This document shows, piece by piece, positions 1-64,000 of a stretch of 64,000 nucleotides of DNA. Numbering within the stretch: the stretch's first letter is position 1; each line of letters begins with the position of its first letter. Position numbers and translations under genes: made by a program. The DNA lies in NCBI GenBank assembly GCA_965203355.1, contig OZ241889.1:1088001-1152000 (forward strand). Direction: 5' to 3'. The notes under the pieces are model-generated. The model was not told where the DNA came from and searched no databases. It was given only the letters and a program-made list of their open reading frames with translations. The DNA comes from Candidatus Latescibacterota bacterium. Lineage in GTDB: Bacteria > Latescibacterota > UBA2968 > UBA8231.

Positions 1-618
1 GCGAAAGGCGTCCTCGGCAATGCCCAAGAATTCCAAAATGGCCGCGTCTTGGCTGGAATCGGCTCCAAAGCGGTACTCGCCTAACTTGCCGCAGGTAGCG
101 GCCCGCGCCTTGTCGGCCATGCGTGCGGCACCCGCCACGCCGAAGACGCGGCGGAGGTAGGGGCTGCGCGGCGGTTGAGCGGTCAGATCCAAATCCCGAA
201 AGGCGCCCCAGTCGTCCAATTCGATGGAGGCGAAGACCGTTTTGATGTCCGTGCGACCTGGGGCGTACTGGGCGATCCGCTCGGCCAGCAGCCGCTCGTG
301 TAACTCGTCCTGCGGCTCGCGGGTGAGGTGTTCCTCGTTGAAGTCGTCGATCTCGGCTGGGCTTTTCTGCGCTCTTTCGAGGGCCAATTCGCCCAAGGCT
401 TCGTCGTCTAGCTCGGCGACGGCCGCGGCGAACTCGGCGGCGTTCATGTTGATGAATTCGAGCACTTCGACATCGAGGCCGGAGGGGTCTCCATATTTGA
501 ACGCGCCGATGGTTTCGGCCTTGTGGCCGCGCGCCTTGTCGATCATCCGCGCCAGCCCGGTGATGCCGGCGACGCCAGCGTTGGAGGGGCGGCGGGGTGG
601 TTGTCTGGTCAGGTCCAT
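1..618 (-). CDS. DUF5069-like tandem-domain protein (3' end runs off the window)
   Basis: Not in the ORF track; translated manually from ATG at 618 with GGAG upstream: MDLTRQPPRRPSNAGVAGITGLARMIDKARG..KYG..SGLD, then a second repeat DLTAQPPRSPY..GVAGAARMADKARA..GEYRFG. Confidence 0.75.
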   Translation of the reverse strand, partial: MDLTRQPPRRPSNAGVAGITGLARMIDKARGHKAETIGAFKYGDPSGLDVEVLEFINMNAAEFAAAVAELDDEALGELALERAQKSPAEIDDFNEEHLTREPQDELHERLLAERIAQYAPGRTDIKTVFASIELDDWGAFRDLDLTAQPPRSPYLRRVFGVAGAARMADKARAATCGKLGEYRFGADSSQDAAILEFLGIAEDAFR

Positions 619-720
619 GAGAAACGGCTCCTAGGTTGTAAGGTGAGGATTTTCAATATACCAACCGCAGCAGGGGCGGCAATGTTTGACGCTTCTACCG
701 GCGGCTTCTATACTCTGCCC

Positions 721-1527
721 ATGCCCGAGCTACCCGAGGTCGAAACCGTCCGCCGCGCGATGGAGTGCCACTTGCTAGGTCGGCCAATTACCCGCGTCCG
801 CGTCAGCCCAAAGCGCCTGCGCGAGCCGTTGCCGAGGGCTGCGCTGCGCACCTTGGTCGGAGACTGCTTTGTGGCGGCGCGCCGCCGCGCCAAATTCCTC
901 CTCCTCGACCTGCAATGGGGCCGGACGCTCTTGGTCCATCTCGGCATGAGCGGCAATTTGCTCCTGCGGCCGTGGGGCACCAAGCACGATCACGTGGGCT
1001 TTGAATTTGCCGACGGGGGGGCCGCAACATTTAACGATCCGCGGCGCTTTGGGCTGGTGCTAGTGCTCGACGAGGGCGCGGAGCACACGTGCCGGTACTT
1101 GCAAAACCTCGGCCCTGAGCCGCTCTCCCGCGCCTTTAATGCCCGCTATCTGCAAGCCCAATGCCAGCGGCGCAAAAGTCCGATCAAGAACCTCATTATG
1201 GACAATCGCACGGTAGTAGGCGTGGGCAATATCTACGCCAGCGAGGCCCTGTTCCGGGCGCGCATCCATCCGGCGACCCCGGCTGAGGCCATTGAGCCGC
1301 CGCGCTTGGCCGTACTTGCCGAGGAGATCAAAAAAGTGCTGCGCGTCGCCATTGACCAAGGCGGCACGACCATCAGCGACTATCAGGGGTCGGGTGCGGG
1401 CGGGCGCTTTCAGCAGCAGCTCTACGTGTACGGCCGCCGAGGCGAGGACTGCCGTGTCTGCGACGCGCCCATTGAGAGTTTCTACTTGGGAGGCCGCAAC
1501 ACCTTTTATTGTTCGGGTTGTCAATAA
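721..1527 (+). CDS. mutM: formamidopyrimidine-DNA glycosylase
   Basis: N-terminal MPELPEV, HLGMSG, GVGNIYASE (H2TH) and C-terminal CxxC..CxxCQ zinc finger; the start must be ATG 721 so that catalytic Pro2 is N-terminal. Confidence 0.97.
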   Translation: MPELPEVETVRRAMECHLLGRPITRVRVSPKRLREPLPRAALRTLVGDCFVAARRRAKFLLLDLQWGRTLLVHLGMSGNLLLRPWGTKHDHVGFEFADGGAATFNDPRRFGLVLVLDEGAEHTCRYLQNLGPEPLSRAFNARYLQAQCQRRKSPIKNLIMDNRTVVGVGNIYASEALFRARIHPATPAEAIEPPRLAVLAEEIKKVLRVAIDQGGTTISDYQGSGAGGRFQQQLYVYGRRGEDCRVCDAPIESFYLGGRNTFYCSGCQ

Positions 1528-1530
1528 AAA

Positions 1531-1554
1531 CGCCGGCCCCGTTTGGGACCGGCG
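1531..1554. terminator. hairpin between convergent mutM and clpP
   Basis: CGCCGGcCCC-gttt-GGGaCCGGCG stem preceded by an A-run. Confidence 0.5.
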
Positions 1555-1581
1555 CAATGAGCAAGACGCGGAGGAGCAGTG

Positions 1582-2196
1582 CTACTTTTTCTTTTTACTG
1601 TGCCCGTTGGGCGAGGGGGCCGTGGTGGTGATGATGTCGTCGAGCAGGCCGTATTCCTTGGCTTCCTCGGCCGACATGAAAAAGTCGCGGTCCGTGTCTT
1701 TGGCGATCTTTTCGACGGATTGGCCGGTGTGCTTGGCGTAGAGCGCGTTGAGCTCTTCGCGCAAGCGGATCGTCTCCTTGGCGCGGATGTCGAGGTCGAT
1801 GGCCGTGCCAGTGACGGTGTGGAGGATGCTCGGCTGATGGATCATAATCCGGGCGTGCGGCCAGGCGAAGCGACGCCCGGGCTCGCCAGCCGCCAGCAGG
1901 AACGAGCCCATGCTCATGGCCATGCCCATGCACACCGTGGAAACCGGGGCCTGAATCGCCAGCATGGCGTCGTAGATAGCCATGCCGTCGTGAACTGAGC
2001 CGCCAGGACTGTTGATGTAGAGGACGATTTCCTCGGTTGGGTCCTCGACGTCCAGCGAGAGCAGGCGAGTGACCACGGCCTTGGCCGACTCGTCGTTGAC
2101 GTCGGACCAAAGAAATATTTTGCGCGCTTTGTACAGACTCTCCTCCAAGTTTTTTTCTTGGAGTACCTTGAGCAGTTCTTCTTCTTTTTCGGCCAT
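1582..2196 (-). CDS. clpP: ATP-dependent Clp protease proteolytic subunit
   Basis: YINSPGG, AMSMGSFLL (Ser), IMIHQP (His), TDRDFFMSAEEAKEYGLLD (Asp). Confidence 0.96.
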   Translation of the reverse strand: MAEKEEELLKVLQEKNLEESLYKARKIFLWSDVNDESAKAVVTRLLSLDVEDPTEEIVLYINSPGGSVHDGMAIYDAMLAIQAPVSTVCMGMAMSMGSFLLAAGEPGRRFAWPHARIMIHQPSILHTVTGTAIDLDIRAKETIRLREELNALYAKHTGQSVEKIAKDTDRDFFMSAEEAKEYGLLDDIITTTAPSPNGHSKKKK

Positions 2197-2270
2197 TAAA
2201 ACATCTCCATAAACCTGAAATTGTCCTACTGTGTTCGGGCTTCACAATATACGCGGCGGCCCCAACAGCG

Positions 2271-5200
2271 TCAATCGGCTGTGCCTCGTTCTTTGCGCCC
2301 AAACGCCGACGTCATAATCCGCATCATGGCCGTGCGGAAATCGTCGAAAAAGGTGTAGAACAGCGGCACCAGCAAAAGCGTCAGCACCATGGAAGCCAGC
2401 AGGCCGCCGATCATCGTCCGGCCCAGCGGCGCGTACTCCAAGCCCACCATCTTGGAACTGCCTACGGCCATTGGAATCAGCCCGAAAGCCGTGGTAAAGG
2501 TCGTCATCAGGATGGGCCGGAAGCGGTGGCGGCCGGCCGCCAATAGCGCGTCGTAGCGCGACTTGCCCTCGGCCCGGAGCCGGTTGGCCAAGTCGATCAG
2601 CACGATGGCGTTGTTCACGACCACGCCGATCAGAATTACCGAGCCGATCATCGACATGATTTCAAAGGGCGTGTCGGTTATATATAGAACCCAGTAAACG
2701 CCGAGGAAGGAGAATGGGATGGACACGATCACCGACAGCGGCAGCACGAACGACTCAAAGAGCACTCCCATCAGCAAAAAGACAAAGGTCACGGACATGA
2801 TCAGAGCAAACTTCTGCGACTGGTTTTGCTCTTCTAGCTCGACGAAGCGCGTACCCTTGTCCCAGCGATAGCCGTGCGGCATCTCAAAGCCCTGCATCGC
2901 CTGATCGACTTGGGCGAAAAGATGTTGTGCCCGGTCTTTGGCTGCACGGGCACTGACATTGAGCATGGTCTGGCGGTTCTCGCGCCGAATGTTGCCCAGC
3001 GTGCGTTCGACGTAGATGTCCGCGAGTGCTTCGAGGGACACTTCGCGGCCATCGTCGGTGGAAAAGTGTTGGGTGCGCAGATCGTCTAGGTTCTGGCTGT
3101 CGTAGTTGGCCAGCCGGACGCGGATATCGACTTCGCGGCCATCGTCGGTGTGGAATTTGTTGATGTCTGTGCCGCGTAGGGCGTAAGCGATGGCGCCCGA
3201 AACCTGCTGGGGATCCACGCCGAAGCGCTGAATTTGGTCGCGATCGAGGCGCACCTGTAGCTCGGTGCCACCGCGGTCCATGTCGGTGTTGACCGACAGC
3301 AAGCCGGGGATGCTTTCCAGCCGCCGCTCGACCTCGGCGGCCAGCCCGACCAGCACCTTGGTGTCCTCGCCGTACAGGCTGACATTGACTCGGGCATCCT
3401 GCTCGGAGTTTTCCCAGTTGACCCGCAAGGTAATGCCCGGCGGCAGATAGAGTCGCGCGCGAATATCCTTTTCGACTTCTTTGTAGGAGAGGTAATCCCG
3501 TTCCTTCAGGCCCAGCGCGATGTTCAAGTTGTCCCAAGCCACCTCATACCACTCCACGTCCTCTTCTTCGGCGAAAAACAGCGTCACCCGACCCCAGCCA
3601 CGGCGGAAATAGGTGCGCAGCATTTCGACGTTGTACTCGGCCTTGTGGGCCATCACCGTGTCCTCGATGGCGGTCATAAACTGCTCGGCTTGGTCCAGCG
3701 ACTGGCCCGAAGGCATCTCAAAGGCCAAGTCCATCCGCACCTCGTTGCGCTCCTGGCTGTCGGTGCGATCCATGCCCTCCATCGGAATCTGGATGCTGGC
3801 AAAAAGGGCGAAGGCGATGACGCAGGCGTCGAGGCGATTGTTCAGCACCCAGCCCAGCGCGCGCACGTAGTGCTTGCGGGACCAGAGGATTATTCTCGAC
3901 TCGCCCCGCTCTTTTTTCGTCGAGAGCTTGAGCGCGGCGAGGGGGATAAAGATCAGGGCGATGAGCAGCGAGGCCACCAGACCCACGATGACCGGCAGGC
4001 CGATTCTGAGCATCCAGAACGAAAACATCTCCTCGTCGCTCATCAGGATCAGGGGCAGGAAGACCACCACCGTCGTCAGGGTCGCCATGGTCACCGCCAG
4101 CCCAACCTCGCCGGCTCCCTCGATGGAGGCCGGGCGCGGGGCGATTCCTTCTTGGCGTTTGCGGTAGATGTTTTCGACGATGACGATGGCGTTGTCAACC
4201 ACCAAACCTAGGCTCAGCATCAGGCCCATCATCGTCGCCACATTCAGGGACCAGCCCATAAAGTACAAGGTGGTAATCGTCGCCAGAATTGACAGCGGGA
4301 TCGCCAAGGTGATGATCAGCGTGATGCGTATGGCCCGCAAAAAGAAAAAGAGCACGATGGCTGCGAACAGGCCACCCCACAGGCCAGAAGTTTTGAGATT
4401 GTCAACCGAGTTGATCACTTGATCGCCTTGGTTCCAGAACAGCTTGAAGTCCAAGCCCTCGAGCTTGGGATGATCCTTCAGCGCTTCGAGTGCCTCCTTC
4501 ACGCCGTTGGAAACCTCGACGACATTGGCGCCCGACGCCTTGGTGACGCCAAAGCCCAGCGATTCCTTGCGGTTAATGCGATTGACCCAGTCTTGCTCCG
4601 GCTGCTTATAGGCAACCTCGGCGATGTCGCTCAGCCGCAGCTGGTGTTCGGGATCGACTACGGTGTTGGCGATCTCTTCGATGTTTTGGAAGCGGCCCAC
4701 TGAACGCACGTAGATCTTTTTGCCGCCCTCGATCACCCAGCCCCCGGGCACGGTGAGGTTTTGGGCGCGCAGGTTGGTGAGCGCGTTAAAGACATCGATC
4801 CTATGGCCGCGCACCTTGCCTTTGTCCAACTCGACCATCACCTGTTTGCTTGCCGACCCCCAGATTTCGATGTTGCCGACCCCATCGACGCGCCGCAAGG
4901 CTGGCTCCATATAGGTGTCGATGAGTTTGCGCGGATCGACGGATTGGCGCTCTAAGATGATGGCGCCTTCCATGATCGGGATGTCGTTTTCGTCCCAGCG
5001 TCGCACCCACAGTTGTTCGATTTCGTCGGGCAGTTCGGGCATCACGCGGTCGAGCCGGTCCTTCATCTGGGCGAAGGCCAATTGCAGGTCGGTGCCCTTC
5101 TGGAACTCGACTTGGACATTGCCGCCGCTGTTGTAGGCGTTGGAGCGGATTCGCTTGACCCGACTGACTTGGGCGACCGCCTCCTCTAGGTGGCGGACTA

Positions 5201-5408
5201 CCTTCTGCTCGACTTCGACCGCGCCGGCGTTGGGATAGTGAGCCCAGGCGAAGAGCCGGGGATAGTCAAAGCCTTCGGGGAAAAGCGTCAGCGGGATCCG
5301 CGTATAGGCGATGTAGCCCACCACCAACAGCGCGACCAGCGACATGACCACCGTCACCGGCCGGTTGACCGAAAAGCGCGGCAGGGGATACTGGGTTGGC
5401 TTTTCCAT
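2271..5408 (-). CDS. RND efflux transporter permease subunit (AcrB/MdtB-like)
   Basis: 1045 aa; GLVVDNAIVIVENI, GVVVNNAIVLID, RFRPILMTT. Confidence 0.93.
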   Translation of the reverse strand: MEKPTQYPLPRFSVNRPVTVVMSLVALLVVGYIAYTRIPLTLFPEGFDYPRLFAWAHYPNAGAVEVEQKVVRHLEEAVAQVSRVKRIRSNAYNSGGNVQVEFQKGTDLQLAFAQMKDRLDRVMPELPDEIEQLWVRRWDENDIPIMEGAIILERQSVDPRKLIDTYMEPALRRVDGVGNIEIWGSASKQVMVELDKGKVRGHRIDVFNALTNLRAQNLTVPGGWVIEGGKKIYVRSVGRFQNIEEIANTVVDPEHQLRLSDIAEVAYKQPEQDWVNRINRKESLGFGVTKASGANVVEVSNGVKEALEALKDHPKLEGLDFKLFWNQGDQVINSVDNLKTSGLWGGLFAAIVLFFFLRAIRITLIITLAIPLSILATITTLYFMGWSLNVATMMGLMLSLGLVVDNAIVIVENIYRKRQEGIAPRPASIEGAGEVGLAVTMATLTTVVVFLPLILMSDEEMFSFWMLRIGLPVIVGLVASLLIALIFIPLAALKLSTKKERGESRIILWSRKHYVRALGWVLNNRLDACVIAFALFASIQIPMEGMDRTDSQERNEVRMDLAFEMPSGQSLDQAEQFMTAIEDTVMAHKAEYNVEMLRTYFRRGWGRVTLFFAEEEDVEWYEVAWDNLNIALGLKERDYLSYKEVEKDIRARLYLPPGITLRVNWENSEQDARVNVSLYGEDTKVLVGLAAEVERRLESIPGLLSVNTDMDRGGTELQVRLDRDQIQRFGVDPQQVSGAIAYALRGTDINKFHTDDGREVDIRVRLANYDSQNLDDLRTQHFSTDDGREVSLEALADIYVERTLGNIRRENRQTMLNVSARAAKDRAQHLFAQVDQAMQGFEMPHGYRWDKGTRFVELEEQNQSQKFALIMSVTFVFLLMGVLFESFVLPLSVIVSIPFSFLGVYWVLYITDTPFEIMSMIGSVILIGVVVNNAIVLIDLANRLRAEGKSRYDALLAAGRHRFRPILMTTFTTAFGLIPMAVGSSKMVGLEYAPLGRTMIGGLLASMVLTLLLVPLFYTFFDDFRTAMMRIMTSAFGRKERGTAD

Positions 5409-5415
5409 CGGTCTC

Positions 5416-8400
5416 CTAGGCCCGGCGATCGACCAGTGAATACACCGTCGGAATCACTACAAGGGTGAGGAAGGTGGAAGAGACGAGACCGGCGATCACG
5501 GTCAGGGCCATGGGTGTGCGGATCTCGGCCCCCTCGCCCAGCCCCAGGGCCATCGGCAGCAGCCCCAAGACGGTAGTTGCCGTGGTCATGGCGATCGGGC
5601 GCAATCGCACGGCACCGGCTTGAATGATGGCCGCGGTCTTTTCCATGCCGCTGCGGCGCAAGGTGTTGATGTAGTCAATGAGCACGATGGCGTTGTTGAC
5701 GACGATGCCGGCCAGCATGATCAGGCCGATAAAGACCACCACGCTTAGCGCGACCTGCGCCAGATAGAGGGCCACCACCACGCCGATCAGCGCGAGGGGC
5801 ACCGTGAACATAATGACGAAGGGATGCACCAGCGACTCGAATTGGCTGGCCATCACCACATAGACGAGGAAGATCGCCAGCACTAAGGCGAAGTAGAGGC
5901 TCTGCAACGAGGTCTCCATTTCTTCGTTCTGGCCGCTGATCGCAAAGTCGAAGCCCATCGGGAAGTCCATCTTCCCCAGTTCGTCGTGGATCAGGCCCGA
6001 GGCCGTGCCCAGGTCAATGCCTTGGATGTTGGCCGTGATCAAGGCGGCGCGCTGCTGGTCGATGCGGCGGATTTCGCTCGGCCCCTCGTTGACTTGGATA
6101 TCGGCCACCGAGGAAAGCGGAATCGGGACCTCGGCATTGGGATTGATCACCAGCCGTTGCAACTCGTCGAGTCCGAGGCGGTCCTCCTCGCGCAGCCGCA
6201 CCAGCACGTCGATCTGACGCTCGTCTTGGCGGAAGTCGGTGGCGACCTTGCCCTGCACCTTGTGGCGCACCAATTCGGCGACGTTGCGTAGCGACAGGCC
6301 GTAGGCCGCGAGTTGGTCGCGTTTGTAGCTAATCTGTAGCTCGGGGTTGCCCGCCTGTAGCGAGGATTTGACGTCGACCAGCCCGGGCAAGCCAGCCATC
6401 CGCGACTCGGCCTCTAAGCTCAACTGGCGCAACTGGCGCAGATTGTAGCCGCGAATCTCGACCTCGATGGGCGTCTTGAAGCTGAATAGCGCCGGGTGTG
6501 AGACTTCGACTTCGATTTCGGGAATGTCGCTGACTTCGGTGCGCAGATGCTGGATCAACGCGGCCTCCTGCACGGCGCTGGCTCCTTCCGTTAGGCGAAC
6601 CGTTACTTGGGCGGTGTGTTCTCCTTCTTCCGCCGAGGAACTCGCCGACCGGTCGGTGCCCACGGTCGTCGCCACCCGTGCGACTTGGGGCTGTTGGCCG
6701 GCGAGCGCTTCGATTTGGCGCACGATCTCGGCGGTTTCTTCGAGCGGCGTCCCCACCGGCAGTCTGAGGTCGAGGTTGAATTCAGCTTGGTGGACTTGGG
6801 GGATTAGTTCGGTGCCCAAATCGGGCAGGAGCTTGTACCAGCAGACCAGCAAGGCGGCTAAGGCTCCGCCGATAATCAGCAAGCGCCGCCTGAGTGCCCA
6901 GCCCAACAGGGCCGGATAGATCTGCTGCACTAGGCCGAAGCCGCGTTCAAACGCAAAGAGCAGCGGCAAAAAGACGGGCGTCAGCAGGATGCCTAGCAGC
7001 AACAACACCAGCACCAGCACCAGTCCGGCGAGCATCAGCGCCACGTGCAGGACGATGCCCACCAGCCTGAGCACCGTGTCTAAGACAAAGCGGAATGCCG
7101 CCAGATAGACCAGCACCAGCGGCAGCAACAGGCATTTGAGCGTCTTTTGTACGAGAGGCGCGGACTTGTTCACCCAGTGCCAGTAACGCTGCACGAGCGC
7201 GCCGAGGCTGCGCGGCGACTCAAAGCCCAATATCCCCGGCCAGACGCGCTCGAAGAAGGTCCATTTGCCGATGCGGCTTTCTGCGGCCCAAGCTCCGAGC
7301 CAGCGCTGAAAGGTTTGTTCGCGCTTGAGCCAGAAGTGCTCGATGGGTTTGATCAGCCACCACAACAACAGCTCGGCCGCGAGGAGGAAAAGGCCCTTGA
7401 GCACCGCCCCCACGAGGGTTGCTGCGGCCAGCCCGATCCGCAACAGCACCTCGCCGACTAAGTAGGGCAGCGTGAGGGCCACCTGCGCGGCTTTGCGCCA
7501 CCGGCTCACCGATTCGTTGAATACCGCGCGGACTCGGCTTAGTGCTTGGAGGCGCAAAAAGTCGCTGCGACCGATCTGCTCGGCCAGTCGGCCTTGGCGG
7601 TCGATTTGGCGCGAGGCCAGCATGGGAATGAAAAACAGCGCCACCCCCAACGAGGCCAACAGCGAGAATACGACCGTCAGCGCCATGTCGCCGAAGATCT
7701 GCCCGGCGACACCCTCGACGAAGACGATGGGAAAAAACACCGTGATCGTCGTCAGCGTCGAGGCCAACACGGCGGTCCCGACCTCGCGGGTGCCGCGGAC
7801 GGTGGCTTGGACCAAATCGTCGCCCTCCTCCCGACAGCGAAAAATGCTCTCCAGCACCACGATCGAGTTGTCGACCAGCATCCCGATCCCTAGGGCCAGC
7901 CCCCCGAGCGACATGATGTTGAGCGACACGTCGAACATGTACATCGGTGCAAAGGTCGCCATGATCGACACCGGAATCGTCAGGCCGACGATCAGCGTGT
8001 GGACTACGTTGCGCAAGAACACAAAGAGCACGAGCACGGCCATCGCTCCGCCAATGAGCGCATTGATTTGGACTTCTCGGATCGAATTCTCGATAAAACC
8101 CGACTGGTCGGACAAAAGCTCCAGCCTGGCGCCGTGGGGCAGGCGGTGGCCGATGAAATCGGTCATCCGCAAATGCTCCATCGCCTTGCGGGCTTCCTCC
8201 TGCTTTCTCTGCTGCAACTCTTTTTGTTGCTCTTCCCCGTTCTTTTTTGTATCCGCTCCTTCAGTCTCTTGCTCTTTACTTTTCTGCGCCTCGCGGGCCT
8301 TTTGCTCTACGTACGCACGCTGTTGTGGCAAGCCAAAGAGCGCGTTGCGAACCCTTTCGGCGACGGCGACGATATTGGCGTCGGCTTCCTTATAGACCTC

Positions 8401-9255
8401 GATCTCGACGCTCTCGCGGCCATTGACCCGGGTGGCGATCTCGCGGTCCTTGTGCGAGCGGAAGACCTCGGCAATGTCGCGCAGATACACATCGGCGTCG
8501 CCCTGCCGCGCCACGATCAACTCGGCGATCTCCTCGACGGTGGCAAACTCGTTGAGCGTGCGGATCAGGTACTCGACTTGGCCCTCGCGCAAGTTGCCGC
8601 CGGGCAAATTGACGTTGTTTTGCGCTAGGCGGTTGTTTATCTGGTTGATGTCCAAGCCCATCACGGCGATTTGCCGCTCGTTGAGCGCGACGTGGATCTC
8701 TTCTTCCAAGCCGCCCTTGACTTTGACCGCCGCCACCCCGACCAGGGCCTCCAACTCGCGCTTGATGTCGTGCTCGGCGAGGTAGCGCAGTGCGTAGAGG
8801 TCCTGCGGGCCGTGTAGGCCGATGCGGATGATTGGGTCTAGCGAGGGGTCGTAGCGCAGTAGGAGGGGTTTCTCGGCGTCTTGCGGCAGCCAGACGCGGT
8901 CGGCTTTCTCGCGGATTTCTTGGGACATCGCGTTCATGTCGGTGTCCCACTCAAATTCGAGGATGATGTCCGACTGCCCGGCCTTGGAGATGGAACTGAT
9001 GTTGACGAGGTGCGGCACAATGCCCAGTTCCTGCTCCAAGGGGCGGGAGAGCAGGGTCTCGACTTCCTCCGGTGCCGTGCCGGGATATTCGGTGCGCACC
9101 GTCAGGGTCGGGTAGGAAATGTCGGGCATTAGGTTTAGGGAGAGCCGCTGATAGGAGACCCAGCCAAAAACGCAGACAGCCAGCACCACCATGAGAATGG
9201 CGACGGGCCGCCGGGTTGCAATAGCAAAGCGAGATGGGCTAACGGGCTGCTGCAC
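5416..9255 (-). CDS. RND efflux transporter permease subunit with two large insertions
   Basis: 1279 aa; GMLVDNSIVVLESI, GIVVNNAIVLID, RLRPIAMTT. Confidence 0.92.
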   Translation of the reverse strand: MQQPVSPSRFAIATRRPVAILMVVLAVCVFGWVSYQRLSLNLMPDISYPTLTVRTEYPGTAPEEVETLLSRPLEQELGIVPHLVNISSISKAGQSDIILEFEWDTDMNAMSQEIREKADRVWLPQDAEKPLLLRYDPSLDPIIRIGLHGPQDLYALRYLAEHDIKRELEALVGVAAVKVKGGLEEEIHVALNERQIAVMGLDINQINNRLAQNNVNLPGGNLREGQVEYLIRTLNEFATVEEIAELIVARQGDADVYLRDIAEVFRSHKDREIATRVNGRESVEIEVYKEADANIVAVAERVRNALFGLPQQRAYVEQKAREAQKSKEQETEGADTKKNGEEQQKELQQRKQEEARKAMEHLRMTDFIGHRLPHGARLELLSDQSGFIENSIREVQINALIGGAMAVLVLFVFLRNVVHTLIVGLTIPVSIMATFAPMYMFDVSLNIMSLGGLALGIGMLVDNSIVVLESIFRCREEGDDLVQATVRGTREVGTAVLASTLTTITVFFPIVFVEGVAGQIFGDMALTVVFSLLASLGVALFFIPMLASRQIDRQGRLAEQIGRSDFLRLQALSRVRAVFNESVSRWRKAAQVALTLPYLVGEVLLRIGLAAATLVGAVLKGLFLLAAELLLWWLIKPIEHFWLKREQTFQRWLGAWAAESRIGKWTFFERVWPGILGFESPRSLGALVQRYWHWVNKSAPLVQKTLKCLLLPLVLVYLAAFRFVLDTVLRLVGIVLHVALMLAGLVLVLVLLLLGILLTPVFLPLLFAFERGFGLVQQIYPALLGWALRRRLLIIGGALAALLVCWYKLLPDLGTELIPQVHQAEFNLDLRLPVGTPLEETAEIVRQIEALAGQQPQVARVATTVGTDRSASSSAEEGEHTAQVTVRLTEGASAVQEAALIQHLRTEVSDIPEIEVEVSHPALFSFKTPIEVEIRGYNLRQLRQLSLEAESRMAGLPGLVDVKSSLQAGNPELQISYKRDQLAAYGLSLRNVAELVRHKVQGKVATDFRQDERQIDVLVRLREEDRLGLDELQRLVINPNAEVPIPLSSVADIQVNEGPSEIRRIDQQRAALITANIQGIDLGTASGLIHDELGKMDFPMGFDFAISGQNEEMETSLQSLYFALVLAIFLVYVVMASQFESLVHPFVIMFTVPLALIGVVVALYLAQVALSVVVFIGLIMLAGIVVNNAIVLIDYINTLRRSGMEKTAAIIQAGAVRLRPIAMTTATTVLGLLPMALGLGEGAEIRTPMALTVIAGLVSSTFLTLVVIPTVYSLVDRRA

Positions 9256-9259
9256 GGGC

Positions 9260-10429
9260 CTAGCCTTGGCCCGCGGCGTCGGCTGAGTTGACTACGCGCA
9301 CCCGCGTGCTGTCCTTGAGGCCGTTTTGCCCGACGACGATGATCGGGGTGCCGGAGTCGATGCCGGCGAGCGACTCGATAAAGTCGGCGTCCTCGAACCC
9401 GGGCTGCAACTTGATCCGCGCGGCCATGGTGTCGCGGACGGCGAACACAAACCGGTCGCCGCCGTCGTACACAATCGCCTGCTTGGGTATCAACACGGCG
9501 TCCGGGTGCGTGTCGGTGACGATGCGCACGTTGACGAAGAGGCCGGGCCGCAAGTACTCCCAGCGGTCGCGCAAGCCCACCGTGACCTTGAAGGTGCCGC
9601 TTTTGGGATCGACTACGGGGCTGATGCGCTTGACCGAGCCGTGGAACTTCTCGTCGGGCAAAAATTCCGAGGTGATAAGAGCCTGCTGGCCGTTGCCGAT
9701 GGTGGTGAGGTATTGGCCGGGCGCGAAGACGCGGGCGATCAGGTCGTCGAGCTTGATGAGGTCGTAGAGCTTGCTACTCGGCCCCACCCGCGCGCCGACC
9801 TGCACATAGCGCTCGGTGATCACGCCGGAAAACGGCGCGATGACTTCTGCGTATTCCAGCTCTAGGCGGGTGCGCTCTAGGCGGAGACGGGCTTGTTCAA
9901 AGTTGTATTTGTTGGTCTCAAACTCTTGGTCGCTGATGAGGTTGCGCTCAAACATGGCCTCGGTGCGCTTAAAGGCGGTTTGCTGATAGTGATAGCTAGC
10001 TTGAGCTTCCTCAACGGCGATGCGCAACTGCTTGTCCTCAATGCTGAGGAGGGTGTCGCCCACCTCGACGCGGTCGCCTTCCTCGACGCTGAGCTGTTTG
10101 ACGAGGCCGCTAATTTGGGGGTAAATCTCCACGGCCGCCTCGGTTTCGATGGTCGAGTTGAACAGCAGATGGGCGGAAATCTCGCCCGTGTGTGCGAGGG
10201 CGACTTCGACCGGTATAGCTTCTATGGGCTTGGCGAGGCTGTCGGCGGCCGTACTGTCGGCTTGGGCCGCTGAGTCGTCCGGGCTATTGTTGCCCTCGTC
10301 TCGCCCACCCACTTGCACACTGCAAGCCCCCAAAGTGGCCGCTAACAATAGTACGCCTGCTTTGTGCCATGCGTTCAAAATCGTCTTTCTCCGGGTTTTG
10401 TGGGCTTGTAAATAGCGAAAGTAGTGCAT
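9260..10429 (-). CDS. RND periplasmic adaptor (membrane fusion) lipoprotein
   Basis: LGAC lipobox, VEEGDRVEVGD, APFSGVI, LRPGLFV; true start may be somewhat downstream. Confidence 0.9.
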   Translation of the reverse strand: MHYFRYLQAHKTRRKTILNAWHKAGVLLLAATLGACSVQVGGRDEGNNSPDDSAAQADSTAADSLAKPIEAIPVEVALAHTGEISAHLLFNSTIETEAAVEIYPQISGLVKQLSVEEGDRVEVGDTLLSIEDKQLRIAVEEAQASYHYQQTAFKRTEAMFERNLISDQEFETNKYNFEQARLRLERTRLELEYAEVIAPFSGVITERYVQVGARVGPSSKLYDLIKLDDLIARVFAPGQYLTTIGNGQQALITSEFLPDEKFHGSVKRISPVVDPKSGTFKVTVGLRDRWEYLRPGLFVNVRIVTDTHPDAVLIPKQAIVYDGGDRFVFAVRDTMAARIKLQPGFEDADFIESLAGIDSGTPIIVVGQNGLKDSTRVRVVNSADAAGQG

Positions 10430-10487
10430 TACCTTAACAATTATTCAACCTTGCAGAATGGACATTGTCAAATGGAGATGAGATGTC

Positions 10488-10910
10488 GTGAGCTATCAAA
10501 ATGTCAGTCCCACTGAGGCGAAGGAACTACTTGAAGGCGACGCGGGCGCGGCCTATATCGACGTCCGCTCCATCCCCGAATACGAAGGAGGCCATCCGGC
10601 TGGCGCGTTCAACATCCCCATCATGCAACGCCACGCCGCGGGCCTGGTTCCCAACCTCGATTTCGTCCGGGTCGTTCAAGCCAATTTTGCCGCGGATGCC
10701 AAGCTGCTCGTCGGCTGTCAGTCGGGTGTGCGCTCCCTGCGCGCTTGTGAGGCCCTCGTCGCGGCTGGTTTTACGGATGTGGCCAATGTCACCGCTGGTT
10801 TTGGCGGGTCGCGCACCGAGCGCGGCTGGCAGGATCTCGGCTTTCCAGTCGAGTTCGGCGCCAATGACGACAAAGGCTACGCAGCGCTAAGCGGCGATTC
10901 GGGCGCGTGA
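10488..10910 (+). CDS. rhodanese-like domain protein
   Basis: IDVRSIPEYEGGHPAGAFNIP and CQSGVRS active-site loop. Confidence 0.9.
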   Translation: MSYQNVSPTEAKELLEGDAGAAYIDVRSIPEYEGGHPAGAFNIPIMQRHAAGLVPNLDFVRVVQANFAADAKLLVGCQSGVRSLRACEALVAAGFTDVANVTAGFGGSRTERGWQDLGFPVEFGANDDKGYAALSGDSGA

Positions 10911-11605
10911 GCGAGTTGCTCAATCCCTATTTCCAGGTGGGGCTCGACGTGATGGATCGGCTCTGCTTGGTCATCGGCGGGGGCCGCGAGGCCGAGGACA
11001 AGGCCGGTCGCTTGCTAGCCGCGGGTGCGCGGTTGGCGGTGGTAAGCCCCAGCGCGACGCCCGCGCTCGTCGAATGGGCTGGGGCTGGCCGCCTTACCTA
11101 TCACCCGCGTTGCTTTGCGGAATCCGATCTCGATGACGTCTTCTTGGTGCTGAACACGGTGCGCGACCGGGCGTTGACGGCGCGGGTGTACGAACTTGCC
11201 ACGGCGCGCAAGGCCCTGATCAACTCCTACGACAACCCAGCCTATTCCAATATTGGCATGGTGGCCTTGGTGCATCCGGGCCACTTGCGGCTGAGCATCT
11301 CCACCTCCAACGCCAGCCCGGCGCTATCTGGCCGCTTGCGACGAGACCTTGAAGAAATTTTCGCCGGGGAATTTGCCGCGTATCTCAATGGCTTGGCCGA
11401 GGTGCGCCAGCGAGTGCGCGCCAAAGTTGGCGACCGGGAGACGCGCTTTGCCCTGCTGCGCTCTTTGGTTAGCGGCTTCCGCTTGGAAGGGACGTTGCGC
11501 TATCCGGCCGACTGGAAGCGGCACGTGGATGCGCTGCTGACGTGTGAGTTGGAGTTTTGTGGGGCGGAGAAGCGGTGTGCGGATTGTCCGTTGGGAAGCG
11601 GATAG
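10907..11605 (+). CDS. precorrin-2 dehydrogenase/sirohydrochlorin ferrochelatase (CysG-N/SirC/Met8 family)
   Basis: CLVIGGGREA Rossmann motif, VVSP, LSISTSNASPALSGRLR. Confidence 0.85.
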   Translation: MSELLNPYFQVGLDVMDRLCLVIGGGREAEDKAGRLLAAGARLAVVSPSATPALVEWAGAGRLTYHPRCFAESDLDDVFLVLNTVRDRALTARVYELATARKALINSYDNPAYSNIGMVALVHPGHLRLSISTSNASPALSGRLRRDLEEIFAGEFAAYLNGLAEVRQRVRAKVGDRETRFALLRSLVSGFRLEGTLRYPADWKRHVDALLTCELEFCGAEKRCADCPLGSG

Positions 11606-11622
11606 GGCCGGGCAAAGAACCG

Positions 11623-12261
11623 TTAGCAGAGCCGTTCCACTTCTTCTACCACCTCGCGCACTGATGCTAGTACTTTGTACGCAGGCGAAAAGTCGCCGTG
11701 TTGCGACAGCCCATTCGGCACGACTAGTACGCGCAATCCAGCTTTTGCGGCGGCGGCACATCCCCGCTCAGAATCCTCCACGACAACACAGGTCTCAGGA
11801 GCTAACCCATGCAGTCGCATGGCCGTCAAATACGCATCGGGATGCGGCTTTGCTTCTTTGTAATTTTCCCGCGTGACCACAAAGTCGAAAAACGGGAGCA
11901 GATTCGTCTGGGAGTGAATGATGTCAAAGTGATCTTTCCGCGATCCCGTCACCACGCCCATGAGCATGCGCTCGTGCAATGTCCCGAGCGTTTCCACCAC
12001 CCCATCCAAAACCCGCACATGTGCCCGCAGCAACGCACTGTAGCGCTCATTGCGCTGTAAGCGCAACCGATCGATTAATTCAGCATCTTGGTCGGGCAAT
12101 AGGTCAAATACACTTTGCCCCTTTTGCAACGACTGTTCGACAAAATCCTCCCGCGTCAGTTCGACATTTTGCGTTGCCATGATCTCCCGTCCCGCTTGAA
12201 AGTACAGCCCCTCGGTATCCACCAACACGCCGTCGTTGTCCCACAAAATTGCGCGAATCAC
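11623..12261 (-). CDS. HAD-superfamily phosphatase
   Basis: WDNDGVLVDTE, KPHPDAY, VEDSERG. Confidence 0.92.
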   Translation of the reverse strand: MIRAILWDNDGVLVDTEGLYFQAGREIMATQNVELTREDFVEQSLQKGQSVFDLLPDQDAELIDRLRLQRNERYSALLRAHVRVLDGVVETLGTLHERMLMGVVTGSRKDHFDIIHSQTNLLPFFDFVVTRENYKEAKPHPDAYLTAMRLHGLAPETCVVVEDSERGCAAAAKAGLRVLVVPNGLSQHGDFSPAYKVLASVREVVEEVERLC

Positions 12262-12280
12262 AAAAACCTCCTATGCGTCT

Positions 12281-12330
12281 GTTAGTGGCCGGTGGCCAGT
12301 CCACTCTCCGATCACTGACCACTGACCACC
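12281..12330. repeat. heptamer (CAGTGGT/ACCACTG) inverted repeat cluster
   Basis: gttagtggccggtggccagt followed by atcactgaccactgaccac. Confidence 0.75.
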
Positions 12331-14391
12331 CTAGCGCAAGACCGCGATTTTGTCTCTTGCGAGTAGCGTGCCTGCGGGAGAGTGGATCGTGTAGATATAG
12401 ACGCCGTTGCCGACCGGTATATTGGTGTGGTTGACCCCGAGCCAGAGCACCTCGTTGGCCGTGGTTCCCAAACGCCGCTGCGCGTCGTCGTCTTCAATGG
12501 CTTCCCACACTAAATCGCCGGCCGGGCCAAAGACCTGCACCGAGGATTTGGCCGGTACGCCGCTGAAGCGGAGCACACTGCCGTTGCCGATGCGGAAGGG
12601 ATTGGGAAAGACCGCGATCTTTGATTGCGGCACTAGACGCAGGTGCTGGAAGACGCGGTTGTCCGTCTCGCTGGCCTCGTCAATTTGCCTTTCTGTATCG
12701 ACTTCAATCAGAAAGACCATCTCGCCAAATCGCTGCCAAGGAATGCGCAATTCCGCGTTCCCCCCCGCAGCCAATCCCTCTGGGGCCTGTTGCCGGTATA
12801 TGACCTCGCACCGGCTGGAGTCCAGCGCGCATTGCGAAACCTGCACTGAGAAGCGGCTGGAGACCGCGCCCAGCCCGATGTTGTTGACGCGGACGCGGAG
12901 ATCGTCGTCGCGTCCGCCGCGCAAGTCGCCGGTGAAGACCGCCAAGTTCGGCGTACCTTCTCCCAACCCGTACTCGGCCAATGTCGCCACGGCTAGCTGC
13001 GTGGTGCGGCGCACGAGCGCCCAGTTGAGGCTGTCGGGCAAGTCAGCGACCGAGTGGTAGTGCGAGTTGATGCGGTAGCGGCCTTCGCGGACTCCGTACG
13101 TCGTCGAGTCTGTGGGCAGGTAGTTTTCAATGCCGAGGATCGCGTCGTAGCCTCGCGCCCAGAACGGCGCGTGATCGCTGAGACGCGCCCGGCCGTCTTC
13201 GAGCAAGTCGATGTTGAGTTCGATTTCGTAGCGCTCGGCGACGGACGCCATGTGCTCAGCCAACCAGCGCGAGCTTTGATTTGTCACCAGCTCTAGCCGC
13301 TGTTGCAAGTCGTTGAAGCCGATCATGTCGAAGTTGAGGACGCCGAGGATAGGGTCGGCGCGGTCCGCGGCTAAAGCGGCGTACGCTTGGCTGCCCAGCA
13401 GTCCCAGTTCTTCGCCCGACCAAGCGATAAACAGAATGGACCAGGGAAAACGCTGCCCGGCTAGCAACTTCGCGCTCTCCAGCACCAAGGCCACGCCGCT
13501 GGCATTGTCGTCGGCTCCAGGTGCGGGGTCGCGTTGCCAGTCCCAACCAGCCGAGCGCACCCCTGTGGCGTCGTAGTGAGCGCAGACGATGTAGTACCCG
13601 GCCTCCGGGTCGGTGCCTGCCAGCGTACCGATGACATTGTACGCGGTGGTGTCGCTTGGTACATGTCCTAAGTTGCCTCCCCGAGCGGTGTGGGAAGTGA
13701 CGCGCCGCGAGTCAATGGGGAAGGAGTGTAGTTTGACTGCGCGGTCGCCGAGGGCTGCGGCCAGTTGCGAGCGGATGTACTCGGTTGACTCGAGTATCTC
13801 TGGATGCACGGCAAAGCGGCTGCGACTGTTGCCGGGGACGCTGCCCAAGGTCGGATCTTTTAGGGCGAGGGCTTCGACGTGGGCTTGCAGGCGCGTAGCC
13901 GCAACTTGCTCGATGAGGGTGGCTACCGCTGGCGATGCTGTTTGTAGGATCTTGGGCGCGCGCCGCGGTGCCGCCAGCCAGCCACTCAGACTATAGCTGT
14001 CGGGCAGCGGCCAGAGGAAATGGGGCCCCTCGTGCAAGCGGGCGTTCGGCCCCACCCGCAAGAGCACCCATTCGCCCCCCCCGGCAAAGACCAGTTCAAT
14101 GCCTTGGGGCAGGGGCCGATCGAGGTGATCGGCGACAAAATAGCGATCCCCTGGGCGCGGCCTGTCGAGGCAGAAGATGGCGAATCCCCGCTTGGTGAAC
14201 TCCTCGATTGCGCTTGCGTTGGCCTCGACAAAAGCTATATCCTGCGCTACGTAGCGCACCTGCTCACTTAGCGCGGCGATCGCGGTTAGTTCGCTAGGAG
14301 CCTTCCAAGACACGCCGACCAAGGATGGGTTGGCCAAGGCCGCGCTAATAAAAAAAAGAGAGGCAAACAACGCCCCTTTAACTGTGTTCAT
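12331..14391 (-). CDS. secreted M28 family metallopeptidase with CARDB-like and FlgD/T9SS-like C-terminal domains
   Basis: AHYD, GADDNASG, GEELGLLGS, NFDMIG, SDHAPF, YHSVAD; IDEASETDN; FPNPF..GVYIYTI tail; signal peptide after ATG 14391. Confidence 0.88.
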   Translation of the reverse strand: MNTVKGALFASLFFISAALANPSLVGVSWKAPSELTAIAALSEQVRYVAQDIAFVEANASAIEEFTKRGFAIFCLDRPRPGDRYFVADHLDRPLPQGIELVFAGGGEWVLLRVGPNARLHEGPHFLWPLPDSYSLSGWLAAPRRAPKILQTASPAVATLIEQVAATRLQAHVEALALKDPTLGSVPGNSRSRFAVHPEILESTEYIRSQLAAALGDRAVKLHSFPIDSRRVTSHTARGGNLGHVPSDTTAYNVIGTLAGTDPEAGYYIVCAHYDATGVRSAGWDWQRDPAPGADDNASGVALVLESAKLLAGQRFPWSILFIAWSGEELGLLGSQAYAALAADRADPILGVLNFDMIGFNDLQQRLELVTNQSSRWLAEHMASVAERYEIELNIDLLEDGRARLSDHAPFWARGYDAILGIENYLPTDSTTYGVREGRYRINSHYHSVADLPDSLNWALVRRTTQLAVATLAEYGLGEGTPNLAVFTGDLRGGRDDDLRVRVNNIGLGAVSSRFSVQVSQCALDSSRCEVIYRQQAPEGLAAGGNAELRIPWQRFGEMVFLIEVDTERQIDEASETDNRVFQHLRLVPQSKIAVFPNPFRIGNGSVLRFSGVPAKSSVQVFGPAGDLVWEAIEDDDAQRRLGTTANEVLWLGVNHTNIPVGNGVYIYTIHSPAGTLLARDKIAVLR

Positions 14392-14462
14392 GGCTAGCTT
14401 ACTTGTTGAGAAACAAAACGTTAGCGAACCTACTTTGCGCGTTAGCACCTGTCAAGCTCAAG

Positions 14463-14788
14463 GATAGTGGTCAGTGGCCGGTGGCCAGTGGCCAGTCCAC
14501 GCACCGCCCCCTGATAGTGGTCAGTGGCCGGTGACCAGTGGCCAGTCCCGCCCCGGCCCCTGATAGGGCGGGGAAACTGATCACTGATCGCTGACCACTG
14601 ATCACTAACCACTGACTACTGATCACTGATCGCTGACCACTGATCACTAACCACTGACTACTGATCACTGATCGCTGACCACTGATCACTAACCACTGAC
14701 CACTAACCACTGACCACTGACCACTGATCACTAACCACTGACCACTGACCACTGACCACTGACCACTGACCACTGACCACTGACCACC
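14463..14788. repeat. long heptamer array with higher-order units
   Basis: two ~50-bp units gatagtggtcagtggccggt.. then ~30 ACCACTG-type heptamers including a 42-bp unit repeated ~3 times. Confidence 0.95.
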
Positions 14789-14789
14789 C

Positions 14790-15638
14790 TTGTCGCAACT
14801 GAGCGCGTTTTTCCTGCTACCTCGGCCACTCAACGGCTTAATCACCGCCCTGTCGGTCGGCATTGGTGCTTTGACCGCCGATCAGACCCCCGCTTGGTCT
14901 GCCCTTGTGCTCGCCGCCTTTTCCGCCGCGTTGATAAACGGTGCTGGCAATGCCTTCAACGACTTGATGGACATCGACGTTGACCGCATCAACCGCCCAC
15001 AGCGCCCTTTGCCCTCCGGTCGTCTCAGCCCGAATGCGGCTCGAATGGAAGGTTTGCTTCTCGCCCTAGCTGGCTGTGCGCTCGGGTGCTGGCTCAGCCC
15101 TTGGCACGGGTTGCTCGCCCTAGTCGTCGTCGCCTTGCTCGCCGTCTATAGCATGTCCTTAAAAAACAGCCTGCTGTGGGGCAATGGGCTCGTTGCCGTT
15201 ATCGGGGCTGTTGCCTTTCCCTATGGTGCCTTAGCGGCTGGTGACATAGGGCGCTCGTGGATTCCGGCGCTCTTTGCCTTTCTCTTTCACGTGGGGCGCG
15301 AAATCGTCAAGGACATTGAGGACGTGGCCGGCGATCAAATCCGCGGCGCGCGCACCTTGCCCCTGTGTTGGGGGCGGCCCCAAGCCGGGATGCTGGCGGC
15401 CCTCGTTTATTTGGTTTTGGTCGGTTTTACTTGGATGCCGTTTTTCATGGGCTTCTACGGCGTGCTCTACGCGCTCGCCTTGCTGCCGGTCCATGCCTTG
15501 GTTGGCTACGTCCTCTGGCAATTGTATCGCCAACGCGCTGTGCTGACCGACGACCGCCTCGGTCGCTTGCTCAAAGTCGGCATGTTCTTGGGGCTTGTGG
15601 CCGTTGTCGTCGGCGAGGTCGTCTTTGCTATGGGTTAG
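14790..15638 (+). CDS. UbiA-family prenyltransferase, DGGGP-synthase-like
   Basis: NDLMDIDVDRINRPQRPLPSG and REIVKDIEDVAGD Asp-rich motifs; multiple TM helices. Confidence 0.85.
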   Translation: MSQLSAFFLLPRPLNGLITALSVGIGALTADQTPAWSALVLAAFSAALINGAGNAFNDLMDIDVDRINRPQRPLPSGRLSPNAARMEGLLLALAGCALGCWLSPWHGLLALVVVALLAVYSMSLKNSLLWGNGLVAVIGAVAFPYGALAAGDIGRSWIPALFAFLFHVGREIVKDIEDVAGDQIRGARTLPLCWGRPQAGMLAALVYLVLVGFTWMPFFMGFYGVLYALALLPVHALVGYVLWQLYRQRAVLTDDRLGRLLKVGMFLGLVAVVVGEVVFAMG

Positions 15639-15683
15639 TCGCGGCCTGATATTATGGAGCTAGTATAAGGAGCTGGTGCGTTT

Positions 15684-17000
15684 ATGCCCGACAAAAGAGA
15701 CCTGATTTCGCCGCGGACCCTCAAGGGATTCCGCGATTTTCCGCCGGCCTTGGCCATGCCACGCGAGGAGCTGATCGACAAGGCGCGCGTGGTTTTCCGT
15801 TCCTATGGCTTTGTGCCCATTGATACGCCCGCGCTCGAATACAGCGAAATACTCACCGGCAAAGGCGGCGATGAGAGCGACAAGCAGCTGTATCGCTTTG
15901 CCGATCACGGGGGCCGCGATGTGGCCCTGCGCTTTGACCTGACCGTGCCCTTTGCTCGATTTGCCGCCCAGCATATCGGCCAGCTCGGCACCCCCTTCAA
16001 GCGCTACCACATTGGTCCGGTTTGGCGCGGCGAGAACACGCAGCACGGCCGCTATCGCGAGTTCTATCAGTGCGACTTTGACACCATCGGCACCGACGCC
16101 AATGCCGCGGACATTGAAACGGTGCTCGTCATCCACGATTTGCTTGCGGCGCTGGGTTTTGAGCGTTTTGCCATCCACGTCAACAACCGCCTGATCCTCA
16201 ATGGCCTGCTCGAATCGCTCGGTTTGACCGAGGCGTCGGCCGCTATCCTCCGCGCCCTCGATAAGCTGCAAAAAGTCGGCGCGTCAACAGTCGCCGCCGA
16301 GATGAGCGCGGTGGTTTCCCGCGAACAGGCCGAGCACATTCTGGCGATGGTGCAGACTACGGGTACGCATGCCGAGATTCTCGATCGGATTGAACGTTCT
16401 CTAGGCGCCAACGATCGCGCGGCCGAGGGAATCGCCAACCTGCGCCAGCTTGTAGCGGCCTTTGCGGGTATGCCCCGAGATCGCTTGGTGCTCGACCTGT
16501 CTATCGCCCGCGGTCTCGATTACTACACGGGCACCGTCTATGAGACCTTGCTCGGGGATTTGCCGGCCATTGGCTCGGTCTGTAGCGGTGGGCGCTACGA
16601 CGATTTGGCCGGCCTCTACACCAAGCAGCACTTGCCCGGGGTTGGGGCTTCTCTGGGGTTAGATCGGCTGATGGCCGCGATGGAGGCGTTAGGGCTTTTG
16701 CAGGCGGCCGTTCCCGCCGCCGACGTCTTCATCGTCCAGTTCTCCGCCGAAGCCCTATCGTCCTACATCGCGCTCGCACGTCGCTTGCGGCAAGCTGGCC
16801 TCCGAACCGAATTGTACCCGGAGGCCAAGGGCCTAGGGCGGCAGCTCAAATACGCCGACCGCAAGGGCTTCCCCATCGCCCTGATTGGCGGCCCAGACGA
16901 ATTGGAAAAGGGCGTCTGGCAGGTAAAGGACCTGCGCGATGGATCGAGCGAAGACGTGAAAGACGACGAAGTGGTGTCTTACATACAGGCGAAGCGGTAG
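15684..17000 (+). CDS. hisS: histidine--tRNA ligase
   Basis: LRFDLTVPFAR, GRYREFYQCDFD, ARGLDYYTG, SGGRYD, anticodon-binding domain. Confidence 0.97.
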   Translation: MPDKRDLISPRTLKGFRDFPPALAMPREELIDKARVVFRSYGFVPIDTPALEYSEILTGKGGDESDKQLYRFADHGGRDVALRFDLTVPFARFAAQHIGQLGTPFKRYHIGPVWRGENTQHGRYREFYQCDFDTIGTDANAADIETVLVIHDLLAALGFERFAIHVNNRLILNGLLESLGLTEASAAILRALDKLQKVGASTVAAEMSAVVSREQAEHILAMVQTTGTHAEILDRIERSLGANDRAAEGIANLRQLVAAFAGMPRDRLVLDLSIARGLDYYTGTVYETLLGDLPAIGSVCSGGRYDDLAGLYTKQHLPGVGASLGLDRLMAAMEALGLLQAAVPAADVFIVQFSAEALSSYIALARRLRQAGLRTELYPEAKGLGRQLKYADRKGFPIALIGGPDELEKGVWQVKDLRDGSSEDVKDDEVVSYIQAKR

Positions 17001-17214
17001 CGCGGCGATCTTGCACATAATCGAAAGAAGGATAGTGTCGCAGTTTGAAACAATGTGCGGTACTACAAATGCGAAAAGAAGGCACGATGAGACCCCTCTG
17101 GGTCCGGCAAGCCGGTGCAGGCCGATTCGCGCACGGAATGCTGTGGGGTTCTGCAATCCCGGCGGCCGCGACAAGTTTGAACGCGCGGAGCTCGGCCCGA
17201 TTGAATATTCCTAA

Positions 17215-17358
17215 GAAGCGTTTTTAAAATTCTCGTCGGGCTACTTCAACGGACCGTCGAGAGGCTCCCGGGTCGGGCGTTTTCCGAGGGCGAGACTCCA
17301 TTACTACTAGGCTTTTTTGGGGTTCAAAAAACAATAAGAATAATTTTAAAAAGGCTTC
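17215..17358. mobile_element. MITE (144 bp)
   Basis: TIR GAAGCGTTTTTAAAATT..AATTTTAAAAAGGCTTC flanked by TAA on both sides; near-identical to 41195-41337. Confidence 0.85.
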
Positions 17359-17428
17359 TAAAGAAACGGAGGTTGGCGATGCACATTACAAGCGTTGCGA
17401 GTGGAGAATTTAGTAGGACGACTATACC

Positions 17429-18403
17429 ATGAACATTGGACTCTGCGCTTGGAGCTTTACCGGCGCTCACAAAGAAGCGAATCGCGCCATTGACCCTCAC
17501 ACCCCCGAGGGCCTAACGCGCCTAGCCCGCGACAACGGCCTCCACAGCGTCGAATTTGCGTCCCAATGGCTGGGAGACTGCTCGCCCGAAGAGCGTGCGG
17601 TTTTTGCCGAGACGCGCGCCGGTCTCGACCTGTTCTTGGACACGGGCGGCGACAACTACACTGAAGACATCGCGCCGTTGCGGCAGGCCATTGAGACAGC
17701 GCACCAAACGGGAGCCCGCGCCGTGCGCACGACCGTCAGTCGCCTCCTCGAAGGCAACCGCACCGAGTATGGTGCCGAAGGGATGCGGAACTACGTCGAA
17801 GCCTTGGTTCAGCCGTTCAAAGCAGTCATGCCGCTCGCCGAGGAATACGGCATCCCAGTGGGCATTGAAAACCACCAGGATTTGAGTTCGTGGGAATTGC
17901 TGTCGCTGTGCGAAAAGGTCGGCAGTCCGCAACTGGGCGTCACTTTGGACATAGGCAATGCCTTTGCCGTCGGCGAGCACCCCCTAGCCTTTGCCGAGCG
18001 GATCTTGCCGCTCGTCAAACACGTCCACATCAAGGATTACACGGTCCACCCCACGCCTTCAGGCTATCGCCTCAAGCGCTGCGCCATCGGCAATGGGGTC
18101 GTCGATTGGCCGGAGGTCCTGGCGCTATTCGACCGCGAGGTGCCGCAGGTGCAGGGCTGCATTGAACTCGGCGCGAGCAGTGCCCGCCACATTCGCCTGT
18201 TGGAAGAGGACTGGTGGGCGACTTTTCCCGAGCGCCCTTTCTCCGAGGCCATACATGCCATCCGCACCCTACATCAGGCGGCTGGCGATCCCGACGACTG
18301 GCAGACGCCGCACGAGCGCGGAGCGAGTGCGGACGTGCGGGTTGCCTATGAACTGGAGCAGTTTGAACGCTCGGTCGCCTACGTAAAGCGGCTGCTGGGA
18401 TGA
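17429..18403 (+). CDS. sugar phosphate isomerase/epimerase (TIM barrel, AP_endonuc_2)
   Basis: GIENHQD, TLDIGN, HVHIKDY, IELG metal-binding motifs. Confidence 0.88.
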   Translation: MNIGLCAWSFTGAHKEANRAIDPHTPEGLTRLARDNGLHSVEFASQWLGDCSPEERAVFAETRAGLDLFLDTGGDNYTEDIAPLRQAIETAHQTGARAVRTTVSRLLEGNRTEYGAEGMRNYVEALVQPFKAVMPLAEEYGIPVGIENHQDLSSWELLSLCEKVGSPQLGVTLDIGNAFAVGEHPLAFAERILPLVKHVHIKDYTVHPTPSGYRLKRCAIGNGVVDWPEVLALFDREVPQVQGCIELGASSARHIRLLEEDWWATFPERPFSEAIHAIRTLHQAAGDPDDWQTPHERGASADVRVAYELEQFERSVAYVKRLLG

Positions 18404-18475
18404 GCGTGCGTAGCGACATTTTTGTTTTTGCTGAATTTCGCTTCATCCAACCTATTATCGGGAGTATAAACGCGA

Positions 18476-19903
18476 ATGCAGCCTGCAATTTCCCCTAACG
18501 GGGGCCGTGTCCAAGAGCGTCAATTTCTCGATGCGCGTTTCAGGAGTCGCATAGAGGTCAACAGCGTACTCACGCGCAAGATCGTGTCTTATCAGGGCAA
18601 CCGGCGCATTCCCGGCCTCAGATGGATGAAGTACAAAGAAGGATTCTCTCGCTCGTTGGTCGAGCGCTTTATACAAGAGTTTCACCCAACAAATGTCCTC
18701 GATCCTTTCTGCGGCATTGGCACGACTCCTCTTGTAGCCTCAGCACATGGCCTGTCGGCGACCGGAATAGACATAATGCCTATTGGCGTCATGGTAGGCA
18801 ATGGGATCGCGGCGGCGGCTAATGGTGTGTCTCGGGAGCGGTTTGAATCGGCTGGAACTGCGCTGCTCGACGCCATTAGATCGAACAATACACCCTCGCC
18901 TGAGTGTTTCTTTCCCCATGTCAGAATAACGCGAGCCGCCTTCCCAACCGAAACGGAACTTGCAATCGCTAAGGCGAGGAGATTCATCGAAACGGTTGAA
19001 GACCTTGGCATCAAGAAGTTGCTCAATTTAGCCTGTATGACAGTGTTGGAAGATGTGAGCTACACCCGCAAGGACGGTCAATATTTGCGGTGGGATCATC
19101 GGGCTGCACGGGAGCTCAGAAGCAAGGTTGACAAAGGTCCAATACTGACATTGGAACAAGCCGTTGGTAATCGCCTATTCGAGATGACTCAGGATCTCGC
19201 CATTCTACAGCAGGAATTCATGGGAGGATGTCCCGAGTTTCAAATTGGCTCCAGCCTCGAGTTATTGCGTTTTCTGCCGAGTGATGGATTCGACATGGTC
19301 ATCACTTCGCCCCCATACGCCAATCGGTACGACTATACGCGGACCTATGCACTTGAGCTAGCTTGGCTCGGATACGATCAGGACGCCTTTGTCAATTTAC
19401 GACAGAGTATGCTAACAGCGACGGTAGAAAACAGGCCGAAAAGGGAGTGGCTACAAGAAGTTTATGGTGGAGATTCGCATCTTTTGGCAAAAGCAATCCA
19501 AATATATGAGAGTCAAGGGGCGATTCACGAGGTCCTCGCCATTCTCAAGCAGCATATCAATGAATTAGGGAATAGGCATGTGATCCGTCTGATCGAAGGC
19601 TACTTCCTCGAAATGGCAATTATAATTGCGGAATTAGGGCGGATATTACGACCCAATGGCACGGTGATCATGGTGAACGATAATGTTCAGTACCATGGCG
19701 AAGAAGTTCCTACGGATCTGATATTGTCCGACTTTGCTGAGCAGTCGGGGTTTACTTGCGAGAAGATTTGGATGTTGCCTCGCGGCAAGGGAAATTCAAG
19801 CCAGCAGATGCGTCGCTTTGGCAGACGTGAGATAAGAAAGTGTGTTTACAGATGGATACGTACGGATGATCGCCGGTGTCATAACGGCCGAGATGAGGTC
19901 TAG
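18476..19903 (+). CDS. site-specific DNA methyltransferase, probably N4-cytosine (M.AvaI/M.BsoBI-like)
   Basis: LDPFCGIGTT motif I, ITSPPYANRYDY motif IV, MVNDNVQY, KGNSSQQM; lower GC than flanks. Confidence 0.88.
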   Translation: MQPAISPNGGRVQERQFLDARFRSRIEVNSVLTRKIVSYQGNRRIPGLRWMKYKEGFSRSLVERFIQEFHPTNVLDPFCGIGTTPLVASAHGLSATGIDIMPIGVMVGNGIAAAANGVSRERFESAGTALLDAIRSNNTPSPECFFPHVRITRAAFPTETELAIAKARRFIETVEDLGIKKLLNLACMTVLEDVSYTRKDGQYLRWDHRAARELRSKVDKGPILTLEQAVGNRLFEMTQDLAILQQEFMGGCPEFQIGSSLELLRFLPSDGFDMVITSPPYANRYDYTRTYALELAWLGYDQDAFVNLRQSMLTATVENRPKREWLQEVYGGDSHLLAKAIQIYESQGAIHEVLAILKQHINELGNRHVIRLIEGYFLEMAIIIAELGRILRPNGTVIMVNDNVQYHGEEVPTDLILSDFAEQSGFTCEKIWMLPRGKGNSSQQMRRFGRREIRKCVYRWIRTDDRRCHNGRDEV

Positions 19904-20045
19904 GCTCGATCAGATGGGCGTCAATAAGGTGTTCCTACTTGATGATTTGGCATACGACGGAGAGCGTTGGAACGACTTCACCAATGAGGTGTTCCACTAC
20001 GCGATTCGCATTGCGAGTTGTACTAGCACCCAACAAACAAGATAG
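19866..20045 (+). pseudogene. probable C-terminal remnant of the partner restriction endonuclease
   Basis: protein-like frame IAGVITAEMRSRLDQMGVNKVFLLDDL..WNDFTNEVFHYAIRI overlapping the MTase end, in the position of a cognate REase; family resemblance is from memory. Confidence 0.5.
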
Positions 20046-20064
20046 CTTTTACAGGAGTCAAACC

Positions 20065-21561
20065 ATGTCCGGCCGTCCCAACATCCTCTTCATAATGTCC
20101 GACCAGCTCATCGCCGCTCTGACCGGAGCCTACGGCCATCCAGTCGTCCAGACGCCGCATTTGAATCGCTTGGCCGCCGAAGGCGTCCGCTTTGATTCGG
20201 CCTACACTCCTTTCCCCTTGTGCGCCCCGGGCCGCGCCTGCATTACCAGCGGACGCCATGCTTCGGCGATCGGTGCTTGGGACAATGGGGCGCTCTTGGC
20301 TGCGGATGTGCCGTCGTACGCCCACTATCTCAGCAACGCAGGTTACGACACCGTGCTTTCGGGCAAGATGCACTTCGTCGGCCCCGATCAGGTACACGGC
20401 TTCCATCGCCGGCTGACGACTGATATCTATCCACCCGACTTCTCATGGGTCAAGGAAGAGTGGATCCGCATCAAGGAGACGAAGGGGAAAGACTACGAAG
20501 AGGTCATGGGCAATCGCTCCGCGTACAACGCCAGCGGCTACACTGGCCAAGCCGTGCGCGTCAACTGCTGGCACAACGCCCTCAGCTACGACGAAGAAAC
20601 GCAGTTCCGCGCTGTCGAATACCTGCGTGCCCAACGCGGCGATACCCCCTTCTTGCTCTGCGCTTCCTTCCACCACCCACACGAGCCGTTCCATCCGCCG
20701 CAGGCGCACTGGGACCGCTACGCAGATGCCGAGATCGCCATCCCCGAATTCCCGGCCCATCTCGATGAGACCTACTCGGCGATGGACTGCTGGCTCAACG
20801 CCTACCACGGCACTCGCCGTTTCAACCTGCGCGATCCCGAAAGCCTGCGCCGCTTGCGCCGTGCGTACTACGGCTTAGTGACGTATCTCGACGATAAGGT
20901 CGGCGGCTTGCTCGCAACTTTAGAGGAAACGGGCCTGCTCGACAATACGGTTGTGGTCTTTACCGCCGACCACGGCGACATGCTGTGCGAAAAGGAAATG
21001 GTGCAGAAGCGCTGTTTCTACGAGTGGTCGTGCCGCGTCCCGCTTATCGTCCGCTTCCCCGACCAATGGCAGGCCGGCACCGCTGTCGAGACGCCGACTT
21101 CGCTGCTCGACCTGTTGCCGACCTTTTGCGAGTTAGCTCGTGCCGAAGCGAGCTTACCCCACGATGGCACCAGCCTACTGCCGATCATTGAGGGGCACGG
21201 CACCGACCGCCCCATCTTTGCCCAAGCCCACGAAGCGGTGGGAGCACCCTGCATCATGGTCCGCGAGGGCCGGTTCAAATACAATTACATCCACGGCCAC
21301 CAGCCACAGCTTTTTGACTTAAAGAGCGATTCCGGCGAGTGGAACAACCTCGCTGGCGCAGCCGAGTACGCCGCAACGGAGACGCGCTTGCGCGAACTGA
21401 TCCTCGACCGCTTCGATCCCGATAAAATGGCCGCCGACAACCTCGACAGCCTCTATCGCCGCCGCCTAATCCGAGACGTGATGTACAAACACGACGCCTC
21501 GTGGAATTACCCGACAGCCTTCGATCCGAGACGCGGAGCACTCGACCAGTATCGTCGTTAG
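20065..21561 (+). CDS. sulfatase, choline-sulfatase-like
   Basis: RPNILFIMSDQ, CAPGR (CxPxR), SGKMHFVGPDQ, ADHGDML; AGGAG RBS. Confidence 0.9.
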   Translation: MSGRPNILFIMSDQLIAALTGAYGHPVVQTPHLNRLAAEGVRFDSAYTPFPLCAPGRACITSGRHASAIGAWDNGALLAADVPSYAHYLSNAGYDTVLSGKMHFVGPDQVHGFHRRLTTDIYPPDFSWVKEEWIRIKETKGKDYEEVMGNRSAYNASGYTGQAVRVNCWHNALSYDEETQFRAVEYLRAQRGDTPFLLCASFHHPHEPFHPPQAHWDRYADAEIAIPEFPAHLDETYSAMDCWLNAYHGTRRFNLRDPESLRRLRRAYYGLVTYLDDKVGGLLATLEETGLLDNTVVVFTADHGDMLCEKEMVQKRCFYEWSCRVPLIVRFPDQWQAGTAVETPTSLLDLLPTFCELARAEASLPHDGTSLLPIIEGHGTDRPIFAQAHEAVGAPCIMVREGRFKYNYIHGHQPQLFDLKSDSGEWNNLAGAAEYAATETRLRELILDRFDPDKMAADNLDSLYRRRLIRDVMYKHDASWNYPTAFDPRRGALDQYRR

Positions 21562-21851
21562 GGAGCTTGGTCGATGCGCTGCGAACCGCAGATTTTCAGA
21601 CGACAAGTGGCATATTGAGAATTATCGAGAATGAGGGAAATTTCGACGATGTACTCGCTTTTTTCGCAGAGAGAATGCTTCCGCTCGACGAGGTCCAACT
21701 CGACATATTGCGACGCATTTCACTCGTTGCTGTGGCACAACGGCTTGGCCGGCTGGGAGAACTAGAACAATTCATCCAGGTGGAAAAACCAAACATCGCA
21801 ACGGAACGACAAATGACCTTGCTCATAGAACCTAAAATAAACTACCAGTGA
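21562..21851 (+). pseudogene. 5'-truncated gene fragment preceding the putative REase
   Basis: open lower-GC frame of ~95 codons with no credible start, ending 7 nt before the next ATG. Confidence 0.4.
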
Positions 21852-21858
21852 GGAACCT

Positions 21859-22974
21859 ATGGCCTTTGAGTCAGTCGATGTACTGCAAAGAGCTTTGGCG
21901 GATACAGTCTTCGAGTATACTGCGGATCGAAAGAAGGCCGCAGGCCGTGCTTTGGGAACGCTCGTTGAGATCATTACATTTTATACCCTGCACATGTGGG
22001 ATCTTCGCGACCATATCGTTGTTGAGCGCTCAGTGCCTGAGTTCGCTAACCCTGACATATTGCACAATGTCGAGTTTTCGCTTCATCCTATTCAGGATCG
22101 GCACGAAGTCGAGATCTCACCGCTATCCCTTCCTATAACACCCGCAAGGATCAAGCACCATTTGTCCTTTCTAAAAGAAACGGCCGTCAGATCAACTCAG
22201 GTCCTCAGCAGAGATGCCGTGAAGCGCAACGCAACTGTCCTTGTAGAAAGCGAAAGGGGTCCAGTCATTGCGAATATTGATACATTGAATGATTCCAGTT
22301 GCAAACTCACCGTATGCCGACTCTCGACTGATCCGTTTGCGATCTTTGAATGCAAGCGCGTGGGAGTAGAGGAAGGGATGCGAAGAGGGCCACAGACGAT
22401 TGAAAAGGCAAAACAGGGTGCTTACGTTGCACGATCCGTCTCTTCTCTACAAAAAGTACGGCTTCGAGATGGACGGTTTCAGGGAGTCATTGAACAACCC
22501 GACGGTAGCTTTCGAACCGGTCTCTACGACGAATTACTCAAGGAGGTCATCGACTCGTCATCGATTGTCGAACTTATTGGATTCATACTCACTGTTGGTG
22601 TCGTCAGCAACCATGGTAACTGGTTTACTTCTGACAACCACAACAAAGAACTTCGCGTACTGGCTCAATCGTATGACTGGCTTTTGTTCCTTACAGACGC
22701 TGGATTGTCTCAGTTCATTGACAGGCTGCTGCTTAATCCCACGTCAGAACTGGCGTCTGCTCGGGAGGCGTTCTTGGCGAGCTATCCTAGTGGCTCTGGG
22801 ATGAACAGATTCACTAAGGTCCGCATGGCCGTTGATGCAGACGAAGTGCTCCGAAACTACTTCACGGCGCACGAGGCCGAAGTTAAGACGTGGTTTAATA
22901 TCATCTCTCCCCGTGACGGTACGATTGAGAATCTACAGGCTGATCTGAGGAAACTCGCCGCCAAAGATTGGTAG
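21859..22974 (+). CDS. putative type II restriction endonuclease (PD-(D/E)xK-like)
   Basis: TDP..IFECKRVG motif, lower GC, directly upstream of an adenine MTase. Confidence 0.55.
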   Translation: MAFESVDVLQRALADTVFEYTADRKKAAGRALGTLVEIITFYTLHMWDLRDHIVVERSVPEFANPDILHNVEFSLHPIQDRHEVEISPLSLPITPARIKHHLSFLKETAVRSTQVLSRDAVKRNATVLVESERGPVIANIDTLNDSSCKLTVCRLSTDPFAIFECKRVGVEEGMRRGPQTIEKAKQGAYVARSVSSLQKVRLRDGRFQGVIEQPDGSFRTGLYDELLKEVIDSSSIVELIGFILTVGVVSNHGNWFTSDNHNKELRVLAQSYDWLLFLTDAGLSQFIDRLLLNPTSELASAREAFLASYPSGSGMNRFTKVRMAVDADEVLRNYFTAHEAEVKTWFNIISPRDGTIENLQADLRKLAAKDW

Positions 22975-22985
22975 GACAACTAGAC

Positions 22986-23582
22986 ATGACTGCCGGGCGC
23001 AACAATACCGAAGTGCTAAGCCAACATTGGTGTACTCCGCCAAAGTACGTCAGCGCGATACGAGAGTTTTTCGCCGAATCAGTCGCGCTAGACCCATGCT
23101 CCAATCGCCATTCTATCGTGCGGGCGACTGTAGAGTACGCGCTGCCTGAGATTGACGGATTAGCAGCGTCGTGGAATTACCCCACCATCTTCGTCAACCC
23201 GCCATACGGCAGAGACCGAGAGAGAGGCACCACGATTCGAGATTGGCTGCGAAAATGCACCGAGGCTCATGTACAACATGGTGTTGAAGTACTCGCTCTT
23301 GTACCTGTCGCTACCAATACTCGCCACTGGAAACAATACGTGTTTGGCACGGCTACTGCGGTCGCATTTCTCTACGACACGAGGCTGCGCTTTCTCGTAA
23401 ACGGGAAGGACGGCGGCAAGGGAGCTCCGATGTCCTGCGCGATGGTCTATTGGGGCCCGCAGCACGCGCGTTTTGAAAAGATCTTCATCCGCTTTGGGGC
23501 CGTTGTCGACGTGCGGCACCTACACGGAAAGCTCGTCGGCACAGGCGAGCATTTGGATCTGTTTGCAGGAGCGGAGTGCTAA
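22986..23582 (+). CDS. DNA N6-adenine methyltransferase (phage Dam-like)
   Basis: WCTPP, LDPCS, DGL..W, FVNPPYG, LVPVATNT, RLRF. Confidence 0.88.
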   Translation: MTAGRNNTEVLSQHWCTPPKYVSAIREFFAESVALDPCSNRHSIVRATVEYALPEIDGLAASWNYPTIFVNPPYGRDRERGTTIRDWLRKCTEAHVQHGVEVLALVPVATNTRHWKQYVFGTATAVAFLYDTRLRFLVNGKDGGKGAPMSCAMVYWGPQHARFEKIFIRFGAVVDVRHLHGKLVGTGEHLDLFAGAEC

Positions 23583-24607
23583 CGCGATCGGCTCAATCCC
23601 GGTAGCTGCGTTGGCTCGGCGAGCGGGATCACGGGATTTTCCAAGACCCCGATCCCGCCGGAAAACTCCAACTGCATTACGTCTCCTGCTACCAATCCCG
23701 TCGCCAAATCCGCCTCGGCAAAGACGATAGGCGTCCCCCAGTAAAACGCGAGCAGGGTGCGCGGTGCTAGGGGCAGCCGCCTAAAAAGGTGGTGCTCTAA
23801 GTGCAGGAGCCGCCCGGGCATGTTCAGGTTGTTCTGGCCGGTCGCGCCCTTTTTGTAGGCTATGGATTGTCCGTCGCGCAAGATGCGGCACGAGACTTCG
23901 ACCTCGGCGTCGTCGTACTGGTCGGTCATAACCAACACCGGCCCTAGAGAAGCACACCCACCGGCCCAGTTTTTGGCTTGGGGCAAGTTGAGGGGATTGG
24001 CGGCCTCAATGCCGTTGTCGGTGGCGTCGTTGCCGCCGGTGTAGCCCAGCCGCTCTAAGCGACCTTGGCGCGTCAGGCCATAGACCGATACCAACTCGGT
24101 CTCAGGCACTAAGCGCTGGGTGTCGGCGGGGCGGGTGATGGGCTGGCCGTGCCCGACGACCGCGTCCGGCTCGCCCTTGGTGAACAGCTCGGGGCGCCCA
24201 CCGCCGGACACTTCGCGGTATTTCTGGTCGTACACATTGATGGCCTCGCCAGTGGCCTGCTGTGCTTCGATCTCGCGCAACTTGGCGCTGACCTCGTGGG
24301 TGACGCCGGCTAGCCACACGCGCAGGGCGTGGGGATGGCCGGGTGGACCGCTAACGGGCTTGGTGAGGTACGGGTCGTGGGTGCTGCGGTTGGCCAACAA
24401 CTCGGCTAGCGACAAGCGGCGCACCGCTTGTTTTTGCAGATTCTGAGCGGCGGCCACCAACCCGATTTCGTCGCCGCCGCCGTCGTAGTAGAGTTGATGT
24501 ACCGTGCGCGGCCCGTGGGCTGCATCGGTCAGGTCTAAGACCTCGTCTCCGACGACCAGGCCCAAGCGCATGCCGTCGCCCGGCTCGATAAATTGCACTA
24601 GTTTCAC
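23579..24607 (-). CDS. fumarylacetoacetate hydrolase family protein
   Basis: VWLAGVT, RPELFTKG, PETEL, GYTGGND, NPLNLPQAK; GTG start with AGGAG. Confidence 0.8.
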   Translation of the reverse strand: MKLVQFIEPGDGMRLGLVVGDEVLDLTDAAHGPRTVHQLYYDGGGDEIGLVAAAQNLQKQAVRRLSLAELLANRSTHDPYLTKPVSGPPGHPHALRVWLAGVTHEVSAKLREIEAQQATGEAINVYDQKYREVSGGGRPELFTKGEPDAVVGHGQPITRPADTQRLVPETELVSVYGLTRQGRLERLGYTGGNDATDNGIEAANPLNLPQAKNWAGGCASLGPVLVMTDQYDDAEVEVSCRILRDGQSIAYKKGATGQNNLNMPGRLLHLEHHLFRRLPLAPRTLLAFYWGTPIVFAEADLATGLVAGDVMQLEFSGGIGVLENPVIPLAEPTQLPGLSRSR

Positions 24608-24629
24608 GTGTATTGCTCCTTGTAAGCGT

Positions 24630-25457
24630 TTAGGAAATAAAGAGCGGCGCATCGGACTGAGGCGCGATGCCGGCTCGCTCGGCTCGCTCGATTAGGTCCA
24701 ATATGGCGGCCTCGCCGTCGCGCCCGTAGTCGAGCGTGTGCTGGTTGACGTACAGATCGATGTGCGCCTGTATGACGCGGTCGTCCATTTCTTGGGCGTG
24801 CTGGCGGATGTAGCCCCGCACGGCGTCTGGGTGGGCATAAGCGTACTCCACGCTCTGCACGAGCGCGCGGTCGAGCTGGGCGATGAGTTTGGCGCCGAGG
24901 CTGCGCCGTGCGAGGATGCCGCCGAGGGGGATCGGATGCCCAGTGCTTTCCTCCCACCACTGGCCTAGGTCGATGATCGCTGCGAGTCCGCGTTGGGCAT
25001 AGGTGAAGCGGCTCTCGTGGATGATGACGCCCGCGTCGACTACACCTTGCGCGGTCGCGTCCACAATCTGGTCGAAAGGCATGACCGCGAGCTGCTCAAT
25101 GCTGGGGTCAAAAAGCCTCAGCAAGAGGGCGGCGGTGGTCAGACGCCCGGGAATGGCGATTCGCTTGTGCGCGAGATCTTCCCGCGCCAGCTTTTCCCGC
25201 GCTACCAATAGCGGCCCACATCCCCGCCCCAAGGCACCGCCCGAGTGCAGAAGACAGTACTCATCCCGCAAGTGCGCCAGTGCGTGGAAGGATATTTTGG
25301 TCGCGTCGAGTTGCCCTTTCAGGGCCATCTCATTGAGCGTTTCAATGTCCGCTAGCACCTCCTCGCATACGGGCGCGGCGGCGATGTGCCCGTGGACCAA
25401 ACCGCAAAAGACAAACGTATCGTTGGGGCAGGGCGAATAGCCCAAGGTCACGCGCAT
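24630..25457 (-). CDS. mqnD: 1,4-dihydroxy-6-naphthoate synthase
   Basis: LGYSPCPNDTF, GGALGRGCGP, IIHESRFTY, HIDLYVN. Confidence 0.93.
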   Translation of the reverse strand: MRVTLGYSPCPNDTFVFCGLVHGHIAAAPVCEEVLADIETLNEMALKGQLDATKISFHALAHLRDEYCLLHSGGALGRGCGPLLVAREKLAREDLAHKRIAIPGRLTTAALLLRLFDPSIEQLAVMPFDQIVDATAQGVVDAGVIIHESRFTYAQRGLAAIIDLGQWWEESTGHPIPLGGILARRSLGAKLIAQLDRALVQSVEYAYAHPDAVRGYIRQHAQEMDDRVIQAHIDLYVNQHTLDYGRDGEAAILDLIERAERAGIAPQSDAPLFIS

Positions 25458-26170
25458 AACCCCTCCTCCAAGAGCTGCTGGGCCGCGGCTTGCGCCCTGG
25501 CCGCGGCTCTTGGCAAATCCCATTGCCCGCGCGTCCGCTGCTCGACGATGTTGCTCATGGCGCGCAATTCGGCAAAAGGCACTTCGTACAGGGCGCATAG
25601 GTGCGCGGCGGCCGCACCTTCCATGTTTTCGCACAAGGCTCCAAAGCGTCGCCCCCGTTCCACCCCCAATTCGTCCGTGCCCGTGCATTCCTGCACGGTG
25701 ACGAACGGGCCAATGTGGGCTTCCGGTAAAGCCGCGGCTACTCGCTGCACCCACTGCTCGTCGATGGGAAAGCAATTGTAGTAAGAACGCCTTTTCTCCA
25801 GCACTGGAATGCCGATCCGCTCGGCGCCCTGCCAGCCGTCTGGCGTCCGCACCCCCAAGTCTCCGTAGTGTTCTTCGCTGGCCACGGCCAAGTCCCCGAC
25901 GCTCGCGCCGCTCTCTGGATACGCCCCACCTACGCCGATTTGCACAACCCGCTGCGGCCGCTGCACCTGCAAGTAGCAAGTGAGTGCGTGCGCCGTGTTC
26001 ACCGCGCCGATCCCGGTCGCCACCAAGGTCACCGGCTGCGCGCCAATTTTCCCGCTCACCCAGGCGCGCTCGGCCACGTTGCGCTGTACGCGCTCGGCCA
26101 CGGCCTCCCTTAGAGCAAGCTGCTCAAAGGGCGTCGCGCTCAGCACGAGTATGTCTTCCGTGGCCGTCAT
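25448..26170 (-). CDS. mqnB: futalosine hydrolase
   Basis: PNP/MTAN fold: TGIGAVNTA, GVGGAY, TVQECTGT, ENMEGAAAA, ELRAMSN; overlaps mqnD. Confidence 0.9.
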   Translation of the reverse strand: MTATEDILVLSATPFEQLALREAVAERVQRNVAERAWVSGKIGAQPVTLVATGIGAVNTAHALTCYLQVQRPQRVVQIGVGGAYPESGASVGDLAVASEEHYGDLGVRTPDGWQGAERIGIPVLEKRRSYYNCFPIDEQWVQRVAAALPEAHIGPFVTVQECTGTDELGVERGRRFGALCENMEGAAAAHLCALYEVPFAELRAMSNIVEQRTRGQWDLPRAAARAQAAAQQLLEEGLCA

Positions 26171-26272
26171 CGGGCACTCCTATTAAAATGCCGAATAATA
26201 TACGGTTGACTACACGGAGGGCCAGCCGTACACTCCGGCTAGTCCGCTTTCCCCAAATCCCCGAATCGCCTT

Positions 26273-27445
26273 ATGCACATCTGCCACATCCGCGTGTACT
26301 CGGTCGCCGTCCCCCGCGTGTACCAAACCCGCGTAGCCCCCACGGGCGGTCACAGCAAGAATGCCTCGCGCTACTACCTGCTAGAGCTTGAGACGAATAC
26401 CGGCCTGCGCGGCCTCGGCGAAATCTCGGATCTAGAAGATGCGTGGCAAGTGCCGTCGCCGGAGACCTTGTGCGAGACTCTGACGCCCCTGCTCGCCGGT
26501 GCCGATCCGCGCAAACGCCTCCTCGCTTGGGAGCGCGTCGCCGAGGCGTTGCCCGCCAGCGATCACCCGGAATTTCGCCGACTCGTCAGTGCGGCCGTGG
26601 AAATGGCTCTGATCGATCTCGCGGGCCGGTACTACAACGCTCCGGCGTACGCGCTTTTAGGTGGCCAGTACCGGGACGCGCTCCCCATCTCTTGGGTCGC
26701 GTACATCCGCAGTGTGGACGAGCTGGCAGAGGAAATTCAGGAAAAGGTTGCCGCGGGCTTTGCGGCCTTTAAGCTCAAGGTGGGAGCCGACTTTGAGCTC
26801 GACTGCGAGCGCGTCCGCGTCTGCCGCCGGATCGTCGGCCCGGCTGCGTATCTCAAGGCCGATGCTTCGGGTGCGTGGGAAGAAGAAGAGGCCATTGAGC
26901 GAATCCGCGAGTTGGCCGCGCTGGGTGTGGATGCGGTTGAGACGCCGATCCAATGCGTCGCCCGCGAAGTGGCCAAGAACCGTCCCGAACAGGTCAACGC
27001 CGACCCGGACTCGGCCGCCTTGGCTTTGGCGAGAGTGCGCGCGGCCGTGCCTGCCGCTCTCATCGAACACGTCGCCGACTTTGCCGACTCGTTTGCCCTG
27101 GCCCTCTTGCACCACCGGGCCGTGGATGCCTTCAACGTCGCGCCCGTTCAGGCCGGTAGCTTGCACCGCGCCCAGCGGCTGACTCAGCTCGCGGCGGCCG
27201 CTGGTGTACCCGCCTTGCTCGGCAGCACGGTCGAGCTCGGCATTGGCACGGCCGCGGCCGTGCATCTCGGCGTGGCCACCAAAGCCGTCTGCTCACCCTC
27301 GGATCTGGTCGGTCCGGGCCTGCTGGCTCGCGATGTGGTCGCGCCGCGCTTGACCTATCAGCAGGGCTGCCTGCACGCTCCGACCGGGCCGGGGTTGGGC
27401 GTCGCGCTGATCTCCGAACGGATGGACCAGAAAGGAACTTCATGA
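26273..27445 (+). CDS. mandelate racemase/muconate lactonizing enzyme family (enolase superfamily)
   Basis: GLRGLGE, FKLKVG, KADAS, VETP, PTGPGLGV. Confidence 0.85.
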   Translation: MHICHIRVYSVAVPRVYQTRVAPTGGHSKNASRYYLLELETNTGLRGLGEISDLEDAWQVPSPETLCETLTPLLAGADPRKRLLAWERVAEALPASDHPEFRRLVSAAVEMALIDLAGRYYNAPAYALLGGQYRDALPISWVAYIRSVDELAEEIQEKVAAGFAAFKLKVGADFELDCERVRVCRRIVGPAAYLKADASGAWEEEEAIERIRELAALGVDAVETPIQCVAREVAKNRPEQVNADPDSAALALARVRAAVPAALIEHVADFADSFALALLHHRAVDAFNVAPVQAGSLHRAQRLTQLAAAAGVPALLGSTVELGIGTAAAVHLGVATKAVCSPSDLVGPGLLARDVVAPRLTYQQGCLHAPTGPGLGVALISERMDQKGTS

Positions 27446-28479
27446 GCCAACGCCTCTCCTATGCCAGCACTGGCGTCAATATAGACCAAACCGATGCGGC
27501 CAAGCGCGCCATGGCCGCGAGCATGGAAACCGCAGACCCGCGCGTGCTCAACCGGATTGGCGCATTTGCCACCCTGCTCGACGCCCGTTTCCCCGGCTAC
27601 GCTCATCCGGTGCTGGTCCACAAGAGCGAGGAGCCTGGATCTAAGCAAAAGTTGGCTTTTGCCCACGGCCACCATCGCCGGGTGTGCTACGACATGGTCC
27701 ATCACCTCATCGACGACATCATCGTCATGGGGGCCGAGCCGATTTCGATTCAGGACGTCATCGTCTGCGGCACGATGGATGGAGCCATCGTCAACGACCT
27801 CGTCGAAGCCTTGGCAGACGCCTGTCGCCAACAGGGCTGCACTCTGACCGGCGGCGAGACCTCGGTACAGCCTGGCGTGGTCCCCGACGACCTCTACGTG
27901 TTGACCGCCAGCGTCATCGGCGTGGTCGATAAGGACAACATCCTCGACGGTCGCGCTATCGAGGCGGGCGACCAAGTTGTGGCCCTCGCTTCCAATGGCT
28001 TGCACACCAATGGCTACACACTGGTTCGCGCACTCTTAGACCGACAGCCCCGTCTGCTCACCGCAGACGTGGCCGGTGAATCCTTCCTCGATGCGGTGCT
28101 CAAACCTCACACTTGTTACTTGCAGGCTGTGCGCGGCCTTTTCACCAACCTCGGCCTCCACGGCATGGCGCACATTACCGGCGGTGGCCTCCGCGACAAC
28201 CTCAGCCGCATCTTGCCGCCGGGCCTCGACGCTCAGCTCGACTTAGCAGCCATACGGATTCCGCCGATTTTCCGCACCTTGCGCGCCGCCGGTGACCTAG
28301 CGGTGGAGGATATGCTGCGGACGTTTAACATGGGGGTGGGAATGGTGCTGGTGGTCGCGCCCGAAGCCGTAGAACAAGTGCTGGCCCACTTAGCGGCTCA
28401 AGGCTGTCGGGCCTATCGGCTTGGGGAAATCGCCGCTGGCGAGCAAGCGGTTGCATTGCAAGGGTCGCTCGCTTGGTAA
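27442..28479 (+). CDS. purM: phosphoribosylformylglycinamidine cyclo-ligase (AIR synthase)
   Basis: YASTGVNID, GGETS, ASNGLHTNGY, AHITGGG, RTFNMGVGM. Confidence 0.92.
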   Translation: MSQRLSYASTGVNIDQTDAAKRAMAASMETADPRVLNRIGAFATLLDARFPGYAHPVLVHKSEEPGSKQKLAFAHGHHRRVCYDMVHHLIDDIIVMGAEPISIQDVIVCGTMDGAIVNDLVEALADACRQQGCTLTGGETSVQPGVVPDDLYVLTASVIGVVDKDNILDGRAIEAGDQVVALASNGLHTNGYTLVRALLDRQPRLLTADVAGESFLDAVLKPHTCYLQAVRGLFTNLGLHGMAHITGGGLRDNLSRILPPGLDAQLDLAAIRIPPIFRTLRAAGDLAVEDMLRTFNMGVGMVLVVAPEAVEQVLAHLAAQGCRAYRLGEIAAGEQAVALQGSLAW

Positions 28480-28553
28480 GCGATCATAACGACCGTTGGT
28501 AATACGGTGATTCCCGGTAATGGTACAGGTACTTTTGCAATCTCCAATTGTCG

Positions 28554-28593
28554 CAACGGGAGTAAAGCTAAACTTCAAAACGTATCGCTACCT
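28554..28593 (+). repeat. 40-bp direct repeat, left copy
   Basis: CAACGGGAGTAAAGCTAAACTTCAAAACGTATCGCTACCT; 34/40 identical to 33797-33836. Confidence 0.85.
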
Positions 28594-28597
28594 ACAT

Positions 28598-28627
28598 TTG
28601 ACAAGCCTTTACTGAATTCATTAGGAT
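28598..28627 (+). promoter_or_regulatory. sigma70-type promoter of surface-protein locus 1
   Basis: TTGACA-N18-TAGGAT; conserved as TTGACA-N18-TAAAAT at 63166-63137 (-). Confidence 0.75.
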
Positions 28628-29183
28628 ATGAGCTTACAATTCACAGCGGGGGGATATAACCCCCGCCGTTTGCGGCACTTTTAGGCGGATTAACTGGGCA
28701 TGGGCACAGCGTCAATATCACAAAGAACGCCATCGCTGGGAGCGGTGCCTTGTTCTATGCTTGCGACAACGCCGAGTTTTTATTTCTGTAAGTCGTTAAA
28801 AAACAATGATTTACCCCCCCCCCCCCCGATTTTCTTGGGCATTAAGCCCTAGCTTCACTCACCAACCTATTCGCCTCGCTCCCCTTCCTCTACGGAAGCG
28901 GGAAGCGGCCTTGCTATGCTCGGCCGCGTCGGTAAGCCCCACCGGCCAGTGGTCAGTGGTCAGTGGTCAGTGGTCAGTGGTCAGTGGTCACCCATCCACA
29001 TCACAAACGCAACCTCTCCTCGGTAGCTTCGCGGTTATCGGCGGGCGACGTCGTAGCCCTAGCTCTCGCCGCGAGGGATTCGTCTTTTTTAACGTTAGCA
29101 AAAACGCAAGAACGCAGCGGCTTAGTGATAGGGCTAAGTCCATTTTCTTCTGTCACTTTTCCCTTTTCTAAAGGAGTGAGATC
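28628..29183 (+). promoter_or_regulatory. long 5' leader duplicated at 62566-63136 (palindrome, C14 tract, 6x CAGTGGT, uORF 28806-29171)
   Basis: direct alignment to the reverse complement of the locus 2 upstream region. Confidence 0.75.
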
Positions 29184-32100
29184 ATGAGTACGCACACGCG
29201 GCTTTTTACCTTTCCTTTTTTGCTGGTTGCCAGTTTGGTGTTGGGCTGGGCCGAGCAGGTCCCGGCTCAGACCGAGAATATCGACATATCCGTTGACCGG
29301 CGTTCCGTCCGCGAGGATGGAGGGGCGCAAGATATTACGATAACCGCCGAATTAAAAGAGGCGAACGCGAAGGCCAAAGTCGATCTTTATCTTCCGCTGC
29401 GTCTTGTCGGTGTCACGTCTCGCTATTTGAACGATTTATTCACCATATCTTTCCCCTCTTTGGTGATTAAGAAGGAAGAGCGCAAGGCGACCGGGACGAT
29501 CACCATAACCCCGACAAACAATGATCGGCTCGGACCTATCCCAGTCACCGCTTCAAAAGATATTGATCCCTTGGCCCTAACGGGTACGGTCGATACAATG
29601 AAGGTTAAAGAGCGGATCAACATTCCTATCGTGATTGATATAGGCGGTTCTACTGGAACCATCGCCTTAAAAGGCAAAACCGGCCCGGACTATACGGAAC
29701 AGGGTAATACTTCTGGTGTCTTCTATATCGAAATTATTGACGACGAGCGGTTGCCCGGAAATATCACCCTTTCTTTTGAGCCGTCCAAGCTCGGCAAGCA
29801 GGCGGGTCCGACTCCGATTAAAGTGACGGCGACGTTGGATGGCGGCGCGTTGACGGACCAAGACCTTGAAACCCAGTTGGTTGTGGTTGAGGGCAAGGGG
29901 GCTACCAGCGATACGTTGGCGCGCGATGTGAATTTCTCGATTAGCGGGCTGGGAAAGCTGACCATTCCGAAGGGGCAGACCGAAGCGACGATGACGATCA
30001 CCGTTGATCCGAGTAATAAGGCGGGCAAGATCGTGCTGGGGGTCAGTGCCAGCGGTGATACGACGCTGCTGGTGAAGTTAAAACGGTTCAACAGCGCGGG
30101 TAAGCAGGTCCGAATCGACATGATTCCCAATGGTACCTTTGATCCCGATGGTTACGTTGTACCCAGTACTAAATCTAACTTTTGGGCGGATAGGTTCCCT
30201 TTTAGTAGTTGGGTCGGAGTGGACTTTGACGGCGATGGGACTGTTGGACCAGACCCAGAGGGTGATGGTCGTTACGGATACGATAACAGTGGTGGTGATG
30301 TAGACGATTCCGGCTTCGTACCTGCGGGGACCGTCTTGGTAGAAAAAGACTTGGGGATCGACTTTTTCTTCGATGACGATTATTTGGATACCTATGTGGT
30401 GCCCGACGGAAAAGTACTAACGGAAGTAGGTCAATGCTTATACGATGAATCGAGTGCTCGTCGTACGCTGTTTCACTGTACAACAATAAGTAATAACGCG
30501 AAAGTCCGACTCGGTATCGACTTTAACGGCAATAGTACCATGTCGACTAGTGGTTATGGTACCGGTAGCATCCTAAAGTATGTGGACTCTTTTGCTATTC
30601 CGCTTAAGATCAAGCCGGGCGTCATCACGGTCGAGGACGTCGCCGTCGCGCAGATCAAGAATTTTACGCTGAGTCCAGCGACGATCCGCGAGGCCGCCGG
30701 AGCGACCGACGTTGCGATGACGGTTGAATTGGAGAAAGCCTTGACCGGCGCGAAGGCGGTGGACTTTCAGATTACGGCCGGTTCTTCCGGGACGCGCGAT
30801 GTGAATTACGAAGTGGAAGTGATTGAAGGCTTGACGATCCCGGCCGGCGACACCAAAGGCACGGCAACGTTGCGCGTCACGCCGGTCGACAACAGCGGTG
30901 TGAATAATCCGTGGACGTTCGAGGTGCAAGCTAAGGTCGGCGATGACGCATCTCAGATGAAGGATGCGCCGTTCGAGATCACGGACGATGAGACGCTGAG
31001 CGATGACATTACGCTGTCGGTCAATCCGAGCGAAATCAAAGAGGACGCCGGGGCAACGACGGTGACGGTTACTGGCACGTTAGACGGCAAAGTGCTCGAC
31101 GCGAATGCGACGATCACGTTGGTCGTGGATCGGACGCCGGACAAGTCGGCGACGCGGGACGTGGATTACACGGCAGCACTTAGCTCGCTGACGATTCCAC
31201 GCGGCGCGATCACCGGCTCGACGACGATCACGATCACGCCGGTCAACGACGGCAAAGACGACAACGACGAGACGATCACGATCAAGCAGTTGACGGACAA
31301 TCTCAAGAACCAAGACGAAGACAAGATCACGGTCAGCACTGCGAAGATCACGCTGAAAGACGCGGCGAAGATGGATGATTCTGGTTCTTCGGATACGCCC
31401 GCGGCCACGGGAGGGCCGAGTTTCGGTGCGGCCGCATTAGCCTTTGAAGCGACGGTAGGTCAGGCGTTCAGCGAGGTGTTGCCGGCGGCGACGGGCGGCC
31501 AAGGAACGCTGCGGTACCGGGTCTCGTCGAGCCTGCCGATGGGGCTGTCGTTTGACGCGGCGACGCGGACGCTTTCCGGGACGCCGACGCTGGCGGGCAT
31601 GGCCTCGGTCGTCTACATGGCGTTCGATGACGCCGACAATGCCCGGGCAAAAACCATCACCATCACCGTCAGCGAGGCCCCGCCGGTCACCGTGGGCGTC
31701 GCCAGCGTGATGGCTTCGCAGTCGGCGGTGCGCGAGAACGGCGACACGGCTGAAATTCGAGTTACGGCGACGCTGTCGGGCGCGGCTCCAGCCACCGAAA
31801 CGGTCCGCTTCACGATTGTGCCGCCGGCCAGCGGCGCGATGGCCACCCGCGACGTGGATTACACGGCGGCGTTGGCCGGGACGATCACCGTTGCGGCTGG
31901 CGAGACGATGGGTTGGACGACGCTTTTCCTGTCGCCGATTGACAACGCTTCGGCGGACGGTCATAAGCACTTGGGTATCCGGGCGGCGGCTTCGGGCGGC
32001 TGGGGACAGGTGGACCTGCGGATTTCCGACGACGAGACGCCGAGCACGTCTCTGGTGCTGTCGGTGACGCCAAGTACGCTCAGCGAGTCGGCGGAATTGA

Positions 32101-33470
32101 CGGAAGTAATGGTCATGGCCGCGCTGGACGGCAAGCCGCTGGCCGAGGATGCCACCGCGACCGTCTCGATTGATGAGGTAGCTTCGAGCGCCCTGCGCGA
32201 CACCGACTACTCGGCACTATTCGATCCGATCATCACCATTGCCGCCGGTTCGATTATGGGTTCGACGCGCCTGTTGGTCGATCCGACAGCCGACGGTATG
32301 GCCGAAGGCGACGAGACGATCATCCTCAACGCGATGCTGCCGGGCTTGACTTCGGGTTCGGCGACACTGGTGCTGACCGACATGGATAGCGGCATGATGG
32401 ACGGCGATGAGGATATGACGATCTCCTTGGCGTTCGTCGAGGGCACTTCGGTCGCCGCACACACCTACACGGCGGGCACGGCGATTACGCCGTTGGTCCT
32501 GCCGATGGCGATGGGCGGCGAGGGCTCCATCACGTACAGCGTGTCGGGGCTGCCAGCGGGGCTGTCGTTTGACGCGGCCACCCGGACGATTTCGGGTACG
32601 CCGGACGCGGCGACCGATGGTGCCGTTGAAGTCACCTACACGGCGACGGCTGGCGCCGAAAGCGTCTCGCTGACGTTCGCGATCACAATCAACGCGATGC
32701 TGGATTTTGTCGACCTCGATTCGTTGTTCGGTCGGTTCAACAGCGGGGCCGGCAAATCGGTGCCGCTGCGGGCCGGGCTGAATGCGGATGCGCGGCTGTA
32801 TCTGGATGCGCCGACAGCCCTGCCGAGCGTAGGCGAAGAGTTCGTCGTCAATGTGCGACTGACCGACTTCGTGGCGGTCAAGGGCTACGGCTTGCAGGTG
32901 GCGTATGACGCCGACCAGCTAACCTTCGTCGAGGCGCGGACCGATCAGCCGCTGGGCGGGAGCGCGTTTGCTACGCCGCAGGTGCTGGCCGATCAGGCTG
33001 GCGTGTTGACGGTAGCCGCCCACGGTGACGTCGTTTCCGACGGCGAGTTGATGTTGCGCTTGGTCTTCCGGCCGACGACCGAGATCGAGCACACGACCCT
33101 CGAAATCACCGACAACCGGACCTGGGACCAGGCGTTGGGCTTCAACCGCTTGGCATTGCCCGCGCCAGTGTCGTTACAGACGCGCCCAGCCGTGTTCTCG
33201 CTGGCAGCCAACTATCCGAACCCGTTCAATCCGCAGACGACGATTCAGTATGCGTTGCCGCAGGCGGTGGACGTGGGGCTGACGGTGTATAACGTGTTGG
33301 GTCAGCCGGTGCGGACGCTGGTCGCCGAGCATCAGGCGGCGGGTCGCTACGCGGTGGAGTGGGACGCGACCAACGACCGCGGCCAGAGCGTGTCGTCGGG
33401 GATGTACTTCTACCGCTTGCAGGCGGGCGGTGATTTCCTCGCGGTCCAGAAGATGCTGCTGCTCAAGTAA
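29184..33470 (+). CDS. large secreted/surface protein: Calx-beta-like repeats, variable DxDGDG domain, two putative Ig (He_PIG-like) domains, cohesin-like domain, FlgD/T9SS-like C-terminal domain
   Basis: signal peptide; repeated ATRDVDY/ITDDE units; LPxGLSFDAATRTxSGTP twice; NYPNPFNPQTTIQY..SGMYFYRL..KMLLLK; AAGGAG RBS. Confidence 0.88.
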   Translation: MSTHTRLFTFPFLLVASLVLGWAEQVPAQTENIDISVDRRSVREDGGAQDITITAELKEANAKAKVDLYLPLRLVGVTSRYLNDLFTISFPSLVIKKEERKATGTITITPTNNDRLGPIPVTASKDIDPLALTGTVDTMKVKERINIPIVIDIGGSTGTIALKGKTGPDYTEQGNTSGVFYIEIIDDERLPGNITLSFEPSKLGKQAGPTPIKVTATLDGGALTDQDLETQLVVVEGKGATSDTLARDVNFSISGLGKLTIPKGQTEATMTITVDPSNKAGKIVLGVSASGDTTLLVKLKRFNSAGKQVRIDMIPNGTFDPDGYVVPSTKSNFWADRFPFSSWVGVDFDGDGTVGPDPEGDGRYGYDNSGGDVDDSGFVPAGTVLVEKDLGIDFFFDDDYLDTYVVPDGKVLTEVGQCLYDESSARRTLFHCTTISNNAKVRLGIDFNGNSTMSTSGYGTGSILKYVDSFAIPLKIKPGVITVEDVAVAQIKNFTLSPATIREAAGATDVAMTVELEKALTGAKAVDFQITAGSSGTRDVNYEVEVIEGLTIPAGDTKGTATLRVTPVDNSGVNNPWTFEVQAKVGDDASQMKDAPFEITDDETLSDDITLSVNPSEIKEDAGATTVTVTGTLDGKVLDANATITLVVDRTPDKSATRDVDYTAALSSLTIPRGAITGSTTITITPVNDGKDDNDETITIKQLTDNLKNQDEDKITVSTAKITLKDAAKMDDSGSSDTPAATGGPSFGAAALAFEATVGQAFSEVLPAATGGQGTLRYRVSSSLPMGLSFDAATRTLSGTPTLAGMASVVYMAFDDADNARAKTITITVSEAPPVTVGVASVMASQSAVRENGDTAEIRVTATLSGAAPATETVRFTIVPPASGAMATRDVDYTAALAGTITVAAGETMGWTTLFLSPIDNASADGHKHLGIRAAASGGWGQVDLRISDDETPSTSLVLSVTPSTLSESAELTEVMVMAALDGKPLAEDATATVSIDEVASSALRDTDYSALFDPIITIAAGSIMGSTRLLVDPTADGMAEGDETIILNAMLPGLTSGSATLVLTDMDSGMMDGDEDMTISLAFVEGTSVAAHTYTAGTAITPLVLPMAMGGEGSITYSVSGLPAGLSFDAATRTISGTPDAATDGAVEVTYTATAGAESVSLTFAITINAMLDFVDLDSLFGRFNSGAGKSVPLRAGLNADARLYLDAPTALPSVGEEFVVNVRLTDFVAVKGYGLQVAYDADQLTFVEARTDQPLGGSAFATPQVLADQAGVLTVAAHGDVVSDGELMLRLVFRPTTEIEHTTLEITDNRTWDQALGFNRLALPAPVSLQTRPAVFSLAANYPNPFNPQTTIQYALPQAVDVGLTVYNVLGQPVRTLVAEHQAAGRYAVEWDATNDRGQSVSSGMYFYRLQAGGDFLAVQKMLLLK

Positions 33471-33499
33471 CACACGCGACACCGCGTACAGCGAGTTAC

Positions 33500-33543
33500 G
33501 GAAATGGGACCCTGATGTTCGGGGTCCCATTTTCTTTTTCTTT
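33500..33543 (+). terminator. intrinsic terminator of locus 1
   Basis: AAATGGGACCC-tgatgttcg-GGGTCCCATTT followed by TCTTTTTCTTT. Confidence 0.8.
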
Positions 33544-33690
33544 ATGAACGTCCGATCGACAGCTTACAGGCCCGCTTGCAGGTCGGCGAAGCGTTCCTCG
33601 CCGTCAAGATGCTGCTACTGCTCAAGTAGCACCCACGACACCGCGAATCACGAAAATGGGACCTCAATTTCTGGGATGTCCATGTCGGCA
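33544..33690 (+). repeat. duplicated 3' end of the surface-protein gene plus degenerate hairpin
   Basis: cgcttgcaggtcggcgaagcgttcctcgccgtcaagatgctgctactgctcaagtag then cacccacgacaccgc..aaatgggacctc. Confidence 0.88.
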
Positions 33691-33796
33691 ACTACCCTGC
33701 ACCGCCAAAGCGGGATTAGACCAAATCATTCGGTCGCGGTGCGTTTTCGGTCGGGCTTGGGGTGCCGGGGTTCAGGCGGAGCCGGGGCGACCCGTT

Positions 33797-33836
33797 CAAC
33801 GGGAGTAAAGCTAAATTTCAAAATGTGCCACTATCT
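33797..33836 (+). repeat. 40-bp direct repeat, right copy
   Basis: CAACGGGAGTAAAGCTAAATTTCAAAATGTGCCACTATCT. Confidence 0.85.
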
Positions 33837-34023
33837 GATTCCGGCCCGCCTCGATCTAGCTTTCGACCCTCGAGTCGCCGCCTTCTTCGGCGTTTTCTTG
33901 GGGCGTACTCACAAGCCGCCGCCGCGTCAGGACGACTAAGAGGAGGCCCGCCGCCTGCCCCAGGCTTCAAAAGAGATGCGCCGGTGAGGCGAGGTTTTCG
34001 CGGAACCTCATAGCGCGATTGCC

Positions 34024-34674
34024 TCAGCGGCTGGCCCAGAGCATGCCGCGCCGCTGGATCTCGCGCGCTTCGGGCACGTCGAAGTCCCGCGCCACGTGAC
34101 CCAGCGACGAGTAGAACACTCGACCCGCTCCCCACCTGCGCTTCCACACCACCGGCATGACGGTTCCGTTCACCCAAGGCGCACTTTGACGCCCTTCTAG
34201 GGTTGTCGTGGCCAGCACCTGATTGCTTGGGTCCGTGTGCATGTAGTACTGTTCGGAGCGCATCTGAAAGTCGTCGAGACCGGCGACAATGGGGTCGTCT
34301 GGGGCCGCGATGTTGACCGCGTAGTCGATGATGCCGTCGGGATGGGCGACAAACTGGCCGCCGACCATGAACTGATAGGTGGTATTGTTGCGGAACGAAT
34401 CGGCCATGCCGCCGTGCCAGCCAGCCACGCCGCTTCCGCGCTCAACGGCCGCGAGCAGCCCTTGCTCCTGCTCGCCTTCGATCTGGCCCATCGTCCACGT
34501 TGGCACCACCAGATCCTGCTCGGCCATGAGATCGCGATCTTTGTAGGTGTCGAGGGTATCCGAAATGGTTACTGCGAACCCTTCTGCTTCTAAAATGGGT
34601 GCGAAAATATCGACGCACTGCTTGGGCTCGTGCCCTTCCCAGCCGCCCCAAACCACGATTGCTTTTTTGCCCAT
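34024..34674 (-). CDS. ThuA domain protein
   Basis: [39 protein letters not shown]. Confidence 0.9.
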
Positions 34675-34689
34675 GACGCTCCTTTTGGG

Positions 34690-35445
34690 TTATCTGGCGC
34701 CGCGCGCCAGCTCGTTGCCAACGAGGTATTGATAGCTTTTTTCTACGGCTTCCATCATGTCGGTCGCACAGCGGTCCAACTCGACGACCAGCCAGTCGCA
34801 GGTGCCGTGGCTGGCCGCGATAATGGACGGGATGTCCATAGTGCCTTCGCCGACGGCGAGCATGTCTTGCGCGGGGTCGCACGGGCCGTCCTTGATGTGC
34901 AAAATCGGCACTCGCTCGCCCAGTTTCTCGACGACCTGCACCGAGTCGCCGCCGCCGGTATTGACCCAATAGGTATCGACCTGAAAGAAGATGGACTCGT
35001 CGAGCGCTTCGACTAAGTACTCGAAGCCCGGACGCCCTTCTACTTCTTGGAACTCCCACCAGTGGTTGTGCAGGCCCAACTCCAAGCCGTTTTCGGCGGC
35101 GATCTCGGCCGCTTGGTTCCAGCGGCTACACAGCGCCTTGAGCGCGTCTGCGCTGGCGAAGGCCTCACGCGGCGTGGAACTCACCACGCGGGTGGCTTCC
35201 AACTCGTGGGCTAGTTTGATGACTTGGTTTTTTTGCTTGCCCAAGGGTAGTTGCGTATGCACGCTGCACACGTCTAACCCGAGATCGGCAAATAGGTCGC
35301 TGGCTTCATCTACACTGATGCCGGGGAATCCAGCCGTCTCAACGCCCACGTACCCTATCTCGGCAATCCGGGTGACCACGGACTTGAAGTTTTGCGCGAG
35401 CGCGTCGCGGACCGTGTAGAGTTGCAGCGCTATGGGGGCAGTCAT
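34690..35445 (-). CDS. sugar phosphate isomerase/epimerase
   Basis: IALQLYTVRD, HNHWWEF, QVDTYW, LHIKDG, VVELD. Confidence 0.9.
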   Translation of the reverse strand: MTAPIALQLYTVRDALAQNFKSVVTRIAEIGYVGVETAGFPGISVDEASDLFADLGLDVCSVHTQLPLGKQKNQVIKLAHELEATRVVSSTPREAFASADALKALCSRWNQAAEIAAENGLELGLHNHWWEFQEVEGRPGFEYLVEALDESIFFQVDTYWVNTGGGDSVQVVEKLGERVPILHIKDGPCDPAQDMLAVGEGTMDIPSIIAASHGTCDWLVVELDRCATDMMEAVEKSYQYLVGNELARGAR

Positions 35446-35660
35446 TGCTTCCTTCCTTGTGGGGTGAGGGATGTGAAAGTTAAAGCGATAGCTAAGGCGG
35501 GCGGGCAAATGGTCAGGCCTCGAGAGGCGATGGGTAACGTTAGATAATTAAATTAAAAAAAAAAACTAAGCGGATGGGCAAATCAATTTCTGATTACACC
35601 GCACTTGTTGCGCCGTTTGTGCGCTCCTACATTAGCCGCTCCAACTAAGGAGCAACGCCA

Positions 35661-36734
35661 ATGAGCATCCAACATAAAGTGCGCCTCGGGTTTATCGGCG
35701 CTGGCTGGTGGGCCACTAGCAACCACATGCCCGTTTTTGCCGCCCGCGACGACGTCGAACTGACGGGCGTGTGCCGATTGGGCCGAGCCGAGCTGGAAAA
35801 GGTGCGCGATCACTTCGGATTCGCGTTTGCCACCGAGGACTACCGCGCGTTATTGGCCCAGTGCGAACTCGACGGAGTAGTAGTGGCCTCGCCGCACCCC
35901 CTGCACTACGAACACGCCCGCGCCGCCTTGGAGGCGGGCCTGCACGTGATGTGCGAAAAGCCGCTGACCACCCGTGCGGCCCATGCGCGCGAATTGGTGC
36001 GCCTCGCGGCCGAGCGGGACCGCCATTTGCTCGTGCCCTACGGCTGGCACCACAAGCCTTTTATCCAGCGGGCCAAGGCGCTGATGGACGAGCAAGCCAT
36101 CGGCGCGGTCGAATTCGCGCTCTGCCACATGGCCTCGCCGATCCGCGCCCTGCTTTCGGGGGCGGAGGTCGATGTCTCCGACATTTCTGGACAGGACAGC
36201 GCCAGCCTCTTTGGCCCCACACCTTCTACGTGGGCCGATCCCGCCATGGCCGACGGCGGCTACGCCCACGCGCAAATATCGCATTCCTCGGGGCTGCTGT
36301 TTTGGCTGTCCGGGTTGCGCGCCGAGCGCGTCTTTGCCGCCATGAGCGCGCCCGGGGCTGAGGTCGAGTTGTACGATGCGCTGACCGTGCGCTTTACTTC
36401 GGGAGCCATCGGCGCGGTCAGCGGCGCGGGCACTGTGCCCACAGACCAGACCTTTCAGGTTGATGTGCGCCTGTTCGGCTCGGAGGGGATGCTGCTCGTT
36501 GATTGCGAACGCGCGCGCATGCACTTGCGCCGCCACGACGGCCAACACGTCGTCGCGGAAGTCGCCGAGGACGCGGGCTCCTACGAGTGCGATGGTCCGC
36601 CCAACAACTTTGCCGACTTGATCTTGGGCAAAACCGACGTGAACTGGACCCCGGGCGAAGCGGCCATGCGCGGGGTGGAGATGCTCGACGCCGCGTACCG
36701 CTCAGCCGCTTCGGGCCAAGAAGAGCAGGTGTAA
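35661..36734 (+). CDS. Gfo/Idh/MocA family oxidoreductase
   Basis: GFIGAG, HVMCEKP. Confidence 0.92.
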   Translation: MSIQHKVRLGFIGAGWWATSNHMPVFAARDDVELTGVCRLGRAELEKVRDHFGFAFATEDYRALLAQCELDGVVVASPHPLHYEHARAALEAGLHVMCEKPLTTRAAHARELVRLAAERDRHLLVPYGWHHKPFIQRAKALMDEQAIGAVEFALCHMASPIRALLSGAEVDVSDISGQDSASLFGPTPSTWADPAMADGGYAHAQISHSSGLLFWLSGLRAERVFAAMSAPGAEVELYDALTVRFTSGAIGAVSGAGTVPTDQTFQVDVRLFGSEGMLLVDCERARMHLRRHDGQHVVAEVAEDAGSYECDGPPNNFADLILGKTDVNWTPGEAAMRGVEMLDAAYRSAASGQEEQV

Positions 36735-36758
36735 CATCGGTCCTTCTCGCCGGCGGTA

Positions 36759-37664
36759 ATGGCCTTTCTGCTCGACGTCATTGCCCCGCTTTTCCTGCTA
36801 ATCGGCTGCGGCTATCTGTTAGGACGGCGGCGCTCTGTTGACCCGGCTTCTTTGGCCGATGTGGCCATTTACATCTGCCTACCCTTCTTGATGTTTGCGG
36901 CGCTGGTGCGCCATCCGGTCACCGGCGCAGCGGCCGTCCAGGCCTTCGCTTGGCAGGTTGGGATGTACGCGGTCAGCATACCCGTCATCGCGCTCGTCGC
37001 GCATCTCGTCGGCTGGGACAAACCCACGCGCAGCGCGGTCACCCTCTCCTTGCCCACGGTCAACATCGCCTCGTATGGCGTGCCTGTGGTGCTCTTCGCA
37101 TTTGGCGACGAGGCCCTGGCGATCGTCATGCTGCTTTTTGTGTACGGCAATGTTATGGCCGCGTCGCTGGGCACCTACATTGCCGCGGGCGGGCGGCAAA
37201 GTCCGCTGCAAGCGTTCAAGAGCATTTTCAGGCTGCCGCTGATTTATGCTGCGGCCTTGGCCTTAGCCATCAATGCCCTCGCCGTGCCGGTCCCGGTTTC
37301 CATGCTCGTCGCCGCCGATCTGATCGGCAAAGCCGGCCCGATCCTCGCTATCATCCTTCTCGGGGTGCAAGTCTCGCACATCCCCCTCCGCGGCCGCCGC
37401 TCGGCGGCTCTGTACGGCGGCATTGGGGCCAAGGTTCTGCTGGGGCCGGCGATTGGCATCGGCCTGACGCTGCTCATCGGGGCGCAAGGTGCGGTGCGCG
37501 ACGTGCTGCTGCTGTGTTCCTGCCTACCTACGGCCATCAACGCCCTCATCCTCACGGTGCGCTTTGACGCGCGCCCTGATCTGCTCGGCGGCATTCTCAT
37601 CGGCTCGACTTTGTGGAGCCCGCTCGGGCTGTCGATGCTGCTCTATTGGATCGGTGGTCAGTAG
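36759..37664 (+). CDS. AEC (auxin efflux carrier) family transporter
   Basis: ~10 TM helices; NIASYGVP, LPTAIN. Confidence 0.85.
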   Translation: MAFLLDVIAPLFLLIGCGYLLGRRRSVDPASLADVAIYICLPFLMFAALVRHPVTGAAAVQAFAWQVGMYAVSIPVIALVAHLVGWDKPTRSAVTLSLPTVNIASYGVPVVLFAFGDEALAIVMLLFVYGNVMAASLGTYIAAGGRQSPLQAFKSIFRLPLIYAAALALAINALAVPVPVSMLVAADLIGKAGPILAIILLGVQVSHIPLRGRRSAALYGGIGAKVLLGPAIGIGLTLLIGAQGAVRDVLLLCSCLPTAINALILTVRFDARPDLLGGILIGSTLWSPLGLSMLLYWIGGQ

Positions 37665-37790
37665 CCAGTGGTCAGTGGTCAGTAGCCAGTGGTCAGTGGT
37701 CAGTGGTCAGTAGCCAGTCCCCCGATCTCTTCTGGGGGTGGATTGGGACAGGCCACCGGCCAGTGGTCACTGACCACTGAAGGCCACTGA
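37653..37790. repeat. heptamer array with inverted arm
   Basis: ~9 CAGTGGT/CAGTAGC units followed by cactgaccactgaaggccactga. Confidence 0.85.
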
Positions 37791-37896
37791 CGAAAAAATT
37801 TTCGCATCCCCTTGACACTGTTTTACGCCCTCTCGTTTCTAGATTTATAGGGCACACGACAGGCTCCACGACGCTTTTAAGAGCGCCTACAGGAGA

Positions 37897-38052
37897 ATGA
37901 AAATGATAGGTATACATCGCTTCGACATGTGCGGGAGGCCGAGCATAGCTGCCGGGGGAATTCTAGATGGTGGAGGCACCTATCTAACTGCCGCTGTGCC
38001 GCTCAAAAACATCCTATTCGCGCCGAGAGGACGGGGTTGTAGCCCCGACTGA
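37897..38052 (+). CDS. putative small protein (51 aa, or 49 aa from ATG 37903)
   Basis: TTGACA at 37812, AGGAG RBS, ORF MKMIGIHRFDMCGRPS..RGCSPD, strong terminator downstream. Confidence 0.35.
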   Translation: MKMIGIHRFDMCGRPSIAAGGILDGGGTYLTAAVPLKNILFAPRGRGCSPD

Positions 38053-38084
38053 GGCTCGCCTTTGCGAGAAACTCAACATGGCAA

Positions 38085-38125
38085 GAGGCCGCGGCGCGAA
38101 AGACAATGCGCTGCGGCCTTTTTTT
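38085..38125 (+). terminator. intrinsic terminator
   Basis: AGGCCGCGGCGC-gaaagacaat-GCGCTGCGGCCT-TTTTTT. Confidence 0.8.
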
Positions 38126-38436
38126 GTGAAAAATGCTTGACATTGTATCGGGATTATGCTGAACTTTTGTTCAGGTAAAAAGCGATAAACAGAACCATGA
38201 AGACCAACGAAAAAACACGACACAGCAACACCGTCCCTTGGGCTTTTGCCCACGGCGGTGCCAAAATGCGCGTTGCGACCAGGGCCGGCCGGGTCATCGA
38301 CGTGCGACAGCGCTTCGCCGCTTTGCGGCGCGGCTTAGATAGCGGGGCGTTGCCGCCCACCCCGGGCGGACGGCAGCGGGTCTGCGCGACATTCACCCAG
38401 CCAACCAAGGACCTCATCGCAAGGAGCAATTACACT

Positions 38437-38529
38437 ATGCGACGCGAGATCATCAACCAAGGGCTGATGTACGTAATCATCAGTCTCTTTGTATTCGCGA
38501 TGATGCCGCTCCTGCGCTTCCTCAGCTAA
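38437..38529 (+). CDS. putative 30-aa hydrophobic membrane peptide
   Basis: AAGGAG upstream; MRREIINQGLMYVIISLFVFAMMPLLRFLS. Confidence 0.5.
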   Translation: MRREIINQGLMYVIISLFVFAMMPLLRFLS

Positions 38530-38633
38530 TGGCTCTTTGACGCGCAGCGGCATTGCGAAACGGCCTGGGGCAGCGGCAGCGACCGCTACCCCAGGAACAT
38601 CAACCCCCTCGACTTAGGACACAGAGAAACAAC

Positions 38634-41111
38634 ATGCAAAGCTACCAGAAAAACAACGTACGAAACCGCAATACAAACGCGTGTTCTCGGCTGCTTAACT
38701 GGCTGTATTGCTTGGCATCGGTGGCCTATGCGGTTCTCGGCCCCCGCGTGCTGTACGCCCATCAAGCGCCGGACCGCACGCTAGACGCCGTGCGTACCGA
38801 AGGCCTCCGCCCGCAGATCGACGGCGTACTCGACGATTCGGTGTGGCAACAGGCTCCGATTTTTACGGGTTTCGTCCAGCGCGAGCCCGAGGAAGGGCAG
38901 CCAGCCAGCGAAAGGACCACTGTACAGTTGGCGTACGACGACGAGGCACTCTACGTGGGGATCATGGCCTACGATTCAACGCCCGAGCAGATCGTCTCGC
39001 GCTTGGTCCGCCGCGACCAGTGGACCGAAGCCGATTGGCTCCAAGTCAGCTTGGACACCCATCACGATCACCAGACGGGCTACGCCTTTATCGTGTACGC
39101 TGGCGGGTCGATCTACGACGCTGTAATCAAGGACTATGGCTGGGACAACGACACGTGGAATGGCGTGTGGGAGTCCGCGCACGTCATCGGCGCAGAGGGA
39201 TGGAGCGTGGAGTTTGCCATTCCGTTCCACAACCTCCGCTTTAGCCAAGGCGGGGGCTGGGGCATCAACGTAGCCCGCTACATCAGCCGCAAGAAGGAAC
39301 AGGCTTTCTGGGTCATGGTCCCGCGCAAGGAGAGCGGCTCGGTCTCGCGCTTTGCCCACTTAGAGGGCTTGGCGAATATCGAATCTAAGCGCGTACTGGA
39401 GCTTTTGCCCTACTCGGTGGGCCGCTCCACCGTGGCGGATGCGCACGAATTATTCGGCAATGTCGGGGCCGACTTGCGTTATGGGCTGTCGTCGAACATC
39501 TCGCTCAACGCCACGATCAACCCGGATTTCGGCCAAGTGGAAGCCGACCCGGCCGAACTCAATCTCTCGGTCTTTGAGACGTTCCAAGAAGAGCGCCGCC
39601 CCTTCTTCGTGGAGGATGGCGAGGCGTTCGACACGCCCATCAACCTGTTCTACTCGCGGCGCATCGGTCGCCAGCCCGGCTATCGCGAACTGCCCGATGG
39701 CCACGACAAAATCGGCGAGAGCGAACCCACCACCATTCTGGGCGCGGCCAAGCTAACGGGCAAGACCGCGGCCAAGACCACCTTTGGCCTGCTGACGGCG
39801 CTGACGGCTCAAGAGTACGCGCGGATTGAGACGACCTTGGTGCGCGAGGGGTCCGGCGAAAAGTACCAAGAGCGCCGCGACTTTCTCGTTGAGCCGCGCA
39901 CTCACTTTCTCGTCGGCCGCGTCAAACAAGATCTATTTGCTGGCAACTCGCACGTCGGCCTTTTGGGCACGGCTGTGCAGCGCGACCGCGCGCAAGACGC
40001 CTATACCGGCGGCGTGGACTGGACCCTCAAGTGGCGCGACAACGGGTACACCTTTTGGGGCCAACTCGCTGGCAGCCGCGCCACAGTGGATGACCAACGC
40101 CGCAGCGGTTTGGGCAATATGGCGGTCTTGAGCAAAAACAGCGGCTGGTTGCGCGGCGAGCTTTGGTGGGAGGCCTATTCGCGACATTTCGAGATCGACG
40201 ACCTCGGCTTCCAATGGCGCAGCGACTTTTACAATCCTTGGCTCTGGATCCAGCTGCGCAAGGAAGAAGACTGGGCCATTTTCCGCCGCAATTTCTACAA
40301 CTTCAACCGCTGGGGCACGTGGAACTTCGACCGCACCAACCTGCAAAACGGCTTTGACTTCAACACGCACCACCAGTTCAAAAACTACTGGTGGGTCCAC
40401 TTCGACTACTACCACATGTGGCGGTCCTTCGACGATCTGGACACGCGCGGTGGTCCCCCCATCGCGCGGCCGGCCAGCGATGGCTTTGAGATTGAGTTGG
40501 AAAGCGATGACCGCTTCATGGTCAGTGGTTGGGTTGAGTTTGAATGGGAGGACAACTCGGTCGGCAGCACCCGCCGCGAAGTTTCCGGCCGCATCCGCGT
40601 CCGGCCGACCTCGCGGTTCGAGATCAGTCTGCGGCCGCGCTATAGTTGGAATTTCAACCATGCCCAATGGGTCGAAAACTTCGACGTGGACGCCGACGGC
40701 GAAGACGATCAATTCGTGTACGGAGAATTAGACAGCCAAACCCTCGACCTGACGACGCGGGCTAACATTCTCTTCAGCCGCGACTTGAGCTTGGAGGTCT
40801 ATCTCCAGCCTTTTATTAGCGCGGGCCAATACGCCAACTTCAAGGCGTTAGCGCGGCCGCGCTCCTACTCGTTTGTCGCGCATCCCGGCCCCGAGGAAAA
40901 CCCCGATTTCCGCAACCGCTCGCTGCAAAGCAATGTCGTCCTGCGCTGGGAGTACAAGCCGGGCAGCACGCTTTTCGTGGTCTGGTCGCAGTTCCGCGAC
41001 GACGAGTCCGATTTGGGCGCATTTCGCCCCGGGTACAATCTGCGGCGCAGCTTTTTGGACGATGGGACCAACATCTTCTTGGCGAAGCTCAACTACTGGC
41101 TGAATATTTAG
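38634..41111 (+). CDS. DUF5916 / CBM9-like outer-membrane protein
   Basis: PQIDGVLDDSVW, AYDDEALY, WSVEFAIPF, NPDFGQVEAD, EERRPFFVE, FYSRRIG, C-terminal KLNYWL beta-signal. Confidence 0.85.
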   Translation: MQSYQKNNVRNRNTNACSRLLNWLYCLASVAYAVLGPRVLYAHQAPDRTLDAVRTEGLRPQIDGVLDDSVWQQAPIFTGFVQREPEEGQPASERTTVQLAYDDEALYVGIMAYDSTPEQIVSRLVRRDQWTEADWLQVSLDTHHDHQTGYAFIVYAGGSIYDAVIKDYGWDNDTWNGVWESAHVIGAEGWSVEFAIPFHNLRFSQGGGWGINVARYISRKKEQAFWVMVPRKESGSVSRFAHLEGLANIESKRVLELLPYSVGRSTVADAHELFGNVGADLRYGLSSNISLNATINPDFGQVEADPAELNLSVFETFQEERRPFFVEDGEAFDTPINLFYSRRIGRQPGYRELPDGHDKIGESEPTTILGAAKLTGKTAAKTTFGLLTALTAQEYARIETTLVREGSGEKYQERRDFLVEPRTHFLVGRVKQDLFAGNSHVGLLGTAVQRDRAQDAYTGGVDWTLKWRDNGYTFWGQLAGSRATVDDQRRSGLGNMAVLSKNSGWLRGELWWEAYSRHFEIDDLGFQWRSDFYNPWLWIQLRKEEDWAIFRRNFYNFNRWGTWNFDRTNLQNGFDFNTHHQFKNYWWVHFDYYHMWRSFDDLDTRGGPPIARPASDGFEIELESDDRFMVSGWVEFEWEDNSVGSTRREVSGRIRVRPTSRFEISLRPRYSWNFNHAQWVENFDVDADGEDDQFVYGELDSQTLDLTTRANILFSRDLSLEVYLQPFISAGQYANFKALARPRSYSFVAHPGPEENPDFRNRSLQSNVVLRWEYKPGSTLFVVWSQFRDDESDLGAFRPGYNLRRSFLDDGTNIFLAKLNYWLNI

Positions 41112-41194
41112 GGCGGGGATGTGGCGGCCTTGTCGTGCCGAGAAATGAGTGTGGCACAACATACAAGCCCTTTTTGCGCCGCCAACGCATCTAA

Positions 41195-41337
41195 GAAGCG
41201 TTTTTAAAATTCTCGTTGGACTCCTTCAACGGGCCGTCGAGAGGTTCCTGGAGCGGGCGTTTTCCACGGGCGAGATTCCATTGCTACTAGGCTTTTTGGG
41301 GTTCAAAAAACAATAAGAATAATTTTAAAAAGGCTTC
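41195..41337. mobile_element. MITE
   Basis: same TIRs and TAA flanks as 17215-17358. Confidence 0.85.
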
Positions 41338-41340
41338 TAA

Positions 41341-41453
41341 GAAGCGTTTTTAAAACTCTCGTCGCCCGCTGCAAAGGCGGTCGGGCGTTTTCCGCGGGCG
41401 ATAGATTGTTTTATTAACGCAAAGGGCCATAAGAGGAATCTTAAAAACGCTTC
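41341..41453. mobile_element. MITE, second subtype, tandem to the previous copy
   Basis: GAAGCGTTTTTAA..TTAAAAACGCTTC; shares the TAA at 41338-41340. Confidence 0.85.
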
Positions 41454-41529
41454 TAAAACCTTGTGTCCATGGCCCGCGTCGCGTCGTGCGGTTTTGAGAG
41501 CGACCGCAAAATGCAGATATTGTACCGCC

Positions 41530-42480
41530 ATGCGCTCTCTATTGCTGTTATTCGCCCTCATTATGGCGGGCTGCTATGCGGCCTCGCTCGGGCCAGACCC
41601 CTTGGGCCCCTTTGCCGCGCGCACCGACCACCTCCACCGCCTAGAACCGCTCGGCGAGCGCATCTTGCACGGGGCCGCGCTCAGCTTTGGACCGCTCGAT
41701 TCCGAAGATCGCTCGCGCCCGCTGGTCTATGCCGTGTACTACGCGCTCCACGACCTGCCCTACGACTGGCATCTAGCTGTACGCACGCATCTGGACCAAC
41801 ACGCAGGCTACGGTCTGCCGCAAATCGACCTTGGTTTTAACGCGGCCGGCCAGCCCTACGAGGCGGCCATTGCCGCAGGCCAATTCGACGAGGCGATTGA
41901 GCGGCTCTGCTGGGGGTTACAGCAGCTAGATCGCCCGGCCCTGCTGCGGTTGGGCTATGCGTTCAATAGCTCTTGGCGTGCCTATGAGGCGACGAGCTAT
42001 GTCGAGGCTTGGCAGCGGCTAGCGCAAACGCTGCGGGGTCGCTGGGGCTTGGACCACGTCGCGCTGGTTTGGACGCATAAGAACGATGGCGGGTCCGATT
42101 ACTTGGCCTACTATCCGGGGGATGAGTACGTCGATTGGTGGTCCGTTGACGTGGCGGCACCGCAAGACCTGCGGCTCAGCCGCGCCTTTGTCGAGGCGGC
42201 GCGGGAGCGCGGCTATCCCGTGCTCGTCGGCGTGGTCTCGCCTACCGACTTAGGCCGGGCCGAGCAGGCGTGGTCTCATTGGTTCATCCCCTTCCTCCGC
42301 TTTTTGCGTCACCACCCCAACATCAAGGCGTTTACTCACATAGATTGGGACTGGTCGCAAGCGGAGCGCTTTGTCGATCCCATACTCTTTGCGCGCTACC
42401 GCAGCGAGTTGACGCACCCGATTTACCAACACGTGGTCTCGCCCGCCGATTTGCACTGGCACCTAAATCTCGATCCTTAG
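41530..42480 (+). CDS. glycoside hydrolase family 26-like lipoprotein, apparently non-catalytic
   Basis: MAGC lipobox; IAAGQFD, YYPGDEYVDWW, PNIKAF. Confidence 0.75.
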   Translation: MRSLLLLFALIMAGCYAASLGPDPLGPFAARTDHLHRLEPLGERILHGAALSFGPLDSEDRSRPLVYAVYYALHDLPYDWHLAVRTHLDQHAGYGLPQIDLGFNAAGQPYEAAIAAGQFDEAIERLCWGLQQLDRPALLRLGYAFNSSWRAYEATSYVEAWQRLAQTLRGRWGLDHVALVWTHKNDGGSDYLAYYPGDEYVDWWSVDVAAPQDLRLSRAFVEAARERGYPVLVGVVSPTDLGRAEQAWSHWFIPFLRFLRHHPNIKAFTHIDWDWSQAERFVDPILFARYRSELTHPIYQHVVSPADLHWHLNLDP

Positions 42481-42529
42481 AGAAAGGGCGCCGGAGATGG
42501 AGCAAGGATAAAGAGGGGGTTGTAGTGCG

Positions 42530-43759
42530 ATGAAGCGAGCGGAACTTCTCGAACTGATAGCGGGCGGCGAGAACTCTGGAGTGGAGTTCAAGCGGGATGA
42601 TTTGCGGCCAGAGCAACTGGCGCGAGAGGTGGTGGCACTCGCCAACTTTCAGGGAGGTCGCGTCCTCCTCGGAGTAGAAGACGACGGCACCATCACCGGC
42701 ATCCAGCGGGACGATCTCGAGCAGTGGGTGATGGATTCTGTGTTTGGGCGGGTGGTGCATCCGATGATACTGCCGTTCTACGAGGAAATTCCGCTAGATG
42801 ATGTTCGCCGCGTTGCGGTTGTTACTGTCGCGCAAGGTGCTACTAAACCGTATGTCGTCCGGTATCGCGGGCGGGAAGACATCTACGTCCGGGTCGGCAG
42901 CACCGCTCGGCTGGCTTCGCGCGAGCAGCAGGCGCGGCTTTTTGCCGCTGGTGGGTTGATCCACACGGAGCTGTTGCCGGTTTCCGGCAGTGGCCTGTGC
43001 GATTTGAGTCGGGAACGGCTGGCGGACTATCTCACTGCCATCGTCGGCGACCGAGAAGTGCCGAAGACCGAGGAGGCGTGGAACGAGCGGCTTTGTGCGC
43101 TGGGGTTCATGGTCGAGCGGGCAGACGGGCCGCCCACCTGTACGATCGCCGGATTGATCTTGTTTGGCTATCGACCGCGCCGACTGTTGCGCCATGCTGG
43201 CATCCGCTGGATGTGCTTTGAGGGAGCGGAGAAAACCTACGATGCCATGGACGATCAAGTGCTCGAAGGGCCTCTGGTCGATCTGTGGCAGGTGCTGTCC
43301 GGGGGACGTGAACGGGTGGAAAAGGGGCTGATTGAACGCCTGGCCGATACCATGCGGCCGTTCGTGTCCGAGGAGGCGGAGCAAGTAGAAGCGTCTATGC
43401 GTCGAGAACGACGTTGGCACTATCCGCTCGAAGCACTGCGCGAAGGCGTTGTCAATGCGTTGACGCATCGGGACTGGACGCGGTACGAGGAGATTGAGGT
43501 GGTTCGTTATGCGGATCGGATAGAGATACTCAGCCCTGGTGCCTTGCAAAACGGCATGACGATTAAAAAAATGATCGCGGGCCAGCGAGTTCCGCGCAAT
43601 CTGCTCATCTCCGAGACGTTGCGGGATTATAGGTACGCGGATGCACGCGGTATGGGAGTGAGGAACAAAATTATTCCGTTGATGCGGGCGCACAACGGGA
43701 TTGACCCCGAATTTGAGGCGACAGAGGATTACTTGCGGTTGACGCTGCGCCGCGGCTGA
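42530..43759 (+). CDS. Schlafen/AlbA_2 domain protein with HATPase_c_4-like domain
   Basis: GENSGVEFK, ALANFQGG, LGVEDDG; YPLEALREGVVNALTHRD, EILSPG, PRN, GMGV. Confidence 0.88.
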   Translation: MKRAELLELIAGGENSGVEFKRDDLRPEQLAREVVALANFQGGRVLLGVEDDGTITGIQRDDLEQWVMDSVFGRVVHPMILPFYEEIPLDDVRRVAVVTVAQGATKPYVVRYRGREDIYVRVGSTARLASREQQARLFAAGGLIHTELLPVSGSGLCDLSRERLADYLTAIVGDREVPKTEEAWNERLCALGFMVERADGPPTCTIAGLILFGYRPRRLLRHAGIRWMCFEGAEKTYDAMDDQVLEGPLVDLWQVLSGGRERVEKGLIERLADTMRPFVSEEAEQVEASMRRERRWHYPLEALREGVVNALTHRDWTRYEEIEVVRYADRIEILSPGALQNGMTIKKMIAGQRVPRNLLISETLRDYRYADARGMGVRNKIIPLMRAHNGIDPEFEATEDYLRLTLRRG

Positions 43760-43850
43760 GGGATTGTAGGGTTGCCGCTGGAATGGACCGTGCGCCATTG
43801 CACGTACCTACCAAGCCAGCTAGTTTTCATCACATCAGAAAGGAGAGATC

Positions 43851-44648
43851 GTGACGTCAGAATACAAGGTTTTGCTCATCGGCGGGCGCGGCGCGATTGG
43901 CTCGGGCCTGCGGACCTATATGCCGCGGCTTGACTCGCGCTACCGCATGGTTTCCGTGGATTTGCCCGGTGCGCCAGACAAGGCGACCGAGCCAGATGCC
44001 GGAGGGGATTTTATCGACCTCGATATCATGGCATCGCCGGATGAATTCCGCGCCCTGATCCCCGGGTGCGACTTGGTCGTCTATCTGGCCCGCTGTGGCG
44101 GCTTGGCGGCCATGAACGAGATGACCGATTTGGTTTTTGAAGCACTATTAGCCCAAGACGAGCCGCCGATGATCGTTGGCTCCAGTTCAGTACACGCGGT
44201 TGATGGACTGTACGACTTTAACCAGCCGGGCTTCTTTTGGACGTTGGCCGAGCGGCAGTTCGACGCGATAAGCGAGTGGCCCGAGCGGATTTCCGCGGCC
44301 GTGCCGGCGCATCCGATCAACGACTACGGACGCGAAAAAGCCCACGTAGAGGCGTGGGTGCAGAAGGTCGCCGACCAGGGCCACAGCGCGGTTGCCATGC
44401 GCTGGGGCGGCGTCAACCCGCGCAATGCCGTCCGCGTAGCGGAACGGGGTTACTTTGCGGTCTGGTGTCACCAAGAGGACGCCGCCCGCTTGGTCCACGC
44501 CTGCTTCCAGCGGCATTGTGCTGGCGACCTGCCCAGCGGTGCCCACTACTTTGCGATCTCGGACAACACCTATAACATCTTTGACATTGAAACGCCCCGG
44601 CGCGAAGTCGGCTACGATCCAGTACACAACGCGGAGACGTATTACTAA
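43851..44648 (+). CDS. NAD-dependent epimerase/dehydratase family protein
   Basis: IGGRGAIG, SSSVHA, YGREK. Confidence 0.8.
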   Translation: MTSEYKVLLIGGRGAIGSGLRTYMPRLDSRYRMVSVDLPGAPDKATEPDAGGDFIDLDIMASPDEFRALIPGCDLVVYLARCGGLAAMNEMTDLVFEALLAQDEPPMIVGSSSVHAVDGLYDFNQPGFFWTLAERQFDAISEWPERISAAVPAHPINDYGREKAHVEAWVQKVADQGHSAVAMRWGGVNPRNAVRVAERGYFAVWCHQEDAARLVHACFQRHCAGDLPSGAHYFAISDNTYNIFDIETPRREVGYDPVHNAETYY

Positions 44649-45485
44649 ATGAACGACACAGAAAAATTTCTCTTTGATCTCCAGGGCTTCCTAAAGGTCC
44701 CCGGTTTCCTCGCGGCGGGCGAAGTTGATGCACTCAACGCGGCCTTTGACGCCAATGAAGACAAGCGCGGCGAAGACGGCAATCACAATACCGGCGGCAG
44801 CGACGCGCTCGGGGGCCGCCGACGCGGCATGTTCACGGGGATGCTCGAATGGGAAAAACCCCACTGCTTGCCCTTCCGCGCCTTATTGGCGCACAAAAAG
44901 CTCATCTCCTATCTCGACGCGCTCTTTGGTCGCGGCTGGAAGATGGATCACTCGCCCTTCATGCTCTGCGGCGGCAAGGGATCCGCGGGCCTAATCCTCC
45001 ACGGCTCGACTAGCCGCCACTTCAATGGCGCGCAGTACTATGCGTATGCCAACGACCAGATGCGCTGCGGCATGATCGTCTGCCAGTTCCAGCTCGCCGA
45101 CGTCGCCGAGGGGGACGGTGGGCTGTGCGTGATCCCAGGCAGCCACAAGGCCAACTTCCCGCTGCCGGAAAAAATTCGCCACTGGCAGGAGCACCGCGAG
45201 ATTGTGTACAACGTCCCCTGCAAGGCCGGCGACATGGTCATTTTCAACGAGGCGACTCTACACGGTACGCTCCCGTGGACGGCCGAGCATGAGCGGCGTG
45301 CGCTGCTCTACCGCTACTCACCTAAGTACCTGCACTTTGCCGGTGGCACCTATCAGACCAGCCAGCCGGAATGGGTCCGCGAGTTGACCGCGGCGCAACA
45401 GGCCGTGCTCGAACCGCCCTATATCTACAACCGGCCACTGGTGGAAGCCGATGGCGAAAGTGTGGTGCGGCCGCGGACGGGCTGA
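44649..45485 (+). CDS. phytanoyl-CoA dioxygenase (PhyH) family protein
   Basis: FDLQGF, GGLCVIPGSHK, KAGDMVIFNEATLHG. Confidence 0.88.
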   Translation: MNDTEKFLFDLQGFLKVPGFLAAGEVDALNAAFDANEDKRGEDGNHNTGGSDALGGRRRGMFTGMLEWEKPHCLPFRALLAHKKLISYLDALFGRGWKMDHSPFMLCGGKGSAGLILHGSTSRHFNGAQYYAYANDQMRCGMIVCQFQLADVAEGDGGLCVIPGSHKANFPLPEKIRHWQEHREIVYNVPCKAGDMVIFNEATLHGTLPWTAEHERRALLYRYSPKYLHFAGGTYQTSQPEWVRELTAAQQAVLEPPYIYNRPLVEADGESVVRPRTG

Positions 45486-45528
45486 TCGCTCTATTCGCGG
45501 ATGTGGCCCTAACTCAGAAAGGACTCCT

Positions 45529-46542
45529 ATGCCAATCATTGCTGCCAACGATCCCCGCCTGACGTGGAGCGGTGCGATTTCACTTAAAGAAGGGCCGGGC
45601 TGGGCCAAGCCTTGGCGCATTCCCCACGGGGATTTGGACTTGTACTCGCCCGGAGAGAGCGGCCTTGCCGAGCGCGCTGAGATGCCTTCGGGTGTGCGCG
45701 TGCGCTTGGCTACGGATGCTGAGGAATTGGTCGTCGGCTGCGAGCCGCTAGCCGAGGACGGCTGCTTTGACCTGTGCATCGGTGGGCAGATCGCAGCTAC
45801 CGCCCCGTATGCGGCCGGCGCGACTGAGGTGCGCTTTGCGGGCGTACCGGCGGGCGAGAAATCCGTGGAGATTTGGCTGTCGCCAGCTATGCCCGTGGCC
45901 GTGCGCCACCTTGCATTGCCCGAGGGAACACATGGCGAAAAAAGCGAGGACACTCGGCTGAAGTGGGTCGCGTATGGCAGCTCGATCACCCACTGCCGCA
46001 CCGCGGGATCGCCCGCCACCACTTGGCCTGGGGTGGTGGCTCGCGCCCGCGACTTCAACCTCACGTCGCTGGGCTTCGGCGGCCAATGCCACGCCGACCC
46101 GTTCATTGCCCGGCTGATCCGCGACCAGCCCGCGGACTTTATCTCGGTCAAGGTCGGCATCAACATCTACGGGGCCGCCAGCCTCGGCCCGCGCGCCTTC
46201 CGCCCGGCTGTCCTCGGCACCATTGCCACCATCCGCGACGGCCATCCCCACACCCCGTTTGTGGTCTGCTCGCCGATTTGGGGCCACGACCGCGAGGCTA
46301 CGCCCAATGCGGTCGGCCTGACGTTGGAGCAGATGCGCGTCGAGGTTGCAGAAGCTGTGGAGGCGTTCAAAAGGCGCGGCGATGAGAACATCTACTACCT
46401 AGACGGCCTCAAGCTCTTTGGCGAAAGCCTCGCCGAGTATCTGCCGGACAACCTTCATCCAGACGCGAACGGCTACGTGCGGATGGGAGAGAATTTTCTC
46501 GCCGAAGTGTTTGGGGTGCAGGGGGTGGAGGTGGGAAACTAG
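45529..46542 (+). CDS. SGNH/GDSL hydrolase
   Basis: YGSSITH, LGFGG, GIN, DNLHP. Confidence 0.88.
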   Translation: MPIIAANDPRLTWSGAISLKEGPGWAKPWRIPHGDLDLYSPGESGLAERAEMPSGVRVRLATDAEELVVGCEPLAEDGCFDLCIGGQIAATAPYAAGATEVRFAGVPAGEKSVEIWLSPAMPVAVRHLALPEGTHGEKSEDTRLKWVAYGSSITHCRTAGSPATTWPGVVARARDFNLTSLGFGGQCHADPFIARLIRDQPADFISVKVGINIYGAASLGPRAFRPAVLGTIATIRDGHPHTPFVVCSPIWGHDREATPNAVGLTLEQMRVEVAEAVEAFKRRGDENIYYLDGLKLFGESLAEYLPDNLHPDANGYVRMGENFLAEVFGVQGVEVGN

Positions 46543-46563
46543 AGAGCGGAGATATATTTTGCT

Positions 46564-46788
46564 ATGGCCCTGCTCATTCCCATCTTTGCTCTCTTGGCGG
46601 CTTGGACGATACTGCTCTACGGGTTCTGGCAGTACAAGCGAAGCCAAGCCTTGAAGCCATACACGCCCAAACGGGAACGCGCCCGCGGCATCTGCCCTCG
46701 ATCTTTCCCGAAAACACCAACTGGACTTCAGGCTCGACCGGGAACTCAACGCCCTAGAGCGCCAGCGCGGAATGCGCGTTCCCTATAA
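46564..46788 (+). CDS. hypothetical small membrane-anchored protein
   Basis: N-terminal TM helix, basic tail; GGAG upstream. Confidence 0.35.
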   Translation: MALLIPIFALLAAWTILLYGFWQYKRSQALKPYTPKRERARGICPRSFPKTPTGLQARPGTQRPRAPARNARSL

Positions 46789-46859
46789 CCAGCGGTGGTT
46801 GGCGTCAACGGCTTCAGTCGCCGGGTCAGGTGCTCAGCTCTCTTGGCGTCCCGGCTGCT

Positions 46860-48110
46860 TCACGGCCCGTAGTTGATCTTCCACTTGCTCAAATCCGGTC
46901 GGTGCGCTCGTTGTCGTTCTAACTCGTGCGCGTAAATAACCCGGCCTAGTTCGGCCAAAAACGGCAGCCCCACCTCGTCGTACTCGTAGGCCCCATCGTT
47001 AAAAATGCCGTTGTCGTTTACCAACGCCACGGCCGTCAGCAAAAACTCGACCCCGCGCTCAAAATCGACGATATAAGCGTTATCCGTCACATATCCGTAA
47101 GCCAGCCCCACCTTGTTGAAAATCCGCACTGAGTCGGGCATGGGGGCCTTGCTGTCGCCGAACATGAAAAACTTTACGTAGCTGTCGTAGTACTTTTCCG
47201 GGTCGTACTGGGGCTGGGGACACTCGTGCGGCAGCATGGACATGGCGCGGTAGAGGAAGCGGTAGTCGTCGGGCCGCAGGCCGAAGCGCTGTTCTGCGGG
47301 CAACGCCTCGGGGAAAAACACGGCCATGAGCAGGTCTTGCAGCACTCCTACCGACATGTAGTTCGAGCCGGCGAAATCCTTGGGCGCGGCCACTAGTGCT
47401 CCGCCTTGGATGTGTCCCTCGCCCTTGAAGATCGGTGCCGGCGCGCGCCACGTATGCGGATTGACTAGCATGGGCTGTTGGTAGAGGACGTGGTCGCCTC
47501 GGTAGAACGCCAGCGGATTTGTGTGCCGGTTTTCCTCGGGCGAGTGCGCGATGGCGAGCCGGTGCGTCAAGCGCACGTCCCGGTAGCCCTTCTCCCATAG
47601 CCCTTCGTTCATCCGCTGCTGCCCCACGAACTCGTAGAGCCGATTGTACGCGTCGTTGTCGCTGACGGCGAAGAGCTTGCGAATGTAGTGGGCGATGGTG
47701 GGCAGCCCATCCGGTGCGGTTGGATCGGTACGCACGGCGGTCTGCCCGCTGAAGGTGCTGTCGATGCGGACGGGCGTCTGCCGGTCCACGCCCGCTACGC
47801 CTAGTTGATTGAGCTTTTCCAGCGCCAGCAGGGCACCCGCTAGCTTGATCGTGCTCGCCGGATAAAAATAATCCTGCGGATTGACGCGGTACTCGTGGCG
47901 GGTAAAGCGCGGTCGGTTGTCGGCGTCGCGGTCAATTTGCGTATAGAGGATCTGCACCTCGTGCTTGGCCGCCGCCGCGAGCACGGGCGCGCAGATGGGA
48001 TTGGAGCGCAACAAGGATTCGAGCAAGGTTTCTCCGTTTCCGCAGACCGCAGCCGGATAGATGAAAGTCGCAAAAATCGCAACGACTGCGTTGGCTCTAT
48101 TTTTAAGCAT
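46860..48110 (-). CDS. serine hydrolase, class A beta-lactamase-like fold
   Basis: PASTIK (SxxK), SDN, KVG. Confidence 0.85.
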   Translation of the reverse strand: MLKNRANAVVAIFATFIYPAAVCGNGETLLESLLRSNPICAPVLAAAAKHEVQILYTQIDRDADNRPRFTRHEYRVNPQDYFYPASTIKLAGALLALEKLNQLGVAGVDRQTPVRIDSTFSGQTAVRTDPTAPDGLPTIAHYIRKLFAVSDNDAYNRLYEFVGQQRMNEGLWEKGYRDVRLTHRLAIAHSPEENRHTNPLAFYRGDHVLYQQPMLVNPHTWRAPAPIFKGEGHIQGGALVAAPKDFAGSNYMSVGVLQDLLMAVFFPEALPAEQRFGLRPDDYRFLYRAMSMLPHECPQPQYDPEKYYDSYVKFFMFGDSKAPMPDSVRIFNKVGLAYGYVTDNAYIVDFERGVEFLLTAVALVNDNGIFNDGAYEYDEVGLPFLAELGRVIYAHELERQRAHRPDLSKWKINYGP

Positions 48111-48139
48111 GGGCGAAAAGGTAGAACCGGCGCATTCGC

Positions 48140-48850
48140 TTATTCAGATGGCGGGAGTGCGCTTTGGCCGATGGTCTCGATGAAGACTCCGACGAATATC
48201 CAGACTAGCCACAAAAGCCCAAGTGAGAGGGTTGCCTTGCGCACGGGCGCGTTGGCCAGCGCACTTAACCCGACGCCCATGATCCCAATTTGCCACAGGT
48301 CAAAGAGATTGAGGGCCGCAAGAATCCGGCCGCCAAACGTGGCGGCGGCTTCCTCGGATAAAAAGAGGCCCAGCCCCAGATGCGCCCCCATGTCGCCGGT
48401 TGCCAGCACCAGCACCACGCGCACCACCCACTCGATGGCTACCACCAACAGCGCATACGCTTTGACGATCAGCATTTGCCGGTAGCTGACCTCGGCTTGG
48501 AAAGCGGAACGCGCCAGCAGCAAAAGCACGCCTCCGACCGCGATCAGTGAGAAAAAAAGCCCCACCGGGACCACCATCCAGCCATGCGCTTGGAAGGCTT
48601 CTGCTTGCTGCCGCTCGGCCTCGTCCAAGCGTTCTAGCTGCTCTTGGATGGCCGGTGCCCCTACATCGAGGGTCAGGTTGTAGCAGCCAACTCCCACCGC
48701 GCAAACCAAGAGGACTGGTAGCAACCAGTCGTGGGCGCTTTCTTGGCCGCGCACCGCGTCAAAAGCGGTGCGCGGTGCGTAAAAAACGCGCTGCATCCGT
48801 GCGAAAAGGCTTAGGTCTTCGGCGGCAAACCCCGGTCCGGTTGCGCTCAT
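48140..48850 (-). CDS. Yip1 family membrane protein
   Basis: VFYAPRTAF, W..P, LNLFDLW, five TM helices. Confidence 0.78.
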   Translation of the reverse strand: MSATGPGFAAEDLSLFARMQRVFYAPRTAFDAVRGQESAHDWLLPVLLVCAVGVGCYNLTLDVGAPAIQEQLERLDEAERQQAEAFQAHGWMVVPVGLFFSLIAVGGVLLLLARSAFQAEVSYRQMLIVKAYALLVVAIEWVVRVVLVLATGDMGAHLGLGLFLSEEAAATFGGRILAALNLFDLWQIGIMGVGLSALANAPVRKATLSLGLLWLVWIFVGVFIETIGQSALPPSE

Positions 48851-49156
48851 GGGCTGTTTATCTCCATCTATTCCTATTGAATTCCTTTAATATAGAAGCC
48901 GTCGTGCCCATGCCAAACGAAGAATTAGAGGATTAGTTGCTTGTGTTACGGCTGAGATTGACTATATTTAGCCTTTCGTTTGTCTCTGCAATAGTTGTAG
49001 GGGCGTTCAGACCACGTTGGCAGTCGTTCGGATTCGCGTAGATTCCTACCCCCGGGCCAGATGTAGTTCTCCTACCGAAAAGCCTGAAGCAGTAGATTCC
49101 TACTCAAAGTTATTCGCACGTCCTGCTATAACCGCACATTGCAAAGGATTTTACCC

Positions 49157-49366
49157 ATGGCAGATCGCGAGAAGGGAACCGTAAAGTGGTTCAACGACGC
49201 GAAGGGCTTCGGATTTATTGAGCGCGAGAATGGCGAAGATGTTTTCGTCCATCACAGCGCGATCCGGTCCGAGGGTTTTCGCACCTTGTCCGACGGGCAG
49301 CAGGTGGAATTTGAAGTCGTTCAGGGCAAGAAAGGCCCGGCGGCTGAGAGCGTCGTAGCACTTTAA
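49157..49366 (+). CDS. cold-shock protein (CspA family)
   Basis: [24 protein letters not shown]. Confidence 0.96.
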
Positions 49367-49385
49367 GCCGTAGTCTTATAAGTGC

Positions 49386-49419
49386 AAAGGGGATGATGTA
49401 CACTGCATCATCCCCTTTT
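49386..49419 (+). terminator. intrinsic terminator after csp
   Basis: AAAGGGGATGATGtA-cac-TGCATCATCCCCTTTT. Confidence 0.8.
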
Positions 49420-49433
49420 ATTTTGGAGTTTAG

Positions 49434-49700
49434 ATGAAGATTCGCGTTGATAATTTAGCGACTGACGTTACTGAAGACGACCTCCGCACGTTGTTTGAGT
49501 TGTTCGGGGCGGTCGCCGCTGCCACCATTGACCCGCGCCGCCGCTGGGGCCAAATCGACATGCCCAGTAAGGCCGCCGCCCGCGAGGCCATCGACATGCT
49601 CAACGGGCAAAATCTCAAGGGTTTAGACATGATCGTTGAGGAAATGGCCGAGCGGCCCACGCGCCCGCGCGGCAGGCCCCGCCGAGGCCGACGGCGCTAG
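49434..49700 (+). CDS. RRM-type RNA-binding protein
   Basis: KIRVDNL..VTEDDLRTLFELFGAV..AIDMLNG, Arg-rich tail. Confidence 0.85.
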   Translation: MKIRVDNLATDVTEDDLRTLFELFGAVAAATIDPRRRWGQIDMPSKAAAREAIDMLNGQNLKGLDMIVEEMAERPTRPRGRPRRGRRR

Positions 49701-49703
49701 CCC

Positions 49704-50230
49704 TTACTCATACCATTGAGCTTGTAGGCTTAACAAGCGGCTGTACTCGCCGCCTTGGCGCATCAGGTCCTCGTGCGTCCCCGCCTTGATGAGCTGTCCC
49801 CCCTTGAGCACCAAAATCCGGTCGGCGATCCGTGCGGCACCGAGTCGGTGCGAAATCAACACTGAGGCTTTGCCTTGGGTCATCTCCCCAAAGTGCCGAT
49901 AGACTTCGGCTTCGGCTTTGGGGTCCAGGGCTGCGGTCGGCTCGTCTAGCACCACAAACTCAGCGGCCCGCACCAGGGCCCGCGCCATCGCCAGCTTCTG
50001 CCACTGTCCGGTCGATAAATCGGTGCCCCCCAGTTCCTTGCCCAGTAGCGTCTCGTACTGATTGGGAAATTCGGCGATAAACTTGGCCGCCCCCGCCCAT
50101 TGAGCCGCCTGCTCGACAGCCGCCTGTTCGCCCCAAGCCCCGAAGGCGATGTTGTCGCGCACTGAAAACTGGAAGCGCACAAAGTCTTGGAAGACGGCCG
50201 CAAAAAGCCGCTGGACCTGCTCCCGCGGCC
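49704..50230 (-). pseudogene. C-terminal fragment of an ABC transporter ATP-binding protein
   Basis: VFQDF Q-loop, LSTGQWQK, LDEPT and ISHR present; Walker A and TM domain absent. Confidence 0.8.
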
Positions 50231-50414
50231 ATTCTGGTAGGGATGTTGGGGGCGTTTTGATTCACGTTTAAGGCACTGCCGTTTCAATTAACGCACGAAC
50301 ATGCACGATTACCACCCCGAAGCTCCCCAGTGCCATTTTGCCGCTGTACGCATAATTCCTTTTTATTTTTTCAGCTTCATCAATTAAAACAGTCAACGCG
50401 CAGGGACGCTGCTC

Positions 50415-52970
50415 ATGCACAATATATTGCTCGATTTACTCATCTTGCTCGCCGGGATTTGGCTGGTGGCCGTGACCTTGCGGCCGCTGGGCCTGCCGAC
50501 GGTGATGGGCGAATTGATCGTCGGAGTCTTGGTCGGGCCGGCGGTTTTCGGCTGGATCGAGCCGGACGAGGCCATTCAGTTGTTGGCCGAGATCGGCATC
50601 TTCTTTCTGATGTTCCACGCTGGGGTGGAGACCCAACCTAACGAGTTTTTCGACGCGCTCAAGCGCTCGCTGGGGGTGGCGCTTGCCGGGGCGGCCGTGC
50701 CCTTTGCCGTCAGCTTTGCGGTAGCCCAATTCTTCGGGCTGGATCTGGCGGCCTCCATCTTTGTGGGGCTGATCATCGGAACCGCTACCGCCGTCGTAAT
50801 CACCCTCAAAAGCCTCAAGGACTTGGGGCTGACCGATACCCGCATTGCGCGGATCATCATCGCTAGCTGCATCATCAACGACCTTTTGACCTTGATCTTT
50901 TTTAGCCTAGTAACTGGCGCGCTCTCCAGCGGCACCTTTGCTCCCTTGGACTTAGTAATCAACTTGGGCAAAGTGGTGGGTTTCTTCGCGGTCGCGCTGC
51001 TGTTGGGCACCTTTGTCTATCCCCGCCTCACCCTGCCCTTCCGCGCCGAAGGCGGCAAGGGCTTCACCTTTGTGCTGCTGGCCGCCATTGCCGCCGGTCT
51101 TTTTGCCGAGGCCATTGGGCTGCACATGATCTTGGGGGCCTACTTGGCGGGTCTGTTCTTTGAGGAGCGCGTCGCCCACCCCAACCTAGTCCGGGTGGTG
51201 AACGACCGCGCGTACGGCATTGCCTATTCGTTCCTTGGGCCAATTTTCTTCATCTCACTGGGCTTTTCCATTTCGTTTGACATCAGCGCGTCGGGTGTGG
51301 CGTTTATCGCGCTTTTAGCGGTGACGGTCATCTCTGGGCAGGTGCTCAGTGCCGGTGGTATGGCGCGGCGCATTGGCATGTCTTGGCGCGAGGCGCTGAC
51401 GGTGGGCGTGGGCATGTGCGGTCGCGCTGAGATGGCGTTTATCCTGGCCGCGCTGGCTTTAGCTCAAGGAGTCATCGGTCAGGAGACCTTTAGCGTTTTG
51501 ATCTTCACCGCATTCCTGTTAAATCTTTTCACGCCGCTGGCACTCAAGGGCTGCGCTGTGCTCCTAAAAGGCCGGGTGGCGCATGGGGGAGACACCAATC
51601 TCGGGGTGTTGCAGATCGACAAGTTCAACACCCCACTCGTCGATGAAAACCTAGCGGACCGCGCCCTGCCCGCGGTGGAGGACGCGGTGGTCATCTATGG
51701 ATACGGGCCAGAGGTCGAGACCCTAATAGACGAGCTGGCCAGTCGGCATTTGCCAATGGTGGTCATCGAAGAGGACGAGGCGACCGTGCGGCAACTCCAG
51801 ACGAGCTCTGAGGTACAGGTCGTCCAGGCACACCTAGCAGGGGAGACGCTGGACCTGCGGCCGTTGACCAAGGCCAAGGCGCTGGTGGCCAACGGCCCAG
51901 ACGACGACAACGCCCTGTTCGCGCTCAGTGCCCGCGAGGCCGGTTTTGCCGGTCCCATTGTGGCGATGATCGAACATCCCCAGCGCCGCGGCCCCATGCT
52001 GCTGGCGGGCGCGACCACAGCCTTTACCCCCAACCACGTTCTCGCGGCGGCGATCGCGGTCCGCGCCAGCGCGAAGATCGGGCCGCGAGTGGCCGGGGTT
52101 GAGCCGCTCGACTCGTTGCTCGAAGTGGCCGAACTGCGCGTTCACGACCAAAGCCCGCTCGCCAATCGCAGCTTGGCCGAGACCGAGCTATACACTCGGA
52201 CTGGTGCCCATATCGTCGGGCAATGGGCAGACGACGCGCTCGGCTCGCCACCAGCCGCCGGTGAAAAGCTCCAGCCCGGCGCCATTTTGGTGGCGGTCGG
52301 TACGCCCGAGAGCATTCACAGGTTGAACGACATGGCCCGGCCGATTACTCAGCAGGGGCCGATTGTGGTGATTGGTTTTGCCGATGTCGGGCAAAAGCTG
52401 GTCGAGATTCTCCGGGCGGCGGGCGAGGATGTGCGGGTCGTTGATGCGGTTGAAAGCACGGGAGTCGATGTGGTCGGCGATGTGCTCGACGTGCGCGTTT
52501 TGGACCGTGCGGCCATTGCCGAGGCGCGGGTTGTCATCCTCGCCCTAGACAGCGACGGGGCCGCCCTGTTTGCGGCGGCGGTGGTGCGCGACCACGTCCC
52601 GGAGATTCCGCTGTTGGCCTGCGTGTCCCACGTTGAAAACGCCGACCGGGTGCAGCGGGCTGGTGCTGATTTTGCGCTCTCGGTCAGTCAGGTCGCCGGC
52701 CAGTTGCTGGTCCACCACGTCCTCGGCGAGATGGTTTCGCACAAGCCCCGGATCAAAATGGTCAAGCTGCGGCCCGGCCCCTTGGCCGGGTGGCATCCGC
52801 TGGCGGCGCGCATCCGCGAGCGCACGGGCTGCTCGGTGGTGGCACTCGAGCGGGCTGGCGAGGTAATCATGGAGATCCCGGCTTCGTTCACCCTCTTGCC
52901 CGACGACGCGCTCTACATCTGCGGTACGCCCGCGGCCTTTGACCGCTACTACGAGGAATTTCCGACTTAG
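50415..52970 (+). CDS. cation:proton antiporter (CPA2) fused to two TrkA-N/TrkA-C (RCK) pairs
   Basis: GELIVGVLVGP, IINDL, GRAEM; IYGYG and VIGFADVG RCK domains. Confidence 0.88.
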   Translation: MHNILLDLLILLAGIWLVAVTLRPLGLPTVMGELIVGVLVGPAVFGWIEPDEAIQLLAEIGIFFLMFHAGVETQPNEFFDALKRSLGVALAGAAVPFAVSFAVAQFFGLDLAASIFVGLIIGTATAVVITLKSLKDLGLTDTRIARIIIASCIINDLLTLIFFSLVTGALSSGTFAPLDLVINLGKVVGFFAVALLLGTFVYPRLTLPFRAEGGKGFTFVLLAAIAAGLFAEAIGLHMILGAYLAGLFFEERVAHPNLVRVVNDRAYGIAYSFLGPIFFISLGFSISFDISASGVAFIALLAVTVISGQVLSAGGMARRIGMSWREALTVGVGMCGRAEMAFILAALALAQGVIGQETFSVLIFTAFLLNLFTPLALKGCAVLLKGRVAHGGDTNLGVLQIDKFNTPLVDENLADRALPAVEDAVVIYGYGPEVETLIDELASRHLPMVVIEEDEATVRQLQTSSEVQVVQAHLAGETLDLRPLTKAKALVANGPDDDNALFALSAREAGFAGPIVAMIEHPQRRGPMLLAGATTAFTPNHVLAAAIAVRASAKIGPRVAGVEPLDSLLEVAELRVHDQSPLANRSLAETELYTRTGAHIVGQWADDALGSPPAAGEKLQPGAILVAVGTPESIHRLNDMARPITQQGPIVVIGFADVGQKLVEILRAAGEDVRVVDAVESTGVDVVGDVLDVRVLDRAAIAEARVVILALDSDGAALFAAAVVRDHVPEIPLLACVSHVENADRVQRAGADFALSVSQVAGQLLVHHVLGEMVSHKPRIKMVKLRPGPLAGWHPLAARIRERTGCSVVALERAGEVIMEIPASFTLLPDDALYICGTPAAFDRYYEEFPT

Positions 52971-53791
52971 CTTTTGGGTGGATAGGCTCGGAACAAATCC
53001 CGCTGTGCTTCGGTGAGGCGGGCGAAGGTCTGTGGGGTGATGTGCTGTTTTTCGTCCATGGTGGCGATGTTTTGCGACATCATCCAATGCGGCCCATAGC
53101 CCACGTGCAGGGTCTTGCGCGTCTGCTCGGAGTGGTTGGTGAAGCCGCCGTGGCGCAAGTTTTCGGTGAAAAGGATCGCGTCGCCGGCCTCGACCGCTAG
53201 ACCGATCATGTCGGGGTCTTCGTCCGGGTCGTTGCTGTGAGGCGAGGGCAGGTTGGTCTTGTGCGTCCCCGGCACCACGCAAAAGGCCCCCTGTTCGTTG
53301 GTGCAGTCGTGGATAAAATAGATCATCCGCACCATCATGCAGTCAATGCCGTGGGCGGTGTAGCTATAGCGGTACTTTGGGCTGGCCGAGACCGTGCCGC
53401 CGTGGGAGCCGGTGGCGTTGCCTTGGTAGCGGATGCGGATTTCGGAGTTGTTGATCGTCGGCCGCTGTTTGACGATGCCGTGGATGTAGTTCATCGTAGG
53501 TTGGTGAGCGAGCAAGATGTCAAAGGCCGGGTTGGCGTTCCAGAAGTCTTCGATGATGAGGGTTTTGCCCTCGGCCCGCTCGCCGTTGGCGTGATAGCCA
53601 CGCTCGGGATTGGCGTGGTAGTTGGCTCCCCAGCCGCTTTGCTTGCGCGGTGGCTGGGTCACATGCGCGAGCGCGTGTTCTTCTAATTCATCCACGGCCG
53701 CGGCCAGCACGGCCACTTGGGTTTCGTTCAGCAACTGTTCAATGACGATGTAGCCTTGGCGGTCGAATTCAAAGGTTTCGATTTCGTTCAC
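52967..53791 (-). CDS. phytanoyl-CoA dioxygenase (PhyH) family protein
   Basis: FDRQGY, GAFCVVPGTHK, AGDAILFTENLRHG. Confidence 0.88.
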   Translation of the reverse strand: MNEIETFEFDRQGYIVIEQLLNETQVAVLAAAVDELEEHALAHVTQPPRKQSGWGANYHANPERGYHANGERAEGKTLIIEDFWNANPAFDILLAHQPTMNYIHGIVKQRPTINNSEIRIRYQGNATGSHGGTVSASPKYRYSYTAHGIDCMMVRMIYFIHDCTNEQGAFCVVPGTHKTNLPSPHSNDPDEDPDMIGLAVEAGDAILFTENLRHGGFTNHSEQTRKTLHVGYGPHWMMSQNIATMDEKQHITPQTFARLTEAQRDLFRAYPPKS

Positions 53792-54022
53792 GTGTTGTTC
53801 CTCCTCGTTATTGGAACCATCGCGCTTTAGGCGTCCGAATATCAGTCGGTGGTCGTCGCCATACGGACGCCGCCTCTAGGCCCTGCAAACTGCAAGTAGG
53901 TCGCCAACGGGTCTGGGGATGCAAGGGTGGGCATTTCACTCGACGATCATGGGGTGATCTGCGCGTACAGGGCAACAGTAGCGCGACGCTCCGCCCCTGT
54001 CAACCGGCTCTGCCGCAGCATC

Positions 54023-54051
54023 TTGACAATACAGTTGGGGGATTCTATTTT
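54023..54051 (+). promoter_or_regulatory. tRNA promoter
   Basis: TTGACA-N17-TATTTT. Confidence 0.6.
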
Positions 54052-54077
54052 TTGGGACTGAGCTGAAAACAAATTTT

Positions 54078-54153
54078 GGCCCGTTCGTCTAGAGGCCTAG
54101 GACGCCGGCCTCTCACGCCGGTAACACGGGTTCGAATCCCGTACGGGCTACCA
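54078..54153 (+). tRNA. tRNA-Glu (CTC)
   Basis: GGCCCGT acceptor stem, CCGGC-ctCTCac-GCCGG anticodon arm, GGTTCGAATCC T-arm, encoded CCA. Confidence 0.96.
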
Positions 54154-54384
54154 ATTATTTTCCCCAGGTTGGCTACGCTGACTTGGGGTTTTCTTTTGCC
54201 AGTCCGCTAGGCCGCCGCGACTTATGGAAGACGACGCTAGCTCAGCATCCGCATTTGATTTCGGTCCCGGACTGGGCCTTGTCGCCAGCGGTAGCGTTTC
54301 CACCAGTCGAGTCCGCCGATTAATTCGCGCACGAGTAGGCGACAGGCGGGCGTTATGCCGTGTGAAACGCAGGCCCACCCGCTC

Positions 54385-55140
54385 TCAACCTCGCCCGACA
54401 AACGGCATTTTCGTCGCCATGATGGTCATAAACAGCACATTGGTGTCCAGCGGCAGTTCGGCCATCTGCACGACGGCGCGGGCCACGTGGGCGACTTCAA
54501 AGCGCGGCTCGACGAGCTTGGAGCCATCGGCCTGCGGTACGCCATCGCTCATCCGCTGCGTCATATCGGTCGCTGCGTTGCCAATGTCGATCTGGCCGCA
54601 GGCAATGTCGTATTTGCGTCCGTCGAGCGAGGTCGATTTGGTGAGTCCGGTAATGGCGTGTTTGGTGGCGGTATAAGGGGCGGAATTGGGTCGCGGGGCC
54701 GCGGCTGAGACCGAGCCGTTGTTGATGATCCGCCCGCCGCGAGGGGCTTGATCCTTCATAAGGCGGAAGGCCGCTTGAGTGCAGAGGAAGGGGCCCGTCA
54801 GGTTGACGGCGACGACCTTCTGCCACTGCTCGTATGCGAGATCTTCCAACAGCACGGCTGGTGCTCCGGCCCCGGCGTTGTTGAACAGCACGTCGAGCCG
54901 GCCAAAGTGCTCGGCGACTTGGGCGAACAGCGCGTCAACGGCTTGGGGATCGCCGACGTCGGTGGGCACCGGCAACATGCGGGCATCCGTTCCCGCTAGC
55001 GCGGCCGTTTCCGCTAGGGCCGCTCGCCGCCGGCCCGCTAGGGCAACCGCATAGCCAGCCTCGGCCAAGGCCAAGGCACTGTGGCGACCGATGCCGCTGC
55101 CGGCCCCGGTGACGAGGGCGACTTTTGTACGCGCTTTCAT
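54385..55140 (-). CDS. SDR family oxidoreductase
   Basis: [17 protein letters not shown]. Confidence 0.93.
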
Positions 55141-55174
55141 TTTTCATCTCCTTGAATTTGAAGGGTGGCTCTAA

Positions 55175-55300
55175 GAAGCGTTTTTAAGATTCCTCTTATG
55201 GCCCTTTGCGTTAAAAAAGAACCTAGTAGCAATGGAGTCTCGCCCGCGGAAAACGCCCGACCGCTTTTGCCGTGCTCGACGAGAATTTTAAAAAGGCTTC
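55175..55300. mobile_element. MITE, inverted relative to 41341-41453
   Basis: same TIRs and TAA flanks; right end overlaps the glcB stop codon. Confidence 0.85.
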
Positions 55301-57486
55301 TAAGCGGTTCGTCGGGTGGCTTTTGCCTCTCGCCGCCGCTTGTGCAACACGTTTTCCGTGTATCCGTTCGGCTCGGTGCGCCCGTTGAATACCAAGTCCA
55401 GTGCTGCTTGGAATTCGACGCTGGTGTCGAGGTTGGGTGCCATAGGGCAGTACGCGGGGTCGCCGCTGTTTTGCGCATCTACTACGGTTGCCATGCGAGC
55501 AAAGGTCGCCCGCACCTGCGCTTCGTTAGTGATCCCGTGGTGCAACCAGTTGGCGATGTGCTGGCTGGAAATTCGCAAGGTGGCGCGGTCTTCCATTAGG
55601 CCGATGTGGTTGATGTCCGGCACCTTGGAGCAGCCAATGCCCTGGCCGACCCAACGCACCACGTAGCCTAAAATGCCCTGGGCGTTGTTGTCTAACTCTC
55701 GCTGAATTTCCGCGGGGCTGAGCGGGTGATCGAGCACTGGCGGGCTGAGGATCGCGCCGAGTGAGGCCCGCGCTCGTCCGGCTAGCTGGCCGAGGCGGTC
55801 GAAGACATTGACTTGGTGGTAGTGCAGCGCGTGCAGGGTGGCGGCCGTGGGCGAGGGGACCCAAGCCGTTGTCGCGCCAGCTTGGGGGTGGCCGATTTTG
55901 GTCTCTACCATGTCGCGCATTCGCTCTGGCATGGTCCACATTCCCTTGCCGATCTGCGCTCGTCCCACTAAGCCGGTTGCCATGCCAATATCGACATTCC
56001 AGTCTTCATAGGCGCTGAGCCAAGGTTGATCTTTGATTTTTAGCTTGGGCAACATGGGGCCGAGCTCCATGCTGGTGTGGATCTCGGCGCCAGTGCGGTC
56101 GAGAAAGCCCGTGTTGATGAAGACGACGCGTTCGGCAGCGCAGCGGATGCACTCGCTGAGATTGACCGTGGTGCGGCGCTCTTCGTCCATGATGCCGATT
56201 TTTAGCGTATTGTGCGCCAGCCCGAGCGCCGCTTCCACTCGCGTGAAAAGCTCGACGGTCGCGGCGACTTCGTCCGGCCCGTGCTGTTTGGGTTTTACCA
56301 CATAGACGCTGCCGATCTTGCTGTTGCGGTAGCGGCCGCGGCCCTTGAGGTCGTGGATCGCCGCTAAGCTGATGACCATGGCGTCGAGAAACCCCTCGGG
56401 GATTTCCGCGCCGTCGGCCGTGGTCACCGCGTCTGTGTACATGTGGATGCCAACGTGGCGCACGAGCAACAAGCTGCGTCCGGGCAGGGTCAAGGTGTGG
56501 CCGTTGGGGGTGGTAAAGGTGCGGTCGGCGCACAAGCGGCGCGTCCGGGTCTGCCCGTCCTTGACAAAGGTTGCCTCCAGTGTGCCCTGCATTAGGCCGT
56601 TCCAGTTGCCATAGACGAGGACTTTGTCCTCGGCATCGACCGCCGCCACGGAATCCTCGCAATCTTGGATGGTGGTAATGGCCGCTTCTAAGAGCACGTC
56701 TTTGACGCCAGCGGGGTGCGTGCGTCCAATGGGATGGCTGCGGTCGATTTGGATTTCGATGTGCAATCCGTTATGGCGGAGCAAGACGCTGCTCAGTGGG
56801 CTGCTCTCGCATCCATAGCCGACGAATTGCCCGGCGTCTTTGAGGCCGACTTCGGCGCCGCTTGCGAGGCGGGCGCGCAAGGTTTGTCCGCCAGCGTCCT
56901 CGCGCAGGAAAAACGCCACCACTTCCCGGTGCGATCCTTGTTGGAGGCTGGCGACCGCGTCGAGAAACGCCTCGCTGCGTGCGATGACTTGGGCACCGCG
57001 CTCGGCGTCGTACTCTGCGCTCGCCGCGCCGGGTATCACATCCGTGCCGTACAGGGCGTCGTACAAGCTACCCCAGCGCGCATTTGCCGCGTTGAGCGCG
57101 TAGCGCGCATTGTCCACTGGGACGACTAGCTGGGGGCCGGCTAGAGCGGCGATTTCCGGGTCGGTGTTTTCCGTGCGGATCGGCTGGGCGTCGCCCGTGG
57201 GCAGCAAGTAGCCGATTTCTTGGAGAAAGGCCCGGTAATTTGTGGGGTCTAACGGCTGGCCGCGCCGCTGTTGGTGATAGGCGTCGATCTGGGCCTGCAA
57301 GGCGTCGCGCCGCTGAAGTAGCTTTCGATTCTTTGGCCCCAAGTCTTGGATGATCTTCTCCAGCGCCGCCCAGAAGTGATCGACATCCACGTCCGTCCCG
57401 GGTGCGATTTGCTCGGCGACGAGGGCGTATAGCCGTTGATCAATGTGTAGTCCGCCGCGGACGATTTTTCTTGTTTGTTCTGCCAT
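55300..57486 (-). CDS. glcB: malate synthase G
   Basis: [52 protein letters not shown]. Confidence 0.96.
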
Positions 57487-57744
57487 GATTTGCTCCGTTT
57501 AATTTTGCCGAGCAAGAGTATAACTATCTTGCGGCGTGTGCAACCAGTGGGCAGGATTGGCTAGCTTGTAGGCGCGAGCGCATGACAACGCTATCGCAGG
57601 AGGCGACCATGCCAACGCACCTTTGACTGCGAGCCGGAGGTCCTCGCATCGAAAATCAGCTCGGGGCGTCGGATGGCTTTGACGCGGAGGAAGGCTTGGC
57701 GGCGAGACAATATGGATGGGTATGTGCGTTGAATGGTCGGCGGG

Positions 57745-58260
57745 GACACGGACGTTAATCCCAGAACATCGGGGTCCCATTTTCGTAACTCGCGGTGTCG
57801 TGGGTGCTACTTGAGCAGTAGCATCTTCTGCACGGCGAGGAAATCGCCGCCCGCTTGCAAGCGGGCCGGTAGGCGGGCGATCTGAACGTTCATAAGGAAA
57901 AGAAAATGGGACCCCAGGAAACTGAGGTCCCATTTCCGTAACTTGCGGTGTCGTGGGTTTTACTTGAGCAGCAGCATCTTCTGGACGGCGAGGAACGCTT
58001 CGCCGACCTGCAAGCGGGCCTGTAAGCTGTCGATCGGACGTTCATAAGAAAATGGGACCCCAGAACATCGGGGTCCCATTTCCGTGCCTTGCGGTGTCGT
58101 GGATGTTACTTGAGCAGCAGCATCTTCTGGACGGCGAGGAACGCTTCGCCGACCTGCAAGCGGGCCGTAGGCTGTCGATCTGACGTTCACAAGGAAAAGA
58201 AAATGGGACCTCAAACCGAAAATTGAGGTCCCATTTTCGTGCCTTGCGGTGTCGTGGGTG
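57745..58260 (-). repeat. tandem array of ~150-bp units (gene 3' end + terminator hairpin + linker)
   Basis: stop-codon copies at 57807, 57960 and 58106 versus the gene stop at 58261; periods 153, 146 and 155 bp. Confidence 0.92.
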
Positions 58261-61200
58261 CTACTTGAGCAGCAGCATCTTCTGGACGGCGAGGAAATCG
58301 CCGCCCGCTTGCAAGCGGTAGAAATACATCCCCGACGACACGCTCTGGCCGCTGTCGTTGGTCGCGTCCCATTCCACCGCGTAGCGACCGGCACTCTGAT
58401 GCTCGGCGACCAGCGTCCGCACTGGCTGACCCAACACGTTATATACGGTCAGTGCCACGTCCGCCGCTTGCGGCAACGCATACTGAATCGTCGTCTGCGG
58501 GTTGAACGGGTTCGGATAGTTGGTCGCCAGCGAGAACACGGCCGGGCGCGTCTGCACCGACACCGGCGCGGGCAAGGCCAGCCGGTTGAAGCCCAATGCC
58601 TGGTCCCAGGTCCGGTTGTCGGTGATTTCGAGGGTCGTGTGCTCGATCTCGGTCGTCGGCCGGAAGACCAAGCGCAACATCAACTCGCCGTCGGCAACGA
58701 CGTCGCCGTGCGTGGCCACCGTCAACACGCCCGCTTCGGCCAGCACCTGCGGCGTAGCGAATGCGCTCCCACCCAGCGGCTGATCGGTCTGCGCCTCAAC
58801 GAAGGTCAACTGATCGGCGTCATAGGCTATCTGCAAGCCGTAGCCCTTGACCGCCACGAAGTCGGCCAGTCGCACATTAACGACGAAATCCTCTCCCACG
58901 CTCGGCAGGGCTGTCGGCGCATCCAGATACAGCCGCGCATCCGCATTCAGCCCGGCCTGCAACGCCACCGGCTTACCAGCTCCGCTGTTGAACCGACCGA
59001 ACAACGAATCGAGGTCGACGAAATCCAGCATCGCGTTGATTGTAATTGTGAACCTCAGCGAGACGCTTTCGGCGCCAGCCGTTGCCGTGTAGGTGACTTC
59101 AACGGCCCCATCGGTCGCCGCGTCCGGTGTGCCCGAAATCGTCCGGGTCGCCGCGTCAAACGACAGCCCCGCTGGCAGACCCGACACGCTATACGTGATG
59201 GAACCTTCGTCGCCCATCGCCATCGGCAGGACCAGCGGCGTAATCGCCGTGCCCTCCGTGTAGGTGTGTGCGGCGACCGAAGTGCCCTCGACGAAAGCCA
59301 AGGAGCTCGTCGTATCCTCATCGCCATCCATATCGCCGTCCATCATGCCGCTATCCATGTCGGTCAGCACGAGTGTCGCCGAACCCGCTGTCAAGCCCGG
59401 CAGCATCGCGTTGAGGATGATCGTCTCGTCGCCCTCGGCCATGCTGTCGGCTGTCGGATCAACCAACAGGCGCGTCGAACCCATAATCGAACCGGCCGCA
59501 ATGGTAATCGTCGGATCGAACAGGGCCGAGTAGTCCGTGTCGCGCAGGGCACTCGAAGCCGCCTCATCAATCGCGACGGTCGCCGTGGCATCTTCGGCCA
59601 ACGGCTTGCCGTCCAGTGCGGCCATGACCATCACTTCCGTCAATTCCGCTGACTCGCTGAGCGCGCTCGGCGTCACCGACAGCACCAAAGACGTGCTCGG
59701 CGTTTCATCGTCGGAAATCCGCAAGTCCACCTGCCCCCAACCGCCCGAAGCCGCCGCCCGAATACCCAAGAACTTATGACCGTCCGCCGAAGCGTTGTCA
59801 ATCGGCGACAGGAAAAGCGTCGTCCAACCCGCCTTTTCCCCGGCCGCAATGGTGATCGTCCCGGCTAACGCCGCCGTGTAATCCACGTCGCGAGTGGCCA
59901 TCGCGCCGCTGGCCGGCGGCACAATCGTGAAGCGGACCGTCTCGGTCGCCGGTGCCGCGCCCGACAAGGTCGCCGTAACCCGGATTTCGGTCGTCTCGCC
60001 ATTTTCGCGCACGGCCGACTGCGAAGCCATCACGCTGGCGACGCCCACGGTGACCGGCGCGGCCTCGCTGATGGTGATGGTGATGGTTTTTGCCCGGGCA
60101 TTGTCGGCGTCATCAAACGCCATATAGACGACCGAGGCCATGCCTGCCAGCGTCGGCGTCCCGGAAAGCGTCCGCGTCGCCGCGTCAAACGACAGCCCCA
60201 TCGGCAGGCTCGACGAGACCCGGTACCGCAGCGTTCCTTGGCCGCCCGTCGCCGCCGGCAACACCTCGCTGAACGCCTGACCTACCGTCGCTTCAAAGGC
60301 TAATGCGGCCGCACCGAAACTCGGCCCTCCCGTGGCCGCGGGCGTATCCGAAGAACCAGAATCATCCATCTTCGCCGCGTCTTTCAGCGTGATCTTCGCA
60401 GTGCTGACCGTGATCTTGTCTTCGTCTTGGTTCTTGAGATTGTCCGTCAACTGCTTGATCGTGATCGTCTCGTCGTTGTCGGCGGTCCCATCGTTGACCG
60501 GCGTGATCGTGATCGTCGTTGAGCCGGTGATCGCGCCGCGTGGAATCGTCAGCGAGCTAAGCGCTGCCGTGTAATCCACGTCCCGCGTCGCCGACTTGTC
60601 CGGCGTCCGATCCACGACCAACGTGATCGTCGCATTCGCGTCGAGCACTTTGCCGTTTAACGTGCCCGTCACCGTGACCGTCGTTGCTCCGGCGTCCTCT
60701 TTGATTTCGCTCGGATTGACCGACAGCGTAATGTCATCGCTCAGCGTCTCATCGTCCGTGATCTCGAACGGCGCATCCTTCATCTGAGATGCGTCATCGC
60801 CGACTTTCGCTTGCACCGTGAACGTCCACGGATTATTCACACCGCTGTTGTCGACCGGCGTGACGCGCAGCATGGCCGTGCCTTTGGTGTCGCCGGCCGG
60901 GATCGTCAAGCCTTCAATCACCTCCACTTCGTAATTCACATCGCGCGTCCCGGAAGAACCCGGTGTAATCTGGAAGTCCACCGCCTTCGCGCCGGTCAAG
61001 GCTTTTTCCAATTCAACTGTCATCGCAACGTCGGTCGCGCCAGCGGCCTCGCGGATCGTCGCCGGACTCAGCGTAAAATTCTTGATCTGCGCGACGGCGA
61101 CGTCCTCGACCGTGATGGTGGCGGGGCTGAACTTAATGGCGGCAGAGACAAAAGAGTCCGCATACTTTAAGGTGGTCAACGCATCACTGAAGTCACCATC

Positions 61201-62565
61201 GCCGTTAAAGTCGATACCAAGAAAGAGGGCCTTTCTATTAGCCCAAGGACGCTGCGTGTCCGTTTTATGGAAAAGGTAAGGACCTATATCCGTTAATACG
61301 CTATCGGCGGGCACCACATAGGTATCCAAAAAATCGTCATCCCCGAAAAAGTCGATCCCCAAGTCTTTTTCTACCAAGACGGTCCCCCCAGGTGCGAAGT
61401 CGGCGTCTCTAAAATGAAAACTGCCGTTAAGGTCAATCCCAACAATTCCATCGTCCTCACTCGGTGGGTTTGTTCCAATAGTCCCATCGCCGTCGAAGTC
61501 CACTCCGAGTGACACTTTATCCGCGTTTGTGCGCCTCTCAGGTAATGCGGCGTCGCCTGGGGCGAAGCTCCCACCATCGGCTTCAAAGGTACCATCAGGA
61601 CCATAGTCGATCCGGACTTGCTTACCCGCGCTATTCATCCGTTTTGATATTATCTTCACCGTCGCCCCCCCACTGGCCCCCAGCACGATCTTGCCCGCCT
61701 TATTACCCGGATCGACGGTGATCGTCGTCGTCGCTTCGATCTGCCCCTTCGGAATGGTCAGCTTCCCCAAGCCCCTAATCGAGAAATCCACATCGCGCGC
61801 CAACGTATCGCTGGTAGCCCCCTTGCCCTCAACAACAACCAGTTGAGTTTCAAAGTCGCGGCTCGTCCACTCGCTGTTAGCCCACGCCGCCGTCACTTTG
61901 ATCGGAGTCGCACCCGCCTGCTTGCTGAGCTTGGAAGGCGAAAAAGACAGGTTGATCTGGGGGACGAACTGATCGTCGTCAAGCAGCTCAATATAGAAGA
62001 CGCCAGTAACATTACCAGTCTCAGTATAGGCCGGGGTGGTTTGGCCTTTGAGGGCAATGTTGCCAGTAGAACCCCCTACATCAATAACGATAGGAATATT
62101 AAGCGTCTTGAGAACCGCCGCTGTATCGACCGTACCCGTTATGGCCACGATAGCAACATCATCAATATCCTTTGAAACGGTGCCGCTACTCGGCGTGCTC
62201 GGTGTGCTCGGCGCGATAGGGCCGCTCCAAGCATTGTCTTTCGGGGTTATGGTGATAGTCCCGGTGGCCTTGCGCTCATCCTTCTTAATCACCAAAGAGG
62301 GGAAGGATATGGTGAATAAATCGTTGAGATAGCGGGCGGTGACACCAACGAGACTCAGCGGAAGATAAAGATCGACCTCCGCCTTCGCGTCCGCGTCGCG
62401 TAATTCGGCTGTTATCGTAATATCTTGCGCTCCCCCATCCTCGCGGACGGAACGCCGGTCCAAGGATATGTCGATGTCCTCGGTCTGAGCCGGGGCTTCC
62501 CCCGCCAACATTAAACTGGCAATAAGCAAACAAGGAAAGGTAAAAAGCCGCGTGTGCTTAATCAT
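58261..62565 (-). CDS. large secreted/surface protein, paralog of 29184-33470 (1434 aa)
   Basis: same architecture; start MIKHTRLFTF at 62565 with AAGGAG RBS, matching copy 1. Confidence 0.88.
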   Translation of the reverse strand: MIKHTRLFTFPCLLIASLMLAGEAPAQTEDIDISLDRRSVREDGGAQDITITAELRDADAKAEVDLYLPLSLVGVTARYLNDLFTISFPSLVIKKDERKATGTITITPKDNAWSGPIAPSTPSTPSSGTVSKDIDDVAIVAITGTVDTAAVLKTLNIPIVIDVGGSTGNIALKGQTTPAYTETGNVTGVFYIELLDDDQFVPQINLSFSPSKLSKQAGATPIKVTAAWANSEWTSRDFETQLVVVEGKGATSDTLARDVDFSIRGLGKLTIPKGQIEATTTITVDPGNKAGKIVLGASGGATVKIISKRMNSAGKQVRIDYGPDGTFEADGGSFAPGDAALPERRTNADKVSLGVDFDGDGTIGTNPPSEDDGIVGIDLNGSFHFRDADFAPGGTVLVEKDLGIDFFGDDDFLDTYVVPADSVLTDIGPYLFHKTDTQRPWANRKALFLGIDFNGDGDFSDALTTLKYADSFVSAAIKFSPATITVEDVAVAQIKNFTLSPATIREAAGATDVAMTVELEKALTGAKAVDFQITPGSSGTRDVNYEVEVIEGLTIPAGDTKGTAMLRVTPVDNSGVNNPWTFTVQAKVGDDASQMKDAPFEITDDETLSDDITLSVNPSEIKEDAGATTVTVTGTLNGKVLDANATITLVVDRTPDKSATRDVDYTAALSSLTIPRGAITGSTTITITPVNDGTADNDETITIKQLTDNLKNQDEDKITVSTAKITLKDAAKMDDSGSSDTPAATGGPSFGAAALAFEATVGQAFSEVLPAATGGQGTLRYRVSSSLPMGLSFDAATRTLSGTPTLAGMASVVYMAFDDADNARAKTITITISEAAPVTVGVASVMASQSAVRENGETTEIRVTATLSGAAPATETVRFTIVPPASGAMATRDVDYTAALAGTITIAAGEKAGWTTLFLSPIDNASADGHKFLGIRAAASGGWGQVDLRISDDETPSTSLVLSVTPSALSESAELTEVMVMAALDGKPLAEDATATVAIDEAASSALRDTDYSALFDPTITIAAGSIMGSTRLLVDPTADSMAEGDETIILNAMLPGLTAGSATLVLTDMDSGMMDGDMDGDEDTTSSLAFVEGTSVAAHTYTEGTAITPLVLPMAMGDEGSITYSVSGLPAGLSFDAATRTISGTPDAATDGAVEVTYTATAGAESVSLRFTITINAMLDFVDLDSLFGRFNSGAGKPVALQAGLNADARLYLDAPTALPSVGEDFVVNVRLADFVAVKGYGLQIAYDADQLTFVEAQTDQPLGGSAFATPQVLAEAGVLTVATHGDVVADGELMLRLVFRPTTEIEHTTLEITDNRTWDQALGFNRLALPAPVSVQTRPAVFSLATNYPNPFNPQTTIQYALPQAADVALTVYNVLGQPVRTLVAEHQSAGRYAVEWDATNDSGQSVSSGMYFYRLQAGGDFLAVQKMLLLK

Positions 62566-63166
62566 GATACTCACTCCTTTAGAAAAGGGAAAAGTGACAG
62601 AAGAAAATGGACTTAGTCTTATCACTAAGCCGTTGCGTTCTTGCGTTTTTGCTACCGTTAAAAAAGACGAATGCCGCGCGGCGAGAGCTAGGGCTACGAC
62701 GTTGCCCGCCGATAATCGCGAAGCTGCCGAGAAGAGGTTGCGTTTGTGATGTGGATGGGTGGCCACTGACCACTGACCACTGACCACTGACCACTGGCCG
62801 GTGGCCGGTGGGGCTTCCCGACGCGGCCGAGCAGAGCAATGCCGCTTCCCGCTTCCGTAGCGGAAGGGGAGTGAGGCGAATAGATTGGCGAGTGAAGCTA
62901 GGGCTTAATGCCCAAGAAAATTCGGGGGGGGGGGGGTAAGTCATTGTTTTTTAACGACTTGCGTAAATTAAGATTCGGCGTTGTCGCAAGCATAGAACAA
63001 GGCACCGCGCCCGGCGATGGTGTTCTTCGTGATATTGACGCTGTGCCCATGTCCTGTTAATCCGACTAAAAGTGCCGCAAACGGCGGAGGTTCTATAACC
63101 CAAACGCGCCGCGCCGCTCTGTGAATTGCAACGCATATTTTATGAATTTCAGTAAAGGCGTGTCAA
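62566..63166 (-). promoter_or_regulatory. promoter and long leader of locus 2 (C13 tract, 5 heptamers, uORF 62944-62579)
   Basis: inverted copy of 28598-29183; TTGACA-N18-TAAAAT. Confidence 0.75.
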
Positions 63167-63305
63167 GCGCGGACTTTTTTCGCAGCATCATAAAAATGTA
63201 TTTTCGCCCCAATTTAGCCGATGAACCGCAACGCAAACACCGTCCGCACCCCCGGTTCCGAGCATGACACTGTCGCCTGACCACTGATCACTGCCCGCTG
63301 TCGCT

Positions 63306-63815
63306 TTACTTTTTTCGCTCCTTGTAGCGGCGGCCTCGGTCTGCTAGGCGGCGCTCGCGCACTAATTCCATTACCGGAACGCCGTAGCCGCAGCTAGTAC
63401 CGGTCAGCTCGACTTCGACTTCGATTACCTGGCGTTTGGTGCGCAGGTGTTGGGCTTCCGTTTGCAGGAGCAAGGCGGCGTGGGGCGATTCTGCGAGCGG
63501 GGTGACTGTGGCTTTGCCGTAGAGGCGGATGATGCCGGCGTCTTTTCCTGCAAAAGAGCAGACCATGACGGTGATTGGACCGCCAGCCGTCGCATGACGC
63601 GCTGTTTCGTTGCCGCTGCCCAAGTAGTCGAGGAAGGCCACGCGGTTGGGATCAAGCACGTGCAGCGGTACGCCGCCCTTGGGCGAGAGGTTCACCGCAC
63701 CAATGCCCGCGGGGCCGGGCGCGAGCGCGGGGTCGGCAGAAGCGACAAAGAACAACGGCGCGTTGTGGATCAGCGCGGCTTGGGCGTCGGTGATGAAGGG
63801 ATAATAGGTGGCCAT
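63306..63815 (-). CDS. pyridoxamine 5'-phosphate oxidase family protein
   Basis: LFFVASA, VNLSPKG, LDYLGSGNET, IRLYG, TSCGYGVP. Confidence 0.88.
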   Translation of the reverse strand: MATYYPFITDAQAALIHNAPLFFVASADPALAPGPAGIGAVNLSPKGGVPLHVLDPNRVAFLDYLGSGNETARHATAGGPITVMVCSFAGKDAGIIRLYGKATVTPLAESPHAALLLQTEAQHLRTKRQVIEVEVELTGTSCGYGVPVMELVRERRLADRGRRYKERKK

Positions 63816-64000
63816 AGGTCTTTTCCTGGTTGGAAGCTAGGGGCGTGTCACGCGCTGGCCGTGTTGAATGACTTGGCCGTGTTCTGTTTGATCGCCCAAC
63901 CGGGGAAGACCAAATGGCGCGTTTAATCCCAAGCGGTACGCGGTTATTTTCGCTAACTATGCCAGTCGGTAATCGGCCTACAACCTGCACGAGAATTTCG

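Follow-up and report, generated by a model that had tools for sequence, protein, structure and literature searches.

Variable surface-protein repertoires are textbook biology in pathogens. [quoted passage not shown] Targets of diversity-generating retroelements (DGRs), such as Mtd and TvpA, present a few hypervariable positions or loops on a stable scaffold for ligand recognition, with a reverse transcriptase, a template repeat and adenine-specific changes as hallmarks. Ca2+-dependent repeat adhesins, including the Marinomonas ice-binding adhesin, are single type-I-secreted RTX proteins. RemA is the name of a giant T9SS adhesin in Flavobacterium johnsoniae, and we know of no family of Bacteroidota T9SS adhesins described as having near-identical stalks with swapped heads. 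The giant T9SS adhesins of Bacteroidota, SprB of the same species among them, are described as huge, repeat-rich proteins of the cell surface that end in a T9SS sorting domain (PMC8986121). WSP of Wolbachia is portrayed as carrying four hypervariable stretches between conserved ones, diversified by recombinational shuffling and positive selection in a carrier that is no vertebrate pathogen (PMC2843615). Sponge aggregation factors are reported as extracellular, with many Calx-beta domains and polymorphic hotspots (PMC5400394).

Here we describe genes A and B from a 64-kb window (the whole stretch of DNA analysed) of a single 4.17-Mb contig (4,171,184 bp) of Candidatus Latescibacterota. A literature search found no paper combining 'Latescibacter' and 'T9SS'. 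We suggest, at a probability of roughly 0.6, that both genes belong to a multigene family of fibre-like cell-surface proteins with variable recognition surfaces, with about 16 genes per genome and restricted to a small clade of Latescibacterota. We class it as a new family of domains within a known type of system, the variable surface-protein repertoire. The family resembles WSP in each of the respects named above. WSP, however, is a single-copy, eight-strand outer-membrane beta-barrel with diversity between strains, whereas here a soluble domain without known fold would sit on a T9SS fibre of 1400-1900 aa, in about 16 paralogues within one genome. Large repetitive proteins and the sorting domain are shared with SprB and RemA but, unlike in those adhesins, the variable domain has no seen homology and the phylum is Latescibacterota. 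Like DGR targets, the proteins display a few hypervariable loops on a stable scaffold, but neither a reverse transcriptase nor a template repeat was found in the searches below, changes extend beyond adenines, and no structural match to the variable domain was found, the C-type-lectin fold included. Marinomonas-type adhesins likewise have a long beta-sandwich rod and abundant Ca2+ motifs, with distal ligand-binding modules, but the T9SS route, the paralogue repertoire and the undescribed distal module set the present family apart. Sponge aggregation factors are encoded by animals and contain Wreath and VWA/VWD domains; they are likened here by description with no homology claimed.

Architecture and distribution of the family

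The two open reading frames of about 1430 aa listed in the initial annotation were confirmed (Table 1). The minus-strand frame of B extends over 62787-58261, with the start of the putative signal peptide inside it, at 62565. From N- to C-terminus, both proteins contain a putative signal peptide, two Calx-beta-like sandwiches, a variable domain of about 185 aa, a Calx-beta/He_PIG stalk with a cohesin-like module, and lastly a type-A T9SS sorting domain. The variable domain had been taken for a tip starting at position 30040, which is one base off the frame; it is third from the N-terminus, behind the two Calx-beta-like domains.

Table 1. Positions of genes A and B, their parts and their leaders in the window.
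Feature	Position	Strand	Remarks
5' region of gene A	28598-29183	+	A/B homology begins exactly at 28598
Sigma-70-like promoter of A	28598-28627	+	TTGACA-18-TAGGAT; promoter scan
Poly-C tract, A leader	28814-28827	+	14 C
(CAGTGGT)x6 repeat, A leader	28947-28990	+	
Gene A (P0001)	29184-33470	+	1428 aa
Head of A (aa 29-295)	29268-30068	+	Two Calx-beta-like beta-sandwiches; variable patch aa ~121-180
Variable domain of A (aa 296-483)	30069-30632	+	Dx[DN]xDG-rich
Loops of A	L1 30153-30212, L2 30249-30311, L3 30432-30512, L4 30537-30572	+	
Stalk of A (aa 484-1340)	30633-33203	+	Calx-beta-like repeats, two He_PIG, cohesin-like module
Cohesin-like module of A	aa ~1210-1310	+	Inside stalk
Sorting domain of A	33204-33470	+	Includes stop codon; type-A T9SS, TIGR04183
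Gene B (P0003)	62565-58261	-	1434 aa; same architecture as A
Sorting domain of B	58261-58527	-	
Stalk of B	58528-61107	-	
Variable domain of B (aa 304-486)	61108-61656	-	
Head of B	61657-62487	-	
5' region of gene B	62566-63166	-	Conserved with A leader
(CAGTGGT)x5 repeat, B leader	62763-62796	-	
Poly-C tract, B leader	62924-62936	-	13 C

Domain matches outside the variable domain are of unequal strength. The head of A, modelled with AF2 at moderate quality (pLDDT 71.7), shows the Calx-beta/CBD beta-sandwich fold on that model: the best Foldseek matches are CBD12 of NCX1 and CALX (E 1e-6 to 7e-6, TM 0.37-0.48), including NCX1 CBD12 (3us9; E 9.9e-7, TMq 0.41) and 8sgt (TMq 0.48). The Calx-beta profile (PF03160) scores 17.6-20.9 bits, under its gathering score of 27. 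He_PIG is well matched in the stalk (Pfam E 3e-20). The cohesin profile (PF00963) stays under its cut-off of 24.1 (19.5 bits, E 0.0012), NagJ cohesin chains are hit at E 0.064, and the cohesin assignment is a lead only. The sorting domain exceeds the TIGR04183 cut-off of 23 in both proteins (33.5 bits in A, 35.3 in B), and PF18962 gives 25.1 and 27.0 bits, respectively, with a cut-off of 27. The N-terminus, read straight from the sequence, is hydrophobic and followed by PAQ, and a related Candidatus Latescibacterota chromosome (G001) encodes a PorU sortase (621 bits, cut-off 420). Type-A sorting domains are reported to be associated with anionic LPS (PMC9143113). These matches suggest that the proteins might be exported by Sec, pass through the T9SS and be attached by their C-terminus, with the N-terminal third pointing outward from the cell.

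The genes had been regarded as a pair, but they are two of 16 paralogues with the variable domain, all assigned to the 4,171,184-bp contig. The other 14 were compared as proteins, and DNA-level analysis of the family in the window covers A and B. G001 carries 13 complete copies, together with a small number of partial genes. The variable domain is present in 28 of the 117 homologues collected. Among 1.84 billion representative proteins, whole-domain matches were found to two only, both own paralogues, and the remaining 22 matches are short DxNGDGD stretches in repeat proteins.

Hypervariable loops on an acidic framework

Variation is strongly partitioned along the gene. The C-terminal part described earlier as near-identical over some 950 aa indeed shares 95.4% amino-acid and 93.7% nucleotide identity between A and B (aa 478-1428), against 74% amino-acid identity for aa 1-300 and 54% for aa 301-477 (161 alignable codons, with indels). 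In gene order, dS is 0.30, 0.45 and 0.20, values of the same order of magnitude, and dN is 0.167, 0.38 and 0.024. Since dS is similar along the gene while dN spreads 16-fold, the contrast is not merely that of a recently converted C-terminus. Column entropy across the 16 paralogues averages 1.51 bits in the variable domain, with peaks of 2.1-2.25 bits at aa 321-340, 361-380 and 421-440 of A, and drops to 0.33 along the stalk and 0.08 over the sorting domain. This supports the proposed picture of hypervariable loops set in a conserved framework and carried by a constant stalk. The short conserved anchors quoted in the initial annotation are present, and its milder variable patch corresponds to aa 121-180, at 1.3-1.8 bits.

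The variable domain belongs to no family that we could recognize, as had been suspected. At E<=10, Pfam gave no family for the domain of A and only GEVED (E 0.86) for that of B. A PDB sequence search gave no match at E<=1, Foldseek with the domain model a best E of 0.99, and comparison of the model with 48,161 chains a best VIA Z of 2.0. Profiles of known Ca2+-binding repeat families (EF-hand, dockerin, TSP type 3, FG-GAP/VCBS) did not match the domain either. The model itself is confident (pLDDT 90.2, pTM 0.86). The framework contains 12 invariant residues, eight of them Asp or Glu, and each of the 28 domains carries one to four strict Dx[DN]xDG motifs, with conserved positions at about 17, 52 and 150. 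Dx[DN]xDG is described as a Ca2+-binding motif of twelve or more families (PMC3123361), and the acidic framework probably holds Ca2+ here as well. Placed between Calx-beta-like domains 2 and 3, the domain would present four loops varying in sequence and length. For structural work it provides a new scaffold with Ca2+ motifs. It is also a natural example of a confidently modelled domain, without detectable relatives or fold matches, whose four loops bear genetic signs of an arms race while the stalk below is homogenised.

The loops have frequent indels, with lengths of 17-33, 3-32, 11-37 and 8-22 residues. They are also AT-richer, as had been noted, with GC3 at 0.42 (A 0.39, B 0.49), compared to 0.78 in the stalk (A 0.80, B 0.79) and a mean of 0.76 in 18 neighbouring genes. 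Both features could come from relaxed constraint, with the domain serving as a Ca2+-stiffened spacer whose functionless loops drift under AT-biased mutation, in a family kept large for structure or dosage. We consider this unlikely, as the loops are modelled at pLDDT 77-97, L028 is the only truncated copy seen, and Cys residues are always paired. The domains contain either no Cys (n=15) or exactly two (n=13), a pattern that fits disulfides outside the cytoplasm. Such pairs would connect loop 1 with the end of loop 3, an indirect hint that the loops may share one face.

Selection and exchange between copies

In the window's own pair, the loops have reached saturation (dS 1.36, omega 0.63) and are thus uninformative on selection. 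Loops defined on A were tested in another genome, G001. L002-L003 is the youngest pair for which DNA was available. Its flanks are almost identical, yet 28 nonsynonymous changes and one synonymous change fall in the loops, compared to 2:1 in the head and 50:64 in the stalk (Fisher p 9e-8; binomial p 0.0085 for omega>1). The ratio is 54:6 in the loops of L027-L007, and three young pairs summed give a raw omega of 2.2 (p 4.6e-4), from few pairs that are partly non-independent. Diversification beyond drift, as originally proposed, is thus borne out in the young pairs. Counting across the tree gives an omega of 1.09 for loops and 0.89 for the anchor class. A tree-wide omega near 1 equals the expectation from neutral drift and alignment noise and would suit relaxed constraint, whereas the young-pair ratios lie significantly above the neutral ratio and L002-L003 differ at 0.107 per nucleotide in the loops against 0.004 in the head. 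We conclude that loops are renewed in part by positive selection acting on point changes and indels, a case resting on these few young pairs.

The roughly 30-fold higher density of changes in the L002-L003 loops than in the head, next to an identical run of 991 nt downstream, could instead point to a localised mutational mechanism other than a DGR, with the excess reflecting mutation supply as well as selection. Several codons with two changes, and loop GC3 far below the rest of the gene, are in line with such a process. Hypermutation should however raise synonymous changes, and the loops show one in 57.5 sites. All twelve types of change occur without base preference, a Pfam scan of 38 ORFs of the window turned up no reverse transcriptase, and each version of the loop-1 patch is present just once in G001. 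We regard a localised mechanism as very unlikely. The same observations (no reverse transcriptase in the 38 ORFs, no template repeat, no adenine specificity) speak against a DGR target.

Whole variable modules have been exchanged between paralogue backbones. Trees of the tip and of the stalk conflict at the starred branches, and P0005 and P0009 have mosaic sequences that break near aa 293 and at aa 470-484. The suggestion that recombination occurs at the anchors holds for the conserved sequences flanking the entire module, and is no more than hinted at for the internal anchors. Homologous recombination at these flanks, swapping whole modules, is the second route of loop renewal. The stalks carry gene-conversion tracts between copies: stretches free of any difference, 336 nt long in A-B and 991 nt in L002-L003 as already mentioned, were matched in 0 of 2000 permutations. 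Purifying selection together with such conversion keeps the stalk near-uniform. Cassette-type antigenic variation (of the vls, pilS or tprK type) was rejected, as no silent partial donors were found in the window or, for the loop-1 patch, in G001, and exchange occurs between full-length paralogues.

The most likely use of the family is a recognition repertoire, in which each copy might have its own partner, be it a host, a particle or a glycan ligand. The loops could alternatively serve evasion rather than binding, with changing loops and on/off switching at the poly-C tract allowing escape from phages, grazers or a host. The fibres would then be dominant surface structures recognised by these enemies, and the system a classic case of antigenic or phase variation. 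This is a possible but clearly less probable reading. Alternation of hypervariable and conserved stretches combined with recombination and positive selection is the signature of a variable antigen, comparable to WSP as described (PMC2843615), and many intact copies per genome would suit evasion too. It fits less well that searches for silent cassettes found neither a further tip fragment in the window nor, as stated, a second loop-1 patch in G001. Contigs exactly matching the variable parts of A also occur in runs from three studies, so the allele is stable and unchanged on short time scales, which speaks against evasion and also counts against the preferred reading.

Leaders with poly-C tracts

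A and B share a leader of about 590 nt, with 92% mean column identity between their upstream regions, and a scan of the A leader indicated three terminator-like hairpins. Tracts of at least 12 C occur only twice in the window, upstream of A and of B. The same leader precedes nine of eleven paralogues in the related genome, with 12-21 C between conserved flanks. Overall, 11 of 13 genes examined have the poly-C leader, with lengths differing between copies. Phase-variable contingency loci are recognized by a hypermutable simple repeat linked to their gene, and such a repeat is found here. Such a homopolymer in an otherwise conserved leader favours evasion by switching, but it lies about 350-400 nt 5' of the start codon, in neither the promoter spacer nor the coding frame. 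More speculatively, under the recognition repertoire that we prefer, the tract in its long leader may choose which copies are expressed.

A bolder and unlikely interpretation is a germline-encoded repertoire receptor in an uncultured bacterium, comprising about 16 V-like modules of a new Ca2+-scaffolded fold with CDR-like loops. Recombination would shuffle these modules among constant stalks, and a poly-C switch in the common leader would vary the subset on display. Loops would then be renewed far faster than their flanks, with a possible contribution from a localised process besides selection. Many Latescibacterota are described as living in sponges (PMC12993501). If the organism is animal-hosted, the fibres could engage or mimic polymorphic Calx-beta recognition proteins of the host. 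The family itself opens a way to ask what Latescibacterota need to recognise or escape, and its poly-C tract is a testable candidate for phase variation, in a leader also observed upstream of other secreted proteins of the phylum.

A lineage-restricted family of putative surface fibres with an undescribed domain

Genes A (protein P0001) and B (P0003) encode giant proteins, predicted to sit on the cell surface, with one layout: a putative signal peptide is followed by two beta-sandwiches, then come the variable domain and the stalk, and a cohesin-like module and a type-A T9SS sorting domain close the chain. The sorting domains score 33.5 and 35.3 bits against TIGR04183 (cut-off 23), a PorU sortase is present in the related genome (621 bits, cut-off 420), and we infer surface display through T9SS. 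Type-A sorting domains have been described as associated with anionic LPS (PMC9143113), hence the N-terminal third should point away from the cell. The two N-terminal beta-sandwiches (model pLDDT 71.7) are closest in structure to the Calx-beta tandems that bind Ca2+ in NCX1 and CALX (E 1e-6 to 7e-6, TM 0.37-0.48). The stalk combines two He_PIG domains (E 1e-20) with Calx-beta-like repeats whose Pfam scores stay under the cut-off. The cohesin-like module is likewise under the Pfam cut-off (E 0.0012) and is matched by NagJ cohesin chains at E 0.064; in the window, the cohesin-like part lies at 32800-33100.

Coordinates of the genes, variable domains and leaders in the window, and of two motif sites in other Latescibacteria genomes
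Feature	Location	Strand	Details
Gene A	29184-33470	+	1428 aa
Gene B	62565-58261	-	1434 aa; ORF open up to 62787, signal peptide starts at 62565
Variable domain of A	30069-30632	+	aa 296-483
Variable domain of B	61108-61656	-	aa 304-486
Leader of A	28598-29183	+	~590 nt, conserved
Leader of B	62566-63166	-	conserved
Motif with 13 C	L024 (OY282352.1) 3973-4005	-	
Motif with 24 C	L025 (OY730476.1) 5406-5438	-	

The initial annotation recognized no described family for the variable domain, and broader searches bear this out. Foldseek found nothing in the PDB at E <= 0.001, its top match having E 0.99. VIA-align, run against 48,161 chains, peaked at Z 2.0 (54 residues aligned at rmsd 3.6), and the best hit among BFVD viral structures had E 0.61. 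No PDB sequence matched at E <= 1, Pfam at E <= 10 and NCBIfam gave no family, and the best ESM Atlas score was 0.87 with low recognition. The domain thus lies outside all described families tested, and the fibre family as a whole is not a member of any of them; the absent fold match is no proof of a new fold. AlphaFold2 models the domain from a 28-row alignment with pLDDT 90.2 and pTM 0.86, showing scant regular secondary structure. Invariant residues are D17, D52, L90, E92, L95, G96, D98, D102, D104, L106, D107 and D151, and strict Dx[DN]xDG motifs number one to four per domain. Twelve or more families bind Ca2+ through this motif, as described in PMC3123361, and a Ca2+ scaffold is probable in the variable domain. 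Cysteines are absent from 15 of the 28 domains and number exactly two in the other 13, placed inside loop 3, in loop 1 and at the end of loop 3, or at positions 20 and 50. The pairing fits disulfides of an extracytoplasmic protein, and the pairs joining loop 1 to the end of loop 3 suggest that these two loops are in contact.

The family is larger than the two "paired" genes initially described, with about 16 paralogues per genome. A search with query residues 1-490 collected 116 proteins (7996 candidates scored). Across the 117 proteins collected, the variable-domain profile found a full-length match in 28 and none in the other 89; 16 of these domain-bearing proteins belong to a contig of 4,171,184 bp, the length recorded for the window's own protein, and the remaining 12 to three related contigs. 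A whole-genome profile search of the related genome (chromosome G001) recovered the domain in full 13 times (E <= 2e-70), once in a shorter form and partially in three long ORFs. One full match, at L028 (G001:C1:1454500-1460000, minus strand), belongs to a gene truncated in the stalk (651 aa) whose head and variable domain are intact. Among species-representative genomes, the domain was found in a single record, the chromosome of this related genome (Candidatus Latescibacterota, OZ220478.1, 4.52 Mb), at 11 dispersed loci. When 1.84 billion representative proteins were searched with the profile, 24 matched; only two of these matches span the domain, both own paralogues, and the others are short DxNGDGD stretches of unrelated repeat proteins. 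The 598 pattern matches in JGI metagenome contigs encoded no relatives. Among the papers covered, literature searches retrieved none combining "Latescibacter" and "T9SS" and no description of such a family. The fibre family is lineage-restricted.

Length varies within the family. In seven of the 16 paralogues, an insert of about 450 aa N-terminal of the cohesin-like module raises the length to 1868-1943 aa. Besides a third He_PIG domain, the insert (at about aa 1190-1640 in P0006, P0009-P0013, P0015, P0017 and P0019) contains the segment DFDDFFVLADxFG in duplicate. The segment has no Pfam match, and we take its duplication to resemble a dockerin pair. With the insert directly before the cohesin-like module, the fibres might be linked to one another.

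Hypervariable loops and positive selection in young pairs

Variation is concentrated in the variable domain, as initially proposed for hypervariable loops on a constant stalk. Mean entropy per column among the 16 own paralogues is 1.51 bits in this domain, with peaks of 2.1-2.25 bits in three 20-residue bins, against 1.10 bits in the first Calx-beta region, 0.33 in the stalk and 0.08 in the sorting domain. The undescribed domain bears four such loops, 17-33, 3-32, 11-37 and 8-22 residues long, respectively. The anchor motifs reported between them are found in both A and B, and the proposed start at 30040 is off by one base from the reading frame. Terminal branches have a median length of 0.4 in the domain tree and 0.036 in the stalk tree. 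The loops are indeed more AT-rich than the stalk, and synonymous sites are affected too, with GC3 lowest in the loops (0.42) and rising through anchors (0.52), head (0.57) and stalk (0.78) to the sorting domain (0.84); 18 neighbouring genes average 0.76. In the window's own genome, where only proteins were compared, the paralogues P0005 and P0006 are 93% identical in the heads, 90% in the stalks and 23% in the loops.

Between A and B, amino acid identity is 74% over aa 1-300 of A (dS 0.30, dN 0.167), 54% over aa 301-477 (161 alignable codons, plus indels; dS 0.45, dN 0.38) and 95.4% over aa 478-1428 (dS 0.20, dN 0.024). As dS is of one order gene-wide and dN differs 16-fold, the contrast reflects more than a young, converted C-terminus. 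The A-B loops are saturated. Changes were counted in the other genome's paralogues, for which the DNA was at hand, with loop boundaries set on protein A (domain positions 29-48, 61-81, 122-148 and 157-168). The youngest pair, at loci L002 and L003, has 28 nonsynonymous changes and 1 synonymous change in the loops (90 codons), 2 and 1 in the head (273 codons), and 50 and 64 in the stalk. Loops differ from stalk (Fisher p = 9e-8) and from neutrality (binomial p = 0.0085). The alignment is not in question, since it holds a single indel of four codons. Gene conversion that left an old loop untouched is an unlikely source of this pattern, because synonymous sites are nearly unaltered. An internal donor for the loop patch is excluded, with no second copy of either version of the main patch in their genome. 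The loop changes are of all base types, chiefly at the first two codon positions; this, together with the lack of a reverse transcriptase in the 38 window ORFs scanned, rejects a diversity-generating retroelement. Five pairs with unsaturated loops (dS 0.22-0.29) have loop omega of 1.45-2.7 and stalk omega of 0.25-0.33, and the L027-L007 pair shows 54 nonsynonymous to 6 synonymous loop changes. Three pairs summed give a raw omega of 2.2 (p = 4.6e-4), the pairs not being strictly independent. Speaking against selection, parsimony counting over the whole tree gives a loop omega of 1.09, which taken alone is no different from drift plus alignment noise. Positive selection acts on the loops in young pairs. 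Judged from sequence, the fibres probably serve in recognition. In evolutionary behaviour they come closest to Wolbachia WSP, for which four hypervariable regions, shuffling and positive selection have been described (PMC2843615).

Module swapping, stalk homogenisation and genomic setting

Domain and stalk trees conflict at strongly supported branches. Sliding identity shows two clear mosaics: P0005 resembles P0006 in its head (90-100%) and stalk and P0013 in its variable domain, and P0009 resembles P0007 in its head, P0008 in its domain and P0012 in its stalk. The breakpoints, around aa 293 and aa 470-484, coincide with the conserved sequence that flanks the module. Shuffling at the anchors had been proposed; it takes the form of whole-module swaps at the flanks, and exchange at internal anchors is only hinted at by nearest relatives that differ between loops of one protein. 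Stalks are homogenised in parallel. The stalks of A and B share an identical run of 336 nt, those of L002 and L003 one of 991 nt; 0 of 2000 permutations reached these lengths, which identifies the runs as gene-conversion tracts. Silent cassettes were found neither in the window nor, for the loop patches, in the related genome. Exact-match contigs of A's variable parts came from runs of three studies (Logan contigs, which are short and mix paralogues). A separate run, labelled sponge metagenome, contained 0.05 of the words. Allele A is stable across samples; diversity sits between paralogues and is not generated per cell line.

A and B are convergent and 25 kb apart in the window. The duplicated DNA (28598-33675 and 63166-58059; 87% identity over 5176 columns) takes in about 590 nt 5' of each start codon. 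The two copies are repeats in opposite orientation, so crossing over within the stalk would flip the intervening 25 kb and swap stalk ends harmlessly. Neighbours are ordinary chromosomal genes (among them ThuA, GFO/IDH oxidoreductase, DUF5916/CBM9, GH26, Na/H exchanger, malate synthase G, RND efflux, HisRS and sulfatase). Several further repeats occur in the window. A 146-bp tandem repeat (57760-58296; 3.6 copies, 84% matches) duplicates the final codons of gene B and sequence 3' of them, and 57810-57863 (minus strand) encodes an exact 18-aa copy of the protein's C-terminus. An intergenic repeat is common to three sites, with 17211-17361 and 41191-41340 sharing 91% over 151 nt, and 41337-41454 matching 55304-55174 in inverted orientation (81% over 132 nt). 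G+C is lower at 18476-23000 (0.49-0.50 at 19001-20000 and 22001-23000), a stretch containing a DNA methylase-like ORF (18476-19903), a sulfatase and a 371-aa ORF (21859-22974) without Pfam match.

The leader and its poly-C tract

Homology between A and B starts at a sigma-70-like site, TTGACA-18-TAGGAT (28598-28627), with three terminator-like hairpins within the roughly 560 nt after it. The leaders of A and B are 92% identical, above the coding head, and the leader is recognisably kept in nine of the 11 related-genome paralogues (L001 and L004-L011). Within conserved flanks lies a poly-C tract of 14 in A, 13 in B, and 15, 18, 16, 21, 13, 12, 14, 16 and 19 in the related copies. The only runs of at least 12 C in the window are those 5' of A and B. 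On these sequence features the leader has the anatomy of a contingency locus, and switching via the poly-C tract might be speculated. An upstream ORF through the poly-C was rejected as a candidate, its ATG being present in A and B and missing from the related copies. In two other Latescibacteria genomes, the motif AAGTCRTTAAAAAACA...TTA followed by poly-C also lies 5' of unrelated ORFs for secreted or lipoprotein-like products. The motif may control surface-protein genes across the phylum. An intergenic heptamer (CAGTGGT / ACTGACC) forms four arrays in the window, with about 30 copies at 14576-14787, 6 at 28947-28990, 8 at 37654-37718 and 5 at 62763-62796; two of the four lie about 200 nt 5' of genes A and B.
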